Part shown: positions 1 through 64,000 of the stretch, piece after piece | How positions within the stretch are numbered: the stretch's first letter is position 1 | Layout: the number at the start of each line of letters is the position of its first letter | Assembly (NCBI GenBank): GCA_030770535.1 | Contig: JASVEC010000002.1 | Location: 1,612,001-1,676,000, forward strand | Source of the DNA: Batkoa obscura | Taxonomy: Eukaryota | Length of the DNA: 64,000 bases | Reading direction: 5' to 3' | Translations under genes and position numbers: made by a program | The notes under the pieces: model-generated | What the model saw: only the letters and a program-made list of their open reading frames with translations | What the model was told of the DNA's origin: nothing | The model's database searches: none

Positions 1-1146
1 TATAAAGGTAAAGCTCATGGAGCTTATAAGTAAAAATAATCAGTCCATTACTTAGTTCAGCATCTTTTTGTCCAAACTTATTTCATATTATTAACAGATG
101 GGTTCCCATAAAACTAAAAGGCTTTCATCATCTCTACATCCTTATTTAATTAATTTTTAACTCAAATCATTAATAAATCATTTAAGTGTATGAATTTTAT
201 TTAGTTTTTACTATTTGGTTGTAAACACGTTTTATTATTATCTGTTTTCCAATTGAAGATATATGACAATGACTCTAAATATCTTATAAATAATTCTTTG
301 AGTTAACAAAATGGGAGCTATTCGATAAAAAGGTATCTTTTTAATATCAATAAATGTCACTTATTGTCCTTAGCTAAACTATAATAATAACCATTAGCTT
401 AATACAAACGACACTAAATACCTATTATTTTAAACTTAATACTATCCTTAACGCTAAATTTCCATTTGTTAATAAACGCTACCATAAAGATAAGACACTT
501 GAGAGTGGTTATTAGGATTATTGACACCAATTTGAAGATCATTATTAAGATAGTAAAAATTAGGTTGTCAATTGCACTTATCAAGTTTCAGAGGCTATTT
601 ATTTCTTAAGCTTCCACAATATTATTAAGTTATTCAACATTATAACATTGGTTTTCAGCATTCGGGTTCTTTTAATTTTCAGTCGTCCTTTTACTATTAA
701 TTACTCAAGTAGCAATAGAATTTAAAACTCTGATATCCTAATTTCCATACTAATTTTTATAATGTATAAGCATAATATTTATTTAAAATGTATATAATAT
801 CTTATGAAACTTTCAATAGAAGTAACTTTATAATAAGTTAAAGTTTTAAAAACTATTAAGCTTTCAAAAGGTTTTTTATATATACTAATAAAGCATATGA
901 AAGTTACTAACATTTTCAAGTTTAAAAAAAGTACTTGTGATTAGTTTGTTATTTCCAAACAATTTTAAACTTGAAATTCAAACTTAAAATATTATTTCAA
1001 ATATTTTAATAGTATTCTAAAAGGGTATTATTAGAGTATTTACTTAGCGAAAGTGCCAATATGCTAAATGACATTATATATATCAATAAGTTTAAAGAGT
1101 AGCATCTTAATAATAGCAATGAATTCCAGTTCTTGTGGAAAGATAT

Positions 1147-1230
1147 GGGGATATATTTTTTATTAGCAATTTTTCCACTCAAATAGCACTTAAGAAATGA
1201 AAAAGCGATGAAACCAAAAAAAACACACCC
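1147..1230 (+). mobile_element. MITE family 1 copy (internally deleted)
   Basis: ATAT-GGGG...CCC-ATAT ends; core TCCACTCAAATAGCACTTAAG. Confidence 0.8.
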
Positions 1231-1321
1231 ATATACTTTTTATTCTTTTAAAAGCGTAAGTAATAATTTAACCGTTAGTTTTAGTTGCTATTATTGAAAT
1301 AAAATTATAGTCTAACAATAT

Positions 1322-1417
1322 GGGGATGTATTTTTGTGTTTAAGAATTTTACTAATAATTTTTCCGCTTAAATAGCGCTTAAAAATGGAAAAAATAATGG
1401 AGTCAAAAAACATTCCG
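1322..1417 (+). mobile_element. MITE family 1 copy
   Basis: GGGGATGTATTTTT start, core TCCGCTTAAATAGCGCTTAAAA, ATAT flanks. Confidence 0.85.
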
Positions 1418-3031
1418 ATATCTTAAATTCCTTAAACGAATAATTATAAAAAAATACATAACTAACAAGATATAATTAAAATTTTAACAATGCTTAATCC
1501 AAACAAGCTAGCATTGTTCAACTTTTCGGGTATATTATTAATTTATTTTAATAAAAAATTAGCAAAAGTTCTGAATTTTTACGATTTCTTCCAAAATAAA
1601 ATACAAATACAATATTTCCTAGCAAAGATTTCCAAGTTGTGTATAAAATAATTATGTAAATGTTCACTAAATTTTAATTCAAGGTAATGTAAACATTGAG
1701 GTTACATCAAAAGTTTTTCTATAATCGTAAAAAAAGATTGATGATTATTAAGCCATTTTTAAGATGATACAGGTAGTGTATAAGATACTTTGTAAAGAAG
1801 ATTAAGGGTATTTGATACTATAATTTAAAGTTAGAGTTTCACTTTAAAAGTCAAAGAGAGACATACATCAAGTACATTATAAAGTATGCCAAATACCTTT
1901 TTAGTATTCCGCTTAAAGTGGTGGTTACTCTAAAAAATTGAACTCTTTTTTAATTAAACCTTGGTTTTAAATGGACTTTTATTAAGGGTTTGTTAATTCA
2001 CATTGTAATTTCTATAAAATATAAAATATCAAAGTTAATCTTAATCTTTTAAAAATATATAAAGTAATTATGTAGTTTGATAAAAATCGGCTGTTTTTTG
2101 TTTACAGCAATATATTTATTGTATAATATGTCAAAAGTAGTGGTAGTGATGATTGTTTTTGACAAAATTACTAATGGATTGATTATAAAGTCTAGATTTA
2201 TGATTATGTAATTAAAAATATCCTCAAAATGCAAAATTAATTACAAAAAAATTAATATAGAACCAACATAAAAATCTAGATTTTAATATTACAATACTTT
2301 TTAATGATAAGCTCTTCCACTTAACGATTAAATAAAGTAGTATTCGAATTTTCATAGATGAGATCATATTAAAAAACAAGCAGATGCGTTTAGTTTAACA
2401 CGATTTAACCAAGTAATTTTATACTTTATTTAACTAAATTTTTCTCAAAAAAATTATATCATCTTGCATATTTTAATATTTCAAATATTTTATCATTTTT
2501 TGCTTTAAATATTAAATAAAATTAATGAGATAATAATACTATTGTAATGTAATTTTAACTAACAAATATCAAATAGAATTTGTGAAAAAATTTAAAAATT
2601 TACTTGTTTGCTACCCTCAACGATTTAGGGTAATGAAACCAAGCATTATAAAAATCTATTAAAATTTTTAGGATCTTAAAAAAAGACAACTAAAAAGGAT
2701 GCTATAATACTAACTAACAAATTCATTCATTTAGCTAAATAAAAATAGAACATTTATTTGAAATCCAATTTATAATTTATTCAATACTACCTTTTTTTTC
2801 TCCACTTTTAAATAAACTCAATCTAGACTCTCCCTTTTCTAAAAGTAACATTGAGATTTATAACCGATCCGAGTATAAAAGTATATAAGAACAATCCAAG
2901 TAAATAAAAAAAGTTATTGAATATTATTTTGTATTGAAAATTTAGTTTTCGTTTATTTATTTACTATAATTAATTTAACTAATAATATCCCATTTAACAA
3001 AGCTGGTATTTGTATATTACACAATTTAAAT

Positions 3032-3631
3032 ATGGAATCCCAATACAGTTTTATACCCGTCAATAATACATTTAATAATAATACCATTACCCCTAATAGC
3101 AGTGTAAAGAATACTACTGATGTAAGTGAGTATAGATTTATAGATGAAAACAATATGAATCGATTTCCGAAATACAGTTATTCTGTACCTAATGTGAATA
3201 TCAAATCAGAAGTACCAATTCGAAGGAAACAAATTAATATACGTTTACCCTCTTTGAAAGATTTAAATTTAATCCCCATTACATATAAAGAAGCCGAAGT
3301 AGGTGCTAATAATCATTTGACTAGTCCAATACAAACTCAAAGTGAACCTAACTTACATGAATCAAATCCAAAATTTATAATCATTCATGAGAATCAACAC
3401 GATAGTCCACTACCTAATCAAAGGTGGAAAGTTACTAAAGAACAGGCTAAATTATTAAATTCGATATTAAAAAAAAATTATTATCCTAATACGCAATTAA
3501 GAAATAAGTTAGCTAAAGAATTAGCTTTATCTCCAAGGACAGTTCAAATTTGGTTTCAAAATAAACGACAAGCTTATAAGTATAAGTTTGGTACTAATCC
3601 CCCACATTCTAATCAATTGAATCATATTTAA
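3032..3631 (+). CDS. Homeodomain transcription factor (single exon, C-terminal homeodomain)
   Basis: RWKVTKEQAKLL...YPNTQLRNKLAKELALSPRTVQIWFQNKRQ matches the homeodomain helix 3 WFQNxR signature; LPSL motif upstream. Confidence 0.9.
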   Translation: MESQYSFIPVNNTFNNNTITPNSSVKNTTDVSEYRFIDENNMNRFPKYSYSVPNVNIKSEVPIRRKQINIRLPSLKDLNLIPITYKEAEVGANNHLTSPIQTQSEPNLHESNPKFIIIHENQHDSPLPNQRWKVTKEQAKLLNSILKKNYYPNTQLRNKLAKELALSPRTVQIWFQNKRQAYKYKFGTNPPHSNQLNHI

Positions 3632-5251
3632 TATTATTTGCTCCTTTTTTACTTTTCCTTGTGCTCTGTTTGAGTTTTTATTTATTTTAGGTTTTTTAAT
3701 TAATCTTTTATTTTTATTTATTTATTTCAATTAATAAACCCTCGTTTTAATCTTATCAAGTTGTATTTTTAATTTATCTAATAATCTAGATTCTCTTATA
3801 ACTCAAATAAAATTCGTTTCTTTTAAATATTATAATTAGATAGATTACAGTAAAATAAAATTTATTTACTTTATCAAATAAATGCTAGATTAAGGGAGAA
3901 GCTTAAAAAAATACCCCAATAAAACTAAATTGAGGTAACTAAAATCAAGTATCCAATAATATTTGTCGAACTAGGACTCTTGTAAGGATTTTTAATTAGC
4001 TAATTTGAGGTTTTGTCAAATTTTAATATATTTTTTTAGGACATTTGTAAAGGACTATTTTTGATTAGATGAATTTGAATGCTATGTTAAAATTTGGAAT
4101 ATATTACTTTCAGTTTGAATGCAAGTTTCAACTAAATAAAAAAATCAAATAAAAAAATTAAATAAAAGAATTATAGAATTCGGTTTCTAGGTTTTAACTT
4201 TTTAGTTTTTAAACAGTTAAGTTTTTAATTACTTTTATTATATTTATTTATTAAAAAGCATATATTTAGTTACTTTGATGTTTTTTCTCGATATACCTTT
4301 TTTATAACTAAATTAAAAATCGGAAAATGATTACATTTTGAGCCGATTTTAACCCAATATTGTAATTTATTTGGTTTTATATGAAAAATGCTTTAAGGCA
4401 ACGATAAATGTATTAATAAAAACTAATTAAATTTCAAACCTTTGGAGTCAATACTTATTATTTCTTATTCAAATGAGTCAAGTTTCTTTTATTTTTAATG
4501 CAAATTGATCACTTCAATATTAAAAGCAAGCTATGTTTGCATACAATTTAAATAATAGCCAAATTAAGAATCACTACTATTATAATATTTATATAAGATA
4601 AAAAATAATCTAAGTCTTTATATAATCATCTTTATTAATACACATTCAAAAACCATTTTTAATGTGGTATTTAATTTAATATTAAAATAAAGAGTGTTAG
4701 ATTCTATAGAAAAATGGATTGTAGATGCTAAATCATTATATAACTACTTCTAAGTTAATTCTTTATTTCAAACACACTACTACTCTCTATTATAATAATA
4801 TGAGTTGCTATTACAAATAATACTATTTTACTAATCATTTATTATGGACTATAATATAATATCAGCATGGTTATTATAAGTAATCCAACTAGTATAAATA
4901 TATTAAAAGATCCTTATTAAATGAGTGATTTTTATTTATATTCGAGTATAACATTATTTTATGTTAAGTTCCTTGCTAAGAAAATAAAACTAAAAGATTA
5001 AAGGATGATATTGAAGCTAGCCTAATTTAAACTTAGAATCTTCCAAGTTGAGATTTAAGCAAAGTAAAAAAAATTTTCAACAAAAACAAATTTAATTTTA
5101 TTCAAAACAAAATCCATTTATTTGAAATAATTGCAAAACTTGCAAATGAAGCAACTGTGATTAAAGATTGAATTTATCTTTTAGTTAAATTTTGATAATA
5201 GAAGATAAGTATATAATAGACCAAACCCAGTCCAACAGTCCAACAAAAAAA

Positions 5252-6885
5252 ATGCGTTTTACTCCGATAACCTTCAACACACTCGTCAACCCCTTGCGCT
5301 ACAATCCAGGTACTCGAAGTATTAATTGGTTTCCAGGACATATGGCCAAAGGTATTCGAGAGATTGAAACTCGACTTAAACAAATTGATGTTATTCTTGA
5401 AATACGAGACTGCCGAATACCATTAAGTTCTATTAATCCTAGATTTGAACAGATGATTAAAAATGAAAGAATGAGGAATAGGGATGGTAGCAATGACATT
5501 CAAAGAGTGATTGTGTATAATAAAAGGGATTTGATAGAGGATAAAGAAGTTAAAGTAAATTAATAGGTTTATTATTAATTTTCTGAACAGTAATTAATAC
5601 GATGGTTTTAGTTGATTAAATATGGGTTCAAAAAATACACTTCTGATAAATTATTATTTACTGATAAAAATGAAAATCAAACAGTAGAAAGATTGTTGAA
5701 TGTTATTAAAGGTAAACATACAAATCTTATAATATAATAAGAATAATAAAAATAATAAAAATAATCTTAAAAGGTGATATCAAAAAACAACCTTTGCGTT
5801 ATCCATTCCTTAATGTTATGGTAGTGGGTATGCCTAATGTTGGTAAATCAAGTATTATTAACTCATTAAGAAGAGTGGGGGTCAATAAAGGTAATCGGAT
5901 TAAGAAGAAACCATAGAAATCTTTATAAAAATTGATAAAATAATTAGGTAAAGCTTTAACAACTGGGGGACAACCAGGAATTACTAGAAATATTTCTTCT
6001 TCTATTAAAGTAGCTGATAATCCAGCTATTTATTTATATGATACTCCAGGTAAGTTTGAAACATTATTATATAATTTATCTAAATCGAATTTATACTTAT
6101 ATTCTTAATTAGGCGTTATGATACCTCATATACCAGATCCATTAATATCTTTAAAAGTGGCATTATCAGGTAATATTAATTATCAAAATGTAATTATATG
6201 TTAACAGTATTAATATTATATTATAGGTGGTATTCATGATCATTTAGCAGATGAAATTATATTAAGTGATTATTTATTATGGGAATTAAATCAACGTAGT
6301 GAAAGAAATTATCATCAATTATATTTAAAAAATGATAATAATAATATAGAAAACGTAGACAATAATAATATAAATAATATAGATGATATCAACGAATTAT
6401 TAACTAAAATAGCAAATAAAGCAGGTATATTAAATAAAGGAGGAATAGTTAACTTAAATGAAGCAGCAAAATATTTCTTAAAAAGATATCGATTAGGTAA
6501 ATTAGGTAAATTTGTGTTAGATGATATTACAGAATTAGGATTCCAACATTATTTTAATTATTTAAATGCAGTTAATGATATGAATTTTAAAAATAAAAAA
6601 ATTCATGTAATTAATAAAAAGAATTTAAGTGATAGTAATAATTATGAGAATGAGAGTGTTATTGATAATAATAGGGGTAATGAAAAGAATATAAGAAATA
6701 AGGATAACAAGGATAAGATAAAGAATAAAGAGAATATGGATATAAATAATACAAATAATATATATAACATTAATCCCAATTATCAAATAATACCATCTAA
6801 ACAGTTAAAATTAAAAATGAAAAAACAAATAAGATTAGATAAAATTAATAAGAAAAAAGCAATGATGCCAGGATTAAAATTTTAA
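5252..6885 (+). CDS. MTG1: Mitochondrial ribosome-assembly GTPase (YlqF/RbgA family), ~6 exons
   Basis: INWFPGHMAKG, EIRDCRIPLSSINP, NKRDL (G4), VVGMPNVGKSSIINSL (P-loop), PGITR and LYDTPG motifs across exons joined by GT-AG introns (first intron 5555-5611); ends ...MPGLKF TAA 6883-6885. Confidence 0.92.
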
Positions 6886-8494
6886 TTAAGATAAATCAAA
6901 TTTACTCAAAATAGAATCCCTTGTATAAAAATAGACTTCATTTAATGAGTTACCTTTCATAGATAATATAGGATCTAAATCATCAATTAAAATTTCGGAA
7001 TTATAATGAAGTTTTAAGGTATTGTTAATAGAAGTAGAATTTAATTCAAATTGTGAAATTGTACCATCATCTAAAATAGAATAAAAATAGAATATAATTA
7101 ATAAATTATATAAATAAAAAGTAAAAATAAATGAATGATCATATTTAATTTGAACTTACCAAAACTTAATAATAATTGATTATTTATAATTAATGATTGT
7201 ATTAAACTTTTTAATTTATTAAATTGAATTTTATATAATTCAATTAATTCCAAGTTTGATAGATTAATTTGTATTAATTCAATAACTCCATCAGGATTAC
7301 TTTTAATTATATAATATTGATTATTATAAAATATTAGTTGACCATTTTCTATTCTATTATCAAAGTGAATCTTTTTAATTATATTTTTATCTTTTAAATT
7401 AATAAAATTAATTTCTTTAATTGTAATAACAACTGCTATTTTATCTAATAATCCAAATTCTTCTAAATTATCACTATCTCCCTCAATTTCCCTCTTTCCA
7501 TCCAACTTGATTGTTCCTACACTTAAAATCTCATCCTTTAACTTCCAATCAAACAATACTTTTTCCAAAGCAACATTCCATAACGACACCATTCTGTCCT
7601 TTCCAACAGTGATAATATTTCTTCCCTTTTCAATAATATTTAAATCAAATACTCTTTGTGAATGTGCTTTTAAACTTCTAGCAACATAATCTTTTTCTTG
7701 TAAGGATATAATTTTACTAGTTAAATCATCGGAACCAGTTAAGATCACTTGATCACTTGGAAAATGTAATACTTTATAAATTGTACCAAAATGAGCTGTA
7801 ATAGATTGAATACAAGTTAAATCAGAGGTAGAATATTCGACAAGATAACCATCGGCAGCAGCGAGGATTAATTTTGATGAACTTGAATTTAATGACATGG
7901 ATTTATGACCCTAAAGAGAAAGAGATTAGTATATCATAAGTGATAAAAAGATGATAATTACTCTTGGACCTATTTTTTTTCGTTGTAATAAAGGTTGGGA
8001 TAAATAGTGTATTTTTTGTAAAACTGTATTTTCAATAGTTGATAAAATAATGAATAAATTTGGCTATAAATTTTATTTTGTTTTTAATTTAAAGTATTAT
8101 TATTAAAATGAGTAGAATTTACCTTGATTTTATTAGTGATATCAATAGTGAGTGTTATTTTATGTTTATCCATTATTTGCACATAGATTAATTCCGTTTG
8201 ATTATTACAAGTGGTTAATAAATTAATTACATCAACAGTAATAAATTTCATTTCTAATAATTAAGATAAATAAATCATTAACAAAATTATTACAACATCA
8301 ATAATAATAAAACATCAATAATAATGCTTACCTTCCAATTGAATATTACACCAAAATTGTTTTTCATGATTAGGTAATGAGTTTAAATAATCTAATTTAT
8401 CCTTATTTTCAATTACTTGAGTTACTATTTCATACCAGTCTCTCTGAACTTTAATAGAATATAAGTCTAATTCATTGACAGCAGTTATACCCAT
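6886..8494 (-). CDS. RPN14: WD40 proteasome regulatory-particle assembly chaperone (PAAF1/Rpn14-like), multi-exon
   Basis: N-terminal IKVQRDW...FWCNIQLEGK and the WD block AHFGTIYKVLHFPSDQVILTGSDD...LKAHSQRVFDLNIIEKGRNIITVGKDRMVSLWNV resemble PAAF1 (IQSDW; FFPSGLVVLSG; DRGRNVVS). Last intron 7071-7159; stop TAA 6886-6888. Internal exon borders at 7900-8320 are approximate. Confidence 0.8.
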
Positions 8495-8668
8495 TATTAT
8501 TTTGATTAGTTGTAATAATAATAATAATAATAACAATAACAATAAAAAAAATTTGAGACTTACTGAATTTCCAACTTTTTGACTGAAGAAATTTTCAATT
8601 GAACTAAGCAAATAAAATGACGTCTTATAATTATTTGATGAAAAAAAGTAAAAATCAAATAATATCTT

Positions 8669-8957
8669 TTATTCCATCTTCTCTTTTTTTTTTTTCACAT
8701 TGATATAATTAAAAGGACAATGTCGACAGCGATTACCACAACAGTTACCTCTTTTAAGATGATAAAGATCAGTAAATACTAAATACCCAGTTTCAGGATC
8801 TTTATAATAATCTTTATTTTGCTAATTAAAAAAACAATTAATATTAATAATCAGTAGTGATAATAAATGGAAGCAATTTACTTACTTTTATTGCTTTTGA
8901 ATATACTTCTTCATATGGCTGATTATGATGAGAATTAATGTAATTGGAATTACTCAT
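8669..8957 (-). CDS. Small Cys-rich DUF5522/C1orf53-like protein (2 exons; absent from ORF track)
   Basis: ATG 8957, intron 8822-8885 (GTAAGT..TAG); translates YYKDPETGYLVFTDLYHLKRGNCCGNRCRHCPFNYINV, the DP.TGY...RG.CCG..CRHCP signature. Confidence 0.85.
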
Positions 8958-9601
8958 ATTTCTTTTGAATATTAATTGGAAAATTGATAGTTGTTTTGAC
9001 ATGATTTTTAAATCATTGATTTTTTTAAATAAAAATTGGCTGGAGTTTTTAGTTGTTCAAATTGAAATTTGAAATTGATTGATAAAGAGCTTTGATTATT
9101 GGTTAGAATAATAATATTTTTTTTGAGTATTTGATATTTGAAATAACTTGCAGTGTTTGAAAAGAAATACTAAAAAAGCATAATCAACTTTACAATTTAA
9201 AATTTTAAAAATATTATATTATATAATTAAAGAAAAAATAAGTTTTATAATAAATAAAATTAATCAAAAAAATAATTAAGGAAGACTAATATTTTTATAT
9301 ATAAAAGTATTTATAATTTTTACAAACATTTCAAATAATTAATAATAATTCAAAAAAAGAAATTAAATTGGGAATTAAAAAATAATAATATAAAAAGCCT
9401 AAAAGGCTGTACTTTTTTAAATGCTACAAGTTTTTTTAAAAAGTTAAAATTGTAATTAATTAAAGCATGTTTTTAAACTGTAAATAACATAATTAGAAAA
9501 GCCTAAATATATATAAATTAAGTTTGAATCATATTATAAATTATAAAATTAATTCCAAAAAGCTATACAAAAGCTATTTAACCAATAAAAAGTAAATATA
9601 T

Positions 9602-9700
9602 GGGGGTGTTTTTTTTTAGCTTTATCGCTTTTTCCATTTTCAAGCGCTATTTGAGTGGAAAGGTTGTCAGTGAAATCCTTAAACAAAAAAATACATCCCC
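9602..9700 (-). mobile_element. MITE family 1 copy
   Basis: GGGGGTGTTTTT...AAAAATACATCCCC TIRs, ATAT flanks. Confidence 0.88.
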
Positions 9701-10051
9701 ATATGTTATATTTTTACAAATCAAGCGACTATTTAATCAATGTATTTTCAGGTTATTTAGTATGATCCTTGTTTTCAGCTTTTATTTTAAATCAAATACT
9801 CAACTTGATCATCAACTTTATTTTTTCTATTATTAACACAATATTATCATTTTATTATAAATAGATAGGGCAGAGTGTGGCATATTGTTGGATTGAATCC
9901 ACTTTATTGGTTCAAGATATTCAAGGTTTTGGTTTTAATTCTATCATCTTTGTTTCGAAAGCTGAGGTCTCAGTTAGCATTTATCTCATAGTGTGAAATC
10001 TGGTACTCAGGGTTTGGAGTCAAGAACAGCTATTGCTGGGTTGACTACACT

Positions 10052-10357
10052 ATAAGTCGAAAGGTCTTAGTTTATGTGACTAAGATAGACTTGGGTTATG
10101 AGGAATAGCACTTAATAGGTTACAAGCTATATAAGACAAATAGAATAGACAATGCTAATGTAAAATCTATGTAAAATACTATTAAGAAAACTTAGTGACT
10201 TTATTAAATGTTCGAGATATCAGGGATTAATTCAGTTAAAAAGCCTCGAACTATTATACTCTGTAAACTCTTTTATACTCTGAAAAGTATAAGTATCAAA
10301 ATGAGAAGATAATATTCTTTTGGGCGGAACTAGAAATTCTCATAACAAATCAAAATA
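10052..10357 (+). repeat. Dispersed repeat, homologous to 61977-62334 (probable TE relic)
   Basis: Shared blocks TAAGATAGACTT, AGACAAAT(A/G)GAATAGACAAT, GTAAAATACTAT, AAAACTTAGTG, AAATGAGAAGATAAT. Confidence 0.75.
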
Positions 10358-10727
10358 ATTAACCATGGGACTGACAAAGCGATATTTCACAATAGTTCAT
10401 ATTTCAACCAACTTACTAAAGATTGCTTTGTTATACTTTATCTTTACAAACAAGAAAAATAATGATAAGAAGAGACAACATGTTAATTTAGATCAACAAT
10501 GATTTAGTATTTTTAAACCTAAATCTTTGTTTGCTCATTAAAATAAAGCTAAATTTAAACACTTGTTCGTTGTGTTTGTAATTATTGTATCTCTTTTAAG
10601 TTGTTATTTTTGCTTTCTATACAAATAATAGCCATCATAAATGTAAAAATACTCAAAAAATAAAAAATAAAAAATAAAAATAAAATAGTTTATTCTAATT
10701 TTGAAAGCAATGTTGGTAGTAGTAGAA

Positions 10728-11837
10728 CTATAACTTTGCTCTATAAATATTGCTATCGTTATTCAGAAGGACAAATTTAGCAATGTTTTTGATAACAGAA
10801 GGATTGATAATTATTTGGTTATGGTTACCAAATCTATCATATAATAAAGTCACGTCTTTAACGTTTAAGTCAAACAAATGCTGACTAACTAAAAGCAACT
10901 GATCCATTGGTACTGCAGTATCATCACTCGATCCAATTAATAACACTTTTGGTAAATTAGAATAATTCATTTCATTAATATCTTTTAGTTTAACTGAAGT
11001 TACCGAATGCTCTTTTAATGCGCTATGATTATTTATCCCTGGAGCAAATACAATCATACGTGAAGAAGAGGTATCGATTTTTGGTTGACATATACCCATT
11101 CTTGGAAGCGATATATCCATTCCTACTGTATCTTCTAATTTAGGCTCATTTGTGACTGGTCTAATAACATCCTCTGATTCAGGATACTGTAAAATCATTC
11201 TTTTTGTATCTTCTAATTTAGACGACCCAAAAGTTAACTTTGAAGCGTCTTCTTCTACTTTAAAGGCGACAGAAGCAACATTATTGGAAAAAAAGGCGTT
11301 AGATTTAGTAATTGAAACTAAATCAAACACACCAGCAATTGAAATGATACCATTAATCCTATTGAACAAGTACAAAAAGTCGTTATTATTATAATAACTA
11401 CTTAATAGTTTTAAATATTTAGTTGAATTGAAACCAATTAAAAGAGAAATCAAGGCTCCAATTGAATGACCAGCTAGATAAATAGAATCGTAACTGAAAC
11501 CCAACTTTGTTACTATTTCGATATAACCTTTCATACAATCAATTAAGTGACTAGGGAATTGAAGGGTACCTTCATCTGAAGTTAAACGGTATTGTAGTCT
11601 TACCACATGGATTCCTAATTGACTCAATTGATCAGCTAATTGGTCAAATCCGGTAGCCATCTCGGGTGATAAAAATACTGCAGATTCAATAAATATAAGC
11701 AACGGTGCTGGACTAGTTCCAGTTTTGCTTGGGTGGATATGGTAAACGCATTTTTCGCTTTCACTACTATATTGTCTAGTTTGAACAGGATATTGCTTAC
11801 TACTGTTTATAACATGTTTAGGGAATTCAAATACCAT
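10728..11837 (-). CDS. Derived kynurenine-formamidase-like alpha/beta hydrolase (paralog A) with internal [R/K]-X5-P repeat insert and PTS1 (AKL)
   Basis: YRL, FP.HL.D, AGHSIG nucleophile elbow, GVFDL, SDDTAVP (Asp), GNHN (His), C-terminal AKL; intronless. Confidence 0.88.
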   Translation of the reverse strand: MVFEFPKHVINSSKQYPVQTRQYSSESEKCVYHIHPSKTGTSPAPLLIFIESAVFLSPEMATGFDQLADQLSQLGIHVVRLQYRLTSDEGTLQFPSHLIDCMKGYIEIVTKLGFSYDSIYLAGHSIGALISLLIGFNSTKYLKLLSSYYNNNDFLYLFNRINGIISIAGVFDLVSITKSNAFFSNNVASVAFKVEEDASKLTFGSSKLEDTKRMILQYPESEDVIRPVTNEPKLEDTVGMDISLPRMGICQPKIDTSSSRMIVFAPGINNHSALKEHSVTSVKLKDINEMNYSNLPKVLLIGSSDDTAVPMDQLLLVSQHLFDLNVKDVTLLYDRFGNHNQIIINPSVIKNIAKFVLLNNDSNIYRAKL

Positions 11838-13084
11838 CTTTTTATTTTATTTTTTGTGTTTATTTCACATTTTCAACTGTTTTTATATGTGTTTTTATCT
11901 TATTCGTGTTTCTACTTTATTAGTACCTAACATAACTATAAGAATATAATATTTCTATGTTACTCAACAGTATTTCTTTATACCATAATTTTTAGTTATA
12001 AAAATTTTGAATCCCGGTTAAGAACATTGTCAATTAAAATATGCAAAATATAGTATGGATCAACAAAAAACAGATAAGAACACAAAATAAAGCTTTGCAT
12101 ACAATAGAATAATATCGACAGGTCATTAGGTTAAAAGTAACTAATAAGTAAAAGTAAGACTTCATGCTTTTATATAGCTTAGAGTTAATCTACCCTAATA
12201 GCTGCATTTATTTTAGTTTGCGTTGGTTGTTGTAAACCTAGGTTTTAATAAATTAAAAATTACACCATTTCAACGAATCATATTATAAATAGAACTTCTT
12301 CATATTAAAACAATTCTTAGAAAAATAAATCCGAATAGCTTTAAAGTTTTATCAAAATAATAACTACCATAATTGAGCACAAATTAATAAGTTTCGGAAT
12401 TTTCGAAAAGGAAATCGAAATAAAATAAAAATATTTAAATAGTGTGTGATGTATTAAAATAAATTAATCAAATATTGTTTTTACTACTTAAATTACATGT
12501 TACTTTATATGCTCTTGATTTATTCTTAAGTATATTTATCAAGGGACTGTATACTGTTTTACCTTCCTACTATAATAGTAAATCATTAGAATAAAGTAAT
12601 TTAACTACTATTTCTTAATCTTCCTACTTTATGTCTTTAATATCAAACTGATATACATTGCTTAAGGCACCTATTCCTCCATAATACCCTAAATATTATA
12701 TACTATATGAGGAGTAAATTCCAATCAAAATCATGTAGTATATTTTTCTATTACACTATAATAACAGCAATTAATCTAAATAAAGAATTTAGCAAACCTA
12801 TTAAAGTTCTTTCATTTTTTATCAAACCAGATTAATTTTTGTTAAATATTTTACAATTAAAAATACTGAATCAATTGTTGGAACATTAGAGTAGGTTATA
12901 GTTATATGTTTTTCGTTGCTTCTAATTTTCAGTTATTCTTTATAGGTATACATTTAAAAGTTACAGTCCTATATATCTTTAAATTCATATTAAAAAATTT
13001 TAATCTGTGATTAAAAACAATAAGATTTAAACTGTACTAAATGATCTCTTAAAATAAAATTCTGACTAAAAGAACACTTCGATT

Positions 13085-13157
13085 AGCCCAACGCGGGGGT
13101 CGAACCCGCAACCTTGAGATTAAGAGTCTCACGCTCTGCCGATTGAGCTAGCCAGGC
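13085..13157 (-). tRNA. tRNA-Lys (CTT)
   Basis: Reverse complement GCCTGGCTAGCTCAATCGGCAGAGCGTGAGACTCTTAATCTCAAGGTTGCGGGTTCGACCCCCGCGTTGGGCT; cloverleaf, anticodon CTT. Confidence 0.96.
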
Positions 13158-14347
13158 CTTTTTCTTACTTGGCTTTTTATTCATTATATATATACTACTA
13201 AATATTTTAGAATCTAGATTAATGATTTTTTATTATACTCAACTTTGAAGACTATTTATACAAATAAGTTTTACATTAATCTTCATTATTACTTATCAAG
13301 TCAATTTAAAAATGGTTTAAAATCAAGCTAAAATTAAAACTTAATGCTTTATATATTAAGAAGTATCGATTCCTATAAATAGTAACTATCTCTTATTAAA
13401 AAGTTTGAAATAGCTTAAACCAAATGTTTGCTTATGAGTGCCCAGGATTTTTTAAAAAGAATGGTTTAATTTAAGCTACTGCAGCTCTATTGCGATATGA
13501 CTAACTGTTCATTTTAAAGTAAAAGTCAACTAAAACCAGATAAAATCTAACGATTAGATTTAAAGAGCCAAAAAAAACGTATGATTGACTCTAAAAACCT
13601 TCACAAACTAGACCACAATAGAGATGCAATAATTATATAAAGTTTCTTTTACTTTAATGCTCTTTGTTTTATGTTTATTGGTATGCTCTATATGCACTAT
13701 AGTTTTGCTTATTTCCTGATTGGTTTAATTTAGCGAATTTTTTAAGGTTGAATTTACTGTTTTTAATTTAAATATATTATTAAATGATTATGCTACGTAA
13801 TGTAATTTAGTACTTAATTTATTTTTAATCATTTTAATCCTTTAATTTAACTTTTATATAATAATTTGTTTTGATAGTTATAGATAAATGAGCACTTTTT
13901 GTTTTTTCTATCTTTATTGCAACTACAACTTTGTTAATTTATCCTCAAGTGATAAATGAATTTGTTATTCTTATTCTAAACTATTATATTAAAAAATAAA
14001 TTAAAAATGGTTTAATGAGAAACAGCTACTTTATGTATTATTAAAAGAATAAAAATTTATTTAAAAATTATTTAAAAATTATTTAAAAAATTTAAAGAAT
14101 AAAAAGGGGAAAGAAAAGTTTAAATATTTACTTTATAAGTAAACTTTTCTTTATTTAGGCCAAAATAACAAAAATTTGACAATCGCCGGAATAGATGTTC
14201 CGAAACATATTTAAAAAAAGAATGCATTGAATCAGTATCATAATATTATTATGTCGTATTAAAAATAAGATTGATAAATTAAAGAAGAGGAAGAGTATAT
14301 AAATGATCTTGTAGCAACCGAAATTAATTTAAAATTTTAATCATAAA

Positions 14348-14845
14348 ATGTCAGATTTAATTCAATATAAAATTAATCATTTAAAAGTTAACGCTTATTC
14401 CCCTGAAATGATTGTACTTCCTTCATATACAAAGAAAGTTAATTCTTTATCTTTACCTTCAATATCTTCTTTTATAAATGATTTAAATTATAACCAAGCT
14501 TTCAGTAATGATAATGAAAAATCAAAGGATACTTACATAGACAAAGAGTACACTGCTAGCTCATCTTATTCCTACTTATCGAGTCCATACAAGAGAACAG
14601 AATTAGATTATAATAACTTTTACTCAAACATTGAACTAGCGATTGATGAAGGGTTAGAACGTTTACCCATCAAACCTAAAAGAAAAAGAGCAGGCAAAGC
14701 ACAAATCAAAATACTAAATCAAATATTCTCAAAAACACCTTTTCCTAGCACAGAACTAAGGTCATTACTCTCTCATAAATTACGCATGTCTCCAAGGGCC
14801 ATCCAAATTTGGTTTCAAAATAAGAGGCAGATCAGCAAGAATTAA
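14348..14845 (+). CDS. Homeodomain transcription factor (single exon, C-terminal homeodomain)
   Basis: KPKRKRAGKAQIKILNQIFSKTPFPSTELRSLLSHKLRMSPRAIQIWFQNKRQ; LPSI motif. Confidence 0.9.
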   Translation: MSDLIQYKINHLKVNAYSPEMIVLPSYTKKVNSLSLPSISSFINDLNYNQAFSNDNEKSKDTYIDKEYTASSSYSYLSSPYKRTELDYNNFYSNIELAIDEGLERLPIKPKRKRAGKAQIKILNQIFSKTPFPSTELRSLLSHKLRMSPRAIQIWFQNKRQISKN

Positions 14846-15420
14846 TCAATTCCTTAAGCCTTTATTATTAATAATTTATTAAAATAAAATCTTTACTACT
14901 ACATGTAAATAAACTAATTTAAACTTAAGGTTAAACTTTTCTCCAGCTTCTATTTACTTATTGAATTGCAAATTAAGCATGATTAGTATGAAAAAATATG
15001 CATATTTTTTATAGAAATTAAGTTAGCTTTTTCTAAATTATATGCTACTTTAAAAAAATATAAAATAAATAAAAGAAAGCCATTCTTAAAATGTTTTACT
15101 TTATAGCTTTGATATTAGTCATATAAAGTTTGTGTACTCATATCTAAATCAAGTCATAAACTTATGTATGATTTAGGTTCTCTGACTCTCATAAATATAT
15201 TATATATAGTATTAGAACAACGCTATGACGCTATATAAAACTTCACAATTTTAAAAACTTTTTGAATAAAATGCCTCCAAATAGTTTATTATCAATAAAA
15301 GTACATAATTCTAAGGGACAAGTAAGTGAGCCGCTCTTCCACAGCTCCTTTACTTTGTTTAGTAGGAATTGTAACCGTAAATAAATTTGCTCTATAAAAA
15401 GAATTTTAAAATTATTATTT

Positions 15421-15589
15421 TACAGCTGTTATAGCTCTTCTGGGACTTTTTTAGCGACAATTTTTAGAATTAAATCATTTATACTCTAATGTCCTGAAGC
15501 CTACCTTTTTTATATTTAAAGCGAATTTTGTATAAATATATTTCTTAAATGAATTATTGATTGGGTCAAAAAAAATTACAGCAGCTGTA
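15421..15589 (+). mobile_element. MITE family 2 (~170 bp, TA-CAGCTG TIR, Tc1/mariner-like)
   Basis: TACAGCTGTTATAGCT...ATTACAGCAGCTGTA; homologous to 43345-43515. Confidence 0.75.
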
Positions 15590-17529
15590 ATACACAAATT
15601 AATCTAATGCGCTTTTGATTGCAGTGATTTTTAGAAGCATTATAAAAGTTGAGTAGTTTAAAAGCTAATTTAACCCAATTTAACTTTTTTTGTAAATAAT
15701 CTTCTATAACCAAATATAGGAAGTGCTAGAATAGTTATTACATTTGCTATAAACAAATATAATAATTGTCTATTTTTTATATCAAAAATTATTAAAAAAT
15801 TTAAATAAATATAATATAATATAAATACTGAAATTAAATGAATGTTATTTAAATTAACAAAGTTGTTTCAAATTGATTAATATGAATAAATAACCTCAAT
15901 TCAATAACTCTCGTTAGCTTCTATTTCAATAAAAAGTAATAAAGCATTTAAATAAATTATTTTTATACCAGCATTGTTAATATAAGATATAAGCTAAAAC
16001 TCCTGCCTTGATTTAAGTTTTATTCTATTCTTCTTGAAGCACTTTTATTTTACATTTTATATCATTGTTATTAATAATAATTTTTTCTAATTGCTTTATA
16101 CCTTTATTTAGAATATAAGTGAAAACTTTAATAAAATATAAATATGTTAGAAATTTATTCTTATTTGCATTTAGAGTTGATTTTAATATAATAGTTCATT
16201 ATAATTAGCCACAATAGATTCAATATCAAATAATATTAATAATGCAATGCCACACTTTTTTATCACAATCAAAATGTAAAGAAATAAAAGTAAATGGGGC
16301 TACTCCCATCCTAGCTTATATTTTTTCGCTAAATTAAAATCAACAATTATAGCATGACGAATAGCTGCTATATTAAAGGTTGATTTAAATAAAAACCTAT
16401 TATTTTTGCTTTATTTAAACCAGATTTTTCTTCAAGCCTGGTTTTTTAATTATTAATATTTATTTTTAAAACTTAGATATTAAATTAAAAATAGAGGACT
16501 TGTATCTGTTATCGATAGTAATAGATAGAATCCCTCTTAAAAATTTACCAAACCCTTCTACTTTAACTTTTCACACAAATTGATTTTCCTCCTAAGGGAC
16601 TATTCCTCTTTTAAAACTATTAACATTATATAATAAAATTTAATATAAAATATATAAATAACTCTATTTTATTAAAAATTTAATTTTTTAGCCGTTATGT
16701 AATCTAACATCACCATCATCTGTTTTATTAATGCCCGCTCTAATTCTAAATATAATTATAATAGATAAATATTATTTAATACAAATCGATATTAACGATT
16801 TTTATATATTAAATGAGTATCGTGACTGATAACCGTTTAAAGCAGTGCAGATGGCTTTGTTAAAAATTAAAAAGGTTTATTTCAAATAAGCTATTATCAT
16901 TAAAATTAATTTAATCTAATTATTAACAGGTCATCACACATTCCGCTACTTTTTTGGATTATATTTAAGTGGCTAAAGCGTATAACTACAACAACAATAA
17001 CTTCTTATAAAAAAGTAGGAGAGCTTTAGATCAAATTAACCTTAAGTAAAAACAATAGTTAAATTAAAAATTACTATTGGAATCAAGGACATGATTGATT
17101 TCTTTTGAAAAAGATATAGGGTATATGGAAAGACTTAACATCAAATCTAAAGTTCTAAATGAATAAAATATAACACCAAAACCTTTATATTTTTAACTTT
17201 TTTCAAAACTTTCATATAAAGTAACATCTCTCCTTAAAGCAGCATCCTCTTTTCAAAAACCATTACAGCTCCGTAATACCATCTTTATCCGTTTATAATA
17301 ATCCCTGCTCTATTTTTAAATACAATCGTAATGGAAATTTATTATTTGATACCAACTGATATAAATAAGCTTTGGTATAAAGAGAAGATCAGGATTAAGG
17401 GTTACTTGAGTTAGTGGGGTCGTCTTAGCTAAAAATTAAAAAGTTTTATTAGATCGATTCTTATATGCTCGGTCTTTGTATGCTGTTTCAAAAGACAGAT
17501 AAAAGTATAATTTCAACAAGAATTCACTA

Positions 17530-17697
17530 TACAGCTATTGTAACTCTTTTTATGACTTAATTAACTACTTATTTAAGAAAAAAATCTGTTAAAATCCAGC
17601 TAATATTAAAAATCGGGTTTTAAAAAAATTGGTTATATAAGTAATTCAATAATAAAAATAGCCCCTAGAATAGTTACAAAGAGGTTGAAAAGCTGTA
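17530..17697 (-). mobile_element. MITE family 2 copy
   Basis: TACAGCTATTGTAACTCT...AGAGGTTGAAAAGCTGTA. Confidence 0.65.
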
Positions 17698-18137
17698 TAT
17701 TATTCTAATTTCAGAATAGACTGAACATTTTTAATTTTATATTTACTGAATTTGATTATGATGACTTTTCTAATTTTACATTTAGCAAATACTAAGTTAA
17801 CTGGTAGAGATACGTAATTGCAATAGTAAAAGCTTCTATTGGAAAAAACCTATTGATATTATTAACTTCAAGGGAAAATAATGGTAGTTAGTTTAAATTT
17901 ACGTTGTAGCCAATAATTCTTTAGTTGATTTTAACATGGTATTAAGATATGTATAAAAATCTAATAGTTCCTTTGAAGTTTCGGATATTAGATAAAATAT
18001 AGTAGCAAAATCCTTAATTTTTTAAACTTTGTCCTTTAATATTTCACACAGAATATCACCATCATATATTTCTAATAATGCCTCTCTATTTTTAAACACT
18101 ATAGTAATGTACATACCTTGTTTGATATAAATTGATA

Positions 18138-18231
18138 GAGAATGTATTTTTTGTTGAAAAATCTTGCCAATAGTTATTCTACTCAAATAGTGCTTGAAAA
18201 ATGGGAAAAATAATAAAACTAAAAAAAACCG
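18138..18231 (+). mobile_element. MITE family 1 copy (degenerate)
   Basis: Core TCTACTCAAATAGTGCTTGAAAAATGGGAAAAA; ends eroded. Confidence 0.65.
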
Positions 18232-19133
18232 TATAAATAAACTTTGGAACAAATTCATATTAGAATTAAAAATTGTTTTAAGTCACTAAAAATGATATGA
18301 TTAAAAATTGGAAAACTAATTTTAAATAAGCTATTTTTCTTAAAGTCGATAATTTAATTTATTGTTTCAGTGATTTTAACCTTATTTACACAAAAGTCTT
18401 TTTTTTGGTTTGAGTTAATATTTTTAACTATATTACATTAAGAAAATATCTCAAAAAAAAAGCACTTTATGGTGTGGTTAATAAATTATATCATACAAAG
18501 GAGTTGCAATTACTATTTTAGGTGAACAATGCAATAGCTGCACTTACTAGTGTAAGAAAGCAAGTATTAGTTTGATGATATAATCTTCTACAAAAAACAG
18601 TAACCTTCTAAGAACCAAAATTTTTTGAAGAACCAATTTAATGTTCATGATTACTTAAAGCATTGAAAATTAAGCCTTGAAGATTTTCAAAAGAAAAAAC
18701 TTGCAATATATATGCAGTCAATAAAGCGAATAATTCCTACTTAAATTGCGAAATAATATCAAATATATTTATTTAGCGATATTTACTTTCAAGGTATCAA
18801 TTTATTACTATTACATAAATGCCATGTAGTCATTTTTTATATTGTTATCTTATTTCTAGTAGTCTATTTTTATTTTATTTAACTTGTTTAATTTATTTTA
18901 TAAAATGTCAAAACAACCAATCAAGTTTTTAAAGTTCTTTATTAGAACATCACATTTTTCGACTGTTGTGACACCACAAGATGCAGTCTAATATCAAAAA
19001 ATGATAATCTAAAAACCATTTAGTAACATGGAAGTATTATATTTGAATCCGTAAATTGAGTGTTGAAATAAGTATATAAATAAAAAAGAAAACAATAAAT
19101 AGGATCAATAAAATTAACTAAAATTAATTAAAA

Positions 19134-20207
19134 ATGGTATTTGAACCCCCTAAGCAAATTAGAAATAACAGTAACCAATATAATGTTCAGACGAAACAAT
19201 ATAGTAGTGAAAGTGAGTTATGTGTTTACCATATTCACCCAAGTAAAACTGGTAACAACCCAGCACCATTGATTGTATTTATTGAATCAGCTATCTTTTT
19301 ATTACCTGAGGCAGCGATCGGCTTTGATCAAGCAGCTGAAAAATTAAGTCAGTCAGGAATCCACGTTGTACGATTGCAATATCGTTTAACTACCAAAGAA
19401 AATAACCTTCAATTTCCAAATCATTTACTTGACTGTATGAAAGGATATATCGATATCATAACAAAATCAGATTTAAACTATAGTTCCATTCATTTAGCTG
19501 GTCATTCGGTCGGTGGTTTAATGTCTCTTTTGATTGGTTTTAGTTCAACTAAGTATTTAAAATATTTAAATACTAATTATAATACCAGTGATTTATTGTC
19601 GCTATTTAAAAAAATCAATGGTATTATTTCAATTGCTGGTGTATTTGATTTAGCTGCAATTGCTAAATACAATGCTTTTTTTAACAATAATGTTGCTACC
19701 ATGGCTTTTCAAGTGGAAGGATGCCGAATTTCAAAGGTAGTTATACATTCGCCTGAGTCAGAAGATATTTCAAGAGTGTTTGTTCCTCCTCCAATAAAGT
19801 CAGAAGAAATTTCACGTGAATCTACAAATACTACGAAACCTGATCAAGTTGAGTCTGAATCTGAAAGCATAACACGAATGGGTATATGCCATCCGAGAAT
19901 GGGTATTTGTAGTACATTAAAAGAATATTCAGCAACTTCAATTTCATTAAAAGATATTAATGAAATGAATTATTCTAATTTACCAAAAGTTTTATTAATT
20001 GGATCTAAGGAAGATACTGCTGCCCCAGTGGAACAACTACTTCAATATAATCAACACTTATCAAGTTTAAATGTCAAGGATGTCACCTTATTCTATGATA
20101 ATTTTGGTAACCATAATCAGTTATTTTTAAATTCATCTGTTATTCAAAAAATGGCCAACTTTATTCATTCCAGTAATTATAAGAATCTCTATATGGCTAA
20201 GTTATGA
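19134..20207 (+). CDS. Derived alpha/beta hydrolase (paralog B) with internal [R/K]-X5-P repeat insert and PTS1 (AKL)
   Basis: Closely similar to paralog A outside the insert; AGHSVG, KEDTAAP, GNHN, terminal AKL; intronless. Confidence 0.88.
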   Translation: MVFEPPKQIRNNSNQYNVQTKQYSSESELCVYHIHPSKTGNNPAPLIVFIESAIFLLPEAAIGFDQAAEKLSQSGIHVVRLQYRLTTKENNLQFPNHLLDCMKGYIDIITKSDLNYSSIHLAGHSVGGLMSLLIGFSSTKYLKYLNTNYNTSDLLSLFKKINGIISIAGVFDLAAIAKYNAFFNNNVATMAFQVEGCRISKVVIHSPESEDISRVFVPPPIKSEEISRESTNTTKPDQVESESESITRMGICHPRMGICSTLKEYSATSISLKDINEMNYSNLPKVLLIGSKEDTAAPVEQLLQYNQHLSSLNVKDVTLFYDNFGNHNQLFLNSSVIQKMANFIHSSNYKNLYMAKL

Positions 20208-21623
20208 TTTTGCTATCTTGAACATTCTACAGTATTAGAATAAATTACATCCTATTTTTTTAACATTTTTTTAAATTGTTTATTTGATGAATTTTCTAAA
20301 ATTGAACTTTTTTTATAAAAGTAAATTTAAGTAAAGCTTCAAACCTCCGTATCTTTTTTATAGTAAGGTGTGAAGGAGTTAACTCGTAAGTTTTCTTATA
20401 TACTACTTTTCAAATATGTTTAAACCCTGTTATTTCTTATTTAAACTCTTGAATCTTTTTAATACTAATGATGTCTTTACATACCATATCATAGCCTCCC
20501 ATTCCTTTTTGTCTTTCTCTAAGCTTATGGATCATCTACTCATATTATTTAAAAATCTCAGCTGACAACACCTTCCACATGATATTGGTTTATCTTTGTC
20601 TTGTCAGAGCCAAATTATAGGAGTTAGGATCTAAAACAACTAAACATAGTCCTTCAAAATTAAAAGCAAGAGCACTTACCTTAAACCATAGCTTCCCAAC
20701 TTAGTAATCCCATTTACTATATCTGTCCATGGCATCTCTTATTTAGTTACATTGTATTGTCCAGATGATTAGCTAATACTTAATTGAAATTGGGACAAAA
20801 TACTTGTGTAGCATAAAATTTTTGTGATAAAAAGGCTCATAATTTTTTTTATGAATTTTGGCAGAAGTCCTCAAAATTAATCACTTACATCAAACATAAA
20901 GCAAGGCTAAATTTACAATGTTTGATTTTGGATCGGATTTTTCTAATTAGTAGTATTATTACAAAGTAATTTAGATAGGAGTTTCAAATTTGTTTATTAA
21001 TTTGTAATATGAAAATCATTTTTTATCTTTTGTGATTGATTGAAACGGTATTAGTCAGTATACAAAATAAAAACAAAAATAAAATAACAACCAAAATAAA
21101 ATTATTATCAAAAGTTCCATCATTTCAATCAATATTCAAAAATAGGTATACCACAATTGTATTAAACTTTATTATATTCCAACTTAAAAAAGCAATAACT
21201 GATACAATTAAGTTGTATTCATTCTTTGGAAGCACTATTTTTTTTTAAAACTATAGTAATTATTTTTAGTATTTTATGCATCCTCTTCCGTCTTATGAGT
21301 TATAATATGACGTATATAATCATACTTAATTCTGGTGCGAGTAATTTATTTTGAATTCATTCTCTGTCTTTATCTTATATCAAACTGGAATACTAAATTT
21401 AACAATTATCATCGGTTCAACTATGATTAATATCATTTCCTTATTTCAATACAAAGAAATAAGATTTGTTATAACAATTAGTTGGATATTATTTTATTAT
21501 TGTATTTTAATTATTATATCTAATATATCTAATAGCGCTTTTTTAATTGGCAAATTAGACTTCTTATATCTCAATTGTATGTTATATTCTACTATAGCTT
21601 TTCTTTTAAAGATTCTAATATTT

Positions 21624-21720
21624 GAGGATGTATTTGTGTTTAAGAATTCTGTTAACAATTTTTCCGCTTAAATAGCGCTTAAAAGATGGAAAAAGTAATG
21701 AAACCAAAAAAAACATCCCC
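21624..21720 (+). mobile_element. MITE family 1 copy with ATTT target duplication, abutting a partial opposite-strand copy (21721-21765)
   Basis: ATTT-GAGGATG...CATCCCC-ATTT. Confidence 0.85.
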
Positions 21721-22642
21721 ATTTGAGTGGAAAGATTGTTAGTAAAATTAAGCAAAAAAATATAGTTTAATATATTATTAACTTTTGTACTGTTGAATAA
21801 AAACCCTTTTTAAACCAATTTGATCGATATAATATCTCCAGAAATCTTAATTTATTTATTCTTTATTGATAATAAAGTATTTATTATTATATAGCATTTT
21901 AAGTAAAATCTAAAGCATAAAGTTTTAAGTTAATTTAAAATAAACGTTATTATTATAAAAAGCCCAATTAGATTATTATTAATTATCATCTATCAACTAG
22001 TCTAAAATGTAATTATTCTATCTTATTTTTTAGCAAGTGAAATTAATAAAGTGTTATTTAGAAAATCAGTTTAAATGAACAGTTATTTAGCTTTCTGTTG
22101 ACTTTGATATCTTGTATCACATTATTAAAACATTAGTAGAGGTAGCTTTATCTTGAATCTTCTCAATAATAAGATTATTATTTAATGATTTTTTTTAAAA
22201 AACCCTTAAATCATTACCATAAATGGTAAATACTTTAAGTTTTAAAACAATTAATAAAATCTAATTGAATATTTTCAACTATAGTAAAGAGACAACTATT
22301 GCTAAGTTTAAATTAAATGATTTAAAATAATTAAAATAGTTAACAGCACCACTATATTAATAAATAAAATTGTTAATATCGATTGAAACAACCATTCTCA
22401 TTATACCACTAAAAGAAATATATTTGAGTATCTAACTAGAAATTCAAGTAAGCCATTTCAAAAATATTAATTCAAATAAATTAAACCGCAAAGGTAGTTA
22501 ATCCAACTAAGATTCATTAAGCTAAATATACCCTAGAAAAAAATATATAAAAGCCTCAACAGTGTACACCAATTTAATATCATCAACATTTCAATATCTA
22601 AACAAACAATCTACTAAATTTCATTAATAATAACAGTAAAAT

Positions 22643-23641
22643 ATGAAGCTCGCAAGTTTTTTAGTTAGTTTAATTGCATACACTGCTATAATTGAGGCTG
22701 TGCCTTTACAACGTCGTACTTTTGGTATGCTAAATGAATTTAACTTACTTAAAGGGATTTTGGGTGGTAGTAGTAGTAGTAAAAGTAAATCTAAGGAATC
22801 TAACTCTGGTAGTAGTTCAAATACTCATAGTAATACTAATAATATGAATAGTACTCATAACAATGGTATGACTAATAATAGTAACAATAACGATAATAAT
22901 AGTAATACTAACAATAATAGTAATACTTTTAATAGCAATTCAATTAATAATAGCAACACTTCCAACAGTAATTTAATTAATAATAATGCCAATATCGACT
23001 TTATTAATAAGTTAATTAATTCGAATCTTAATAATGGTCAAGGTTTCAACGATAATTTCATTGCCAATTTTAATAATAATAATAATAATTCAGGTAGTAA
23101 TTTTAGTAATATTTTAAATAATGGAAATAACAATATTAACAATAATTCTAATGATATTATCAATTCTCAAAAGATCAATAATAGCAACTCCTTTACCAAT
23201 GGTTCTTCTTCCAGTAGTTCATCATCATCATCTTCTAACAATGAATCTGTTTGTCATCAACCTTCTTCCTCTTCATCTAGCTCTAACTGTTCTCTGAACG
23301 GTAAGAACCCATGTAACAATGGTCCAAACGATAAATGTGCACCAGGAAGTGGTTCCTCTTGTAGAAATGGTCCAAGTGATAAGTGCGCTCAAAATGTTAC
23401 TGGCTCTTCTTCCACTTGTAATAGTACTTCTTCTAGTAACAATTGTCCACCTAATAATGATAATTCTCCATCTACCTCTTCCTCTCCAATTAAGGATAGC
23501 TCTTCCACTGAAAATAGTAATTCTTCCTCTTCTTCCTCTTCTTCAAGCAGTAGTTCATCCAATAGTTCTTTGAATAACAATTTCAATATTCCAAACAATT
23601 ATCAGGTCGTTCCACCACCACCCCATGGCAATAAATATTAA
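22643..23641 (+). CDS. Secreted Asn/Ser-rich low-complexity protein with Cys-containing repeat
   Basis: Signal peptide MKLASFLVSLIAYTAIIEA, propeptide VPLQRR, poly-N/S, duplicated C(N/R)NGP(N/S)DKCA; TATATAAA upstream. Confidence 0.8.
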   Translation: MKLASFLVSLIAYTAIIEAVPLQRRTFGMLNEFNLLKGILGGSSSSKSKSKESNSGSSSNTHSNTNNMNSTHNNGMTNNSNNNDNNSNTNNNSNTFNSNSINNSNTSNSNLINNNANIDFINKLINSNLNNGQGFNDNFIANFNNNNNNSGSNFSNILNNGNNNINNNSNDIINSQKINNSNSFTNGSSSSSSSSSSSNNESVCHQPSSSSSSSNCSLNGKNPCNNGPNDKCAPGSGSSCRNGPSDKCAQNVTGSSSTCNSTSSSNNCPPNNDNSPSTSSSPIKDSSSTENSNSSSSSSSSSSSSSNSSLNNNFNIPNNYQVVPPPPHGNKY

Positions 23642-25052
23642 ATTTTTAATGCTTTGCTGAACAAGAGTCTATTTTTAAATTTAAATTCAAATTTTAAATT
23701 TTATAGTTTATAGTCTATATTTAGAATTTATAAATATATTCTATAGTTTTAAATAGCTATTTTTTTGAAATATTTAGAATATGTTTTAGTTGTATTTGAC
23801 TTAGTATTGAATTGTTTTAATTTCAATATTTTAAAATAAATTCATGAACACCCTATCAAAAAACTCAGCAATTGTTAAGCTAATTTCTTAAATGATCAAC
23901 TTAATTTTGGGTTGCATAGAAATTTGCCAAAGTTGTTAATTATTGGTTAAAACTCTAAATTTACTCATAAAATACTAATTTTTATCTGAATTCTTCATCA
24001 AAAAATACTTCAGTTTTAACTATTTTTATCTAATCATAAAATCATCCTTACTATTTAATAAAAAATTCAAATTAATAGAACTAATGGAGCTAATAGACAA
24101 GTAAGCCATGTATTATTTTATTAAAAATAGAACTTGATTTATTTATAACCTATACCCCTCACTTAAAAACTAAGATCTCAGTCCCTTATACTAATCTTAT
24201 TTTTAAATTATTTTATCTTTCCAGTTTTTTAATTAGTTTATTCATTGTAATTATTAAAAATATGATATCAAAACAAGTAGTCTACAAACTACGTCAATAG
24301 AAATATGGTAAAAAAAGTAAGTCATTTTTTATTACAAAAAATTATAAAAGTTAATGCTAGCTGATAAAGTGTATAATAAAAGTTAAGTCTATTCAGTTAA
24401 ATTTGATATTCAATATTTTGAACTTAATATTAAATGCTCCCATATTGTTATCAATTCCTTTAATTTAACTTTATAGTACTGGATTTCTTATTAAACAATT
24501 TACTTATGCCCATATTTTAATTAACGATTCAATTTATCCCTTTAATTCAAAGTTGAGAACAAGGACCTGTCATACTTTCATGCTGGAATCTATCAGTGAT
24601 GAATTGAAGTCTTGTCAAATACAGTCATAGCTATTTTTTTAAATTGTGTTCTGGTTGGTCTAATTTTTAAGTGAAAGGATTCTGTTTTTAGAGTAGAGAT
24701 AAAAAATTTACTAATGTTTGAATTTGGGGACATTTATCAACAAGTAAATAATTCAAGGCCTAAAAAAAGGATCAAAAATCGAACAAAAAAAATAAAAATC
24801 AATATTTTGAATCAAACTAAGTCTTCAGATAAGCTTAATTATAATATTTCGTTTAAAGTACCCTCTAATTAAAAATAGAATATGGATTTGAATTTCAATG
24901 ACTGTTTCATTATAAAAATAGAATTTGTTAAAAATCCAAGCAAGTTCTGCTTAGTGAGATGGGTTGAAATAAACAAAAAATTAGCTTAAAATACGATATA
25001 TAAAAAGGTAACTAGAATATTAAGAAAAAATAAACAATTAATAAATTGAATA

Positions 25053-38400: not shown

Positions 38401-41075
38401 CCCAATTCGATATTTTTGATCCACAAATTCAGTCGCTTATAAGTGATAGTAAAAAGAGACGCCTTAATTCTGAAGAAAAAGAAAGGCTTGGTGAGCTTAG
38501 GGAGCGTCGCGAAGCCTTAGAAAAAGAGTTAGAGACTCAGAAAAGACTATATGCTTTAACAACTAACCGAATCAATCGTGAGAAGGATAATTGGTTTGCT
38601 ACAGATGCGAACCCATCCGATATCATGGACCACATCATTACTTCCTGCCTAATTCCTCGCCTTGTATTTTCTGATTCTGATGCAGTTTATTGTGCAAAAT
38701 TTTTGTTCCTGTTACATTCATTTAATTTTAAGAGCTTTTCAATTACAATAATGGTTACTAAACTTTTAAAGTACTTCAAACAACTTTTATCTACTTGTAC
38801 CAAATCCGAAGGACGTTTCCTTGCTCTTTTCACCAAAGAATTATTTCAGTTTTTAAAGAATTGGTATTCTAAAGAGGAAGAATATAAAAAAGATATCATA
38901 GAAAAGAAGTGTTATGGGTTTGCTTTAAATTCTGGATTATTGGAAATCCCGAACATTGAAAATATTCAATCTGATTATCTTCCACATGATGAATATTGTA
39001 AACTTTATCACCAATGGGAAGCTAATCTATTTAATATATGTTGTTTTGGCCTAGATTCTGCTCAGTACCTTCAGACATTTAACACAGTTGAAATACTCGT
39101 AAAGCTAGACAATATCTTCCCACGTTCAAATACGCACATTGAAGGCTTAATCAGAAAAGCTGATGATGCAATTGCCAACGACTCCAACAGAGAATATACT
39201 TCTTTACTTATTACTTATCGTGGTATATTGCAATTCATGATTAGGGCAAAACAAAATAACGAAAATAGGCCACCTAACGGTGCAGATCCTAGAAGAGAAT
39301 CAACCACGCGAGTTAATAGGCCAAACAATACAGATCCATATTCTAGACAAAACCGTCCTTCTAATATTGGTTCAAGAACTACCACTTCAAGGGATGATGG
39401 CTCAAGAGCTAATCCCAGACCTGATAGAGGAAGTTCTAGAAATGACTATGATAGAAACACCAGAAGATCTCCTGCGCGCACCTCCAACTCAACCCGCCAT
39501 TCTAGTGGAAGGACTAGACCAACGTCCCGAGGTAGAGAAGATGAAGGCCTTTCATCAACCCAACGTAGGCCTGAAACATCCCCTGGTAATGGGCAATCTC
39601 GCTTGCAAACTGGTGAGCCAGGGCTTAAAGAACAACCTTATACTAAGCAAGAGGTGCAAGTCGATCAAAATCAAAGTCAAAGCACTCAAAATCGTGATGC
39701 TGGTTATGTACGTAATGATCAACCATCTCAACGATCTAGATCGGATGAATTTAAGGAGCATGTGAATAATGTTCCTCAATCTAATATTGAACCTAAATCC
39801 AATGCTCCAGCCCACAGCGGTCAACGTCGTCAACCACTAACCAACGCTAGGCCCTCGGTAGCTCAACAAGTTGACCAAAAGCCTTATCCTTCAAATAACA
39901 ATAAGAACCAAGCTCCAACATCTCAACAAAAAAGTCCAGAGCAAAGGCTTCAACCCCAATCCAATATAGACAAAGCTCCACCATCTCAATCTCAGCCTAA
40001 TAATCCTGGGCAAAGAAATCAACCTCCATTCAATGATAATAAAGTCTCAACTCCTCAACTCCAATCTAATAACTCTAATCAAAATCATCAAGTCTCATCT
40101 AGTAACAATAGACCTGCCCCACCCCAATCTTATCCAAGCAACTCTGGTTCACTTGGACAAAGGAACCAACCTCTACAGAATGAAAACAGAAACCCTCCCC
40201 TCTCTCAATCACGTTCTAATAACAGATATGATAAATTAGGAGATAGACTATCAGGTCCTCAGAAGCATCAATCTAATGACGTACAGGGACCACAAAGAGC
40301 ATCTGGGTCAATGAATACAAGCACTAATAGCCAAGGTCGTGTTGTAGCTAATAACAATCCAGGCAGTTATGCTAATGAAAGAGTCCATTCATCCCAGGGA
40401 AATGAACACCAACAAATGCCTGTAAGAGGTACTCGTAGTATTGTAGCTAATACCAATGAACAACGTGATCATCGTGATTATCCCGATCAGCGCAATCAAC
40501 GCCAAGATAACAGGCAGGAGTTGTTCAACTCAACGAATCAACACAATCAACGTCAAGATCCATCTAATAATTCAACAAACCAAGGAATGCGCTCAAGTAA
40601 TCCTCAAGTAAGAAGCCCTAAGCGCCAGCGTGGGGATAATATGGGAGGTTATCAAAACAATGAGGGAAATTTCCGTAATACAAAAGGGAAATTTAACAAC
40701 GAACAAGATGATTATGACAATCACTATAAACAGGGTCAATATAAAGACCACTATCCCCATATGGATCAAAACAACTTTGACAGAAATCGTCGACACGATA
40801 ATTTCAATCGTTCTAGGAACTTAATGAATGCTCATTTACGTGATTCACGTGGCAATTTTGGGAATCAGCATAGAGATGGTTTCCAAGGGCAAAATCAACG
40901 TAGAGATCAAAATCAACGCAGAGATGATGATTACCAAGGTCAGCGCAGAGATGGTGATGATGACTTTCAGGGCCAAAATCAACGCAGAGATCAAAATCAA
41001 CGTAGAGATAATGATGACTTTCAAGGGCAACCACCTCGTGGTAATTATTATTCAGGCTCTCGCTCTCGCCGTTAA
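35490..41075 (+). CDS. THO2: THO complex subunit 2 (mRNA export), intronless, with long disordered Q/N/R/D-rich tail
   Basis: NTAQLYKQVKFNLLHESSLGYS, RLKDD...W, FYATFWQLRLYDI, CLIPRLVFSDSDAVYCAKF are Tho2/THOC2 hallmark motifs. Confidence 0.92.
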   Translation: MEFPNALLSINVAEMNSESIYQIVREIKTENMVIVLVFFILSFINNPFEFQLIELAIQHLRDQANNFDEIMGDALFTVENQVESEEHVALFYKFILGLLTHGYISEDALGERLDFKTLKSLKLIRDDGNLNKRLVRYNTAQLYKQVKFNLLHESSLGYSALFNVIFCAFMDKTPIEVVHRDIAHLVGVHALDPAHVIDIVISVFAQCLEDNYEYFLFLLSNSPWFNNDRELGIKTFTDIIAFKLANLLVLGNVSESDCIRYYHVAALLIKCGLVDLEVLYCRLSPSDEKWQEIYKECLYDMKTQKHKLAQGVMASLDETSSNEDEDTKKEEETEIEVEPPNQKLGLLRALLSIGALNGSQWVICTEPTFLAADPISCKLLCRVINRMIDSAGEVHNPSFCPGKLVGLSGPSKNAPTIDKMEVALDPLTCQINHEFYCKNWDNEIVKLGITFDKFDHVFHWLHYLGPNINDSLLYNKLASMAKKPLEDNINRLTDTPWYQVLMKTLLPGLQFVGMNIGIFGVLWETVRKLPTGLRYGIYGLWADKSFSTAEFKAKRNSIRIQSNQLITRITDQNSEDFARYFKELIYKDPIVAIHKVLLDVMIYNRLSPYLDTFQFIADFIPDVFVFTFLNFLSDPEAGDLQESSRLKDDCINTGDWLRNLADFVTLISRKTKVFRLDILFTYIIDQLHAGNGFDLAFLSALLHKMGGVDSTENVSDVYFLSGGKNLRTEAFPQGASIKASSSSASRLYESLIDSKSLPILLVLLCQHLQSVIYDNKCTPYLEEREINGKNLVPGLKDSFIAKYHGGLSFTKVRASHYTSVQDILHRLTDFLYIQLDPKIKDPFILPSLDQLVHNYKLSPTLAFNIIRPLLSCGVYNEYISESRTSNINNEIEQNETVEGKEQLDQNSTVNLGQENSETPNKIWLNSIKPIFTQIENFINKPVLSIINVGFYATFWQLRLYDINIPFVQYQAQFDIFDPQIQSLISDSKKRRLNSEEKERLGELRERREALEKELETQKRLYALTTNRINREKDNWFATDANPSDIMDHIITSCLIPRLVFSDSDAVYCAKFLFLLHSFNFKSFSITIMVTKLLKYFKQLLSTCTKSEGRFLALFTKELFQFLKNWYSKEEEYKKDIIEKKCYGFALNSGLLEIPNIENIQSDYLPHDEYCKLYHQWEANLFNICCFGLDSAQYLQTFNTVEILVKLDNIFPRSNTHIEGLIRKADDAIANDSNREYTSLLITYRGILQFMIRAKQNNENRPPNGADPRRESTTRVNRPNNTDPYSRQNRPSNIGSRTTTSRDDGSRANPRPDRGSSRNDYDRNTRRSPARTSNSTRHSSGRTRPTSRGREDEGLSSTQRRPETSPGNGQSRLQTGEPGLKEQPYTKQEVQVDQNQSQSTQNRDAGYVRNDQPSQRSRSDEFKEHVNNVPQSNIEPKSNAPAHSGQRRQPLTNARPSVAQQVDQKPYPSNNNKNQAPTSQQKSPEQRLQPQSNIDKAPPSQSQPNNPGQRNQPPFNDNKVSTPQLQSNNSNQNHQVSSSNNRPAPPQSYPSNSGSLGQRNQPLQNENRNPPLSQSRSNNRYDKLGDRLSGPQKHQSNDVQGPQRASGSMNTSTNSQGRVVANNNPGSYANERVHSSQGNEHQQMPVRGTRSIVANTNEQRDHRDYPDQRNQRQDNRQELFNSTNQHNQRQDPSNNSTNQGMRSSNPQVRSPKRQRGDNMGGYQNNEGNFRNTKGKFNNEQDDYDNHYKQGQYKDHYPHMDQNNFDRNRRHDNFNRSRNLMNAHLRDSRGNFGNQHRDGFQGQNQRRDQNQRRDDDYQGQRRDGDDDFQGQNQRRDQNQRRDNDDFQGQPPRGNYYSGSRSRR

Positions 41076-41321
41076 AAGCCTTTAAGTATGTTTGGTTCAT
41101 TTTTAAATTCAAAGTTTATTACTCAATAGTTTTATAGAGTTGGGTATAAATATATGGCGTTGATTATAATAATATTTCCTATCAAACATGAACTTTATTT
41201 TCTCAATAAATTTATAATATTTGAAATAAGTTTCTTGTGTCGTTTATTTGAATAAGTCTAAAATAAATTATAAAATTATGAAGATGGGAGTAAATTTAAA
41301 AATGGTTTAGGATTAAAATAT

Positions 41322-41419
41322 GGGGATGTATTTATTATTTGAGAGCTTTACTAATAATTTTTCCGCTTAAATAGCGCTTAAAAGATGGAAAAAGTAATGA
41401 AATCAAAAAAAATATCCTC
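41322..41419 (+). mobile_element. MITE family 1 copy (a more diverged relative may lie at ~41463-41565)
   Basis: ATAT-GGGGATGTA...TATCCTC-ATAT. Confidence 0.85.
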
Positions 41420-41713
41420 ATATATATAATCTTTAAATTTATTTAGGTTTAAGTTTGTAAAGTTATGTGAGTATTTTTTTATCCCATTATTTTATCTGCT
41501 TTTTATACTATGAAAATAATGGGAAATTATTAACTAAACGTTAAAGTAAAAAAGTATCCCAATATGAGGGGTACTATAAAAATAAACAAAACAGCATTTT
41601 TAAAATAAGTAAAAGCGGGAAAAGGTGAGTTTTGGGTTTAAACTGTCTCACGTTAAAAGTAGATTTACTAAATTTAATATCAAATAGTTAATTAATTTAT
41701 ATATATTGTTCAA

Positions 41714-42970
41714 TTAAGAATGTTTCGATCTACTCTCTTTAATAAGCTCTCTTTCAGGTTTTGTTTTGAAAGCAAGCGAAACAAAGTTAGGCACTTTATT
41801 AAGCAGATCTATATAATAATTTTGTAAAGCTTCATTTTGTCTCACTCTAGTCAAATTAAGTTTGTTCATTTGGGCCCATTTAACTGGCATTGGATTTCTT
41901 TTAACAACTTTATAAGGCCTCAAGCCTTTAGGTGTAATTGTGCTAACATTACTAGTTACTGGTCCAACTTGATTTGAAAGCTTCGAAATTAATTGTGGTA
42001 ATGTCAATTGCGAATTGACTCCATTTAAAATCGGATTATTATCAATCAGACTTTCTATCACGTTCGTGACGGCTGGTACTGGGTCATAAGACCTTCTCTG
42101 TACATTTTGTTTTAACGTAGTTGGATAAGAAGGATAGGTATAACAATATATATCTTTAGTGGTATTTAAGGTGCTGTTCACGTCATACTTCCAAGTAATC
42201 AATGGGTCATTGAGCCCTACTTTAGTTTGATAAACGTCCCCATCGTATTGCAGCGACTTTGGATTTCTACGCTGCCAATTATACCACAAAAGATCCATAA
42301 ACGAATGATGTAAATAAAACAATGGATCGTTTGGTGATATCATCTGAGTAAAATCCATCCCACCACCAATATTATTATGAGGATCGGCATGTACCTGCTC
42401 CACATTATCTTCAAAATCAGAAAACTTTTTTAGGTTCAAGAAAGGGTTAATCACTTCTGGAATTGCAAATTTACTTATTTTGGAACCTAAATCATAGCTT
42501 CTTTGCAAGCAATGATCTGTATCGTATTTTAAAGTCATATAAGCAAACTCGCCATCTTGTACGCAGTAAGTGTTATTGCTATTACCATTGCTACCAAAAT
42601 ACCAATCCGAAAGCACTAGAGAGTCTTGTGGTGCTTGGGCATCGATAGACCAATCCCAATAAGGTAGCATAACCGAACTGTCAATCTTTTGTAGCTCCAT
42701 TTCATATAGTCGGATAAAGTGACGATGCCAGGGTAAGAATCTAGGTACTGAGTGGGAGATCTCATGGTTTTCATTATGTACTTTGGTAAATTGTTCATGA
42801 ATTGATAAGTTAGTATTGCTGTATTGTGTGTTATGTAAAGACCTTACAGCATCGGTGAATCTATATAATTCATCCGAGGTGAGGTCACGGATTTCTTTAC
42901 GTTCTCGCGGAGAGGTACACGTTTGCGTGTAAACAACGGCAATAAATAAAGGGAGGTATAGCAATTTCAT
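41714..42970 (-). CDS. Secreted tyrosinase (type-3 copper protein)
   Basis: Signal peptide; RKEIR; CuA region H...H..PRFLPWHR; LPYWDW; CuB region HADPHNNIGG...SPNDPLFYLHHSFMD. Confidence 0.93.
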   Translation of the reverse strand: MKLLYLPLFIAVVYTQTCTSPRERKEIRDLTSDELYRFTDAVRSLHNTQYSNTNLSIHEQFTKVHNENHEISHSVPRFLPWHRHFIRLYEMELQKIDSSVMLPYWDWSIDAQAPQDSLVLSDWYFGSNGNSNNTYCVQDGEFAYMTLKYDTDHCLQRSYDLGSKISKFAIPEVINPFLNLKKFSDFEDNVEQVHADPHNNIGGGMDFTQMISPNDPLFYLHHSFMDLLWYNWQRRNPKSLQYDGDVYQTKVGLNDPLITWKYDVNSTLNTTKDIYCYTYPSYPTTLKQNVQRRSYDPVPAVTNVIESLIDNNPILNGVNSQLTLPQLISKLSNQVGPVTSNVSTITPKGLRPYKVVKRNPMPVKWAQMNKLNLTRVRQNEALQNYYIDLLNKVPNFVSLAFKTKPERELIKESRSKHS

Positions 42971-43344
42971 TCAAATAATTAGTCTTTCAATGCTAAGGGT
43001 TTTTTGATGTATTTATATTAAATTTGGATTTGCTTTAATAAAATATGTCTTCTCTACTTTTAGTAGATTTATTAAGCAAGTCAGCCCATTTCTTCAAATC
43101 TCTAAAAATAATTAAGCCTTAAATAGTAAGGCGTTTATCTTTCTCTTTACTATTTTGCTGCAAAAGCCTCAATCTCATCGCTGTGTTTAAATTAGCATTC
43201 TAATAAAGCTTTATTTTTATTTAGAAAATTCCCAATTACCGCTAAAACTTAATTAATGGAAATGAAAGATTTAGATAACATTTTAATTATATTAAATTTT
43301 AAAATTTATGATTTAATGGTGTAGATTTCGTTTAATAAACTATA

Positions 43345-43515
43345 TATAGCTGTTGCAGCTCTTTTATGACTTTTTTAGTGGTAGTTTTCAAAACCAAATT
43401 ATATTTATGACCAATTTTTTTAAAACTTGATCCTCACAGTTTACCTGAATTTTGATACAATTTATTTTCTTAAACGAACAGCTAATTAAGCCTAAAAAGA
43501 GTTACAGCAGTTGTA
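43345..43515 (+). mobile_element. MITE family 2 copy
   Basis: TATAGCTGTTGCAGCTCT...AGAGTTACAGCAGTTGTA. Confidence 0.72.
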
Positions 43516-45413
43516 TCAAAGCCATTTAATAAATTTTCGCACAGGTACTGATGTTATGATAATATTATTTTATCAGATAACGAATTCACAAATGATCCAA
43601 CAAAAAACATCTATTGTAAATTAATGCAGTGTTCTTGTTAAAAATAGTAAAAACCACTTCATAGAATAAATAAAAGCTATCTTGCCTTGCTAAAAATAGA
43701 GTTCTATTGTCTTATTTTATAATTAACTTGTATTGCTTAATCTGGCTAAATTTTAAGAAATTATTTTTTACTTTTTTTGATAGCCATATGAGCATTGAGC
43801 CTACGTCGAAGCAGAAATAGGCTTGCATCCCTTTGAAAATAAGGATTTATATATACTGTTAAAATATCAACATTGATGGCGTTGTAATTGATATTTTTAA
43901 TACTATATTATATTAAATATCGTACTTGATCTATCTATGATGTCAGTCTAAGTAAGCTACAAAATACTTAATAAAACTACCGTTTAAAAAATTGGCATAA
44001 TACATAATCGTTTTAAACTTCGTAAACTTTTACAACAAATTTAGACTCTATTATAAAGTTATTGAACAGTTTAAATTTCATTTTATTTTTAAACATTCTA
44101 GGTATAATTATATAGATATTTTTGGAATTATTTGTCAAACCTGTTTGAAAAGATTTAATCTTTTAGATGTCTCCTAATTCGTTTTCATTCGTTCCAAAGT
44201 AAATGATATTTTAACTAAAAAGTCGAATCACTCATACCTTAAGATACCTTTTGCGCGTTGTATAAATTGTGTCGTTACTAAGAGTTTTTAATCATAGTAA
44301 TGCCAACGTTTGTATTTTTATTAATAAATGATATCGTGTCCTCTTATTCTTAGCAACTATTAGTAACAAAGTTTAGACTTAAGTAAGCAAAGTTAGCTCT
44401 TTAAAAAAGATAATAAAATAAATTGCATAAAAACACTTATTTTTACTTATCTATTAGCTTCAGATGTATTTATATTAGCTGCTGCCCATTCCATAATTAA
44501 TATGATTTTAAAGTCTATAGTTACTATGCTATTGCTTATTCATGCTCATCTATCCCAGCTTAGTAATTGAAATAATTTTAGGGTGGTTGTAAATGACCAA
44601 GTATAAAACTCTAGTAAAAGTTAAAGCAACTTTTTACAGTTTTAACTAACATTTAAACCTACCAAAATTTGTAACTGAGTTAAAATTAAAATTAAAAATT
44701 AGAATGACTTTTCATCATTTCGCATTGTTTTGGGGGAATATTTTTGAAATTTATTCTTTTTCAAAAAAGATATCTTTTATTAACATTTATGCTTATTTCC
44801 TTTGTTGTAATGAATTAAATTCGGAAAAATGTTGAACCTTGGGCCCTAAATATAAACAAGTTGTTATACTTTATAATGTTATTTAAATCACACTTTTATT
44901 TCAAAAAGACTTTGATATAACAAAAATATTAAAAAATTCGTTGAGCTTTGTTAGTATCTTTTTCTTTTTTAATCTCAGCATCTTTAATAATAATGAAGTA
45001 ATAATATTCTTAGCAATTCGCTTACTTTACTTTGTTAATTGTTATTTATTACTACTTTAGGTATATATATAAAATTAAAGTGATCTCAGATTTAGCACAG
45101 GACCTATAAAGAAATGTCGACTGCTTACTACAGCTAAATCAGAGGATTTGAATGTCAAAGAATATTATAAAAGTTTAGATACTAATTATTTCAAATTTAT
45201 TGTATTATGGATACTAGTCAACAGGACCCATTTTTTATAACTTAACAGATATTTGATTATGACTTTATACAAATATTCATGTTCGCAATCTTCTGCTTAA
45301 TAAATTGAGTTAAAATCCTAAACAAAAACACTAGCTTAAGTATGCATATTCATATTCATATTAATTAATTTACTACTATTTCAAAAATTAATAAGATCAT
45401 AACTAAGTTAATA

Positions 45414-45920
45414 TTACACACCACGAAGTAGCAAGAATCCTAAAGTAGAGAATATAAGGATGTGAAGCTCCTTTGGGATATTAAAAAATAGTTTGAAATC
45501 CCCATTTTCGCGAGAAAAAGTGCCAATGGTTGCTTCTGGTTTTAAGGAGCAATTTAAGATCCATTTATCTGTATAAAATGTCCAATAATAATATATGGCA
45601 GCTTCATGACTTGGACAGATAATAATTTCAGCATGATAACCTTCATTGCTTTTTAGTTTCAATTGGAATTTTAAATCAGAAAGCTTACTAGCTGGGTCTA
45701 CTAAACTTATTTTAAACTCGTTTTTTGCGAAGAAATGTGCTTTAGTTATTTTTGCTAATGGTAAATTATTCGCAGATAATAAAAGAGTGCATTTATTATT
45801 AATCAGTATGGATTTGTATTGGTGATTCAAAGTGGAGTCATCAGTTACTAAAGATATATTATAATTTTTTAATTGATTATTTGGATCTTTTTCAAATTTA
45901 TATTTTATTAAACTTTCCAT
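45414..45920 (-). CDS. Hypothetical 168-aa protein, paralog of 52282-52794
   Basis: Shares LPLAKI, LSDLK, Y.AEI.I, YYWT and KEL..L..TL.FLL.R with 52282-52794. Confidence 0.75.
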   Translation of the reverse strand: MESLIKYKFEKDPNNQLKNYNISLVTDDSTLNHQYKSILINNKCTLLLSANNLPLAKITKAHFFAKNEFKISLVDPASKLSDLKFQLKLKSNEGYHAEIIICPSHEAAIYYYWTFYTDKWILNCSLKPEATIGTFSRENGDFKLFFNIPKELHILIFSTLGFLLLRGV

Positions 45921-47432
45921 GCTTAACTACTATTTTGTTAGAGTGCTTCTTGATATTTATTGTATATATACTATATCCTTTTCCTACTCTATTTAAGCTT
46001 GATTACTTGGCACTTACCTAGATTGATATTTTGTTCCAGAGCAACAATTATAAAAACTCGGAAAGAAATTGGAACCTCCAAAGTAGGTGACCTTTATAAG
46101 GTTGAAAATCAATTAAAAAATAAAGTATAAGCATAAATGTGATTTCATATATATATATATTATTACTCATATTTCAAATCCTTTAAAAAAGGTAGAAGAG
46201 TTTACCTTTTGGATTTGAGATCCTTTGAGTTTTATTCATAAAGTTATATTATGATTTACTACGTTTTAGTTTATAGCTATATCAATTTCTAATAATTTTA
46301 TTAGTCTTATGCGAATTCAAAGTTGCCGAACCTTGGCAGATAGAATGGTATAGTATAAAAACACACCAAAAGACACGTGACTACAGTATATGTAGTCAAG
46401 AGTAGTTTGTAATTGGTAACATATACCAATATCCTTGGCTATTCGTATTCGCGTAATAGTTAATAAAAGGTGGCATTGTGTAAAAAAAAAGATTGAATTT
46501 ATCTAAAACTAAGTAGCAATTATTTTACTATTAAACATAAGTAGTAAAGTAAGATATAAAAAATAATTTTATCTTATAGCTATTGCAAAGTTATTGACAA
46601 AATAAGTCTGTAAAACTTTTGACACTTAATATTATCATATAATATAAAGAGTTTAATAATTTTTGTATAAGATAAAATTCAGTTAAAAAAATATTTCTTA
46701 TGTTTCACATTAAACTAGCTTTTTATAGCATATATTGCTAGTCTTTCTTGTTTTTGACTATTATTCAATATCTCAAAAATTACTATGTAAATTTCAACTT
46801 AAATGATCCTACTTTGGTGCATAATGCCAAGGGTTTAGAAAAGATATAGAATATTTATACACAATATAGCCATTATCAGTATGTTCAATATAAAACTTAT
46901 AAAGCTGATATTCTACATACATGTTTATATAGTACTTTTAAACACAAATGAAAAAAAGTATTTAATTACTTTTTACTGAAAAACAACTGTTCAAGTTTAA
47001 CCATTTAATTTCTAGGATAAGTTGTGTCAGATTGTAAAAACTAAACTTGGATTTGTGTAAAATATAGTAGCAAGTAAATTTAATAACTTAATAGTATTCA
47101 TTTACTTGTATATTAATTTACTCCTTTACCTAAAATTATAAAAAGTATATATTCATAAAGTATAATCAGTTATAAAAAAACATTAGTCTTTGAAACCAAT
47201 AGCTTATTTGAACTTTTTCCTTTAGACTTAATCAAACTGCTTATTCTAGCTCAATAAAAACAAAATATAATTTAGTGTCGTAAAAAAAGTTCAATGATAA
47301 TCAAATTCAGATTACAAAAACCAAAATCTTGTCATGGTCATTATGCTATAGATTTATACAACTTTTTCTTTTACTTATCTTTCAAGCTATAAAATCAGAT
47401 CACAGACTTGTCTTTTGATTTATATAAGATAT

Positions 47433-47860
47433 AAGTATGTATTTTTTTGTTTAAGAATTTCACTAACAAGTTTTCCATTAAAATAGCGCTTAAAAGATGG
47501 AAAAAATAATGAAATCAAAAAAATATCACTATATTGTATATATGATATATTATAGGTCATGTCACTTTGAACTGTTTTGAAGAGCTTATTTACCTTAAAC
47601 AAATTCGTTTTTGTTATTAAGATTCACTATAAATATCATTAAACTTTTGCTTGAGGGAATAAATTTACCTTTAAATCTTTTACATCTTTATAATATACAG
47701 GTTTTTTAAACCTACCTGGCTTTCCCAAAAAAATACTTGAACAAATATATAAAAATAAGGAACAAAGGAGTGTTTGTTTGGCTTCATTACTTTTTCTATC
47801 TTTTAAGCGCTATTTTAGTGGAAGATTTGTTAGTGAAATTCTTAAATAAAATGTATCTCC
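47433..47860. mobile_element. Two MITE family 1 copies in inverted orientation (47433-47530 +, ~47766-47860 -)
   Basis: Conserved core AAATAGCGCTTAAAAGAT on opposite strands. Confidence 0.8.
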
Positions 47861-48033
47861 ATATCATATATATTTTGATAAAATTTTCCAATTATTTAAT
47901 TTTAAGTAGATATAATAGCTATCACTATAATAAATAATAAAACAAGTTACAAATTAAGGTTTATATAAATTTATTTTAATATAGAAAGTTAAAAACGGAG
48001 CTAGGGATCAAAGAAGCGTTAAAGTTTACGATT

Positions 48034-49711
48034 CTATAATTTAGAAGCCAAAAACTTAGGTGATGGTCTATCTGGAATAATAAAATCTAAAATAGCTTGG
48101 GCAATTAATGGATCCTTGGTAATATCATTGTGTCCACCAAAATTGTTAGCCAAATATTTAAGTTTATCAAATCCAAGGAAATTCAAATGTTTTGCAAAAT
48201 TTAAGCTATGGCCTGAATGAACTAAAGTATCATTAGTCGAGTGAATGATCAATGCTTTAGGTAAAGTAGTATAAGGTATCATCTTCAAGTGAGAGCTAGT
48301 AACATACTGTGGAGAAACAGATCTTAAATAATTTAATAATTTTTCATCGTTTGTAATCAAAGATTGAGAATTGTTGTTGACTTCATTATTTGGAGTTATA
48401 GAGTTGGAGTTATTTTGAGGATAACTCCATTGAAGTTTGGGCTCTTCTTGAGCTTTTGGTGAATATTGTGGTTTTGTATAAACAGATCTTGTGATGCTTG
48501 ATTGACCGTTTGTATTAGGACCAATAGTCATGGTTCTCTCGGTAATAGTAACATGAACATCTTTAGGTATAATATAATTATAAAATTGAGTTCCGTGACT
48601 GGGCTCTATTCTAATACTTTCAGAGTTGTTCAAATCAGTTCTATTTTCAGTATTTGAGGAATCTCTTTCCCCATTAATTGGACTTGGTACAATAAGTCTT
48701 TCCCCATTAATTGGACTTGGTACAATAAGTCTTTCTGTATTATGAGGGCTTACTACAATGAGCCTTTCTGTATTATGAGGGCTTGGTACAATGAGCCTTT
48801 CTGTATTATGAGGGCTTGGTACAATGAGCCTTTCTGTATTATGAGGGCTTGGTACAATGAGCCTTTCTGTATTATGAGGGCTTGGTACAATAAGCCTTTC
48901 TGGGTTACTTGAAGTATAAGGCGCTGATCCAGAAGTAAATTGCCCAATATCATTTTGGTTTAAGGAAACTTCATATTGAGAAACAAATGATTGATTTGCG
49001 TTTTGAGCCTGTATTGAATCGGCGTGAGAGAATTTGGTAATTCCGTTGTGATTAAAATAAACATTCTCCTTCGCAACTTGAGATAAATCAAAAGTTCCAG
49101 CTAAGGAAACTAACCCTTTTATTCTGGATATTAAAGTTGTTTCCTGATCTTTACTGCTTGAAAGCAATGGTAAATATGCACCAGAGTCCAAAGCTATTAT
49201 ACTAGCAAGAAGCGCACCAGATGAGTGACCGCCAATGTAAATTTCATTACTTGCAAATATACTATGAGTTAAAATATGTAAATAACCCTTTAAACAGTCT
49301 TCAATGTGATTTTTGAATTTAATATCACTATGGTTATTTGTGCGATAATTTACCCTAATTACATTAAGCCCCTCATCACTTAAACGTTGAATAAAATTTT
49401 CAAAATCAACATGACTAGCACTTAAATATGGGAAAGATTCAAACCAAATCAAAACAGGAGCTTTTGAATTGTACTTGCATGGATAAATATAATACTTACA
49501 TTCTTCGGATTCTTTTGAGTAAACAACCTCGAAGCCAGAAGAAGGTTTTGATGAGTCACTAAAGAGTTGATTAATTAATAAAGAAAAAAAATACTAAAAT
49601 AAATTACTTTAAAGGTTTTGATTCATAAACATTTACAGCACTATAAGGGCTTGAGGTGATAATATTCCCTCTAGTACTTTCTAAATCAGTCATATGAGTC
49701 CCAATTACCAT
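48034..49711 (-). CDS. Derived alpha/beta hydrolase (paralog C, ~542 aa, 2 exons) with large repeat insert and PTS1 (SKL)
   Basis: ATG 49711; phase-2 intron 49559-49607 restores an N-terminus (YSKESEECKYYIYP...APVLIWFES) homologous to paralogs A/B; GGHSSG, GTFDL, STNDTLV, GGHND, terminal SKL. Confidence 0.87.
48664..48900 (-). repeat. 33-bp coding tandem repeat x7 encoding ERLIV(P/V)SP(HNT/ING)
   Basis: Near-identical gggcttggtacaatgagcctttctgtattatga units on the + strand. Confidence 0.97.
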
Positions 49712-50724
49712 TTCTTTTAAGTTTTGTATAAATTGAGTTGATCTCTAATTGAGTATTTATACTTTTCAAAAAAATTTATTACTTTCTCCCTGAATTTAAA
49801 TGGTCCAATAAAACCTATCTCAATAATCCATTAAAGAACCACGTCTACTTCAATTTATTTCCTGGAACTTAATTTGCTGTATAATCACCATTTACATGTA
49901 AATTGTTCTTTATACGAATTTATTCCTATCTAGAAGCTTTATAAAAATAATAGCCAATTACTAACTATGGTAAAGTAAGATGGCAGTATAACCGTTAAAT
50001 CATTTTTTTATAAACCATAAACATTAACTCTATTAGTTTATAACATATAAATTAAGCACTATAAAAGAAGAAATTTTTAAATATATCAGTTTTTTTTAGG
50101 AATATAGATAATAAAAATAATTGTTATAATAATTTTTTTTATTTTGCCGCTTTAAAAGCTTCTATTTAAAATAGCTCTAATTAGTTTGAGCTCTAATAAA
50201 CTTTTTGAAATTTTTAAACCCTAAATTAGCTAAAATTATAAGAATATGATATAACAATGAAATAAAATTACATGAGTTCGTGCCGCTTTCTTTATTTTCA
50301 CTAGGGTTATCTAAGCTGCTAATCTTTTTTATATCGCTTCACTTTAAGTAGAACATTTAATAAATCTTAATAAAAACTTAATGAATAATGGTGGCTATAC
50401 TGTTTATAAAAGTAAGCAATATTAGTTAATTGATTTATTAAAGTTAACAAAATTTAATGGAATTAAAGTCAAAAATATAAAAGTAAATATTAATAAATAT
50501 TAAATAAAAAGCAGCCAAAACCCCATAAAAACGCTATAAGTTAGACCAAAAGCATGCTAAATTACATCTTGATAATAACAAGTTCTTGATAGTAAAGAAC
50601 CTTCTTATCAACCCTGTACACATTGCTAAATAAGAAAATAAAATTTCGATAAAATATTTCCAAAATTTACCAAGATAATAAATACTATATTAAATAAATA
50701 ACAAAATACGTATCCTATCAATGG

Positions 50725-50798
50725 GCTCGTATGGCGCAATTGGCTAGCGCGTCCGACTGTTAATCGGGAGGTTACTGGTTCGATCCCAGTTATGAGCG
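50725..50798 (+). tRNA. tRNA-Asn (GTT)
   Basis: GCTCGTATGGCGCAATTGGCTAGCGCGTCCGACTGTTAATCGGGAGGTTACTGGTTCGATCCCAGTTATGAGCG followed by a T-run. Confidence 0.95.
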
Positions 50799-52281
50799 TT
50801 TTATCTTTTAAAGATTTGCTTCTAAATTATATTATCAATTTTTTAGTTAAATACGTGACAAAAAGGTATTTCTATATGCTTTATCATAATAAATAATCGT
50901 ATAATTTTAATAAATTAATTTTTATTTCTTAACTGTAGTTTCAGAACTGAGAAATATACTTTCTAAAGCGCCTAGACTGTATAGTATTGACTTGTTATCA
51001 ACTGACCTAATGTTGATAAATTTTAATTATAGTCAAATCTAGTTAATGTGTTTTGTAAGCAATAATCAACCTCCTACTAGAAATTAGAATACTCCAGTGA
51101 AATTTAAATTTGAACAAATCAAAAACCAGGGCTAGTCAAATTTCTTGTACAAATAGCCTTTTGATCAGAAAATTAGAAACTAAACAAATAAGATTGATCA
51201 AATTATTCGTGTGGACAACAATCTGGTAGAAGATTGAAAACTGATTGAATCATAGTAGCTAAGAAGCATTTGACTTGAAAAGTAAGCTGTCCAAAACCAT
51301 TAAGTAGCTAGATGATGGGCTAAATAAGCTAACATTGTATATATCCTTGTTTTTTTTGCAAAAGAAACAAAGTGTTTAGACTTAAACATACATACTTTTT
51401 TTTCCTTAAAATTCCTCTTCATGGAAGCTCTAAATTTGATAGTATTAGTTTAAGCTATTTGAAAACCCAAATATTGGCAATCCTAAACTCATTAGTTTGT
51501 AATAAAATTATGACAATAAATTTATTATATAATTTATGTTTAGTATCTGAATTTTAAAGTTATCCACATTAAAAAGCTTAACAAATTATATAAGATAATA
51601 GCTATTGCTACTTTATAAGCTTTATTTAAGTCCCAAGGTTTATATAAGTAATATTAGTCTAAAATCAAATAGCTTTTAAACCATTTGATTTTATAATATT
51701 AAATTTACCAATTTAAAACATCTAAATATATAAACATATAAAATAGACCAATAGTTAGCTATTTTATAGTATTAGCTTAAAGTAAATTTTACTATCTATT
51801 TTATATAAGACAATCACTTTTATTAAAGAACTATTAACAAATATGTAGTAACATTTGATGTTTACTGTAACATATTATTTATAGATGTTTGAGCAACTTA
51901 TTACACTTTTGTTAAAATGAAATCACGATAAGTATAAAATATGATAAATTAATACTAAACTAATACTTTGATTATCAATTATCACTTAACTATCGTTTTA
52001 TGTTAAATAGATTATTATTTTTTCATATCCTTAATATTTAATAATTGATACGAATAAATTCCAAAAAAGGAAAATCGGTAAACTCTTAACTTTTATAATG
52101 CAACTTTATTTGCCAACCTTGAACATGCCAAGTTTTAAGAAAAATGTAAAGAACTTCTAATCTAATAAATGAATATTTAGGATAGCACAAATCTGGGCCA
52201 AGTAATAACATCAAATCCAAATAGTATAAAATGCAATCATAAATACTCTTTTTTTAAAAAACCAAAATCAAAGCTATCAAA

Positions 52282-52794
52282 ATGAATTCTATCATATGTT
52301 ATCAATTCACTAAAGATACCAAAACTAATGTTTATAACTTAAATCCTAAGCTTGACTATGTCAATCAAAAATATCAGTACTCACTCACATTTACTAATAA
52401 GAAGACTGCCATTGTAGTTGATGGCTTAGGTTTACCTTTAGCAAAAATTGAAAGTTGTGGCCTCTTTAATATAAGCAGATACAAGATTATTATTGCCATG
52501 CCAGAATTATGTCTTTCCGATCTTAAGATAAGATTGATAATACCAAGTAAAAGTAAAATGAATGCTTATCGCGCTGAAATTAAGATTAGCTCTCAAAACA
52601 GCAAGCAGGGTGTATCTTATTATTGGACTTATTACAGTGAAGAAGGCTGGTTTTTAAATAGCTCTAAGGATCCCGAATTATCTATTGCTTCCTACAGTTT
52701 TAAAAATCCAGTTTATACTTTGTTTTGCAATACTTCTAAAGAACTCAATGTTTTATTTTTGACAACTCTCTCCTTCCTTTTATATAGAAACTAG
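52282..52794 (+). CDS. Hypothetical 170-aa protein, paralog of 45414-45920
   Basis: Collinear similarity to 45414-45920 across the full length. Confidence 0.75.
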   Translation: MNSIICYQFTKDTKTNVYNLNPKLDYVNQKYQYSLTFTNKKTAIVVDGLGLPLAKIESCGLFNISRYKIIIAMPELCLSDLKIRLIIPSKSKMNAYRAEIKISSQNSKQGVSYYWTYYSEEGWFLNSSKDPELSIASYSFKNPVYTLFCNTSKELNVLFLTTLSFLLYRN

Positions 52795-53576
52795 TCATAA
52801 AATTATTGTATATATTTGCTCCTTTATTAACATCCTTTTAACTTAATAAACTCTACTTATTTTAATTTTTATATTATTGCAATTATCATTATTATCTATG
52901 AGATATGGGGTCTAATAAATACATTATTTTATGCGTTATTTTATTGATAGTAAAATAAGCCGAATTGTTTAGGATATGAACACTGTTCAAGTTATATACA
53001 TATTATATTATAATAAGCTTTAATATTAATTAAGTCAAAATCTTAATTTAATTCTCCGATCTATCCTAGAGTGATAGAAACTTCTTTACTTGACTGCGTG
53101 TAACAATATGCCAATATTATCTTTATAAGGATCATTATGGTAATATAAAATAACAGGGAAATAGGTTTTTTCATGATTTGCACAATCACACTTACACTAA
53201 ACTAATGATGGATCCTAATATCCTGATTCTTACGCTGTATTCATTACAATTTTAAATTTTGGGAGAAAGCTCACAGATGAAAACTTTATTAGTGAAATAA
53301 AGTTAATTGAATAACAAGGCTAGCTATCCAAGAGATATAGAGCTTCTAGACCCCTTGCGATTCTTTTCCAGGCGGAGTCTTAGAAAATCTAAAATCCATT
53401 TCCCAGGTGTTACCATTCAATAAACATTAACTGGACCGAAGGAACTGATTATTCATGCGCAAAGGAAAGTCTAGTATAGATTCTATACATAGTCCAGATG
53501 ATAGAAGAGCAAGAATAAGCTAAAAAAAAGTATGAATATGTTTGCCATGTTAAAAAAGAGCTTTGTATTAGTATAT

Positions 53577-53878
53577 GGGAATGTTTTTTTTGACTTCATT
53601 ACTTCTTCATTTTTCAAACACTATTTGAGTGGAAAAATTAATAAATTTTTTAAAAAAGACATCCCCATATATGCTTTTATTTAGGAAACAAACCCAAGCT
53701 GTTATATAAGTAAATTACTTGTTAATATTTTTTGAGCGTTCATTTAAATGTAAACTAAATATATCATGTATTAATACTTGGGTTTTAATATGAGGATGTT
53801 TTTTGGTTTCATTCTCCATTTTTAAGTACTATTTCAGTGGAAAAATTGTTAGTAAACTTAAACAAAAAATACATCGCC
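53577..53878 (-). mobile_element. Two MITE family 1 copies (53577-53666, 53792-53878)
   Basis: TIRs and ATAT flanks; CTATTT(G/C)AGTGGAAAAATT core. Confidence 0.82.
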
Positions 53879-54462
53879 ATATAATTTTTTTAGCAGATAA
53901 ATGAAAAACTTATTGTATCTATTTTTACAAAATGATATAGATAAAGTAATAATTAAAATGAATATAATTATTATGCTGATAACTGTAAAAGTGAAGCCAA
54001 CTATCGTATTGAAGTGTCCTAAGATTATGGGATATATTATATTATGATGCCTATGTATCTGCTGTTAAACTCAATTTAGGTTGTATAAATATTTATCGCA
54101 TATATTTTATATGATCTTTAGTTATATTATCTTTTACAAAAATAAAGTTTAAATATTATAAATAAAAACCAAACAACAAGCATATAGTTTAACAAAATAA
54201 TTATTATATATTTATTAAATAAAAACATATTTATAAAAGTAACGAGACAACTGTTGTTTACAAATTTGAAAACGGTAAAAGATTTAAATTTTTATCTTTT
54301 ACTTTAACTTTTAAATGTGTTAATGAATATAAATAATTAGAGCTTTTTAAAAAGATAATTGGCATCGCCTAAGTAAAATATTATTAATGAAACATAAAAA
54401 AGCTATAAAGTTTTCATTATATAAACCTAGAATTCAAATTCAAAACTACTTTTTAATGATAT

Positions 54463-54557
54463 GGATGTGACTTTTTTTGCTTATGAATTTCATTACGATA
54501 TCTACTTAATGGTGGTCGAAAAGTAGAATAATTAATGAAATTAAAGAAGACATTTCC
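54463..54557 (+). mobile_element. MITE family 1 copy (highly degenerate)
   Basis: ATAT-GGATGT...ACATTTCC-ATAT, same length, weak core match. Confidence 0.5.
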
Positions 54558-55450
54558 ATATGTATTAAATTACGATAACTTGAGTATAAGATTCATTTCA
54601 AATAAACAAGCAAGTCTAAAGACGTCTAAAACAATAACATAGTTAAACGAAAAATGTATTTATAGTTTATAAAAACCCAAGGATCAGATAAGTGGACACT
54701 AATAATATTTTCAAAATGTTTAGCATATTAAGGAAAGTGATTTATTAATGAAAAAAGGTTAAAAAAAACTTGAATGTGAAGTCCAATCAGAAAAAAGCGG
54801 ATAGGTAATATGGCTCAAATATATGGTAAAGTAATAATGATTATAGCTAGAGGCCCCCAAATCAATGGTTAAAAAGCGAATAGCAGTCTGACATATCACT
54901 CCTAGGGCTAAGTGTGACCTGAAAATAGACTTTTTGCTTTGAGTTTTTTTCGGCCTAAATGATTTAAATATAATTCTTTAAAGACTAAAAGTATGCCACT
55001 CTTGTCACAGTCTTTCTAATAACATTCTAACTTGCTTTTTAATAGGCTTTGACTATAAAGGTCTCGAATTTTATAGACCATGCTCTAAGGTTACCTTAAT
55101 TTTATCACTAAAATGTTAATCGTAACAGCTAAAACATTTAAAGGTATTAGCTATTAACTTAAAAAAGGAATTTGTTAATTTGGTAAAACGATCTGGCTTT
55201 AAGTTTAGTATTTTATATTAAAAAAGCAATCAAATAGATTAAAAAGTAAACTGTGATATTTTTGGGGCACCAAATTAAGAATAAACTACAAAACTGGATG
55301 GATTGCAAAATAACTCATGAATAGATGTTATAAAATGAGTTGATTGGAAATTGTGTCTTAATTCAAAAGTTCAAGGTGGCTATAATAACAATTAGTAATT
55401 AAAAATAAGTCAAGGATTCTTTTTCATTAAAAAAGACAATATTGAACAAC

Positions 55451-57103
55451 ATGAATAAAATAACAAAAGGTGATAAGTTGCCGAACAGATGTGATAATTG
55501 TAGTAGAAAGAACATAGGTTGTGATAGGATGCAACCAAAATGTCGAAATTGTATCAAGAGTAAACTTGAATGTACATTTCAAAGACCCATTAAAAAAATA
55601 AACAAACTACATTATATGGATAAAAATTTAGTTAAGTTTAGTGTTTCTATAAATAGTCGTATGGTTAAAGATACAAATCCAATATTTAATATATATGATA
55701 CTATACAAAACAAATATGCCTTACATAATATTTTAGTTATGTTGCAATACCCTAGTCCATTTCAGATAAGTAGTAATGTATGCATTGTAATGTCTCTAGT
55801 TAAAAGTATCCAATGCTATAGACCTAAAGCTAATATAGAATTAAATGGGTTAATTACTTTTAAACTAAATGAGCGTTTCAAAATAGATTTATTAAATAGG
55901 GCGTTATCAGAGTTTGAATTATATAATAGGACACAGTTAATGTTATTTCATCCTCGAAACATCAAGTTAAATGAAAGATCTGAGATATTAGTAGATATTA
56001 TTTATTTATTTGGACTAACAAAATTAGAGTGTAACAAAGAAATAATAAATTATTATGAAAACAAAGTAAAAAATCATTATTTAAATTTGATGAATATTCG
56101 ACCAAGTTTGGATAATTTACAAGGTTTTTTAATTGTATTATATGGATTAAGACAATATCGTTGGATAGATAAAATCAATTATTCGCTTGTCGGCTGGATT
56201 TTACGTGTTTCTCAAATTTTAGGACTTCCTTTTAGTAAAAGAAAACACAAGAAATATGTTCAATTAGAAAGACAACTAGCTTATAATTTATTGCATCAAT
56301 TATTAGGAATTTTCAGTATCAATTCTTTCTTTTTTAGTGCAGTTCCATATAAATGTAAAATTCCATGTCTAGATTTATATATATCTTTTTCAATTCATTT
56401 TGATTCTAATATAATAGGTAATTTATTAATATTTTAATATTTTAATATTCAAAGCTTATAATCATTTATAGCTAATTTAATCTTTAATGACTTCATTTCC
56501 GAATTTAATAATATTTGCTTTTGTTTAAGTCAAATCAAATGTAATATTTATGAGACTAAAGAAGGAATTGAAAGTTTAAAACAAAGCATTTTACGGTTAT
56601 TAAAGCGAGAAGATAAAATTCATAATCAATACATTGGTTTATTAAATCAGTATTGTAATAATGAAACTTATTTTACGGCATGTATCAATTTATATCATTA
56701 TTATATATCTTATTTCATTCACTCTATCTTATTCTTTAACGCTACTGATTCTCCTACTTCAACCATGGCCTATAAATTAGAATTATACTGTGGTATTTCA
56801 CAAAGAGAATGGATTATACGAACCCTCGACTTATGTTTACAATGTCTAAAGTGTTTCATCGATTTACCTTTAAACAATAACTCTTTCTTTATTTACGCCT
56901 TTATAAATCAACCCATATTATTTTTATTGAGGTATAAAAGTAAGCTTAATTTATCAAAAGATAACGTTAGACTTTTGAAGTATAACCAAGCATATGAGTT
57001 ATGTAAGCAAAAGTTTTTACAAATTATACAGAGCCCTTTTGATAATGTTTATGCACAATCGAACTTGAGATTAATTGACACAATGCATTCATTAACTTCT
57101 TAA
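55451..57103 (+). CDS. Zn(II)2Cys6 fungal transcription factor (2 exons)
   Basis: CDNCSRKNIGCDRMQPKCRNCIKSKLEC binuclear cluster; intron 56418-56471 joins in frame to ORF 56765-57103. Confidence 0.88.
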
Positions 57104-57164
57104 TTTGCTAAAATATAACATATATTTATATCAATCTAATTTACTCTTTATCTATTTTAAATAA

Positions 57165-58060
57165 TTATAATTTAGTTTTATTATTGTTTAAAAAATTGAA
57201 TAATAAGGTAATCAGATTAATATCACGTGGCATATCATTATGGTCCCCAAAATTATCAACAACCATATGTACTTTGTTAAATTTTTGTTCCATTAATTTA
57301 TTAAGGAAATTATAGCCTTGGTCATTTGGTAATAGAGTATCAGTATTAGAATGGACAAGTAAAAATTCTTTATCGAAACAATCTAACCCGTTATTTCTGT
57401 TATTAAATTTAATAAATTGTGGTGAATAGTTATCCCATCTATCTTTATCTTTACCAAAACAAAGCTCAATAAAAGCATCCTTATAGCCATCATTATATTT
57501 CACTAATAAACTAATATCAAGTACTGAAGCAAGTAACATTAAACCTTGTACTTTCTTTAATAATTGAACATCATCTTCGTTAATATGTGGGTAATATGTA
57601 AATAAATCTAACATAATCATCGAAATCATAAAGCCACCAGCAGAATGACCAGCCAACCAAACACCTTTATATTTCAAATCCAATTTTAATACATGTAATA
57701 TTCCATTTAATGCATCATTCAAGTGAGTTGGATATCTTACATTATTTTCAAAATCAGTGATACGATATTTTAATAATACGAAGTTAATTCCCAACTTACT
57801 TAATGTTTCTCCCATAAAGAAGAAATTACTACTTTGATCCGTTACCCAGCCACCGCCATGAAGTAAAATAATTAAGGGTTGATTTGGTGCTCCATTGAAT
57901 ATATAATAAGTTTGATCTATTTCATTTCCATACTTTCCATCTGGATTACGTTCAATTCCTCGAGTTAATATACTATGATTATTTATTTAAATAAAGCTAT
58001 TAAATTTAAATTCAACACTTACTGAGGTTTACTTAATAATCTTTCACTTTTAGCATCCAT
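57165..58060 (-). CDS. Canonical kynurenine-formamidase-like alpha/beta hydrolase (paralog D, ~281 aa, 2 exons), no insert, C-terminal TKL
   Basis: ATG 58060, phase-2 intron 57973-58022; LIILLHGGGW, YR, YPTHLND, AGHSAGG, YSP, HSNTDTLLP, GDHND. Confidence 0.88.
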
Positions 58061-58755
58061 TATTTTTTTATTTAATTTAATTTAATTTCTTTCAATTTCT
58101 TTCAATTTTTTATATCCCTTTTTTATATATTAGTTCTTTTCTGGTTTTCGAATTTGAACCTATCAACTTTGGTTTCTTGCTTTGCCTTTTTTGGTTCTTA
58201 AAATCTCTAACCCTTACAAATTATTTACATACTATTTATGTTATTATAAATAAATAGTAATAATAAAAGTTTAGAAGTTATTGTATATATTTGTATCTTT
58301 TTCAGCCATTTATTACAAATCGTATTGTATTTGTTTTTAAAAATCAAGTTACATGAACATGCTACCAATTTTACAATATATAATCAAAGAGTTAATAGTT
58401 AAGTTCTAATTAAATAAAGTAAACATTATTTAAATAGCTTTAATTAATTCATAAAGTACAAATGAAAATATAACCCAAACCCACTTTAAAAAAATTCTTC
58501 AAAATCTCGAACAAGCCATTGACTCTCGAGTATATTATTTGATAGTAAACTGTGGAAGTAGGGAGTGGGAGTTGAAGCTAAAGAGAAAGAGCTTGTGAAG
58601 TTCGAAAAAAGAGGTGAAGTAAAAAGATAATCATGAGGTTAAGAGTTTTATTTTTACTTTAGTCTTTATATAGATTATTTTATAGTAGAAATTCTAACGT
58701 TTTTCCCTTCTAAACAGTTTATTTATCTTGGAATAAAGTTGAAAAGGTTAAAAAA

Positions 58756-58829
58756 TGTTTCCGTCCAGATTCGAACTGGAGACCTTCTGTGTGTTAGACA
58801 GATGTGATAACCAACTACACCACGGAAAC
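58756..58829 (-). tRNA. tRNA-Val (AAC)
   Basis: Reverse complement GTTTCCGTGGTGTAGTTGGTTATCACATCTGTCTAACACACAGAAGGTCTCCAGTTCGAATCTGGACGGAAACA. Confidence 0.95.
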
Positions 58830-59171
58830 ATGAAGATTGATATAATGATAGTAAAACAACTATATTTATATTGCACGATTATAATTAGAAGAGTTAGTGT
58901 TTAATAAACCTTTGACGCTCAACTTTTTTGGTAGGATCCCATTTAGGTATCTAGCTAGTTTTTATAATTAAAATAAGCAGACATCTCTATCTATATAGGA
59001 GACTACTATTTGTTTTTGATTTCAAAAGCTGCTACATAAAGTAAATAAGTATTTAAATGGGAATTTTATGAAATTGTAATTAATAGCCTTTCCAAAACTC
59101 AAATTAAATAAAATGAATTGTTTCATAATTTTATTGAATGTTGTAATTTTATAACAGTCAAGGCAGCAAGC

Positions 59172-60464
59172 CTATAAACTTTTCATGAAATTTGATATCA
59201 TGGTATTTTCAGAATCAGCTGTAAAACGAGAAGCTTCTGGATCATTATTAGTCATAGAAACCGTAGAAGATTGTTCTTCATAATCAAGATCAACTATAAA
59301 AAGATCATTAATCAATAGAATAAATAATAATAATATAAATTACTATCTTTTTTAATTCTTTTACTAATAAAATATTTATACTTTAATTTCAAATAAATCT
59401 TTTTAATTGCTGAATGAACTGTTGGATCACAACAAAAAGCAATAAAATTTAATGTACCAGCAAATGGTAATACTATTAATGACCATTGATCTAAAGCTAG
59501 ATTTTCGCCCTTATTAAGATCATAATAATATTGAGAAATAATACCAGGAAATTGAGTAAATACCATAACCAGAGGATATAATAAACTAAACTAAAAGTAA
59601 GTAAGTGATGAATAGAAAATCATATTAAATGTACATTCTATAAGCTAATGTTTTAACACTATTTTCTGCTCTTTTAGAAGCTTCAGTGCCTCGAAAGTAT
59701 TTATGTTTCTTAATTAAACAGGCATTTTGATTTAATCGTAAAATTACAATAATTACAATAACAATTAAATAAATCATACATATCGATCTCCATATTTGAT
59801 TAGCAAATAAATCTAGCATCTTACCATTAAACTCCCCACTTTCGTTATCTGCAATATAACATCCATAATAATCACTATACCCTAATTGTCCCAAAGCTAT
59901 ACAATTATTAATATGACTAAAAAAGTACTACAAAATAAATTACCTAATGGTGGAATTGAAAGAATCAATGAAAGTGTTAATGGAATTAACCAATACATAG
60001 CTTCCATTTTTTTAGTAATTATTTGATTATTTAAAAATACTAATTGAAGATTGATAGCAATTGAGACATTCAAAAAAGCATAGAATACATTGAAAAATAA
60101 AGCTAAATAACCACGAGTTGTACAAGAGGCATTTGCTCCAGCTGGTGATATTGATCGCCATATTGCTCCGCCATGTAGCCATACATCATATACTGATAGC
60201 CCAGTTTGTAATCTTAAAGATACTCGATCTACTAATCGTCGATTATAAAGGGCTATTTGAGTATTAGATTAATATTATAATAAATTATGTGTTAAATAGT
60301 AAATAGTAAATAGTAAATAACAAATAATAATTAAATGATAATTAAAACTTACATAAGATTACCATAAATAAAATGACCAAAAAAGCTAATGCTAGAGAAA
60401 TTTTAGATACTGTTGGATAATATTTAGTAGCTAGAAAGATGGCAAATGAACTTGGTTGATCCAT
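59172..60464 (-). CDS. Seven-TM GPCR-like protein (Git3/cAMP-receptor-like), ~5 exons
   Basis: Spliced reading gives MDQPSSFAIF..., DRVSLRL, SIAINLQLVF, GCYI, LYPLVMVFTQFP, GTLNFIAFCCDP with multiple hydrophobic helices; ends ...NFMKSL TAG. Confidence 0.78.
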
Positions 60465-61790
60465 TATTCTACTATTTATTTTTCAGAGCTTGATTATTTT
60501 ATTAGTTTCTATTTACTCATTTATATACAATAAAGATGGGAATAATGAGAACAGAAAAAGCCACCCGTTTTATTTATTTTCATACATATATTGAAATGCT
60601 AGTGTAAAATTTATATGCATAATTAATAGTAAATTAGATTATTTGTTCTATCAAAAATTACAACATCAATATAAAAAATTAGATTATTTCCGACTTTTTA
60701 TTTATTTGTTCTTTTGATTAATATTGAATGTATAATTGTAACTTATTTTGTTATAATAGATTGATTTGAATGAAGTTTGATCTATCTAAATAACAAAATA
60801 TCTTAAATAATGGTAATGATAATCTATATTTAATTTTAATGAAAAATAATAATAGTGAATTTATTAACAAATAGACATAGATTTTTTCTTAAAAGAAAAT
60901 CTCTAATATTTGCAAATAATAATAAATCCAATTCCTTAATTATAGCAATAAATTACTCAATATGGAATTAAATTTTATGTATGAACTTTTAATTTGTATT
61001 ATTTTATATTATCATTGAACTTTACTTTTTTCGATGCTTTTAATTCCAATATCCTTTTTTGATACAAGACAAAGGATGTTTATTATCTAAAAAATGGTAT
61101 ATTATATTGATTATTTCAATCTAGGAATATATGAAAATGAACTTTATTTTTATTGATTGCGAAAAGTAGTACAAACAGTAATTCTATTTTTGGTTGAACA
61201 ATGTCTAAGCTATCTAAAATCATATAAAGGAATTTGTAAATACCTTTTTATGTTTATTTACAATAAATAAAATGCTATAAAGAACTTTATAATATTAAAA
61301 ATTAAAAAGGAAAGTATAATAAAATAAATACAAATATGAAAGACTTATCAATCAAATACAATTTTATACTGATTGTAATACTTTATTAAAACAGAATTAA
61401 AATAAAACGATATAAAGTTTGTATATTTATTTCACATTGTTAATTTTATCTTTTACTTCATTTTATCTCCATAGTAAAACAATTTCAAAATTAGTTGATT
61501 TGTTTAAAGCCTTAAAATCCTTAAAAATTAGAAATAAAAACACAAAACAAAAGTATTTACTAAAATAATAATGTTAATAATAGTTTGACAAATTAAAATA
61601 TTTCAAAGACTAAAAATGTTTAAAAGTTATATTAAAAAAGGAAAACTATTGTTACTTTTTTTTATTAAGTTAAATTATCATAAATGACTTAAGTGCATTA
61701 TAAACTTATTTAGCCATTAATTATTATCCTACCATTTCTAAAATATCTGAAAAATTAGCTCTAATAATAGTATTATTTAAAATAACATAC

Positions 61791-61888
61791 GGGGATGTTT
61801 TTTTGGTTTCATCACTTTTTCTATTTTTTAAGCGCTATTTGAGTAGAAAAATTATTAGTAAAATTCTTAAACACAAAAATATATCCCC
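61791..61888 (-). mobile_element. MITE family 1 copy with ATAC target duplication
   Basis: ATAC-GGGGATG...TATCCCC-ATAC. Confidence 0.88.
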
Positions 61889-61976
61889 ATACTTTCTTAT
61901 TAAACATTGTTTTCCTTAATAGCTATATGAAAGTTGATGCTCAGTGGTTAGAGTTAAAAGCAGTTTTTAATTAGTT

Positions 61977-62334
61977 GTAAGTCAAAGGATCTTAGCTTAT
62001 AATTAAGATAGACTTAAGTTATGAAGAATGGCACGTAATAGACTATGGACTATGTAAGACAAATGGAATAGACAATACTATTGTAAAGTCTACGTAAAAT
62101 ACTATCAGAAAAACTTAGTGGCTTTATTGAAGGTACAATACTAGGAAATAATTCAATAACGAATCCTTGGGTTATTATACTGAAGAATCTTTTTTATACC
62201 CTAATTAGATGACTATATATAAGAAACATGATAACACTTATTCCTTATTATAGTTACTAAGTATGGACATTGAAATGAGAAGATAATGTCCTTTGTAATT
62301 AGGTGGTAGATATTTTCACAGGCAATCAAAATAA
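61977..62334 (+). repeat. Dispersed repeat, homologous to 10052-10357
   Basis: Collinear with 10052-10357 with a small insertion. Confidence 0.75.
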
Positions 62335-62537
62335 AGAATTCTGAGTTAATTGTATCATATGAATTACAGTCAAATTAATTATAAGACTGTAGTTAGTTTT
62401 GTAAGCAAGTTAAGTGATTATTATGTTATGACTAATCATAGAAGCTGATAAAGGAATATTTATAGTTATTTAACATTATAAATTAATAAATGAACTTTTT
62501 TAGAGATTAAAAACAGGCATATTTATTGATAACATAT

Positions 62538-62636
62538 GGGAGTGTTTTTTTTAACTTCACTACTTTTTCCATTTTTTAAGCACTATTTAAGCGGAAAATT
62601 TGTTAGTAAGATTCTTAAATACAAAAATACATCCCC
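62538..62636 (-). mobile_element. MITE family 1 copy
   Basis: ATAT-GGGAGTG...CATCCCC-ATAT. Confidence 0.88.
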
Positions 62637-63040
62637 ATATATTTATAAACTTTTACTAATTTGATTTAAATAACTAGGATTATATATAATATATAATATA
62701 TAATATTTTTATAATTAAATAAAATTAAGTTTAATATTTATTTCATTATTATTGATCCTTTTATTATTTAACCCTTTGAGTACTAATATTTATCTCAAAA
62801 TAATTTTGTTCAATTAGATCATAATTTCTAATTATTATAAAGCTGGATTCGTTTTTGAAATTCAATACTTAGAGAATTAATTTGATTAAAATCATACTTA
62901 AATAATACTCATCCTAGTTGAATTTTAATCTACAAGAATTTAGTGAACATTATTGTTCATCCATAGTACTCAAATAGTTAATGATTTTCTAATAATGTAT
63001 TCAGTATAAAGATTAAAAATTAAAAATTAAAAATTAATAT

Positions 63041-63139
63041 GGGGATGTACTTTTGTATTTAAGAATTTTACTAACAGCTTTTCTATTAAAATAGTGCTTA
63101 AAAGATGGAAAAAATAATGAAGTCAAAAAAAACACCCCC
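63041..63139 (+). mobile_element. MITE family 1 copy (a partial copy also lies at ~63604-63673, - strand)
   Basis: ATAT-GGGGATG...CACCCCC-ATAT. Confidence 0.88.
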
Positions 63140-64000
63140 ATATACAAATAAAAAATGTGTTAATGATAATTTTGTTGCTATTAAATTTTATTTTTTTAAA
63201 GGGGTTTTGTTAAATTACAATTAAAGCGATAATAGTATCCTTTCTATTATTGGATTTAGCTTATTGCTTAGCTTTTAAGATCAGAAAGTAAAGTCAATGA
63301 AAATAAAATAAAAACAACTTTAATTTTAGTATTAATAATTCTTTAAAAAAAGGACAAAAAGTATATTGACTTGAATTATTAGTATAGTTTCTATTCTTAG
63401 ATGAAACTAATAAGTCATTTGGTATATAAGACACCGAAATTAAGAAACTAGTCATAGTGGAAGTAAAAGGTAACTTGCAATTAACTTCATTAATAATTTA
63501 ATAACGAATCCGAATTTTCCAAAAGGATCTTATCAAATTCTAATTAATGCGATCTTAATAATTTAATATTATAATAAATCATTAACTTAAATTTATAACT
63601 TAAAGGTGTCTTGGTTTCATCACTTTTTGCATTTTTTAAGCACTATTTGAGCGAAAAAATTGATAGTAAAATTGATAAAAGATGTTTCTACCTACTCAAA
63701 TTTACAATACACTGACTTCAGAAAACAAGTAACTTAATATAACACTACTTTAATTCTTTTATAGGTTTTCTAATGGTGATCTCTATAATTAAATTATCTA
63801 ATATACTAACTTTTTTAAAGCTTAATCCTTATATTTATGTCAATTGATATAGATTTTTTAAATAAGTGGTTGATTAAATTGCAAAACAGTTGCAAAATTG
63901 TATTAAGTCTAATAGTAATTCATCCCAGTTTTTTTTAGAGATTCTTATTGAATTTAAATAAACGCGATCATCAGTACCCTTTCTATTACTGGATTTCACT

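Follow-up and report, generated by a model that had tools for sequence, protein, structure and literature searches.

What does an array of short, mostly proline-ended units do inside the catalytic domain of an enzyme? The question is raised by a hydrolase gene, paralog A, in a 64,000-nucleotide stretch of contig JASVEC010000002.1 of Batkoa obscura (GCA_030770535.1, positions 1,612,001 to 1,676,000, forward strand), here called the window, within which all coordinates are given. The window is AT-rich fungal DNA with a GC content of 21-37%, and the gene is laid out as follows.

10728..11837, minus strand: paralog A, an intronless hydrolase gene of 369 aa (open reading frame; PF20434, E 2e-8; Foldseek; VIA-align)
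11673..11687, minus strand: ESAVF loop, replacing the HGG(A/G)W oxyanion loop of the family (alignment)
10821..11465, minus strand: predicted catalytic triad, Ser125 (GHSIG), Asp306 and His339 (nearly invariant alignment columns; roles by homology)
11040..11252, minus strand: insert, residues 196-266, predicted disordered (alignment and AlphaFold)
10731..10739, minus strand: C-terminal AKL, a PTS1-type peroxisomal signal (consensus match)

The product is a BD-FAE / kynurenine-formamidase-like alpha/beta-hydrolase (PF20434, E 2e-8). Pfam assigned it exclusively to alpha/beta-hydrolase families, the Peptidase_S9 match being weak or partial, and an atlas query with the whole protein led to BD-FAE hydrolases; a sequence search of the PDB gave no match below E 0.04, and an NCBIfam search gave nothing over the cut-off. 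AlphaFold models a single, confidently folded domain without a beta-propeller, for which the top Foldseek match is 1vkh (YDR428C, E 1.2e-13), a yeast protein that we take to be Bna7, the kynurenine formamidase, which cleaves an amide. VIA-align superposed the model on kynurenine formamidase/HSL-type folds (Z 25.6, rmsd 2.6, 241 residues aligned); Z values of 24-27 are near-ties among many esterases, and the 50 entries shown are esterases, lipases, one formamidase and similar hydrolases. Neither a peptidase nor a cyclase is known to us from this esterase-like branch.

HGGxW is the oxyanion-loop motif of the HSL-type BD-FAE hydrolases. The fold, the GHSxG nucleophile, the Asp and the His are common to A, Bna7/AFMID and the HSL-family (BD-FAE) esterases. 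Unlike these enzymes, A and its paralogs B and C have ESAVF, ESAIF and ESFPY, respectively, in place of HGGxW, carry a repeat insert of 70-200 residues, and finish in a PTS1-type tripeptide. The PTS1 consensus, C-terminal [SAC][KRH][LM], is matched by A (AKL), B (AKL) and C (SKL), and a peroxisomal location is suggested for all three. A PTS2 signal was set aside, as the candidate is Pro-rich and its last position departs from the PTS2 consensus used.

The A protein is 98% identical to a database protein from Neoconidiobolus thromboides FSU 785; as seven residues differ, the window appears to hold another allele. Two short contigs of one sequencing run match gene A outside the insert. One contig of run X1, at 11539-11747, differs from gene A in 14 of 209 letters, with four residue changes among nine listed differences, and is by this comparison a further allele or close paralog.

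In an alignment of 37 sequences (six from A/B/C and 31 others), the insert lies between the post-beta6 cap helix and an ASPQ-type motif; the loop at this place is short in most relatives, and its length also varies among insert-free relatives. Residues 196-226 and 228-266 of A have a pLDDT below 50 within a confident domain, and a folded repeat domain was set aside on this value. The insert holds six units, each a single residue (R, K or G) followed by a six-residue core, together with a duplicated spacer.

11220..11240 (core 11220-11237), minus strand: unit A1, K-LTFGSS, without Pro
11181..11201 (core 11181-11198), minus strand: unit A2, R-MILQYP
11142..11162 (core 11142-11159), minus strand: unit A3, R-PVTNEP (PATNEP in the database allele)
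11103..11123 (core 11103-11120), minus strand: unit A4, G-MDISLP, its G encoded by gga (aga in the duplicated copy)
11082..11102 (core 11082-11099), minus strand: unit A5, R-MGICQP, abutting A4 without a spacer and matching B unit R-MGICHP
11040..11060 (core 11040-11057), minus strand: unit A6, R-MIVFAP
11118..11221 (11118-11143 and 11196-11221), plus strand: duplicated spacer, two 26-nt copies 78 nt apart, 88% alike, 17 nt exact

All six units were found in the open reading frame at 10728-11837 (-), where a preliminary description of this DNA had placed them. The 13-residue period that it proposed holds for three of the five intervals between core starts (13, 13, 13, 7, 14) and fails for the other two. 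Protein autocorrelation gave a top lag of 26 residues (z 4.2; family-wise p 0.0035 over lags 2-40), followed by 13 (z 3.65); at the DNA level the lags of 78 and 39 nt stood out (family-wise p 0.03). The duplication of the KLEDT spacer in DNA was also borne out, in that the exact 17-nt repeat, 78 nt apart, exceeds the longest repeat in 5000 codon shuffles (15 nt). To speak of fixed spacers and fully diverged hexamers, however, overstates the pattern: the spacers are KLEDTK, ESEDVI, KLEDTV, none and KIDTSSS, with near-identity between the first and third alone, and the four Met-starting cores have 9-13 of 18 nt in common pairwise. Since the KLEDT copies differ at no synonymous position, a recent short copy would fit them better than selection on the spacer. 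The core ends in Pro in five of the six units, and A1 looks like a decayed one, as had been proposed for LTFGSS, for the collinear B unit VVIHSP keeps its Pro and lies one base away at that codon. The tripeptides SKL and PKL recur in the A spacers (ASKL, SSKL and EPKL, window 11130-11245, minus strand), and EPKL is found in C too, possibly by chance.

Three further paralogs lie in the window.

19134..20207, plus strand: paralog B, 357 aa, with ESAIF loop, triad and AKL end
19737, 19776, 19818, 19878 and 19899, plus strand: B units K-VVIHSP, R-VFVPPP, R-ESTNTT, R-MGICHP and R-MGICST, respectively
48034..~49711, minus strand: paralog C, with ESFPY loop, triad and SKL end; its short first exon is inferred from database model P0008
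48679..48902, minus strand: tandem array of C, seven units R-LIV(P/V)SP with a 33-nt period, six of them LIVPSP
48418..48537, minus strand: diverged C units R-TMTIGP, R-SVYTKP and K-LQWSYP
57165..57986, minus strand: main exon of paralog D, an insert-free relative with HGGGW loop and TKL end, used for comparison

A and B are single open reading frames and the units of C fall within its main exon, so that enzyme and candidate cores are part of one polypeptide; the Ser-Asp-His triad is kept in all three (37-sequence alignment). Spacers appear dispensable, as B has a 7-residue tandem and A4 and A5 abut, and range from none to about 12 residues, whereas core length is constant at six. Copy number changes as well, the tandem array of C having seven copies in the window allele and five in the database allele, one of the five being LIVPGP. 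With seven near-identical cores of two repeat types, C offers the best test case. At least five collinear units lack the R or the P, namely A1, A4, the broken B units R-ESTNTT and R-MGICST, and R-DSSNTE of C. Most of residues 213-405 of the C model fall below pLDDT 50 (AlphaFold), and an atlas query with the C insert returned no usable feature match, its structure rows reaching a TM of 0.24 at most. At the ASPQ-type motif, the Pro is lost in A (HSVTS, window 10985-11010, minus strand) and in B (YSATS, ~19920-19945, plus strand), and C retains VSPQY directly after the insert. The C unit R-SVYTKP-QY resembles this motif, and the units may therefore be derived from copies of it.

Other genes of the window include homeodomain genes at 3032-3631 (+) and 14348-14845 (+), one of them between paralogs A and B; an apparently secreted, Asn/Ser-rich protein at 22643-23641 (+), with short Cys repeats (CxxGPxDKC-like) after a KR/RR-type site; and an apparently secreted, Thr/Ser/Tyr-rich protein at 25053-26660 (+), in which a TYSTPTYTTSTTD-like repeat of 39 nt (13 aa) occurs about 28 times. 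Two similar-looking open reading frames of 168-170 aa flank paralog C, at 45414-45920 (-) and 52282-52794 (+), and have no Pfam or NCBIfam match. A gene cluster with a nearby tyrosinase was set aside, as that protein is apparently secreted and no link to the hydrolases was found.

41714-42970, minus strand: tyrosinase-domain gene with a signal-peptide-like N-terminus

The basic residue-six residues-Pro frame is not confined to A. The motif [RK]x5P, defined on A, occurs seven times in B and C against 1.45 expected (p 1e-4), B and C being out of sample and the tandem copies of C collapsed to one, whereas gaps of 2-4 and 6-9 between R/K and P gave 0-3 matches each in B and C, none of them enriched. 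Among the 13 distinct R/K-x5-P units, the residue is hydrophobic at position 1 in 10, at position 2 in 10 and at position 3 in 11, compared with 47 of 228 residues outside the units. What is kept across the array is the R, the P, the six-residue length and the hydrophobic positions 1-3. The C insert has no 9-nt word in common with those of A and B, and an alignment of the A and C inserts was no better than shuffles (p 0.69). The inserts of B and C do align weakly (shuffle p 0.002; BLASTP E 0.052), with synonymous differences present, though their catalytic domains are 33% identical.

In a tree built on 31 insert-free domain sequences, A, B and C form one clade (support 100/96) within a group made up mostly of N. 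thromboides paralogs. The insert, the ES-type loop (ESAVF, ESAIF or ESFPY) and the AKL/SKL end occur together in all six clade sequences; among the other 40 sequences the ES loop is found in none, and a PTS1-type end in one, a 128-aa fragment. P0011, P0012 and a few others deviate from HGG(A/G)W in ways other than the ES loop. The tree gives the clade a single origin and places the gain of the insert, of the ES loop and of the PTS1-type end on one branch. Word-index protein searches returned two, three and one proteins, all from N. thromboides, with no ortholog from other species; the index is not fully sensitive, as the search with alignment A1 missed C. When 1.84 billion representatives were searched with HMMER, 40 matched; seven of these (P0020, P0024, P0026, P0029, P0030, P0031 and P0038) were excluded as fragments or long fusions, and among the 33 aligned the long insert is present solely in those representing B and C. 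No relative turned up in two metagenome scans. Elsewhere, N. thromboides encodes at least five further insert-free paralogs (P0009-P0012 and P0020); the oxyanion loops of P0011 and P0012 are altered, and in P0012 the nucleophile position is occupied by Cys (GHCAG).

The preliminary description had taken the array to combine conserved spacers with diversified cores. Between A and B, nonsynonymous changes affect 21 of 47 core and 10 of 29 spacer sites (p 0.47), and the core MGIC(Q/H)P is common to both paralogs. Core positions 1-5 have a pN of 0.46, above that of the domain (pN 0.16, pS 0.57; p 6e-6), and the spacers a pN of 0.35. In C the order is reversed, with the core unchanged and the spacer changing: between repeat types, R plus core has four synonymous and no nonsynonymous differences, and the spacer about one and four (path-averaged; p 0.048). 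With core and spacer rates that do not differ between A and B and the opposite pattern in C, the proposed rate signature is not demonstrated; the frame of basic residue, six residues and Pro is retained. Cores change no faster than the synonymous rate (p 0.14), so diversifying selection is not demonstrated, and positive selection on the cores was set aside on the same ground. The R/P anchors have a pN of 0.17 (eight codons), like that of the domain; their comparison with the cores gives p 0.08 in a unit alignment for which R/P served in part as anchors, although it is in line with the tblastn alignment. The units look like constrained cassettes, given that the motif recurs out of sample and its anchors diverge about as fast as the folded domain, and we infer selection on the R, the P and the length of the units.

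These rates also bear on a neutral account of the array, namely that an ancestral R-x5-P in a tolerant surface loop was copied by slippage and is now decaying, the pattern being a remnant of descent. Core interiors of units 1-3 have changed at about the neutral rate (20 of 34, against 102 of 178 neutral), cores and spacers change alike, and the 17-nt duplication in A looks recent, being free of synonymous change. The known occurrence of the clade in one species only, the allelic difference in C copy number, the several broken units and the variable loop of the insert-free relatives would all suit such an expansion. It accounts poorly, however, for an exact spacing kept across paralogs that are 33-39% identical, and for the persistence of R, P and hydrophobic positions where the C insert has no 9-nt word in common with A and B. 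In addition, the core change in C is synonymous only, Pro codons would be expected to erode in a genome of about 25% GC, and the insert arose on the branch of the ES loop and PTS1-type end. Neutral expansion is unlikely in our estimation, and the motif array in this lineage-restricted hydrolase clade is real, probably selected and apparently undescribed.

The interpretation that we tentatively favor, while giving it somewhat less than an even chance, is that the array in A, B and C is a precursor of several core peptides, built into the very hydrolase that would process it. The array unit would be [R/K]-hydrophobic-x-hydrophobic-x-x-P, presented in the predicted-disordered cap loop. A separate protease would cut after R/K and free the N-terminus of each hexapeptide, the cut behind the Pro would be made by the Ser-Asp-His triad of the hydrolase itself, by way of an acyl-enzyme at this residue, and hydrolysis or cyclization of the acyl-enzyme would then yield a linear or a head-to-tail cyclic hexapeptide, released probably inside peroxisomes. 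These putative steps are modeled on OLP1/PCY1 and POPB, as presented in PMC11253845 and PMC9233826. The same papers offer precedents both for fused enzyme-precursors (borosins and BURP domains) and for macrocyclization through an acyl-enzyme by serine enzymes (POPB and PCY1).

Constant core length, dispensable spacers, changing copy number and hydrophobic, Pro-ended cores give the array its likeness to cyclic-peptide precursors. Also in favor are the recurrence of [RK]x5P with hydrophobic positions 1-3, the synonymous-only core change in C, the retained triad, the B and C inserts that still align although their domains have diverged to 33% identity, and the active-site loop that changed on the branch where the insert appeared. 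Counting against a precursor are the two cuts of differing specificity that are required, the broken units (at least five), the core-anchor contrast that reaches p 0.08 only, the near-neutral core interiors of units 1-3, the A and C inserts that do not align, the listed fold neighbors, among which there is no known peptidase, and a clade found in one species; a nick in the cap loop could, moreover, destabilize the enzyme. A Pfam scan of 60 of the 99 stop-to-stop ORF pieces of the window turned up neither a stand-alone protease nor a POP or DUF3328 gene, and the sole Peptidase_S9 matches among the scanned pieces are the hydrolase paralogs themselves. A stronger form of the idea makes this formamidase-type hydrolase a self-contained peroxisomal cyclic-hexapeptide factory and a new fused-precursor RiPP class, in which the remodeled active site would recognize and macrocyclize the Arg-x5-Pro cassettes of the enzyme's cap loop, with cyclo-MILQYP, cyclo-MIVFAP and cyclo-LIVPSP as example products. 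We consider this form improbable.

It is nearly as likely as the precursor reading, if itself doubtful, that the array consists of short linear motifs for docking or regulation, which stay attached and serve in multivalent partner binding or as a pseudosubstrate lid over the active site of the same enzyme. Such a role needs no processing enzymes, and fixed spacing with free interiors suits motifs as well as cores. Class I SH3 ligands have basic, hydrophobic and Pro anchors at i, i+3 and i+6, the spacing seen here, but Pro at position 3 occurs in none of 13 units, unlike typical SH3 ligands. The calcineurin docking consensus motifs are PxIxIT and LxVP; LIVP of C resembles the latter, which fits C alone. 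The C stretch DVHVTITE and the LIVP units (window 48418-48902, minus strand) resemble PxIxIT and LxVP, respectively. No A unit has Ser/Thr before Pro, so proline-directed phosphorylation would not be common to the array, and a location in the peroxisomal matrix would part the loop from cytosolic partners. A disordered insert in an HSL-type catalytic domain nevertheless has a precedent in human hormone-sensitive lipase, where residues 521-669 carry phosphorylation sites (PMC3031774). The long segment of the mammalian enzyme, likewise inserted in the catalytic domain, is a phosphorylation module and is not described there as repeats.

Very unlikely, to our mind, are two further roles: that the hydrophobic triplets act as "stickers" assembling a dense peroxisomal body, or that the insert is an inhibitory pro-segment removed by a basic-site protease, with peptides as by-products. 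The PTS1-type ends, the disordered insert and the beta-branched hydrophobic residues at positions 1-3 are compatible with them, and have precedents in the excised cap segments of serine carboxypeptidases and in peroxisome-derived protein cores. Neither role requires Pro exactly six residues past a basic residue, however, and the AlphaFold models are without confident repeat structure.

If the favored reading, a precursor inside its own hydrolase, is set beside known systems, the fungal borosins (OphMA) and the plant BURP-domain burpitides, like A, combine an enzyme domain and core(s) in one polypeptide (PMC9233826, PMC11253845). Their enzymes are N-methyltransferases or copper cyclases and their self-processing is proven, whereas A, B and C are Ser-Asp-His alpha/beta-hydrolases with cores in an internal cap loop and a putative self-processing. 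No N-methyltransferase or BURP domain is present in A, B or C, in which Pfam found alpha/beta-hydrolase families alone. The MSDIN peptides (amatoxins and cycloamanides) with POPB, and the orbitides with OLP1 and PCY1, resemble the proposal in that short cores are released by a serine enzyme, and MSDIN cores end at Pro (PMC9233826, PMC11253845); the two-step logic given there, an N-terminal cut by one protease followed by acyl-enzyme cyclization by a second, is the model proposed for A, B and C. MSDIN and orbitide precursors are separate and short, whereas the A/B/C cores follow Arg/Lys within the enzyme and have no MSDIN leader. A short precursor with an MSDIN leader and a Pro-preceded core is not what A presents, its cores being preceded by R, K or G inside a protein of 369 aa. 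The S9A prolyl oligopeptidases are built from a beta-propeller and a catalytic domain; POPB, PCY1 and OphP have this propeller, and A is a small hydrolase that lacks it.

Kex2-processed repeat proteins (KEPs) and dikaritins also have repeated cores after basic residues, and KEPs are reported as abundant in Zoopagomycota, at 11.56 per strain (PMC7329392). A, B and C differ in their PTS1-type end and in their fusion to an enzyme. A hydropathy scan, used alone, found no ER signal peptide (N-terminal hydropathy of at most 0.81, against 2.77 in a secreted relative), and dibasic Kex2 sites between the repeats number one KR in A and none in B or C. Borosin, burpitide, MSDIN, S9A macrocyclase and KEP identities were accordingly rejected on the defining features tested. 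The DUF3328 gene that neighbors KEP and dikaritin precursors gave no match in the 60 of 99 ORF pieces scanned. The literature searched, which lies largely outside subscription journals, has no description of such a protein or of these peptides, and the A hexamers as search words returned grapevine papers only. Peptide cassettes inside their own enzyme were an arrangement not found in that literature; on the favored reading they would function as fused precursors do, but the enzyme is another one and the cassette lies within it.

The exact masses predicted for the peptides make release cheap to test. If the units are released, the hydrolases would form a third enzyme class of fused enzyme-precursor RiPPs, after the methyltransferases and the BURP domains, and would provide a peptide cyclase that is small, encoded by one gene and permissive in its cores. 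The A/B/C array would escape precursor searches based on signal peptides, Kex2 sites or short open reading frames. Even if it served for docking, it would clearly illustrate how a motif array, a changed active-site loop and a targeting signal arose on the same branch. Should the precursor reading hold true, an early-diverging, insect-associated fungus would have ribosomal peptide chemistry in a protein of peroxisomal type.

What the first reader, a model, noticed from the sequence alone, without database searches (positions are those of the whole stretch)
10728..58060. Candidate new RiPP-like system: multi-core [R/K]-hexapeptide-Pro precursors embedded inside a peroxisome-targeted serine hydrolase
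Seen: four paralogous alpha/beta hydrolases. Paralog D has no insert. Paralogs A, B and C each carry an insert at the same position (between the helix after GxFDL and the LxxxS(P) motif) whose length and sequence are hypervariable while the scaffold is conserved. The inserts parse into a basic residue plus six residues ending in Pro, separated by polar or acidic spacers. A: R-MILQYP, R-PVTNEP, G-MDISLP, R-MGICQP, R-MIVFAP. B: K-VVIHSP, R-VFVPPP, R-MGICHP. C: R-LIVPSP x6, R-LIVVSP, R-TMTIGP, R-SVYTKP, K-LQWSYP, plus E-SIRIEP and F-YNYIIP. Ser-Asp-His is intact in all four. Established: variable cores with fixed flanking recognition residues typify multi-core RiPP precursors (cyanobactin PatE, fungal dikaritins). 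Serine enzymes macrocyclise cores by transamidation (POPB cleaves after Pro in amatoxin/MSDIN precursors; also PCY1, OphP, PatG). Enzyme-precursor fusions exist (borosin OphMA, plant BURP cyclases). Inference: cleavage after Arg/Lys frees the core N-terminus and the resident catalytic Ser cleaves or transamidates after Pro, giving cyclic or linear hexapeptides such as cyclo-LIVPSP. I know of no described RiPP built on a formamidase-type scaffold.
Basis: partly seen in the sequence, partly recalled or inferred. Interest (0 to 1): 0.93.

Follow-up and report, generated by a model that had tools for sequence, protein, structure and literature searches.

The report
Peptide cassettes buried inside fungal hydrolases
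Three related enzyme genes of an insect-infecting fungus carry, inside the enzyme, a string of repeated 'Arg–five variable residues–Pro' units, which the enzyme likely helps cut out of itself to make small, possibly ring-shaped peptides; this would be a new way for fungi to make such peptides, but it is untested.

Summary
Four kynurenine-formamidase-like (BD-FAE) hydrolase genes lie in the window; near-identical proteins are named from Neoconidiobolus thromboides. A, B and C form one clade and carry 78-, 66- and 227-residue in-frame inserts in the cap region; D and 147 other relatives do not. With C's tandem array counted once, the inserts hold 11 [R/K]-X5-P units against 2.1 expected. R…P(+6) is the top pair of 4,800 (family-wise p 3e-4). 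Spacers are better conserved than cores, and whole units are gained or lost between isolates. New here: the HGGAW oxyanion loop is replaced in A, B and C, while the triad and peroxisomal signal are kept; core positions 1–3 are hydrophobic; several units are degenerate; units may descend from the native cap loop. Best reading (0.4): a multi-core peptide precursor embedded in its own processing enzyme. Rivals: a tethered docking or pseudo-substrate array (0.3), a protease-activated loop (0.1), decaying repeats (0.1). No product, expression, tailoring cluster or second species was shown. It fails membership tests for MSDIN, dikaritin, borosin and burpitide systems.

The parts
10728..11837 (-). 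Hydrolase A, 369 aa, single exon; Ser125/Asp306/His339; C-terminal AKL
11019..11252 (-). Insert of A, 78 aa: K-LTFGSS (no Pro), R-MILQYP 11181-11201, R-PVTNEP 11142-11162, G-MDISLP 11103-11123, R-MGICQP 11082-11102, R-MIVFAP 11040-11060
   Evidence: pLDDT under 50 for residues 198-265
11039..11080 (-). 42-nt unit (spacer plus R-MIVFAP) absent from a roughly 90%-identical copy of A in run X3
11673..11687 (-). ESAVF in place of the HGGAW oxyanion loop in A
19134..20207 (+). Hydrolase B, 357 aa, single exon; GHSVG; C-terminal AKL; inverted duplicate of A (scaffolds 69% identical)
19719..19916 (+). Insert of B, 66 aa: K-VVIHSP 19734-19754, R-VFVPPP 19773-19793, R-ESTNTT (no Pro), R-MGICHP 19875-19895, R-MGICST (no Pro)
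19284..19298 (+). ESAIF in place of the HGGAW loop in B
48034..49711 (-). Hydrolase C, 542 aa, intron 49559-49607; GHSSG; C-terminal SKL
48340..49020 (-). Insert of C, 227 aa: seven 11-residue tandem units (R-LIVPSP x6, R-LIVVSP; 48679-48897), R-DSSNTE (no Pro), E-SIRIEP, F-YNYIIP, R-TMTIGP, R-SVYTKP, K-LQWSYP
49426..49440 (-). ESFPY in place of the HGGAW loop in C
57165..58060 (-). Hydrolase D, 281 aa, intron 57973-58022; no insert; keeps HGGGW; native cap loop reads R-WDNYS-P; C-terminal TKL

Best explanation
A, B and C are serine hydrolases that carry an array of spacer-[R/K]-five-residue-Pro units in their cap region, and these units are likely peptide cores that the enzyme helps release from its own chain. 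Shown: the array, its non-random spacing, conserved flanks around variable cores, whole-unit gain and loss, an intact triad, and a replaced oxyanion loop in exactly these three proteins. Inferred: the array arose once, possibly by tandem duplication of the native 13-residue cap loop. Inferred: a cut after Arg/Lys by an unidentified protease frees a core's N-terminus; the resident Ser attacks the bond after Pro, and the acyl-enzyme is resolved by the core's amine (cyclic hexapeptide) or by water (linear). Inferred: this happens in peroxisomes and leaves a nicked two-chain enzyme. Whether Arg is the cut site or residue 1 of a heptapeptide is open.
For: Spacing: 11 observed against 2.1 expected; top of 4,800 pairs, also in A plus C alone, whose inserts share no visible alignment. 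In three A/B unit pairs the spacer plus anchor is more alike in DNA than core positions 2-5: 18/21 vs 5/12, 15/21 vs 2/12, 17/21 vs 5/12; four other pairs tested show no such excess. Arg is kept through both AGR and CGN codons. Cores are hydrophobic (32 of 55 vs 55 of 239) and lack acids (1 of 55 vs 38 of 239). Whole units vary: 7 against 5 tandem units in C between this window and strain FSU 785; a contig of run X3 lacks 42 nt that fit one unit ending at Pro. Three of the non-repeat or repeat cores differ between strains with Arg/Lys and Pro kept (PATNEP, LQWNYP, LIVPGP). The A/B scaffold has dN 0.175, dS 1.07. A, B, C form a clade (SH-aLRT 93, quick tree) and all differ from the family at 7 conserved columns of the HGGAWxxxDK loop while keeping elbow and triad; Glu-Ser is shared by all three. 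Precedent read as passages: hypervariable cores with invariant Pro cut and cyclised by POPB, repeated cores flanked by ED and KR in UstA, precursors fused to enzymes (PMC6514808; PMC11253845).
Against: No product, cleavage or activity is shown. The second Gly of the oxyanion motif is present in 111 of 111 aligned relatives and lost in A, B and C, so the enzymes may be weak or dead. The nearest solved relatives are small-molecule esterases and formamidases; known serine macrocyclases are larger S9A or S8 enzymes. Seven of about 21 units lack the basic residue or the Pro, and two units have no spacer, so there is no constant follower sequence. The MGICxP core is conserved between A and B (10/12 nt), not hypervariable. 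Core positions 1-3 are patterned (R/K-hydrophobic-x-hydrophobic 10 vs 1.7 expected), as a binding motif would be. Pfam scans of 26 ORF pieces found no protease, transporter or tailoring enzyme except a tyrosinase with a hydrophobic N-terminus. Cutting the insert would sever Ser from Asp/His. Only one named species carries it in the searches made.
Confidence: 0.4

Rival explanations
1. The units are never released. They are a multivalent array of short linear motifs, [R/K]-hydrophobic x3-x-x-Pro, in a disordered loop; they would dock on a partner protein or sit in the enzyme's own remodelled site as pseudo-substrates that regulate it.
For: The insert is predicted disordered. Positions 1-3 are hydrophobic in 25 of 33 and positions 4-5 in 7 of 22 (columns printed). 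Degenerate copies and variable copy number are typical of multivalent motif arrays (10.1101/632547, passage). The oxyanion loop is altered.
Against: No known motif tested fits: PxIxIT 0 matches, LxVP only C's repeat (p 0.12), RVxF 1; Pro at +3 of a class I SH3 ligand (consensus recalled) 0 of 11. A peroxisomal signal argues against cytosolic partners. The triad is kept across proteins about 35-40% identical.
Confidence: 0.3
2. The insert is a protease-sensitive activation or bait loop: Arg/Lys sites let a trypsin-like protease clip out a blocking segment, giving an active two-chain hydrolase, like the excision peptide of serine carboxypeptidases (recalled, no call).
For: The insert lies between the nucleophile and the Asp/His halves, in the cap; 17 of 21 Arg in the three inserts start a Pro-ended unit or a degenerate unit's register.
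Against: Does not explain the fixed Pro six residues on, nor the tandem amplification of one core.
Confidence: 0.1
3. The insert is a tolerated, decaying tandem duplication of the native cap loop (FGxDxxxWxxASP) with no function of its own; Arg and Pro are inherited from one ancestral unit.
For: D's native loop reads R-WDNYS-P; several A/B units have Asp nine residues before Pro, as 46 of 110 relatives do. Substitutions between strains are denser in inserts (5 of 294 vs 5 of 1,132, p 0.037, repeat array left out). Units are clearly duplicates.
Against: Decay would erode Arg and Pro as fast as the cores; they persist across A and C while cores become unalignable. Arg at this place is rare in relatives (6 of 110), and the native Ala-Ser before Pro is mostly lost in the units; overall likeness to the native loop is weak (z 1.35). 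All indels seen inside the inserts keep the frame.
Confidence: 0.1

Closest known systems
Kynurenine formamidase family (yeast Bna7/YDR428C 1VKH, Drosophila 4E11; Pfam BD-FAE PF20434)
   Same: Fold (VIA Z 26.6, rmsd 2.6 over 241 residues to 1VKH), top profile hit, triad and GHSxG elbow.
   Different: A, B and C lack the HGGXW motif and carry a 66-227-residue modular insert; D keeps the motif and has no insert.
MSDIN precursors with POPB (amatoxins); orbitide precursors with PCY1
   Same: Short hydrophobic variable cores ending in Pro; an alpha/beta-hydrolase-clan serine enzyme able to cut and transamidate (PMC6514808, passages).
   Different: There the precursor is a separate small peptide, MSDIN cores have Pro on both sides, and the enzyme is a large S9A protein. 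Here cores follow Arg/Lys and sit inside a roughly 290-residue scaffold.
Fused RiPP pathways: borosins (OphMA) and fused burpitides (SkrBURP)
   Same: Cores encoded in the same chain as the modifying enzyme; several cores per gene in burpitides (PMC11253845, passages).
   Different: Different enzymes (methyltransferase, copper BURP domain); cores lie outside the catalytic domain, not in a loop of it.
Dikaritins / Kex2-processed repeat proteins
   Same: Repeated cores with basic and acidic flanks (ED, KR in UstA); a tyrosinase gene nearby.
   Different: No signal peptide, one dibasic site in all three inserts, a peroxisomal signal, fusion to a hydrolase.
PawS/PawL peptides buried in seed albumin
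   Same: Core peptides that evolved inside a host protein (PMC11253845, passages).
   Different: The host is a storage protein processed by a separate enzyme; here the host is itself a candidate processing enzyme.

Membership tests
Kynurenine formamidase / BD-FAE hydrolase | Alpha/beta-hydrolase fold with Ser-Asp-His triad | tested here: met
Kynurenine formamidase / BD-FAE hydrolase | HGGXW oxyanion motif (PMC5848607, passage) | tested here: not met
   ESAVF, ESAIF, ESFPY in A, B, C; met only in D.
Kynurenine formamidase / BD-FAE hydrolase | Formamidase or esterase activity | not testable with these tools
   Needs an assay.
Peroxisomal matrix protein | C-terminal PTS1 tripeptide (consensus in PMC12316961, passage) | tested here: met
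   AKL, AKL, SKL, TKL; only 6 of 151 fetched relatives end in such a tripeptide, 4 of them these same genes from FSU 785. Localisation itself is untested.
MSDIN / POPB | Stand-alone short precursor with MSDIN leader and Pro on both sides of the core | tested here: not met
   Cores are internal and follow Arg/Lys; Pro precedes the basic residue in 2 of the 11 unique full units.
MSDIN / POPB | Large S9A enzyme with a propeller domain | tested here: not met
   The scaffold is about 280-290 residues and is accounted for by one alpha/beta domain. A separate POP elsewhere in the genome could not be sought.
Dikaritin / KEP | ER signal peptide | tested here: not met
   No hydrophobic N-terminal stretch in A, B or C by reading; no predictor was run.
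Dikaritin / KEP | Dibasic Kex2 sites between cores | tested here: not met
   1 site against 2.5 expected.
Dikaritin / KEP | DUF3328 oxidase gene nearby | tested here: inconclusive
   None in 26 ORF pieces scanned; small exons and DNA outside the window were not covered.
Borosin | N-methyltransferase domain with a C-terminal core | tested here: not met
   Only hydrolase families match A, B, C; the units are internal.
Fused burpitide | BURP domain | tested here: not met
   The whole scaffold is one hydrolase domain.
RiPP in general | A released, modified peptide that matches a core | not testable with these tools
   Needs mass spectrometry.
RiPP in general | Variable cores between better-conserved flanks | tested here: met
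   with exceptions (MGICxP conserved, degenerate units).
Calcineurin docking motifs | PxIxIT or LxVP pattern across the units (patterns from 10.1101/632547) | tested here: not met
   PxIxIT 0; LxVP only in C's repeat, p 0.12 when collapsed.

The most novel reading that the evidence does not exclude
A formamidase-type hydrolase turned into a self-processing peptide cyclase: it carries a library of hexapeptide cores in its own cap loop and closes them head-to-tail at Pro inside peroxisomes, giving the first ribosomal cyclic peptides of entomophthoralean fungi and the smallest known serine macrocyclase scaffold.
Probability: 0.28. Interest if true: 0.92.

Novelty: new variant of a known kind. Interest (0 to 1): 0.72.

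Why it matters
Early-diverging fungi are thought to make few peptide natural products, and current mining looks for secreted repeat proteins or known enzymes, which would miss cores hidden in an enzyme loop. If true, this gives a new fused precursor design, a compact macrocyclase for short peptides, about a dozen predicted products with exact masses, and a visible path from a housekeeping loop to a peptide library. Even under the main rival, it is a clean case of a motif array arising together with a remodelled active site. One expression and mass-spectrometry experiment decides it.

Tried and rejected
No whole genome was held, so other paralogs, POP-like or Arg-specific proteases could not be sought. 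Relatives with inserts: word-based searches gave only the same genes of FSU 785 and nothing among 30-201-residue proteins; of 2,145 profile hits only the best 150 were seen; two metagenome scans gave no relative (15 loci matched only at the pattern). Atlas: generic BD-FAE clusters for A, no usable hit for C's insert. Expression: no RNA holder listed; the one guessed RNA run laid gave two short contigs outside the insert, which says nothing either way. Insert as an intron: rejected; no stop in 78, 66 and 227 codons (chance 8e-4, 2e-3, 1e-9 at intergenic composition), GC 35-38% against 24%. Single-sequence fold of A was unusable (pLDDT 37). Complex prediction of A with B's insert gave no verdict (score 0.00, alignment not used). 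The careful tree did not finish; the quick tree is reported, with D on a long branch. No S9A macrocyclase was among the listed fold hits, which excludes nothing. Paper searches listed nothing on this protein family or on ribosomal peptides from it; only listings and abstract starts were seen for most, and subscription journals are not covered. No supplements were read; the domain tables of PMC11105155 and the KEP tables of PMC7329392 could bear on paralog counts.
Full report
What is there. The window is AT-rich fungal DNA (26% GC). Four alpha/beta-hydrolase genes lie in it: A 10728-11837(-), B 19134-20207(+), C 48034-49711(-) and D 57165-58060(-); C and D each have one short intron. All four match Pfam BD-FAE above its cut-off. 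Proteins 94-100% identical are named from Neoconidiobolus thromboides FSU 785. That species has at least four more insert-less paralogs; PMC11105155 (passages) counts 25 BD-FAE proteins in it. A model of A built on 113 sequences (mean pLDDT 76) matches yeast Bna7/1VKH and HSL-type esterases; a profile search ranks 1VKH first and Drosophila kynurenine formamidase third.

The insert. In 148 other proteins from the best 150 of 2,145 profile hits (D's twin included, a few fragments), the stretch between the GxxD and SP motifs has a median of 30 residues and a maximum of 73. A, B and C carry 78, 66 and 227 extra residues there. The insert is coding: stop-free, richer in GC than intergenic DNA, and its indels keep the frame. 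It is predicted disordered (residues 198-265 under pLDDT 50). A, B and C form a clade in a tree built without the inserts (SH-aLRT 93, quick method, 33 rows), so one origin is likely but not proven.

More than chance. With C's seven tandem units counted once, the inserts hold 11 [R/K]-X5-P units against 2.1 in shuffles; no other offset of 12 stands out. Arg…Pro(+6) is first of 4,800 pair tests, family-wise p 3e-4, and stays so when B is dropped; C alone does not pass the full correction, and homologous scaffolds show that shared ancestry can inflate such tests. None of 16 control regions is enriched. Duplication alone does not explain it: in three of seven unit pairs compared, spacer and anchor are significantly more alike in DNA than the core; Arg uses both codon families. 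Units are gained and lost whole: C has 7 here and 5 in FSU 785, and a contig of run X3, about 90% identical to A, skips 42 nt that at one of two possible placements remove exactly one spacer-plus-core unit ending at Pro. Whether that copy is an allele or another paralog is not known.

First, the oxyanion loop HGGAW (motif per PMC5848607, passage) is replaced by ESAVF, ESAIF and ESFPY; its second Gly is present in 111 of 111 aligned relatives. The three proteins differ from the family at 7 conserved columns of this loop, yet keep elbow, Asp and His, and the A/B scaffold is under purifying selection (dN/dS about 0.16). The site was remodelled in the same lineage that gained the insert; this can mean a new substrate or lost activity. 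Second, the unit is better written [R/K]-hydrophobic x3-x-x-Pro. Third, seven of about 21 units lack the basic residue or the Pro. Fourth, D's native loop at this site reads R-WDNYS-P and several units keep the family's Asp nine residues before Pro, so the units may be duplicates of the native cap loop; overall likeness is weak (z 1.35).

How it likely works. I favour (0.4) a multi-core precursor embedded in its own processing enzyme. Shown: cassette anatomy, triad, changed loop, PTS1-type ends. Inferred: an Arg/Lys cut by an unknown protease, attack of the resident Ser after Pro, and release of cyclic or linear hexapeptides, in peroxisomes. The logic follows POPB and PCY1 for chemistry and borosins or fused burpitides for fusion (PMC6514808, PMC11253845, PMC10885120; passages). 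Against: no product; nearest relatives act on small molecules; no constant follower; no tailoring cluster among neighbours, which are THO2, Ras, a GTPase, WD40, homeobox and zinc-cluster genes and a tyrosinase; one species only.

Rivals. A tethered docking or pseudo-substrate array (0.3) fits the disorder, the positional pattern and degenerate copies, but calcineurin patterns (10.1101/632547, passages) do not fit. A protease-activated loop (0.1; precedent recalled) does not explain the Pro. Neutral decay (0.1) does not explain why Arg and Pro outlast the cores. About 0.1 is left for readings not considered.

Comparison and novelty. It works, if the best reading holds, like a fused RiPP pathway with POPB-type chemistry, but it is not a member of the MSDIN, dikaritin (PMC7329392, passages), borosin or burpitide families, and A-C fail the HGGXW test for kynurenine formamidases. 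Nine paper searches listed no description of it, within an open-access library. I rate it a new variant of a known kind, interest 0.72: a real, selected, unexplained architecture with a sharp and cheap test.

Noticed in passing
window 1143-1427, 9573-9721, 18126-18229, 21598-21725, 29138-29390, 41312-41438, 47407-47875, 53570-53886, 61783-63144: A dispersed non-coding repeat of about 110 bp, 75-88% alike, in more than a dozen copies, sometimes as inverted pairs (29140-29389, 47445-47851); looks like a small non-autonomous element.
   Followed up: no
window 25050-26660 (+): ORF with a hydrophobic N-terminus and 28 copies of a 13-residue Thr/Ser/Tyr/Pro repeat, no Pfam match; a Tyr-rich surface or adhesive protein is a guess.
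   Followed up: no
window 41714-42970 (-): Tyrosinase with a signal-like N-terminus, 5 kb from hydrolase C.
   Followed up: partly
window 45414-45926 (-) and 52258-52794 (+): Two 170-residue paralogs (36% identical) flank hydrolase C; no Pfam or NCBIfam match.
   Followed up: partly
window 55409-57103 (+): Zn2Cys6 transcription factor gene ends about 60 bases from the end of hydrolase D.
   Followed up: no
window 13084, 28905, 29620, 34621, 50725, 58755: Six tRNA genes, three of them identical tRNA-Asp; two form an inverted pair sharing 110 identical bases.
   Followed up: no
window 48745-48765 (-): One C repeat has two changed bases in a single codon (Pro to Val) while the neighbouring repeats are identical, hinting at core diversification or one multi-base mutation.
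   Followed up: no
runs X3 and X4 laid on window 10728-11846: Both hold a second copy about 90% identical to A; in X4 it lacks 3 nt of the insert, in X3 42 nt.
   Followed up: partly
proteins P0011, P0012, P0063: Two insert-less paralogs of the same species also alter the first half of the oxyanion motif (YSGAW, PSGGW); an unnamed relative has a 43-residue insertion near the same site without visible units.
   Followed up: no
window 2921-3631 and 14333-14845 (+): Two single-exon homeodomain genes.
   Followed up: no

Follow-up and report, generated by a model that had tools for sequence, protein, structure and literature searches.

Gene C spans positions 48034–49711 (minus strand) of the window, by which we mean the whole stretch of 64,000 nucleotides of AT-rich fungal DNA that was analysed, and encodes an enzyme on the scale of 543 residues. 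Exon 1 (49608–49711, minus strand) begins with the first ATG at 49711, followed by a further in-frame ATG at 49693. Its translation agrees with the N-terminus of P0003, the C protein of an independent strain, and RNA contigs extend to 49705. The sole intron, of 49 nt and with GT..AG borders (49559–49607, minus strand), is spliced in contigs of the runs X5 and X6 (joint 49558/49608) and not in X1 and X2. No run is recorded as RNA, and X5 and X6 were taken as RNA from this spliced joint. Exon 2 (48034–49558, minus strand) was assigned by Pfam and fold search to an alpha/beta hydrolase of the BD-FAE family that is interrupted by a lid insert.

The hydrolases in the window are four in number, A, B, C and D, and all of them score above the Pfam BD-FAE cut-off. 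Paralogs A (10728–11837, minus strand) and B (19134–20207, plus strand) belong to the same clade as C by sequence, Pfam and tree, and their triads are intact. A shares 98% identity with a protein of Neoconidiobolus thromboides FSU 785 that carries the NCBI name alpha/beta-hydrolase, which indicates that the window stems from this species or one very near to it, and from a different strain. C and A are approximately 33% identical, with a body divergence of about 1.7 substitutions per site. Paralog D (57165–57986, minus strand, its 5′ end lying upstream of this stretch) is a sister hydrolase without the insert, which keeps HGGGW and ends in TKL. A FastTree analysis of 29 sequences, comprising top matches only and with a bacterial root, placed A, B and C in one clade (support 0.91) with D adjoining (0.82).

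Homeobox paralogs (2921–3631 and 14333–14845, 39% identical over 104 residues) are located some kb before hydrolases A and B respectively, and this pairing of homeobox and hydrolase in the sequence suggests that the A and B regions are an old segmental duplication. Either side of gene C, at 45414–45926 (minus strand) and 52258–52794 (plus strand), there are paralogous proteins of approximately 170 residues, 35% identical and with no Pfam match. Within 8 kb, gene C also has as neighbours a tyrosinase with a signal-peptide-like start (41714–42970, minus strand) and a Zn2Cys6 transcription factor (55409–57103, plus strand) that is arranged tail to tail with paralog D; nothing in the window ties them to one pathway with it. 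Another protein with a signal-peptide-like start (25050–26660, plus strand) repeats a 39-bp Ser/Thr/Tyr-rich unit about 28 times and has no Pfam match; the product appears mucin- or adhesin-like. A repeat of about 110 bp is dispersed over the window; its copies are 72–89% alike, often form inverted pairs and stand out in both DNA and RNA runs by a very high summed depth of contigs. Copies are found at 47407–47523, 47767–47875, 1317–1425, 9595–9710 and 21606–21722, and further ones at 29138–29390, 41314–41435, 53572–53883, 61783–61891 and 62531–63144; one pair is directly 3′ of gene C. The repeat looks like a miniature inverted-repeat element. Three tRNA-Asp(GTC) genes were detected (28905–28976, 29620–29691 and 34621–34692), the first two of which form an exact 110-bp inverted duplication enclosing a copy of the dispersed repeat.

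C matched PF20434 with 43.3 bits (cut-off 26.8, E 3.9e-11). The solved folds closest to it were HSL-like esterases, BD-FAE-type carbohydrate esterases and yeast YDR428C, tied at Z 23–24 over approximately 240–250 residues. In a model built from an alignment of 115 sequences, pLDDT exceeded 90 in most blocks of the body and was mostly below 50 in the insert; for paralog B, the fold from its single sequence (pLDDT 36) was unusable. The catalytic triad of C is complete: Ser113 (exon-2 numbering) in the nucleophile elbow GHSSG (49216–49230), Asp444 in STNDTL (48223–48240) and His477 in GGHND (48124–48138), all on the minus strand, align with columns at least 90% conserved among the 115 sequences. 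Where the HGG(G/A) oxyanion loop (HGGGW) is expected, the alignments show ESFPY in C (49426–49440, minus strand), ESAVF in A and ESAIF in B. Among 154 proteins compared, the change from HGGG to ESAV, ESAI or ESFP was found only in these three paralogs, and only in them does an ES(A/F) loop coincide with a long lid insert. Two insert-free N. thromboides paralogs, P0007 and P0009, have the oxyanion loops PSGGW and YSGAW, i.e. the loop is labile within the expansion. The original prediction had judged the repeat hard to reconcile with a random loop of a housekeeping esterase, and indeed the host is not one: it is a member of a species-level expansion with an altered oxyanion loop. C ends in SKL (48037–48045, minus strand, read from the sequence) and both A and B in AKL, which we take to fit the PTS1 consensus for peroxisomal targeting.

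The lid insert of C comprises 233 residues (48328–49026, minus strand, as delimited by alignments and the model), and the inserts of A, B and C range from 69 to 233 residues. Its position is that of a lid loop which is short in relatives, before a W-x-x-ASP motif and, by homology, above the active site; the same site accepts short inserts in other relatives (P0019). At 48670–48900 (minus strand) it carries the array that had been predicted, seven in-frame 33-bp units translated as ER-LIV(P/V)SP-(HNT/ING): ERLIVPSPHNT four times, ERLIVVSPHNT once and ERLIVPSPING twice. Tandem Repeats Finder reported 48683–48902 with a period of 33, 6.7 copies, 92% matches and zero indels. Downstream on the same strand are the units R-TMTIGP (48517–48537), R-SVYTKP (48469–48489), which is preceded by SIT, and K-LQWSYP (48418–48438). 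These were thought to share the spacing of the array, which is only partly the case: the R/K-x5-P spacing is common to them, but the 11-residue period is absent, the units being 16–17 residues apart. The spacer end SITR (48487–48498) does recur in paralog B as proposed, in ESIT-R-MGICHP. Short beta-strands are predicted at residues 313–348 of C, and strands over several units at residues 278–290 and 313–359. The beta-strand part (about 48500–48650, P0003 residues 310–363) shows a weak match to the N-terminal end of the profile for Rnl2 RNA ligase (16 bits versus a cut-off of 197, E 0.005). The position of the adenylated Lys is not Lys there, and the resemblance is probably due to chance.

A register scan of the insert of A (11019–11261, minus strand) recovered MILQYP, PVTNEP, MGICQP and MIVFAP together with decayed units, and all four of its arginines are followed by x5-P. 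In the insert of B (19710–19916, plus strand) the scan found K-VVIHSP, R-VFVPPP and R-MGICHP, with two of five arginines in the R-x5-P register; the corresponding count for C, with its array collapsed, is three of six. In the 11 cores listed, position 3 is without exception occupied by a beta-branched or hydrophobic residue (11 of 11).

The repeat is exonic, as the original prediction supposed: contigs of X5 and X6, i.e. two of two RNA-type runs, reach the array from either side, and no joint that skips it was listed. The cores are thus part of the mRNA, as in a fused RiPP precursor, by spliced contigs that enter the array; none of them spans it, and the figure of seven units comes from the window assembly. 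The array itself is not an assembly artefact, as it is also present in P0003. Repeat number varies between strains as envisaged, with seven units here and five in P0003 (two HNT and three ING units, one of them with the variant LIVPGP), a change of whole units that preserves the R...P register. Besides the array, P0003 and C differ in exon 2 by one further amino acid. The proposed 6:1 ratio of LIVPSP to LIVVSP turned out to be strain-specific, the units of P0003 being four LIVPSP to one LIVPGP. That the amplification is recent is favoured by the copy numbers, but a run about 93–94% identical reaches both array ends.

The view of the downstream units as cores that are being maintained was not upheld by run X6, a relative with 50 differences over 740 bases. 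Among 40 of its approximately 100 changes that were listed, residues 304–355 contain 11 replacing and 3 silent codon changes, versus 1 replacing and 11 silent ones in the C-terminal body (p = 0.0005), so that change in the downstream insert is approximately neutral. The R...P register, kept in array units between strains, is broken in R-TMTIGP, whose final P is S in X6; for this unit, the original prediction is thus contradicted by a standard that it had set itself. R-SVYTKP is unchanged in X6 among the changes listed, which is uninformative at this divergence, and the S of K-LQWSYP is N in four of four runs and in P0003. Within the LIVPSP units, the sole change among the same 40 of approximately 100 is a silent one in the first Arg. 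The replacing/silent ratio and the lost P indicate that the downstream region of C is today largely unconstrained and that not every unit is a live core.

Such changes would be expected if the insert were a tolerated disordered loop driven by slippage, its R...P register inherited from an ancestral unit and decaying, and the array an ordinary coding minisatellite. The copy number of short tandem repeats can shift without selection, and seven versus five units beside one other amino-acid difference in exon 2 agree with such a neutral origin. So do the near-neutral downstream change and the lost P in X6, the decay of several units in A and B, a pLDDT below 50 and the occupied insert site in other relatives.

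To assess the R-x5-P register, we counted it in the three inserts with the C array collapsed to one unit. Nine occurrences were observed versus 1.08 expected, a value reached in 0 of 20,000 shuffles, and the other nine spacings of R...P (1–4 and 6–10) were at chance. R-x5-P was also the best among all residue pairs and spacings, and an equally extreme pair of any kind turned up in 0 of 300 shuffles, both for A+B+C and for A+C. The same test gave 83 of 300 shuffles for B+C and 282 of 300 for collapsed C alone, which is not significant and is one more point on the neutral side. With R-x5-P from A as the prior, collapsed C had 3 occurrences versus 0.42 expected (p 0.009), the amplified unit among them. 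As units arise by duplication, they are not independent in these counts. Units were duplicated at periods of 7, 11 and 13 residues, in each case with the register kept, and of an adjacent MGIC-type pair one intact copy is left in A and one in B. The register is thus beyond chance across A, B and C, in line with the original prediction.

The bodies of A and B differ with a dS of 0.94 and a pN of 0.16, i.e. silent sites are near saturation. In an aligned two-unit block, pN was 0.18 for R, P and spacer (10 codons) and 0.66 for the cores (10 codons); the block is short, and because R and P anchored its alignment, their conservation is overstated and the contrast partly circular. R-MGIC(Q/H)P shows three silent changes and one replacement between A and B. 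These values show fixed flanks around variable cores, which supports the original prediction. As far as can be read from the sequences, the core varies while its flanks stay constant, and this pattern has persisted across the divergence between A and C. Repeated variable cores with conserved flanks hence lie in the enzyme chain as in a fused RiPP precursor, more weakly so for the downstream units of C. A neutral loop does not readily explain that R, P and spacer are conserved like the body at near-saturated silent sites, nor that the register recurs in C at about 33% identity with the excess found under the prior from A, and we consider a neutral origin improbable.

Selection on the motif itself could produce a similar pattern. 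R-(hydrophobic)3-x2-P may be functional as a beta-strand that docks a partner, with avidity from the repeated units, or as a bait for a trypsin-like protease, whose cut would open the lid and activate the hydrolase. This requires no new chemistry, accounts for the fixed R and P and the hydrophobic position 3 with the other positions loose, and agrees with beta-strands predicted over several units in a loop located by homology over the active site. A bait leaves the constant proline six residues past the Arg unexplained, and docking is at odds with the spacer (P-ESED) kept between A and B while the cores are randomised, the opposite of what a docking motif within a free linker would show. For neither variant was a usable Atlas match of the insert or a partner found. 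Docking and bait are jointly a possibility to which we give a rather low probability; if the motif reading alone were true, a lineage-specific enzyme clade would hold a selected motif without explanation. Of the motifs compared by consensus, an SH3 class I ligand was dropped because Pro is absent from position 3, PTS2, mitochondrial presequence and calcineurin LxVP motifs because they fit C only, and an amyloid signalling motif because the unit is proline-rich.

The view of other BD-FAE genes comes from protein searches. The word-indexed ones returned only A, B, C and D of N. thromboides and one bacterial protein; they missed C from A and are thus weak below approximately 40% identity. In a metagenome scan, none of the 81 pattern matches was a relative. 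A profile search against 1.84 billion representatives resulted in 372 matches, 150 of which were listed. The nearest relatives among those listed were five N. thromboides paralogs, four complete and one partial, with no such insert, and no insert-bearing relative outside N. thromboides was found among them (names are known for 10). A pattern gave the cap length for 74 of 154 proteins (B was missed), and among these, several R-x5-P in a long cap occurred only in A and C. An Atlas search with A gave only BD-FAE clusters of 260–306 residues, with no usable match for its insert. Within the window, no standalone R-x5-P precursor frame was found, and the other clusters of at least three R-x5-P are the antisense frame of the array and a low-complexity THOC2 tail.

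We tentatively propose that the lid insert of C is an enzyme-embedded multi-core peptide precursor, self-processed by the remodelled hydrolase, and put this at somewhat below an even chance. It is favoured by the register statistics, by the contrast of flanks and cores between A and B, by an ES(A/F) loop confined to A, B and C, by duplications of 7, 11 and 13 residues in register, by the register common to C and A, and by the beta-branched or hydrophobic position 3 of the cores listed. The lid position and the oxyanion loop altered in the same clade tie the units to the active site circumstantially. Against it count the fold, which is esterase/formamidase-like and not prolyl-oligopeptidase-like, and the loss of HGGG, which could mean lower activity. 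Cleavage of the loop would also part Ser from Asp and His. The register in C alone is not significant, the downstream insert is nearly neutral in X6, and units in A and B have decayed; in addition, the system is seen in one species, and the loop accepts short inserts in P0019.

The chemical steps of such an embedded precursor are all drawn by analogy with POPB, PCY1 and fused burpitide cyclases. The SKL end would direct C into peroxisomes. Cleavage behind the Arg, carried out either by an Arg-specific protease or by C, would free the N-terminus of the hexapeptide, with the Glu gained in the oxyanion loop as a candidate contact for the Arg or the amine. Ser113 would then attack the bond following the terminal Pro. 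Release of the acyl-enzyme by the peptide's own amine would give head-to-tail cyclo-LIVPSP (calculated MH+ 607.381), and release by water would give linear LIVPSP (calculated MH+ 625.392). More array copies would mean more peptide per protein, with units gained and lost and some downstream units of C decaying. The most far-reaching version, a formamidase-like esterase of an early-diverging insect pathogen turned into a self-processing peptide cyclase, with its substrates in the lid loop, that makes head-to-tail cyclic hexapeptides in the peroxisome and represents a new fungal RiPP class and ligase family, we regard as unlikely. Its cyclic products, which are doubtful to the same degree, would be cyclo-LIVPSP from C and VFVPPP, MIVFAP, MILQYP and MGICxP types from A and B. 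Beyond cyclo-LIVPSP, the MH+ calculated for cyclic forms is 609.397 (LIVVSP), 577.371 (LIVPGP), 637.371 (VFVPPP), 659.359 (MIVFAP), 746.391 (MILQYP) and 639.274 (MGICHP); linear forms would be heavier by 18.011 and cyclic forms that include the Arg by 156.101. If true, it would establish a new architecture for ribosomal peptides and a small single-domain peptide cyclase, with product masses ready for look-up.

Only 15 natural products were known from Zoopagomycota in 2023, according to one report, which gives two azoxybenzenes for N. thromboides (PMC10478498); with the chemistry of this group nearly blank, a precursor hidden in an esterase would matter. Another source argues that pathways unique to Zoopagomycota escape current predictors; its BD-FAE count is 25 for N. 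thromboides and 23 for Conidiobolus coronatus, with inserts unmentioned in the passages concerned (PMC11105155). The literature searched, which comprised papers free of subscription, contained no match to the six core sequences, no known peptide product and no published report of such a system.

Compared with known systems, C resembles BD-FAE/kynurenine formamidase-like hydrolases (PF20434; YDR428C, 1vkh) in fold, triad and family match. Unlike typical BD-FAE proteins of 250–310 residues, A, B and C have an R-x5-P lid insert and have lost HGGG. With MSDIN/POPB of Amanita and with PCY1, C shares a variable core with a final Pro and a Ser-Asp-His hydrolase in which an acyl-enzyme is possible in principle. 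The catalytic part of Peptidase_S9 is weakly matched in Pfam by C (29 bits) and D (27.7 bits; cut-off 22.6), the listed fold matches being esterases. In contrast to POPB and PCY1, C has no propeller domain and its fold is nearest to HSL-like esterases. It also differs from MSDIN systems, as described in PMC9233826 and PMC11253845, in having no separate precursor or MSDIN leader and Arg instead of Pro before the core. An MSDIN precursor was accordingly rejected, the units being located inside the enzyme and after Arg.

Cores fused to their own enzyme and cyclisation by a serine hydrolase both have precedents (PMC11253845 and PMC9233826). The fused burpitide cyclase SkrBURP has four core repeats, and autocatalysis of fused precursors was first observed in borosins (PMC11253845). 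Like SkrBURP and the fungal borosin methyltransferases, C unites short repeated cores with a putative processing enzyme in one chain. Where these use a copper BURP domain or a methyltransferase, the enzyme here is a serine hydrolase, and the units are not terminal but inside the catalytic domain, between the nucleophile and Asp/His. KEPs, which PMC7329392 defines by a signal peptide and Kex2 sites and describes as common in Zoopagomycota, and dikaritin-type precursors likewise have tandem imperfect cores following a basic residue. The units of C differ from KEPs in being embedded in an enzyme with a peroxisomal-type end and no signal peptide, with a single Arg in all but one unit. A KEP or dikaritin precursor was thus discarded as a candidate, the N-terminus of C being polar with no hydrophobic stretch by eye and the units following a single R. 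If the embedded-precursor reading is true, surveys that require a signal peptide and Kex2 sites would pass over a precursor of this kind inside an annotated esterase.
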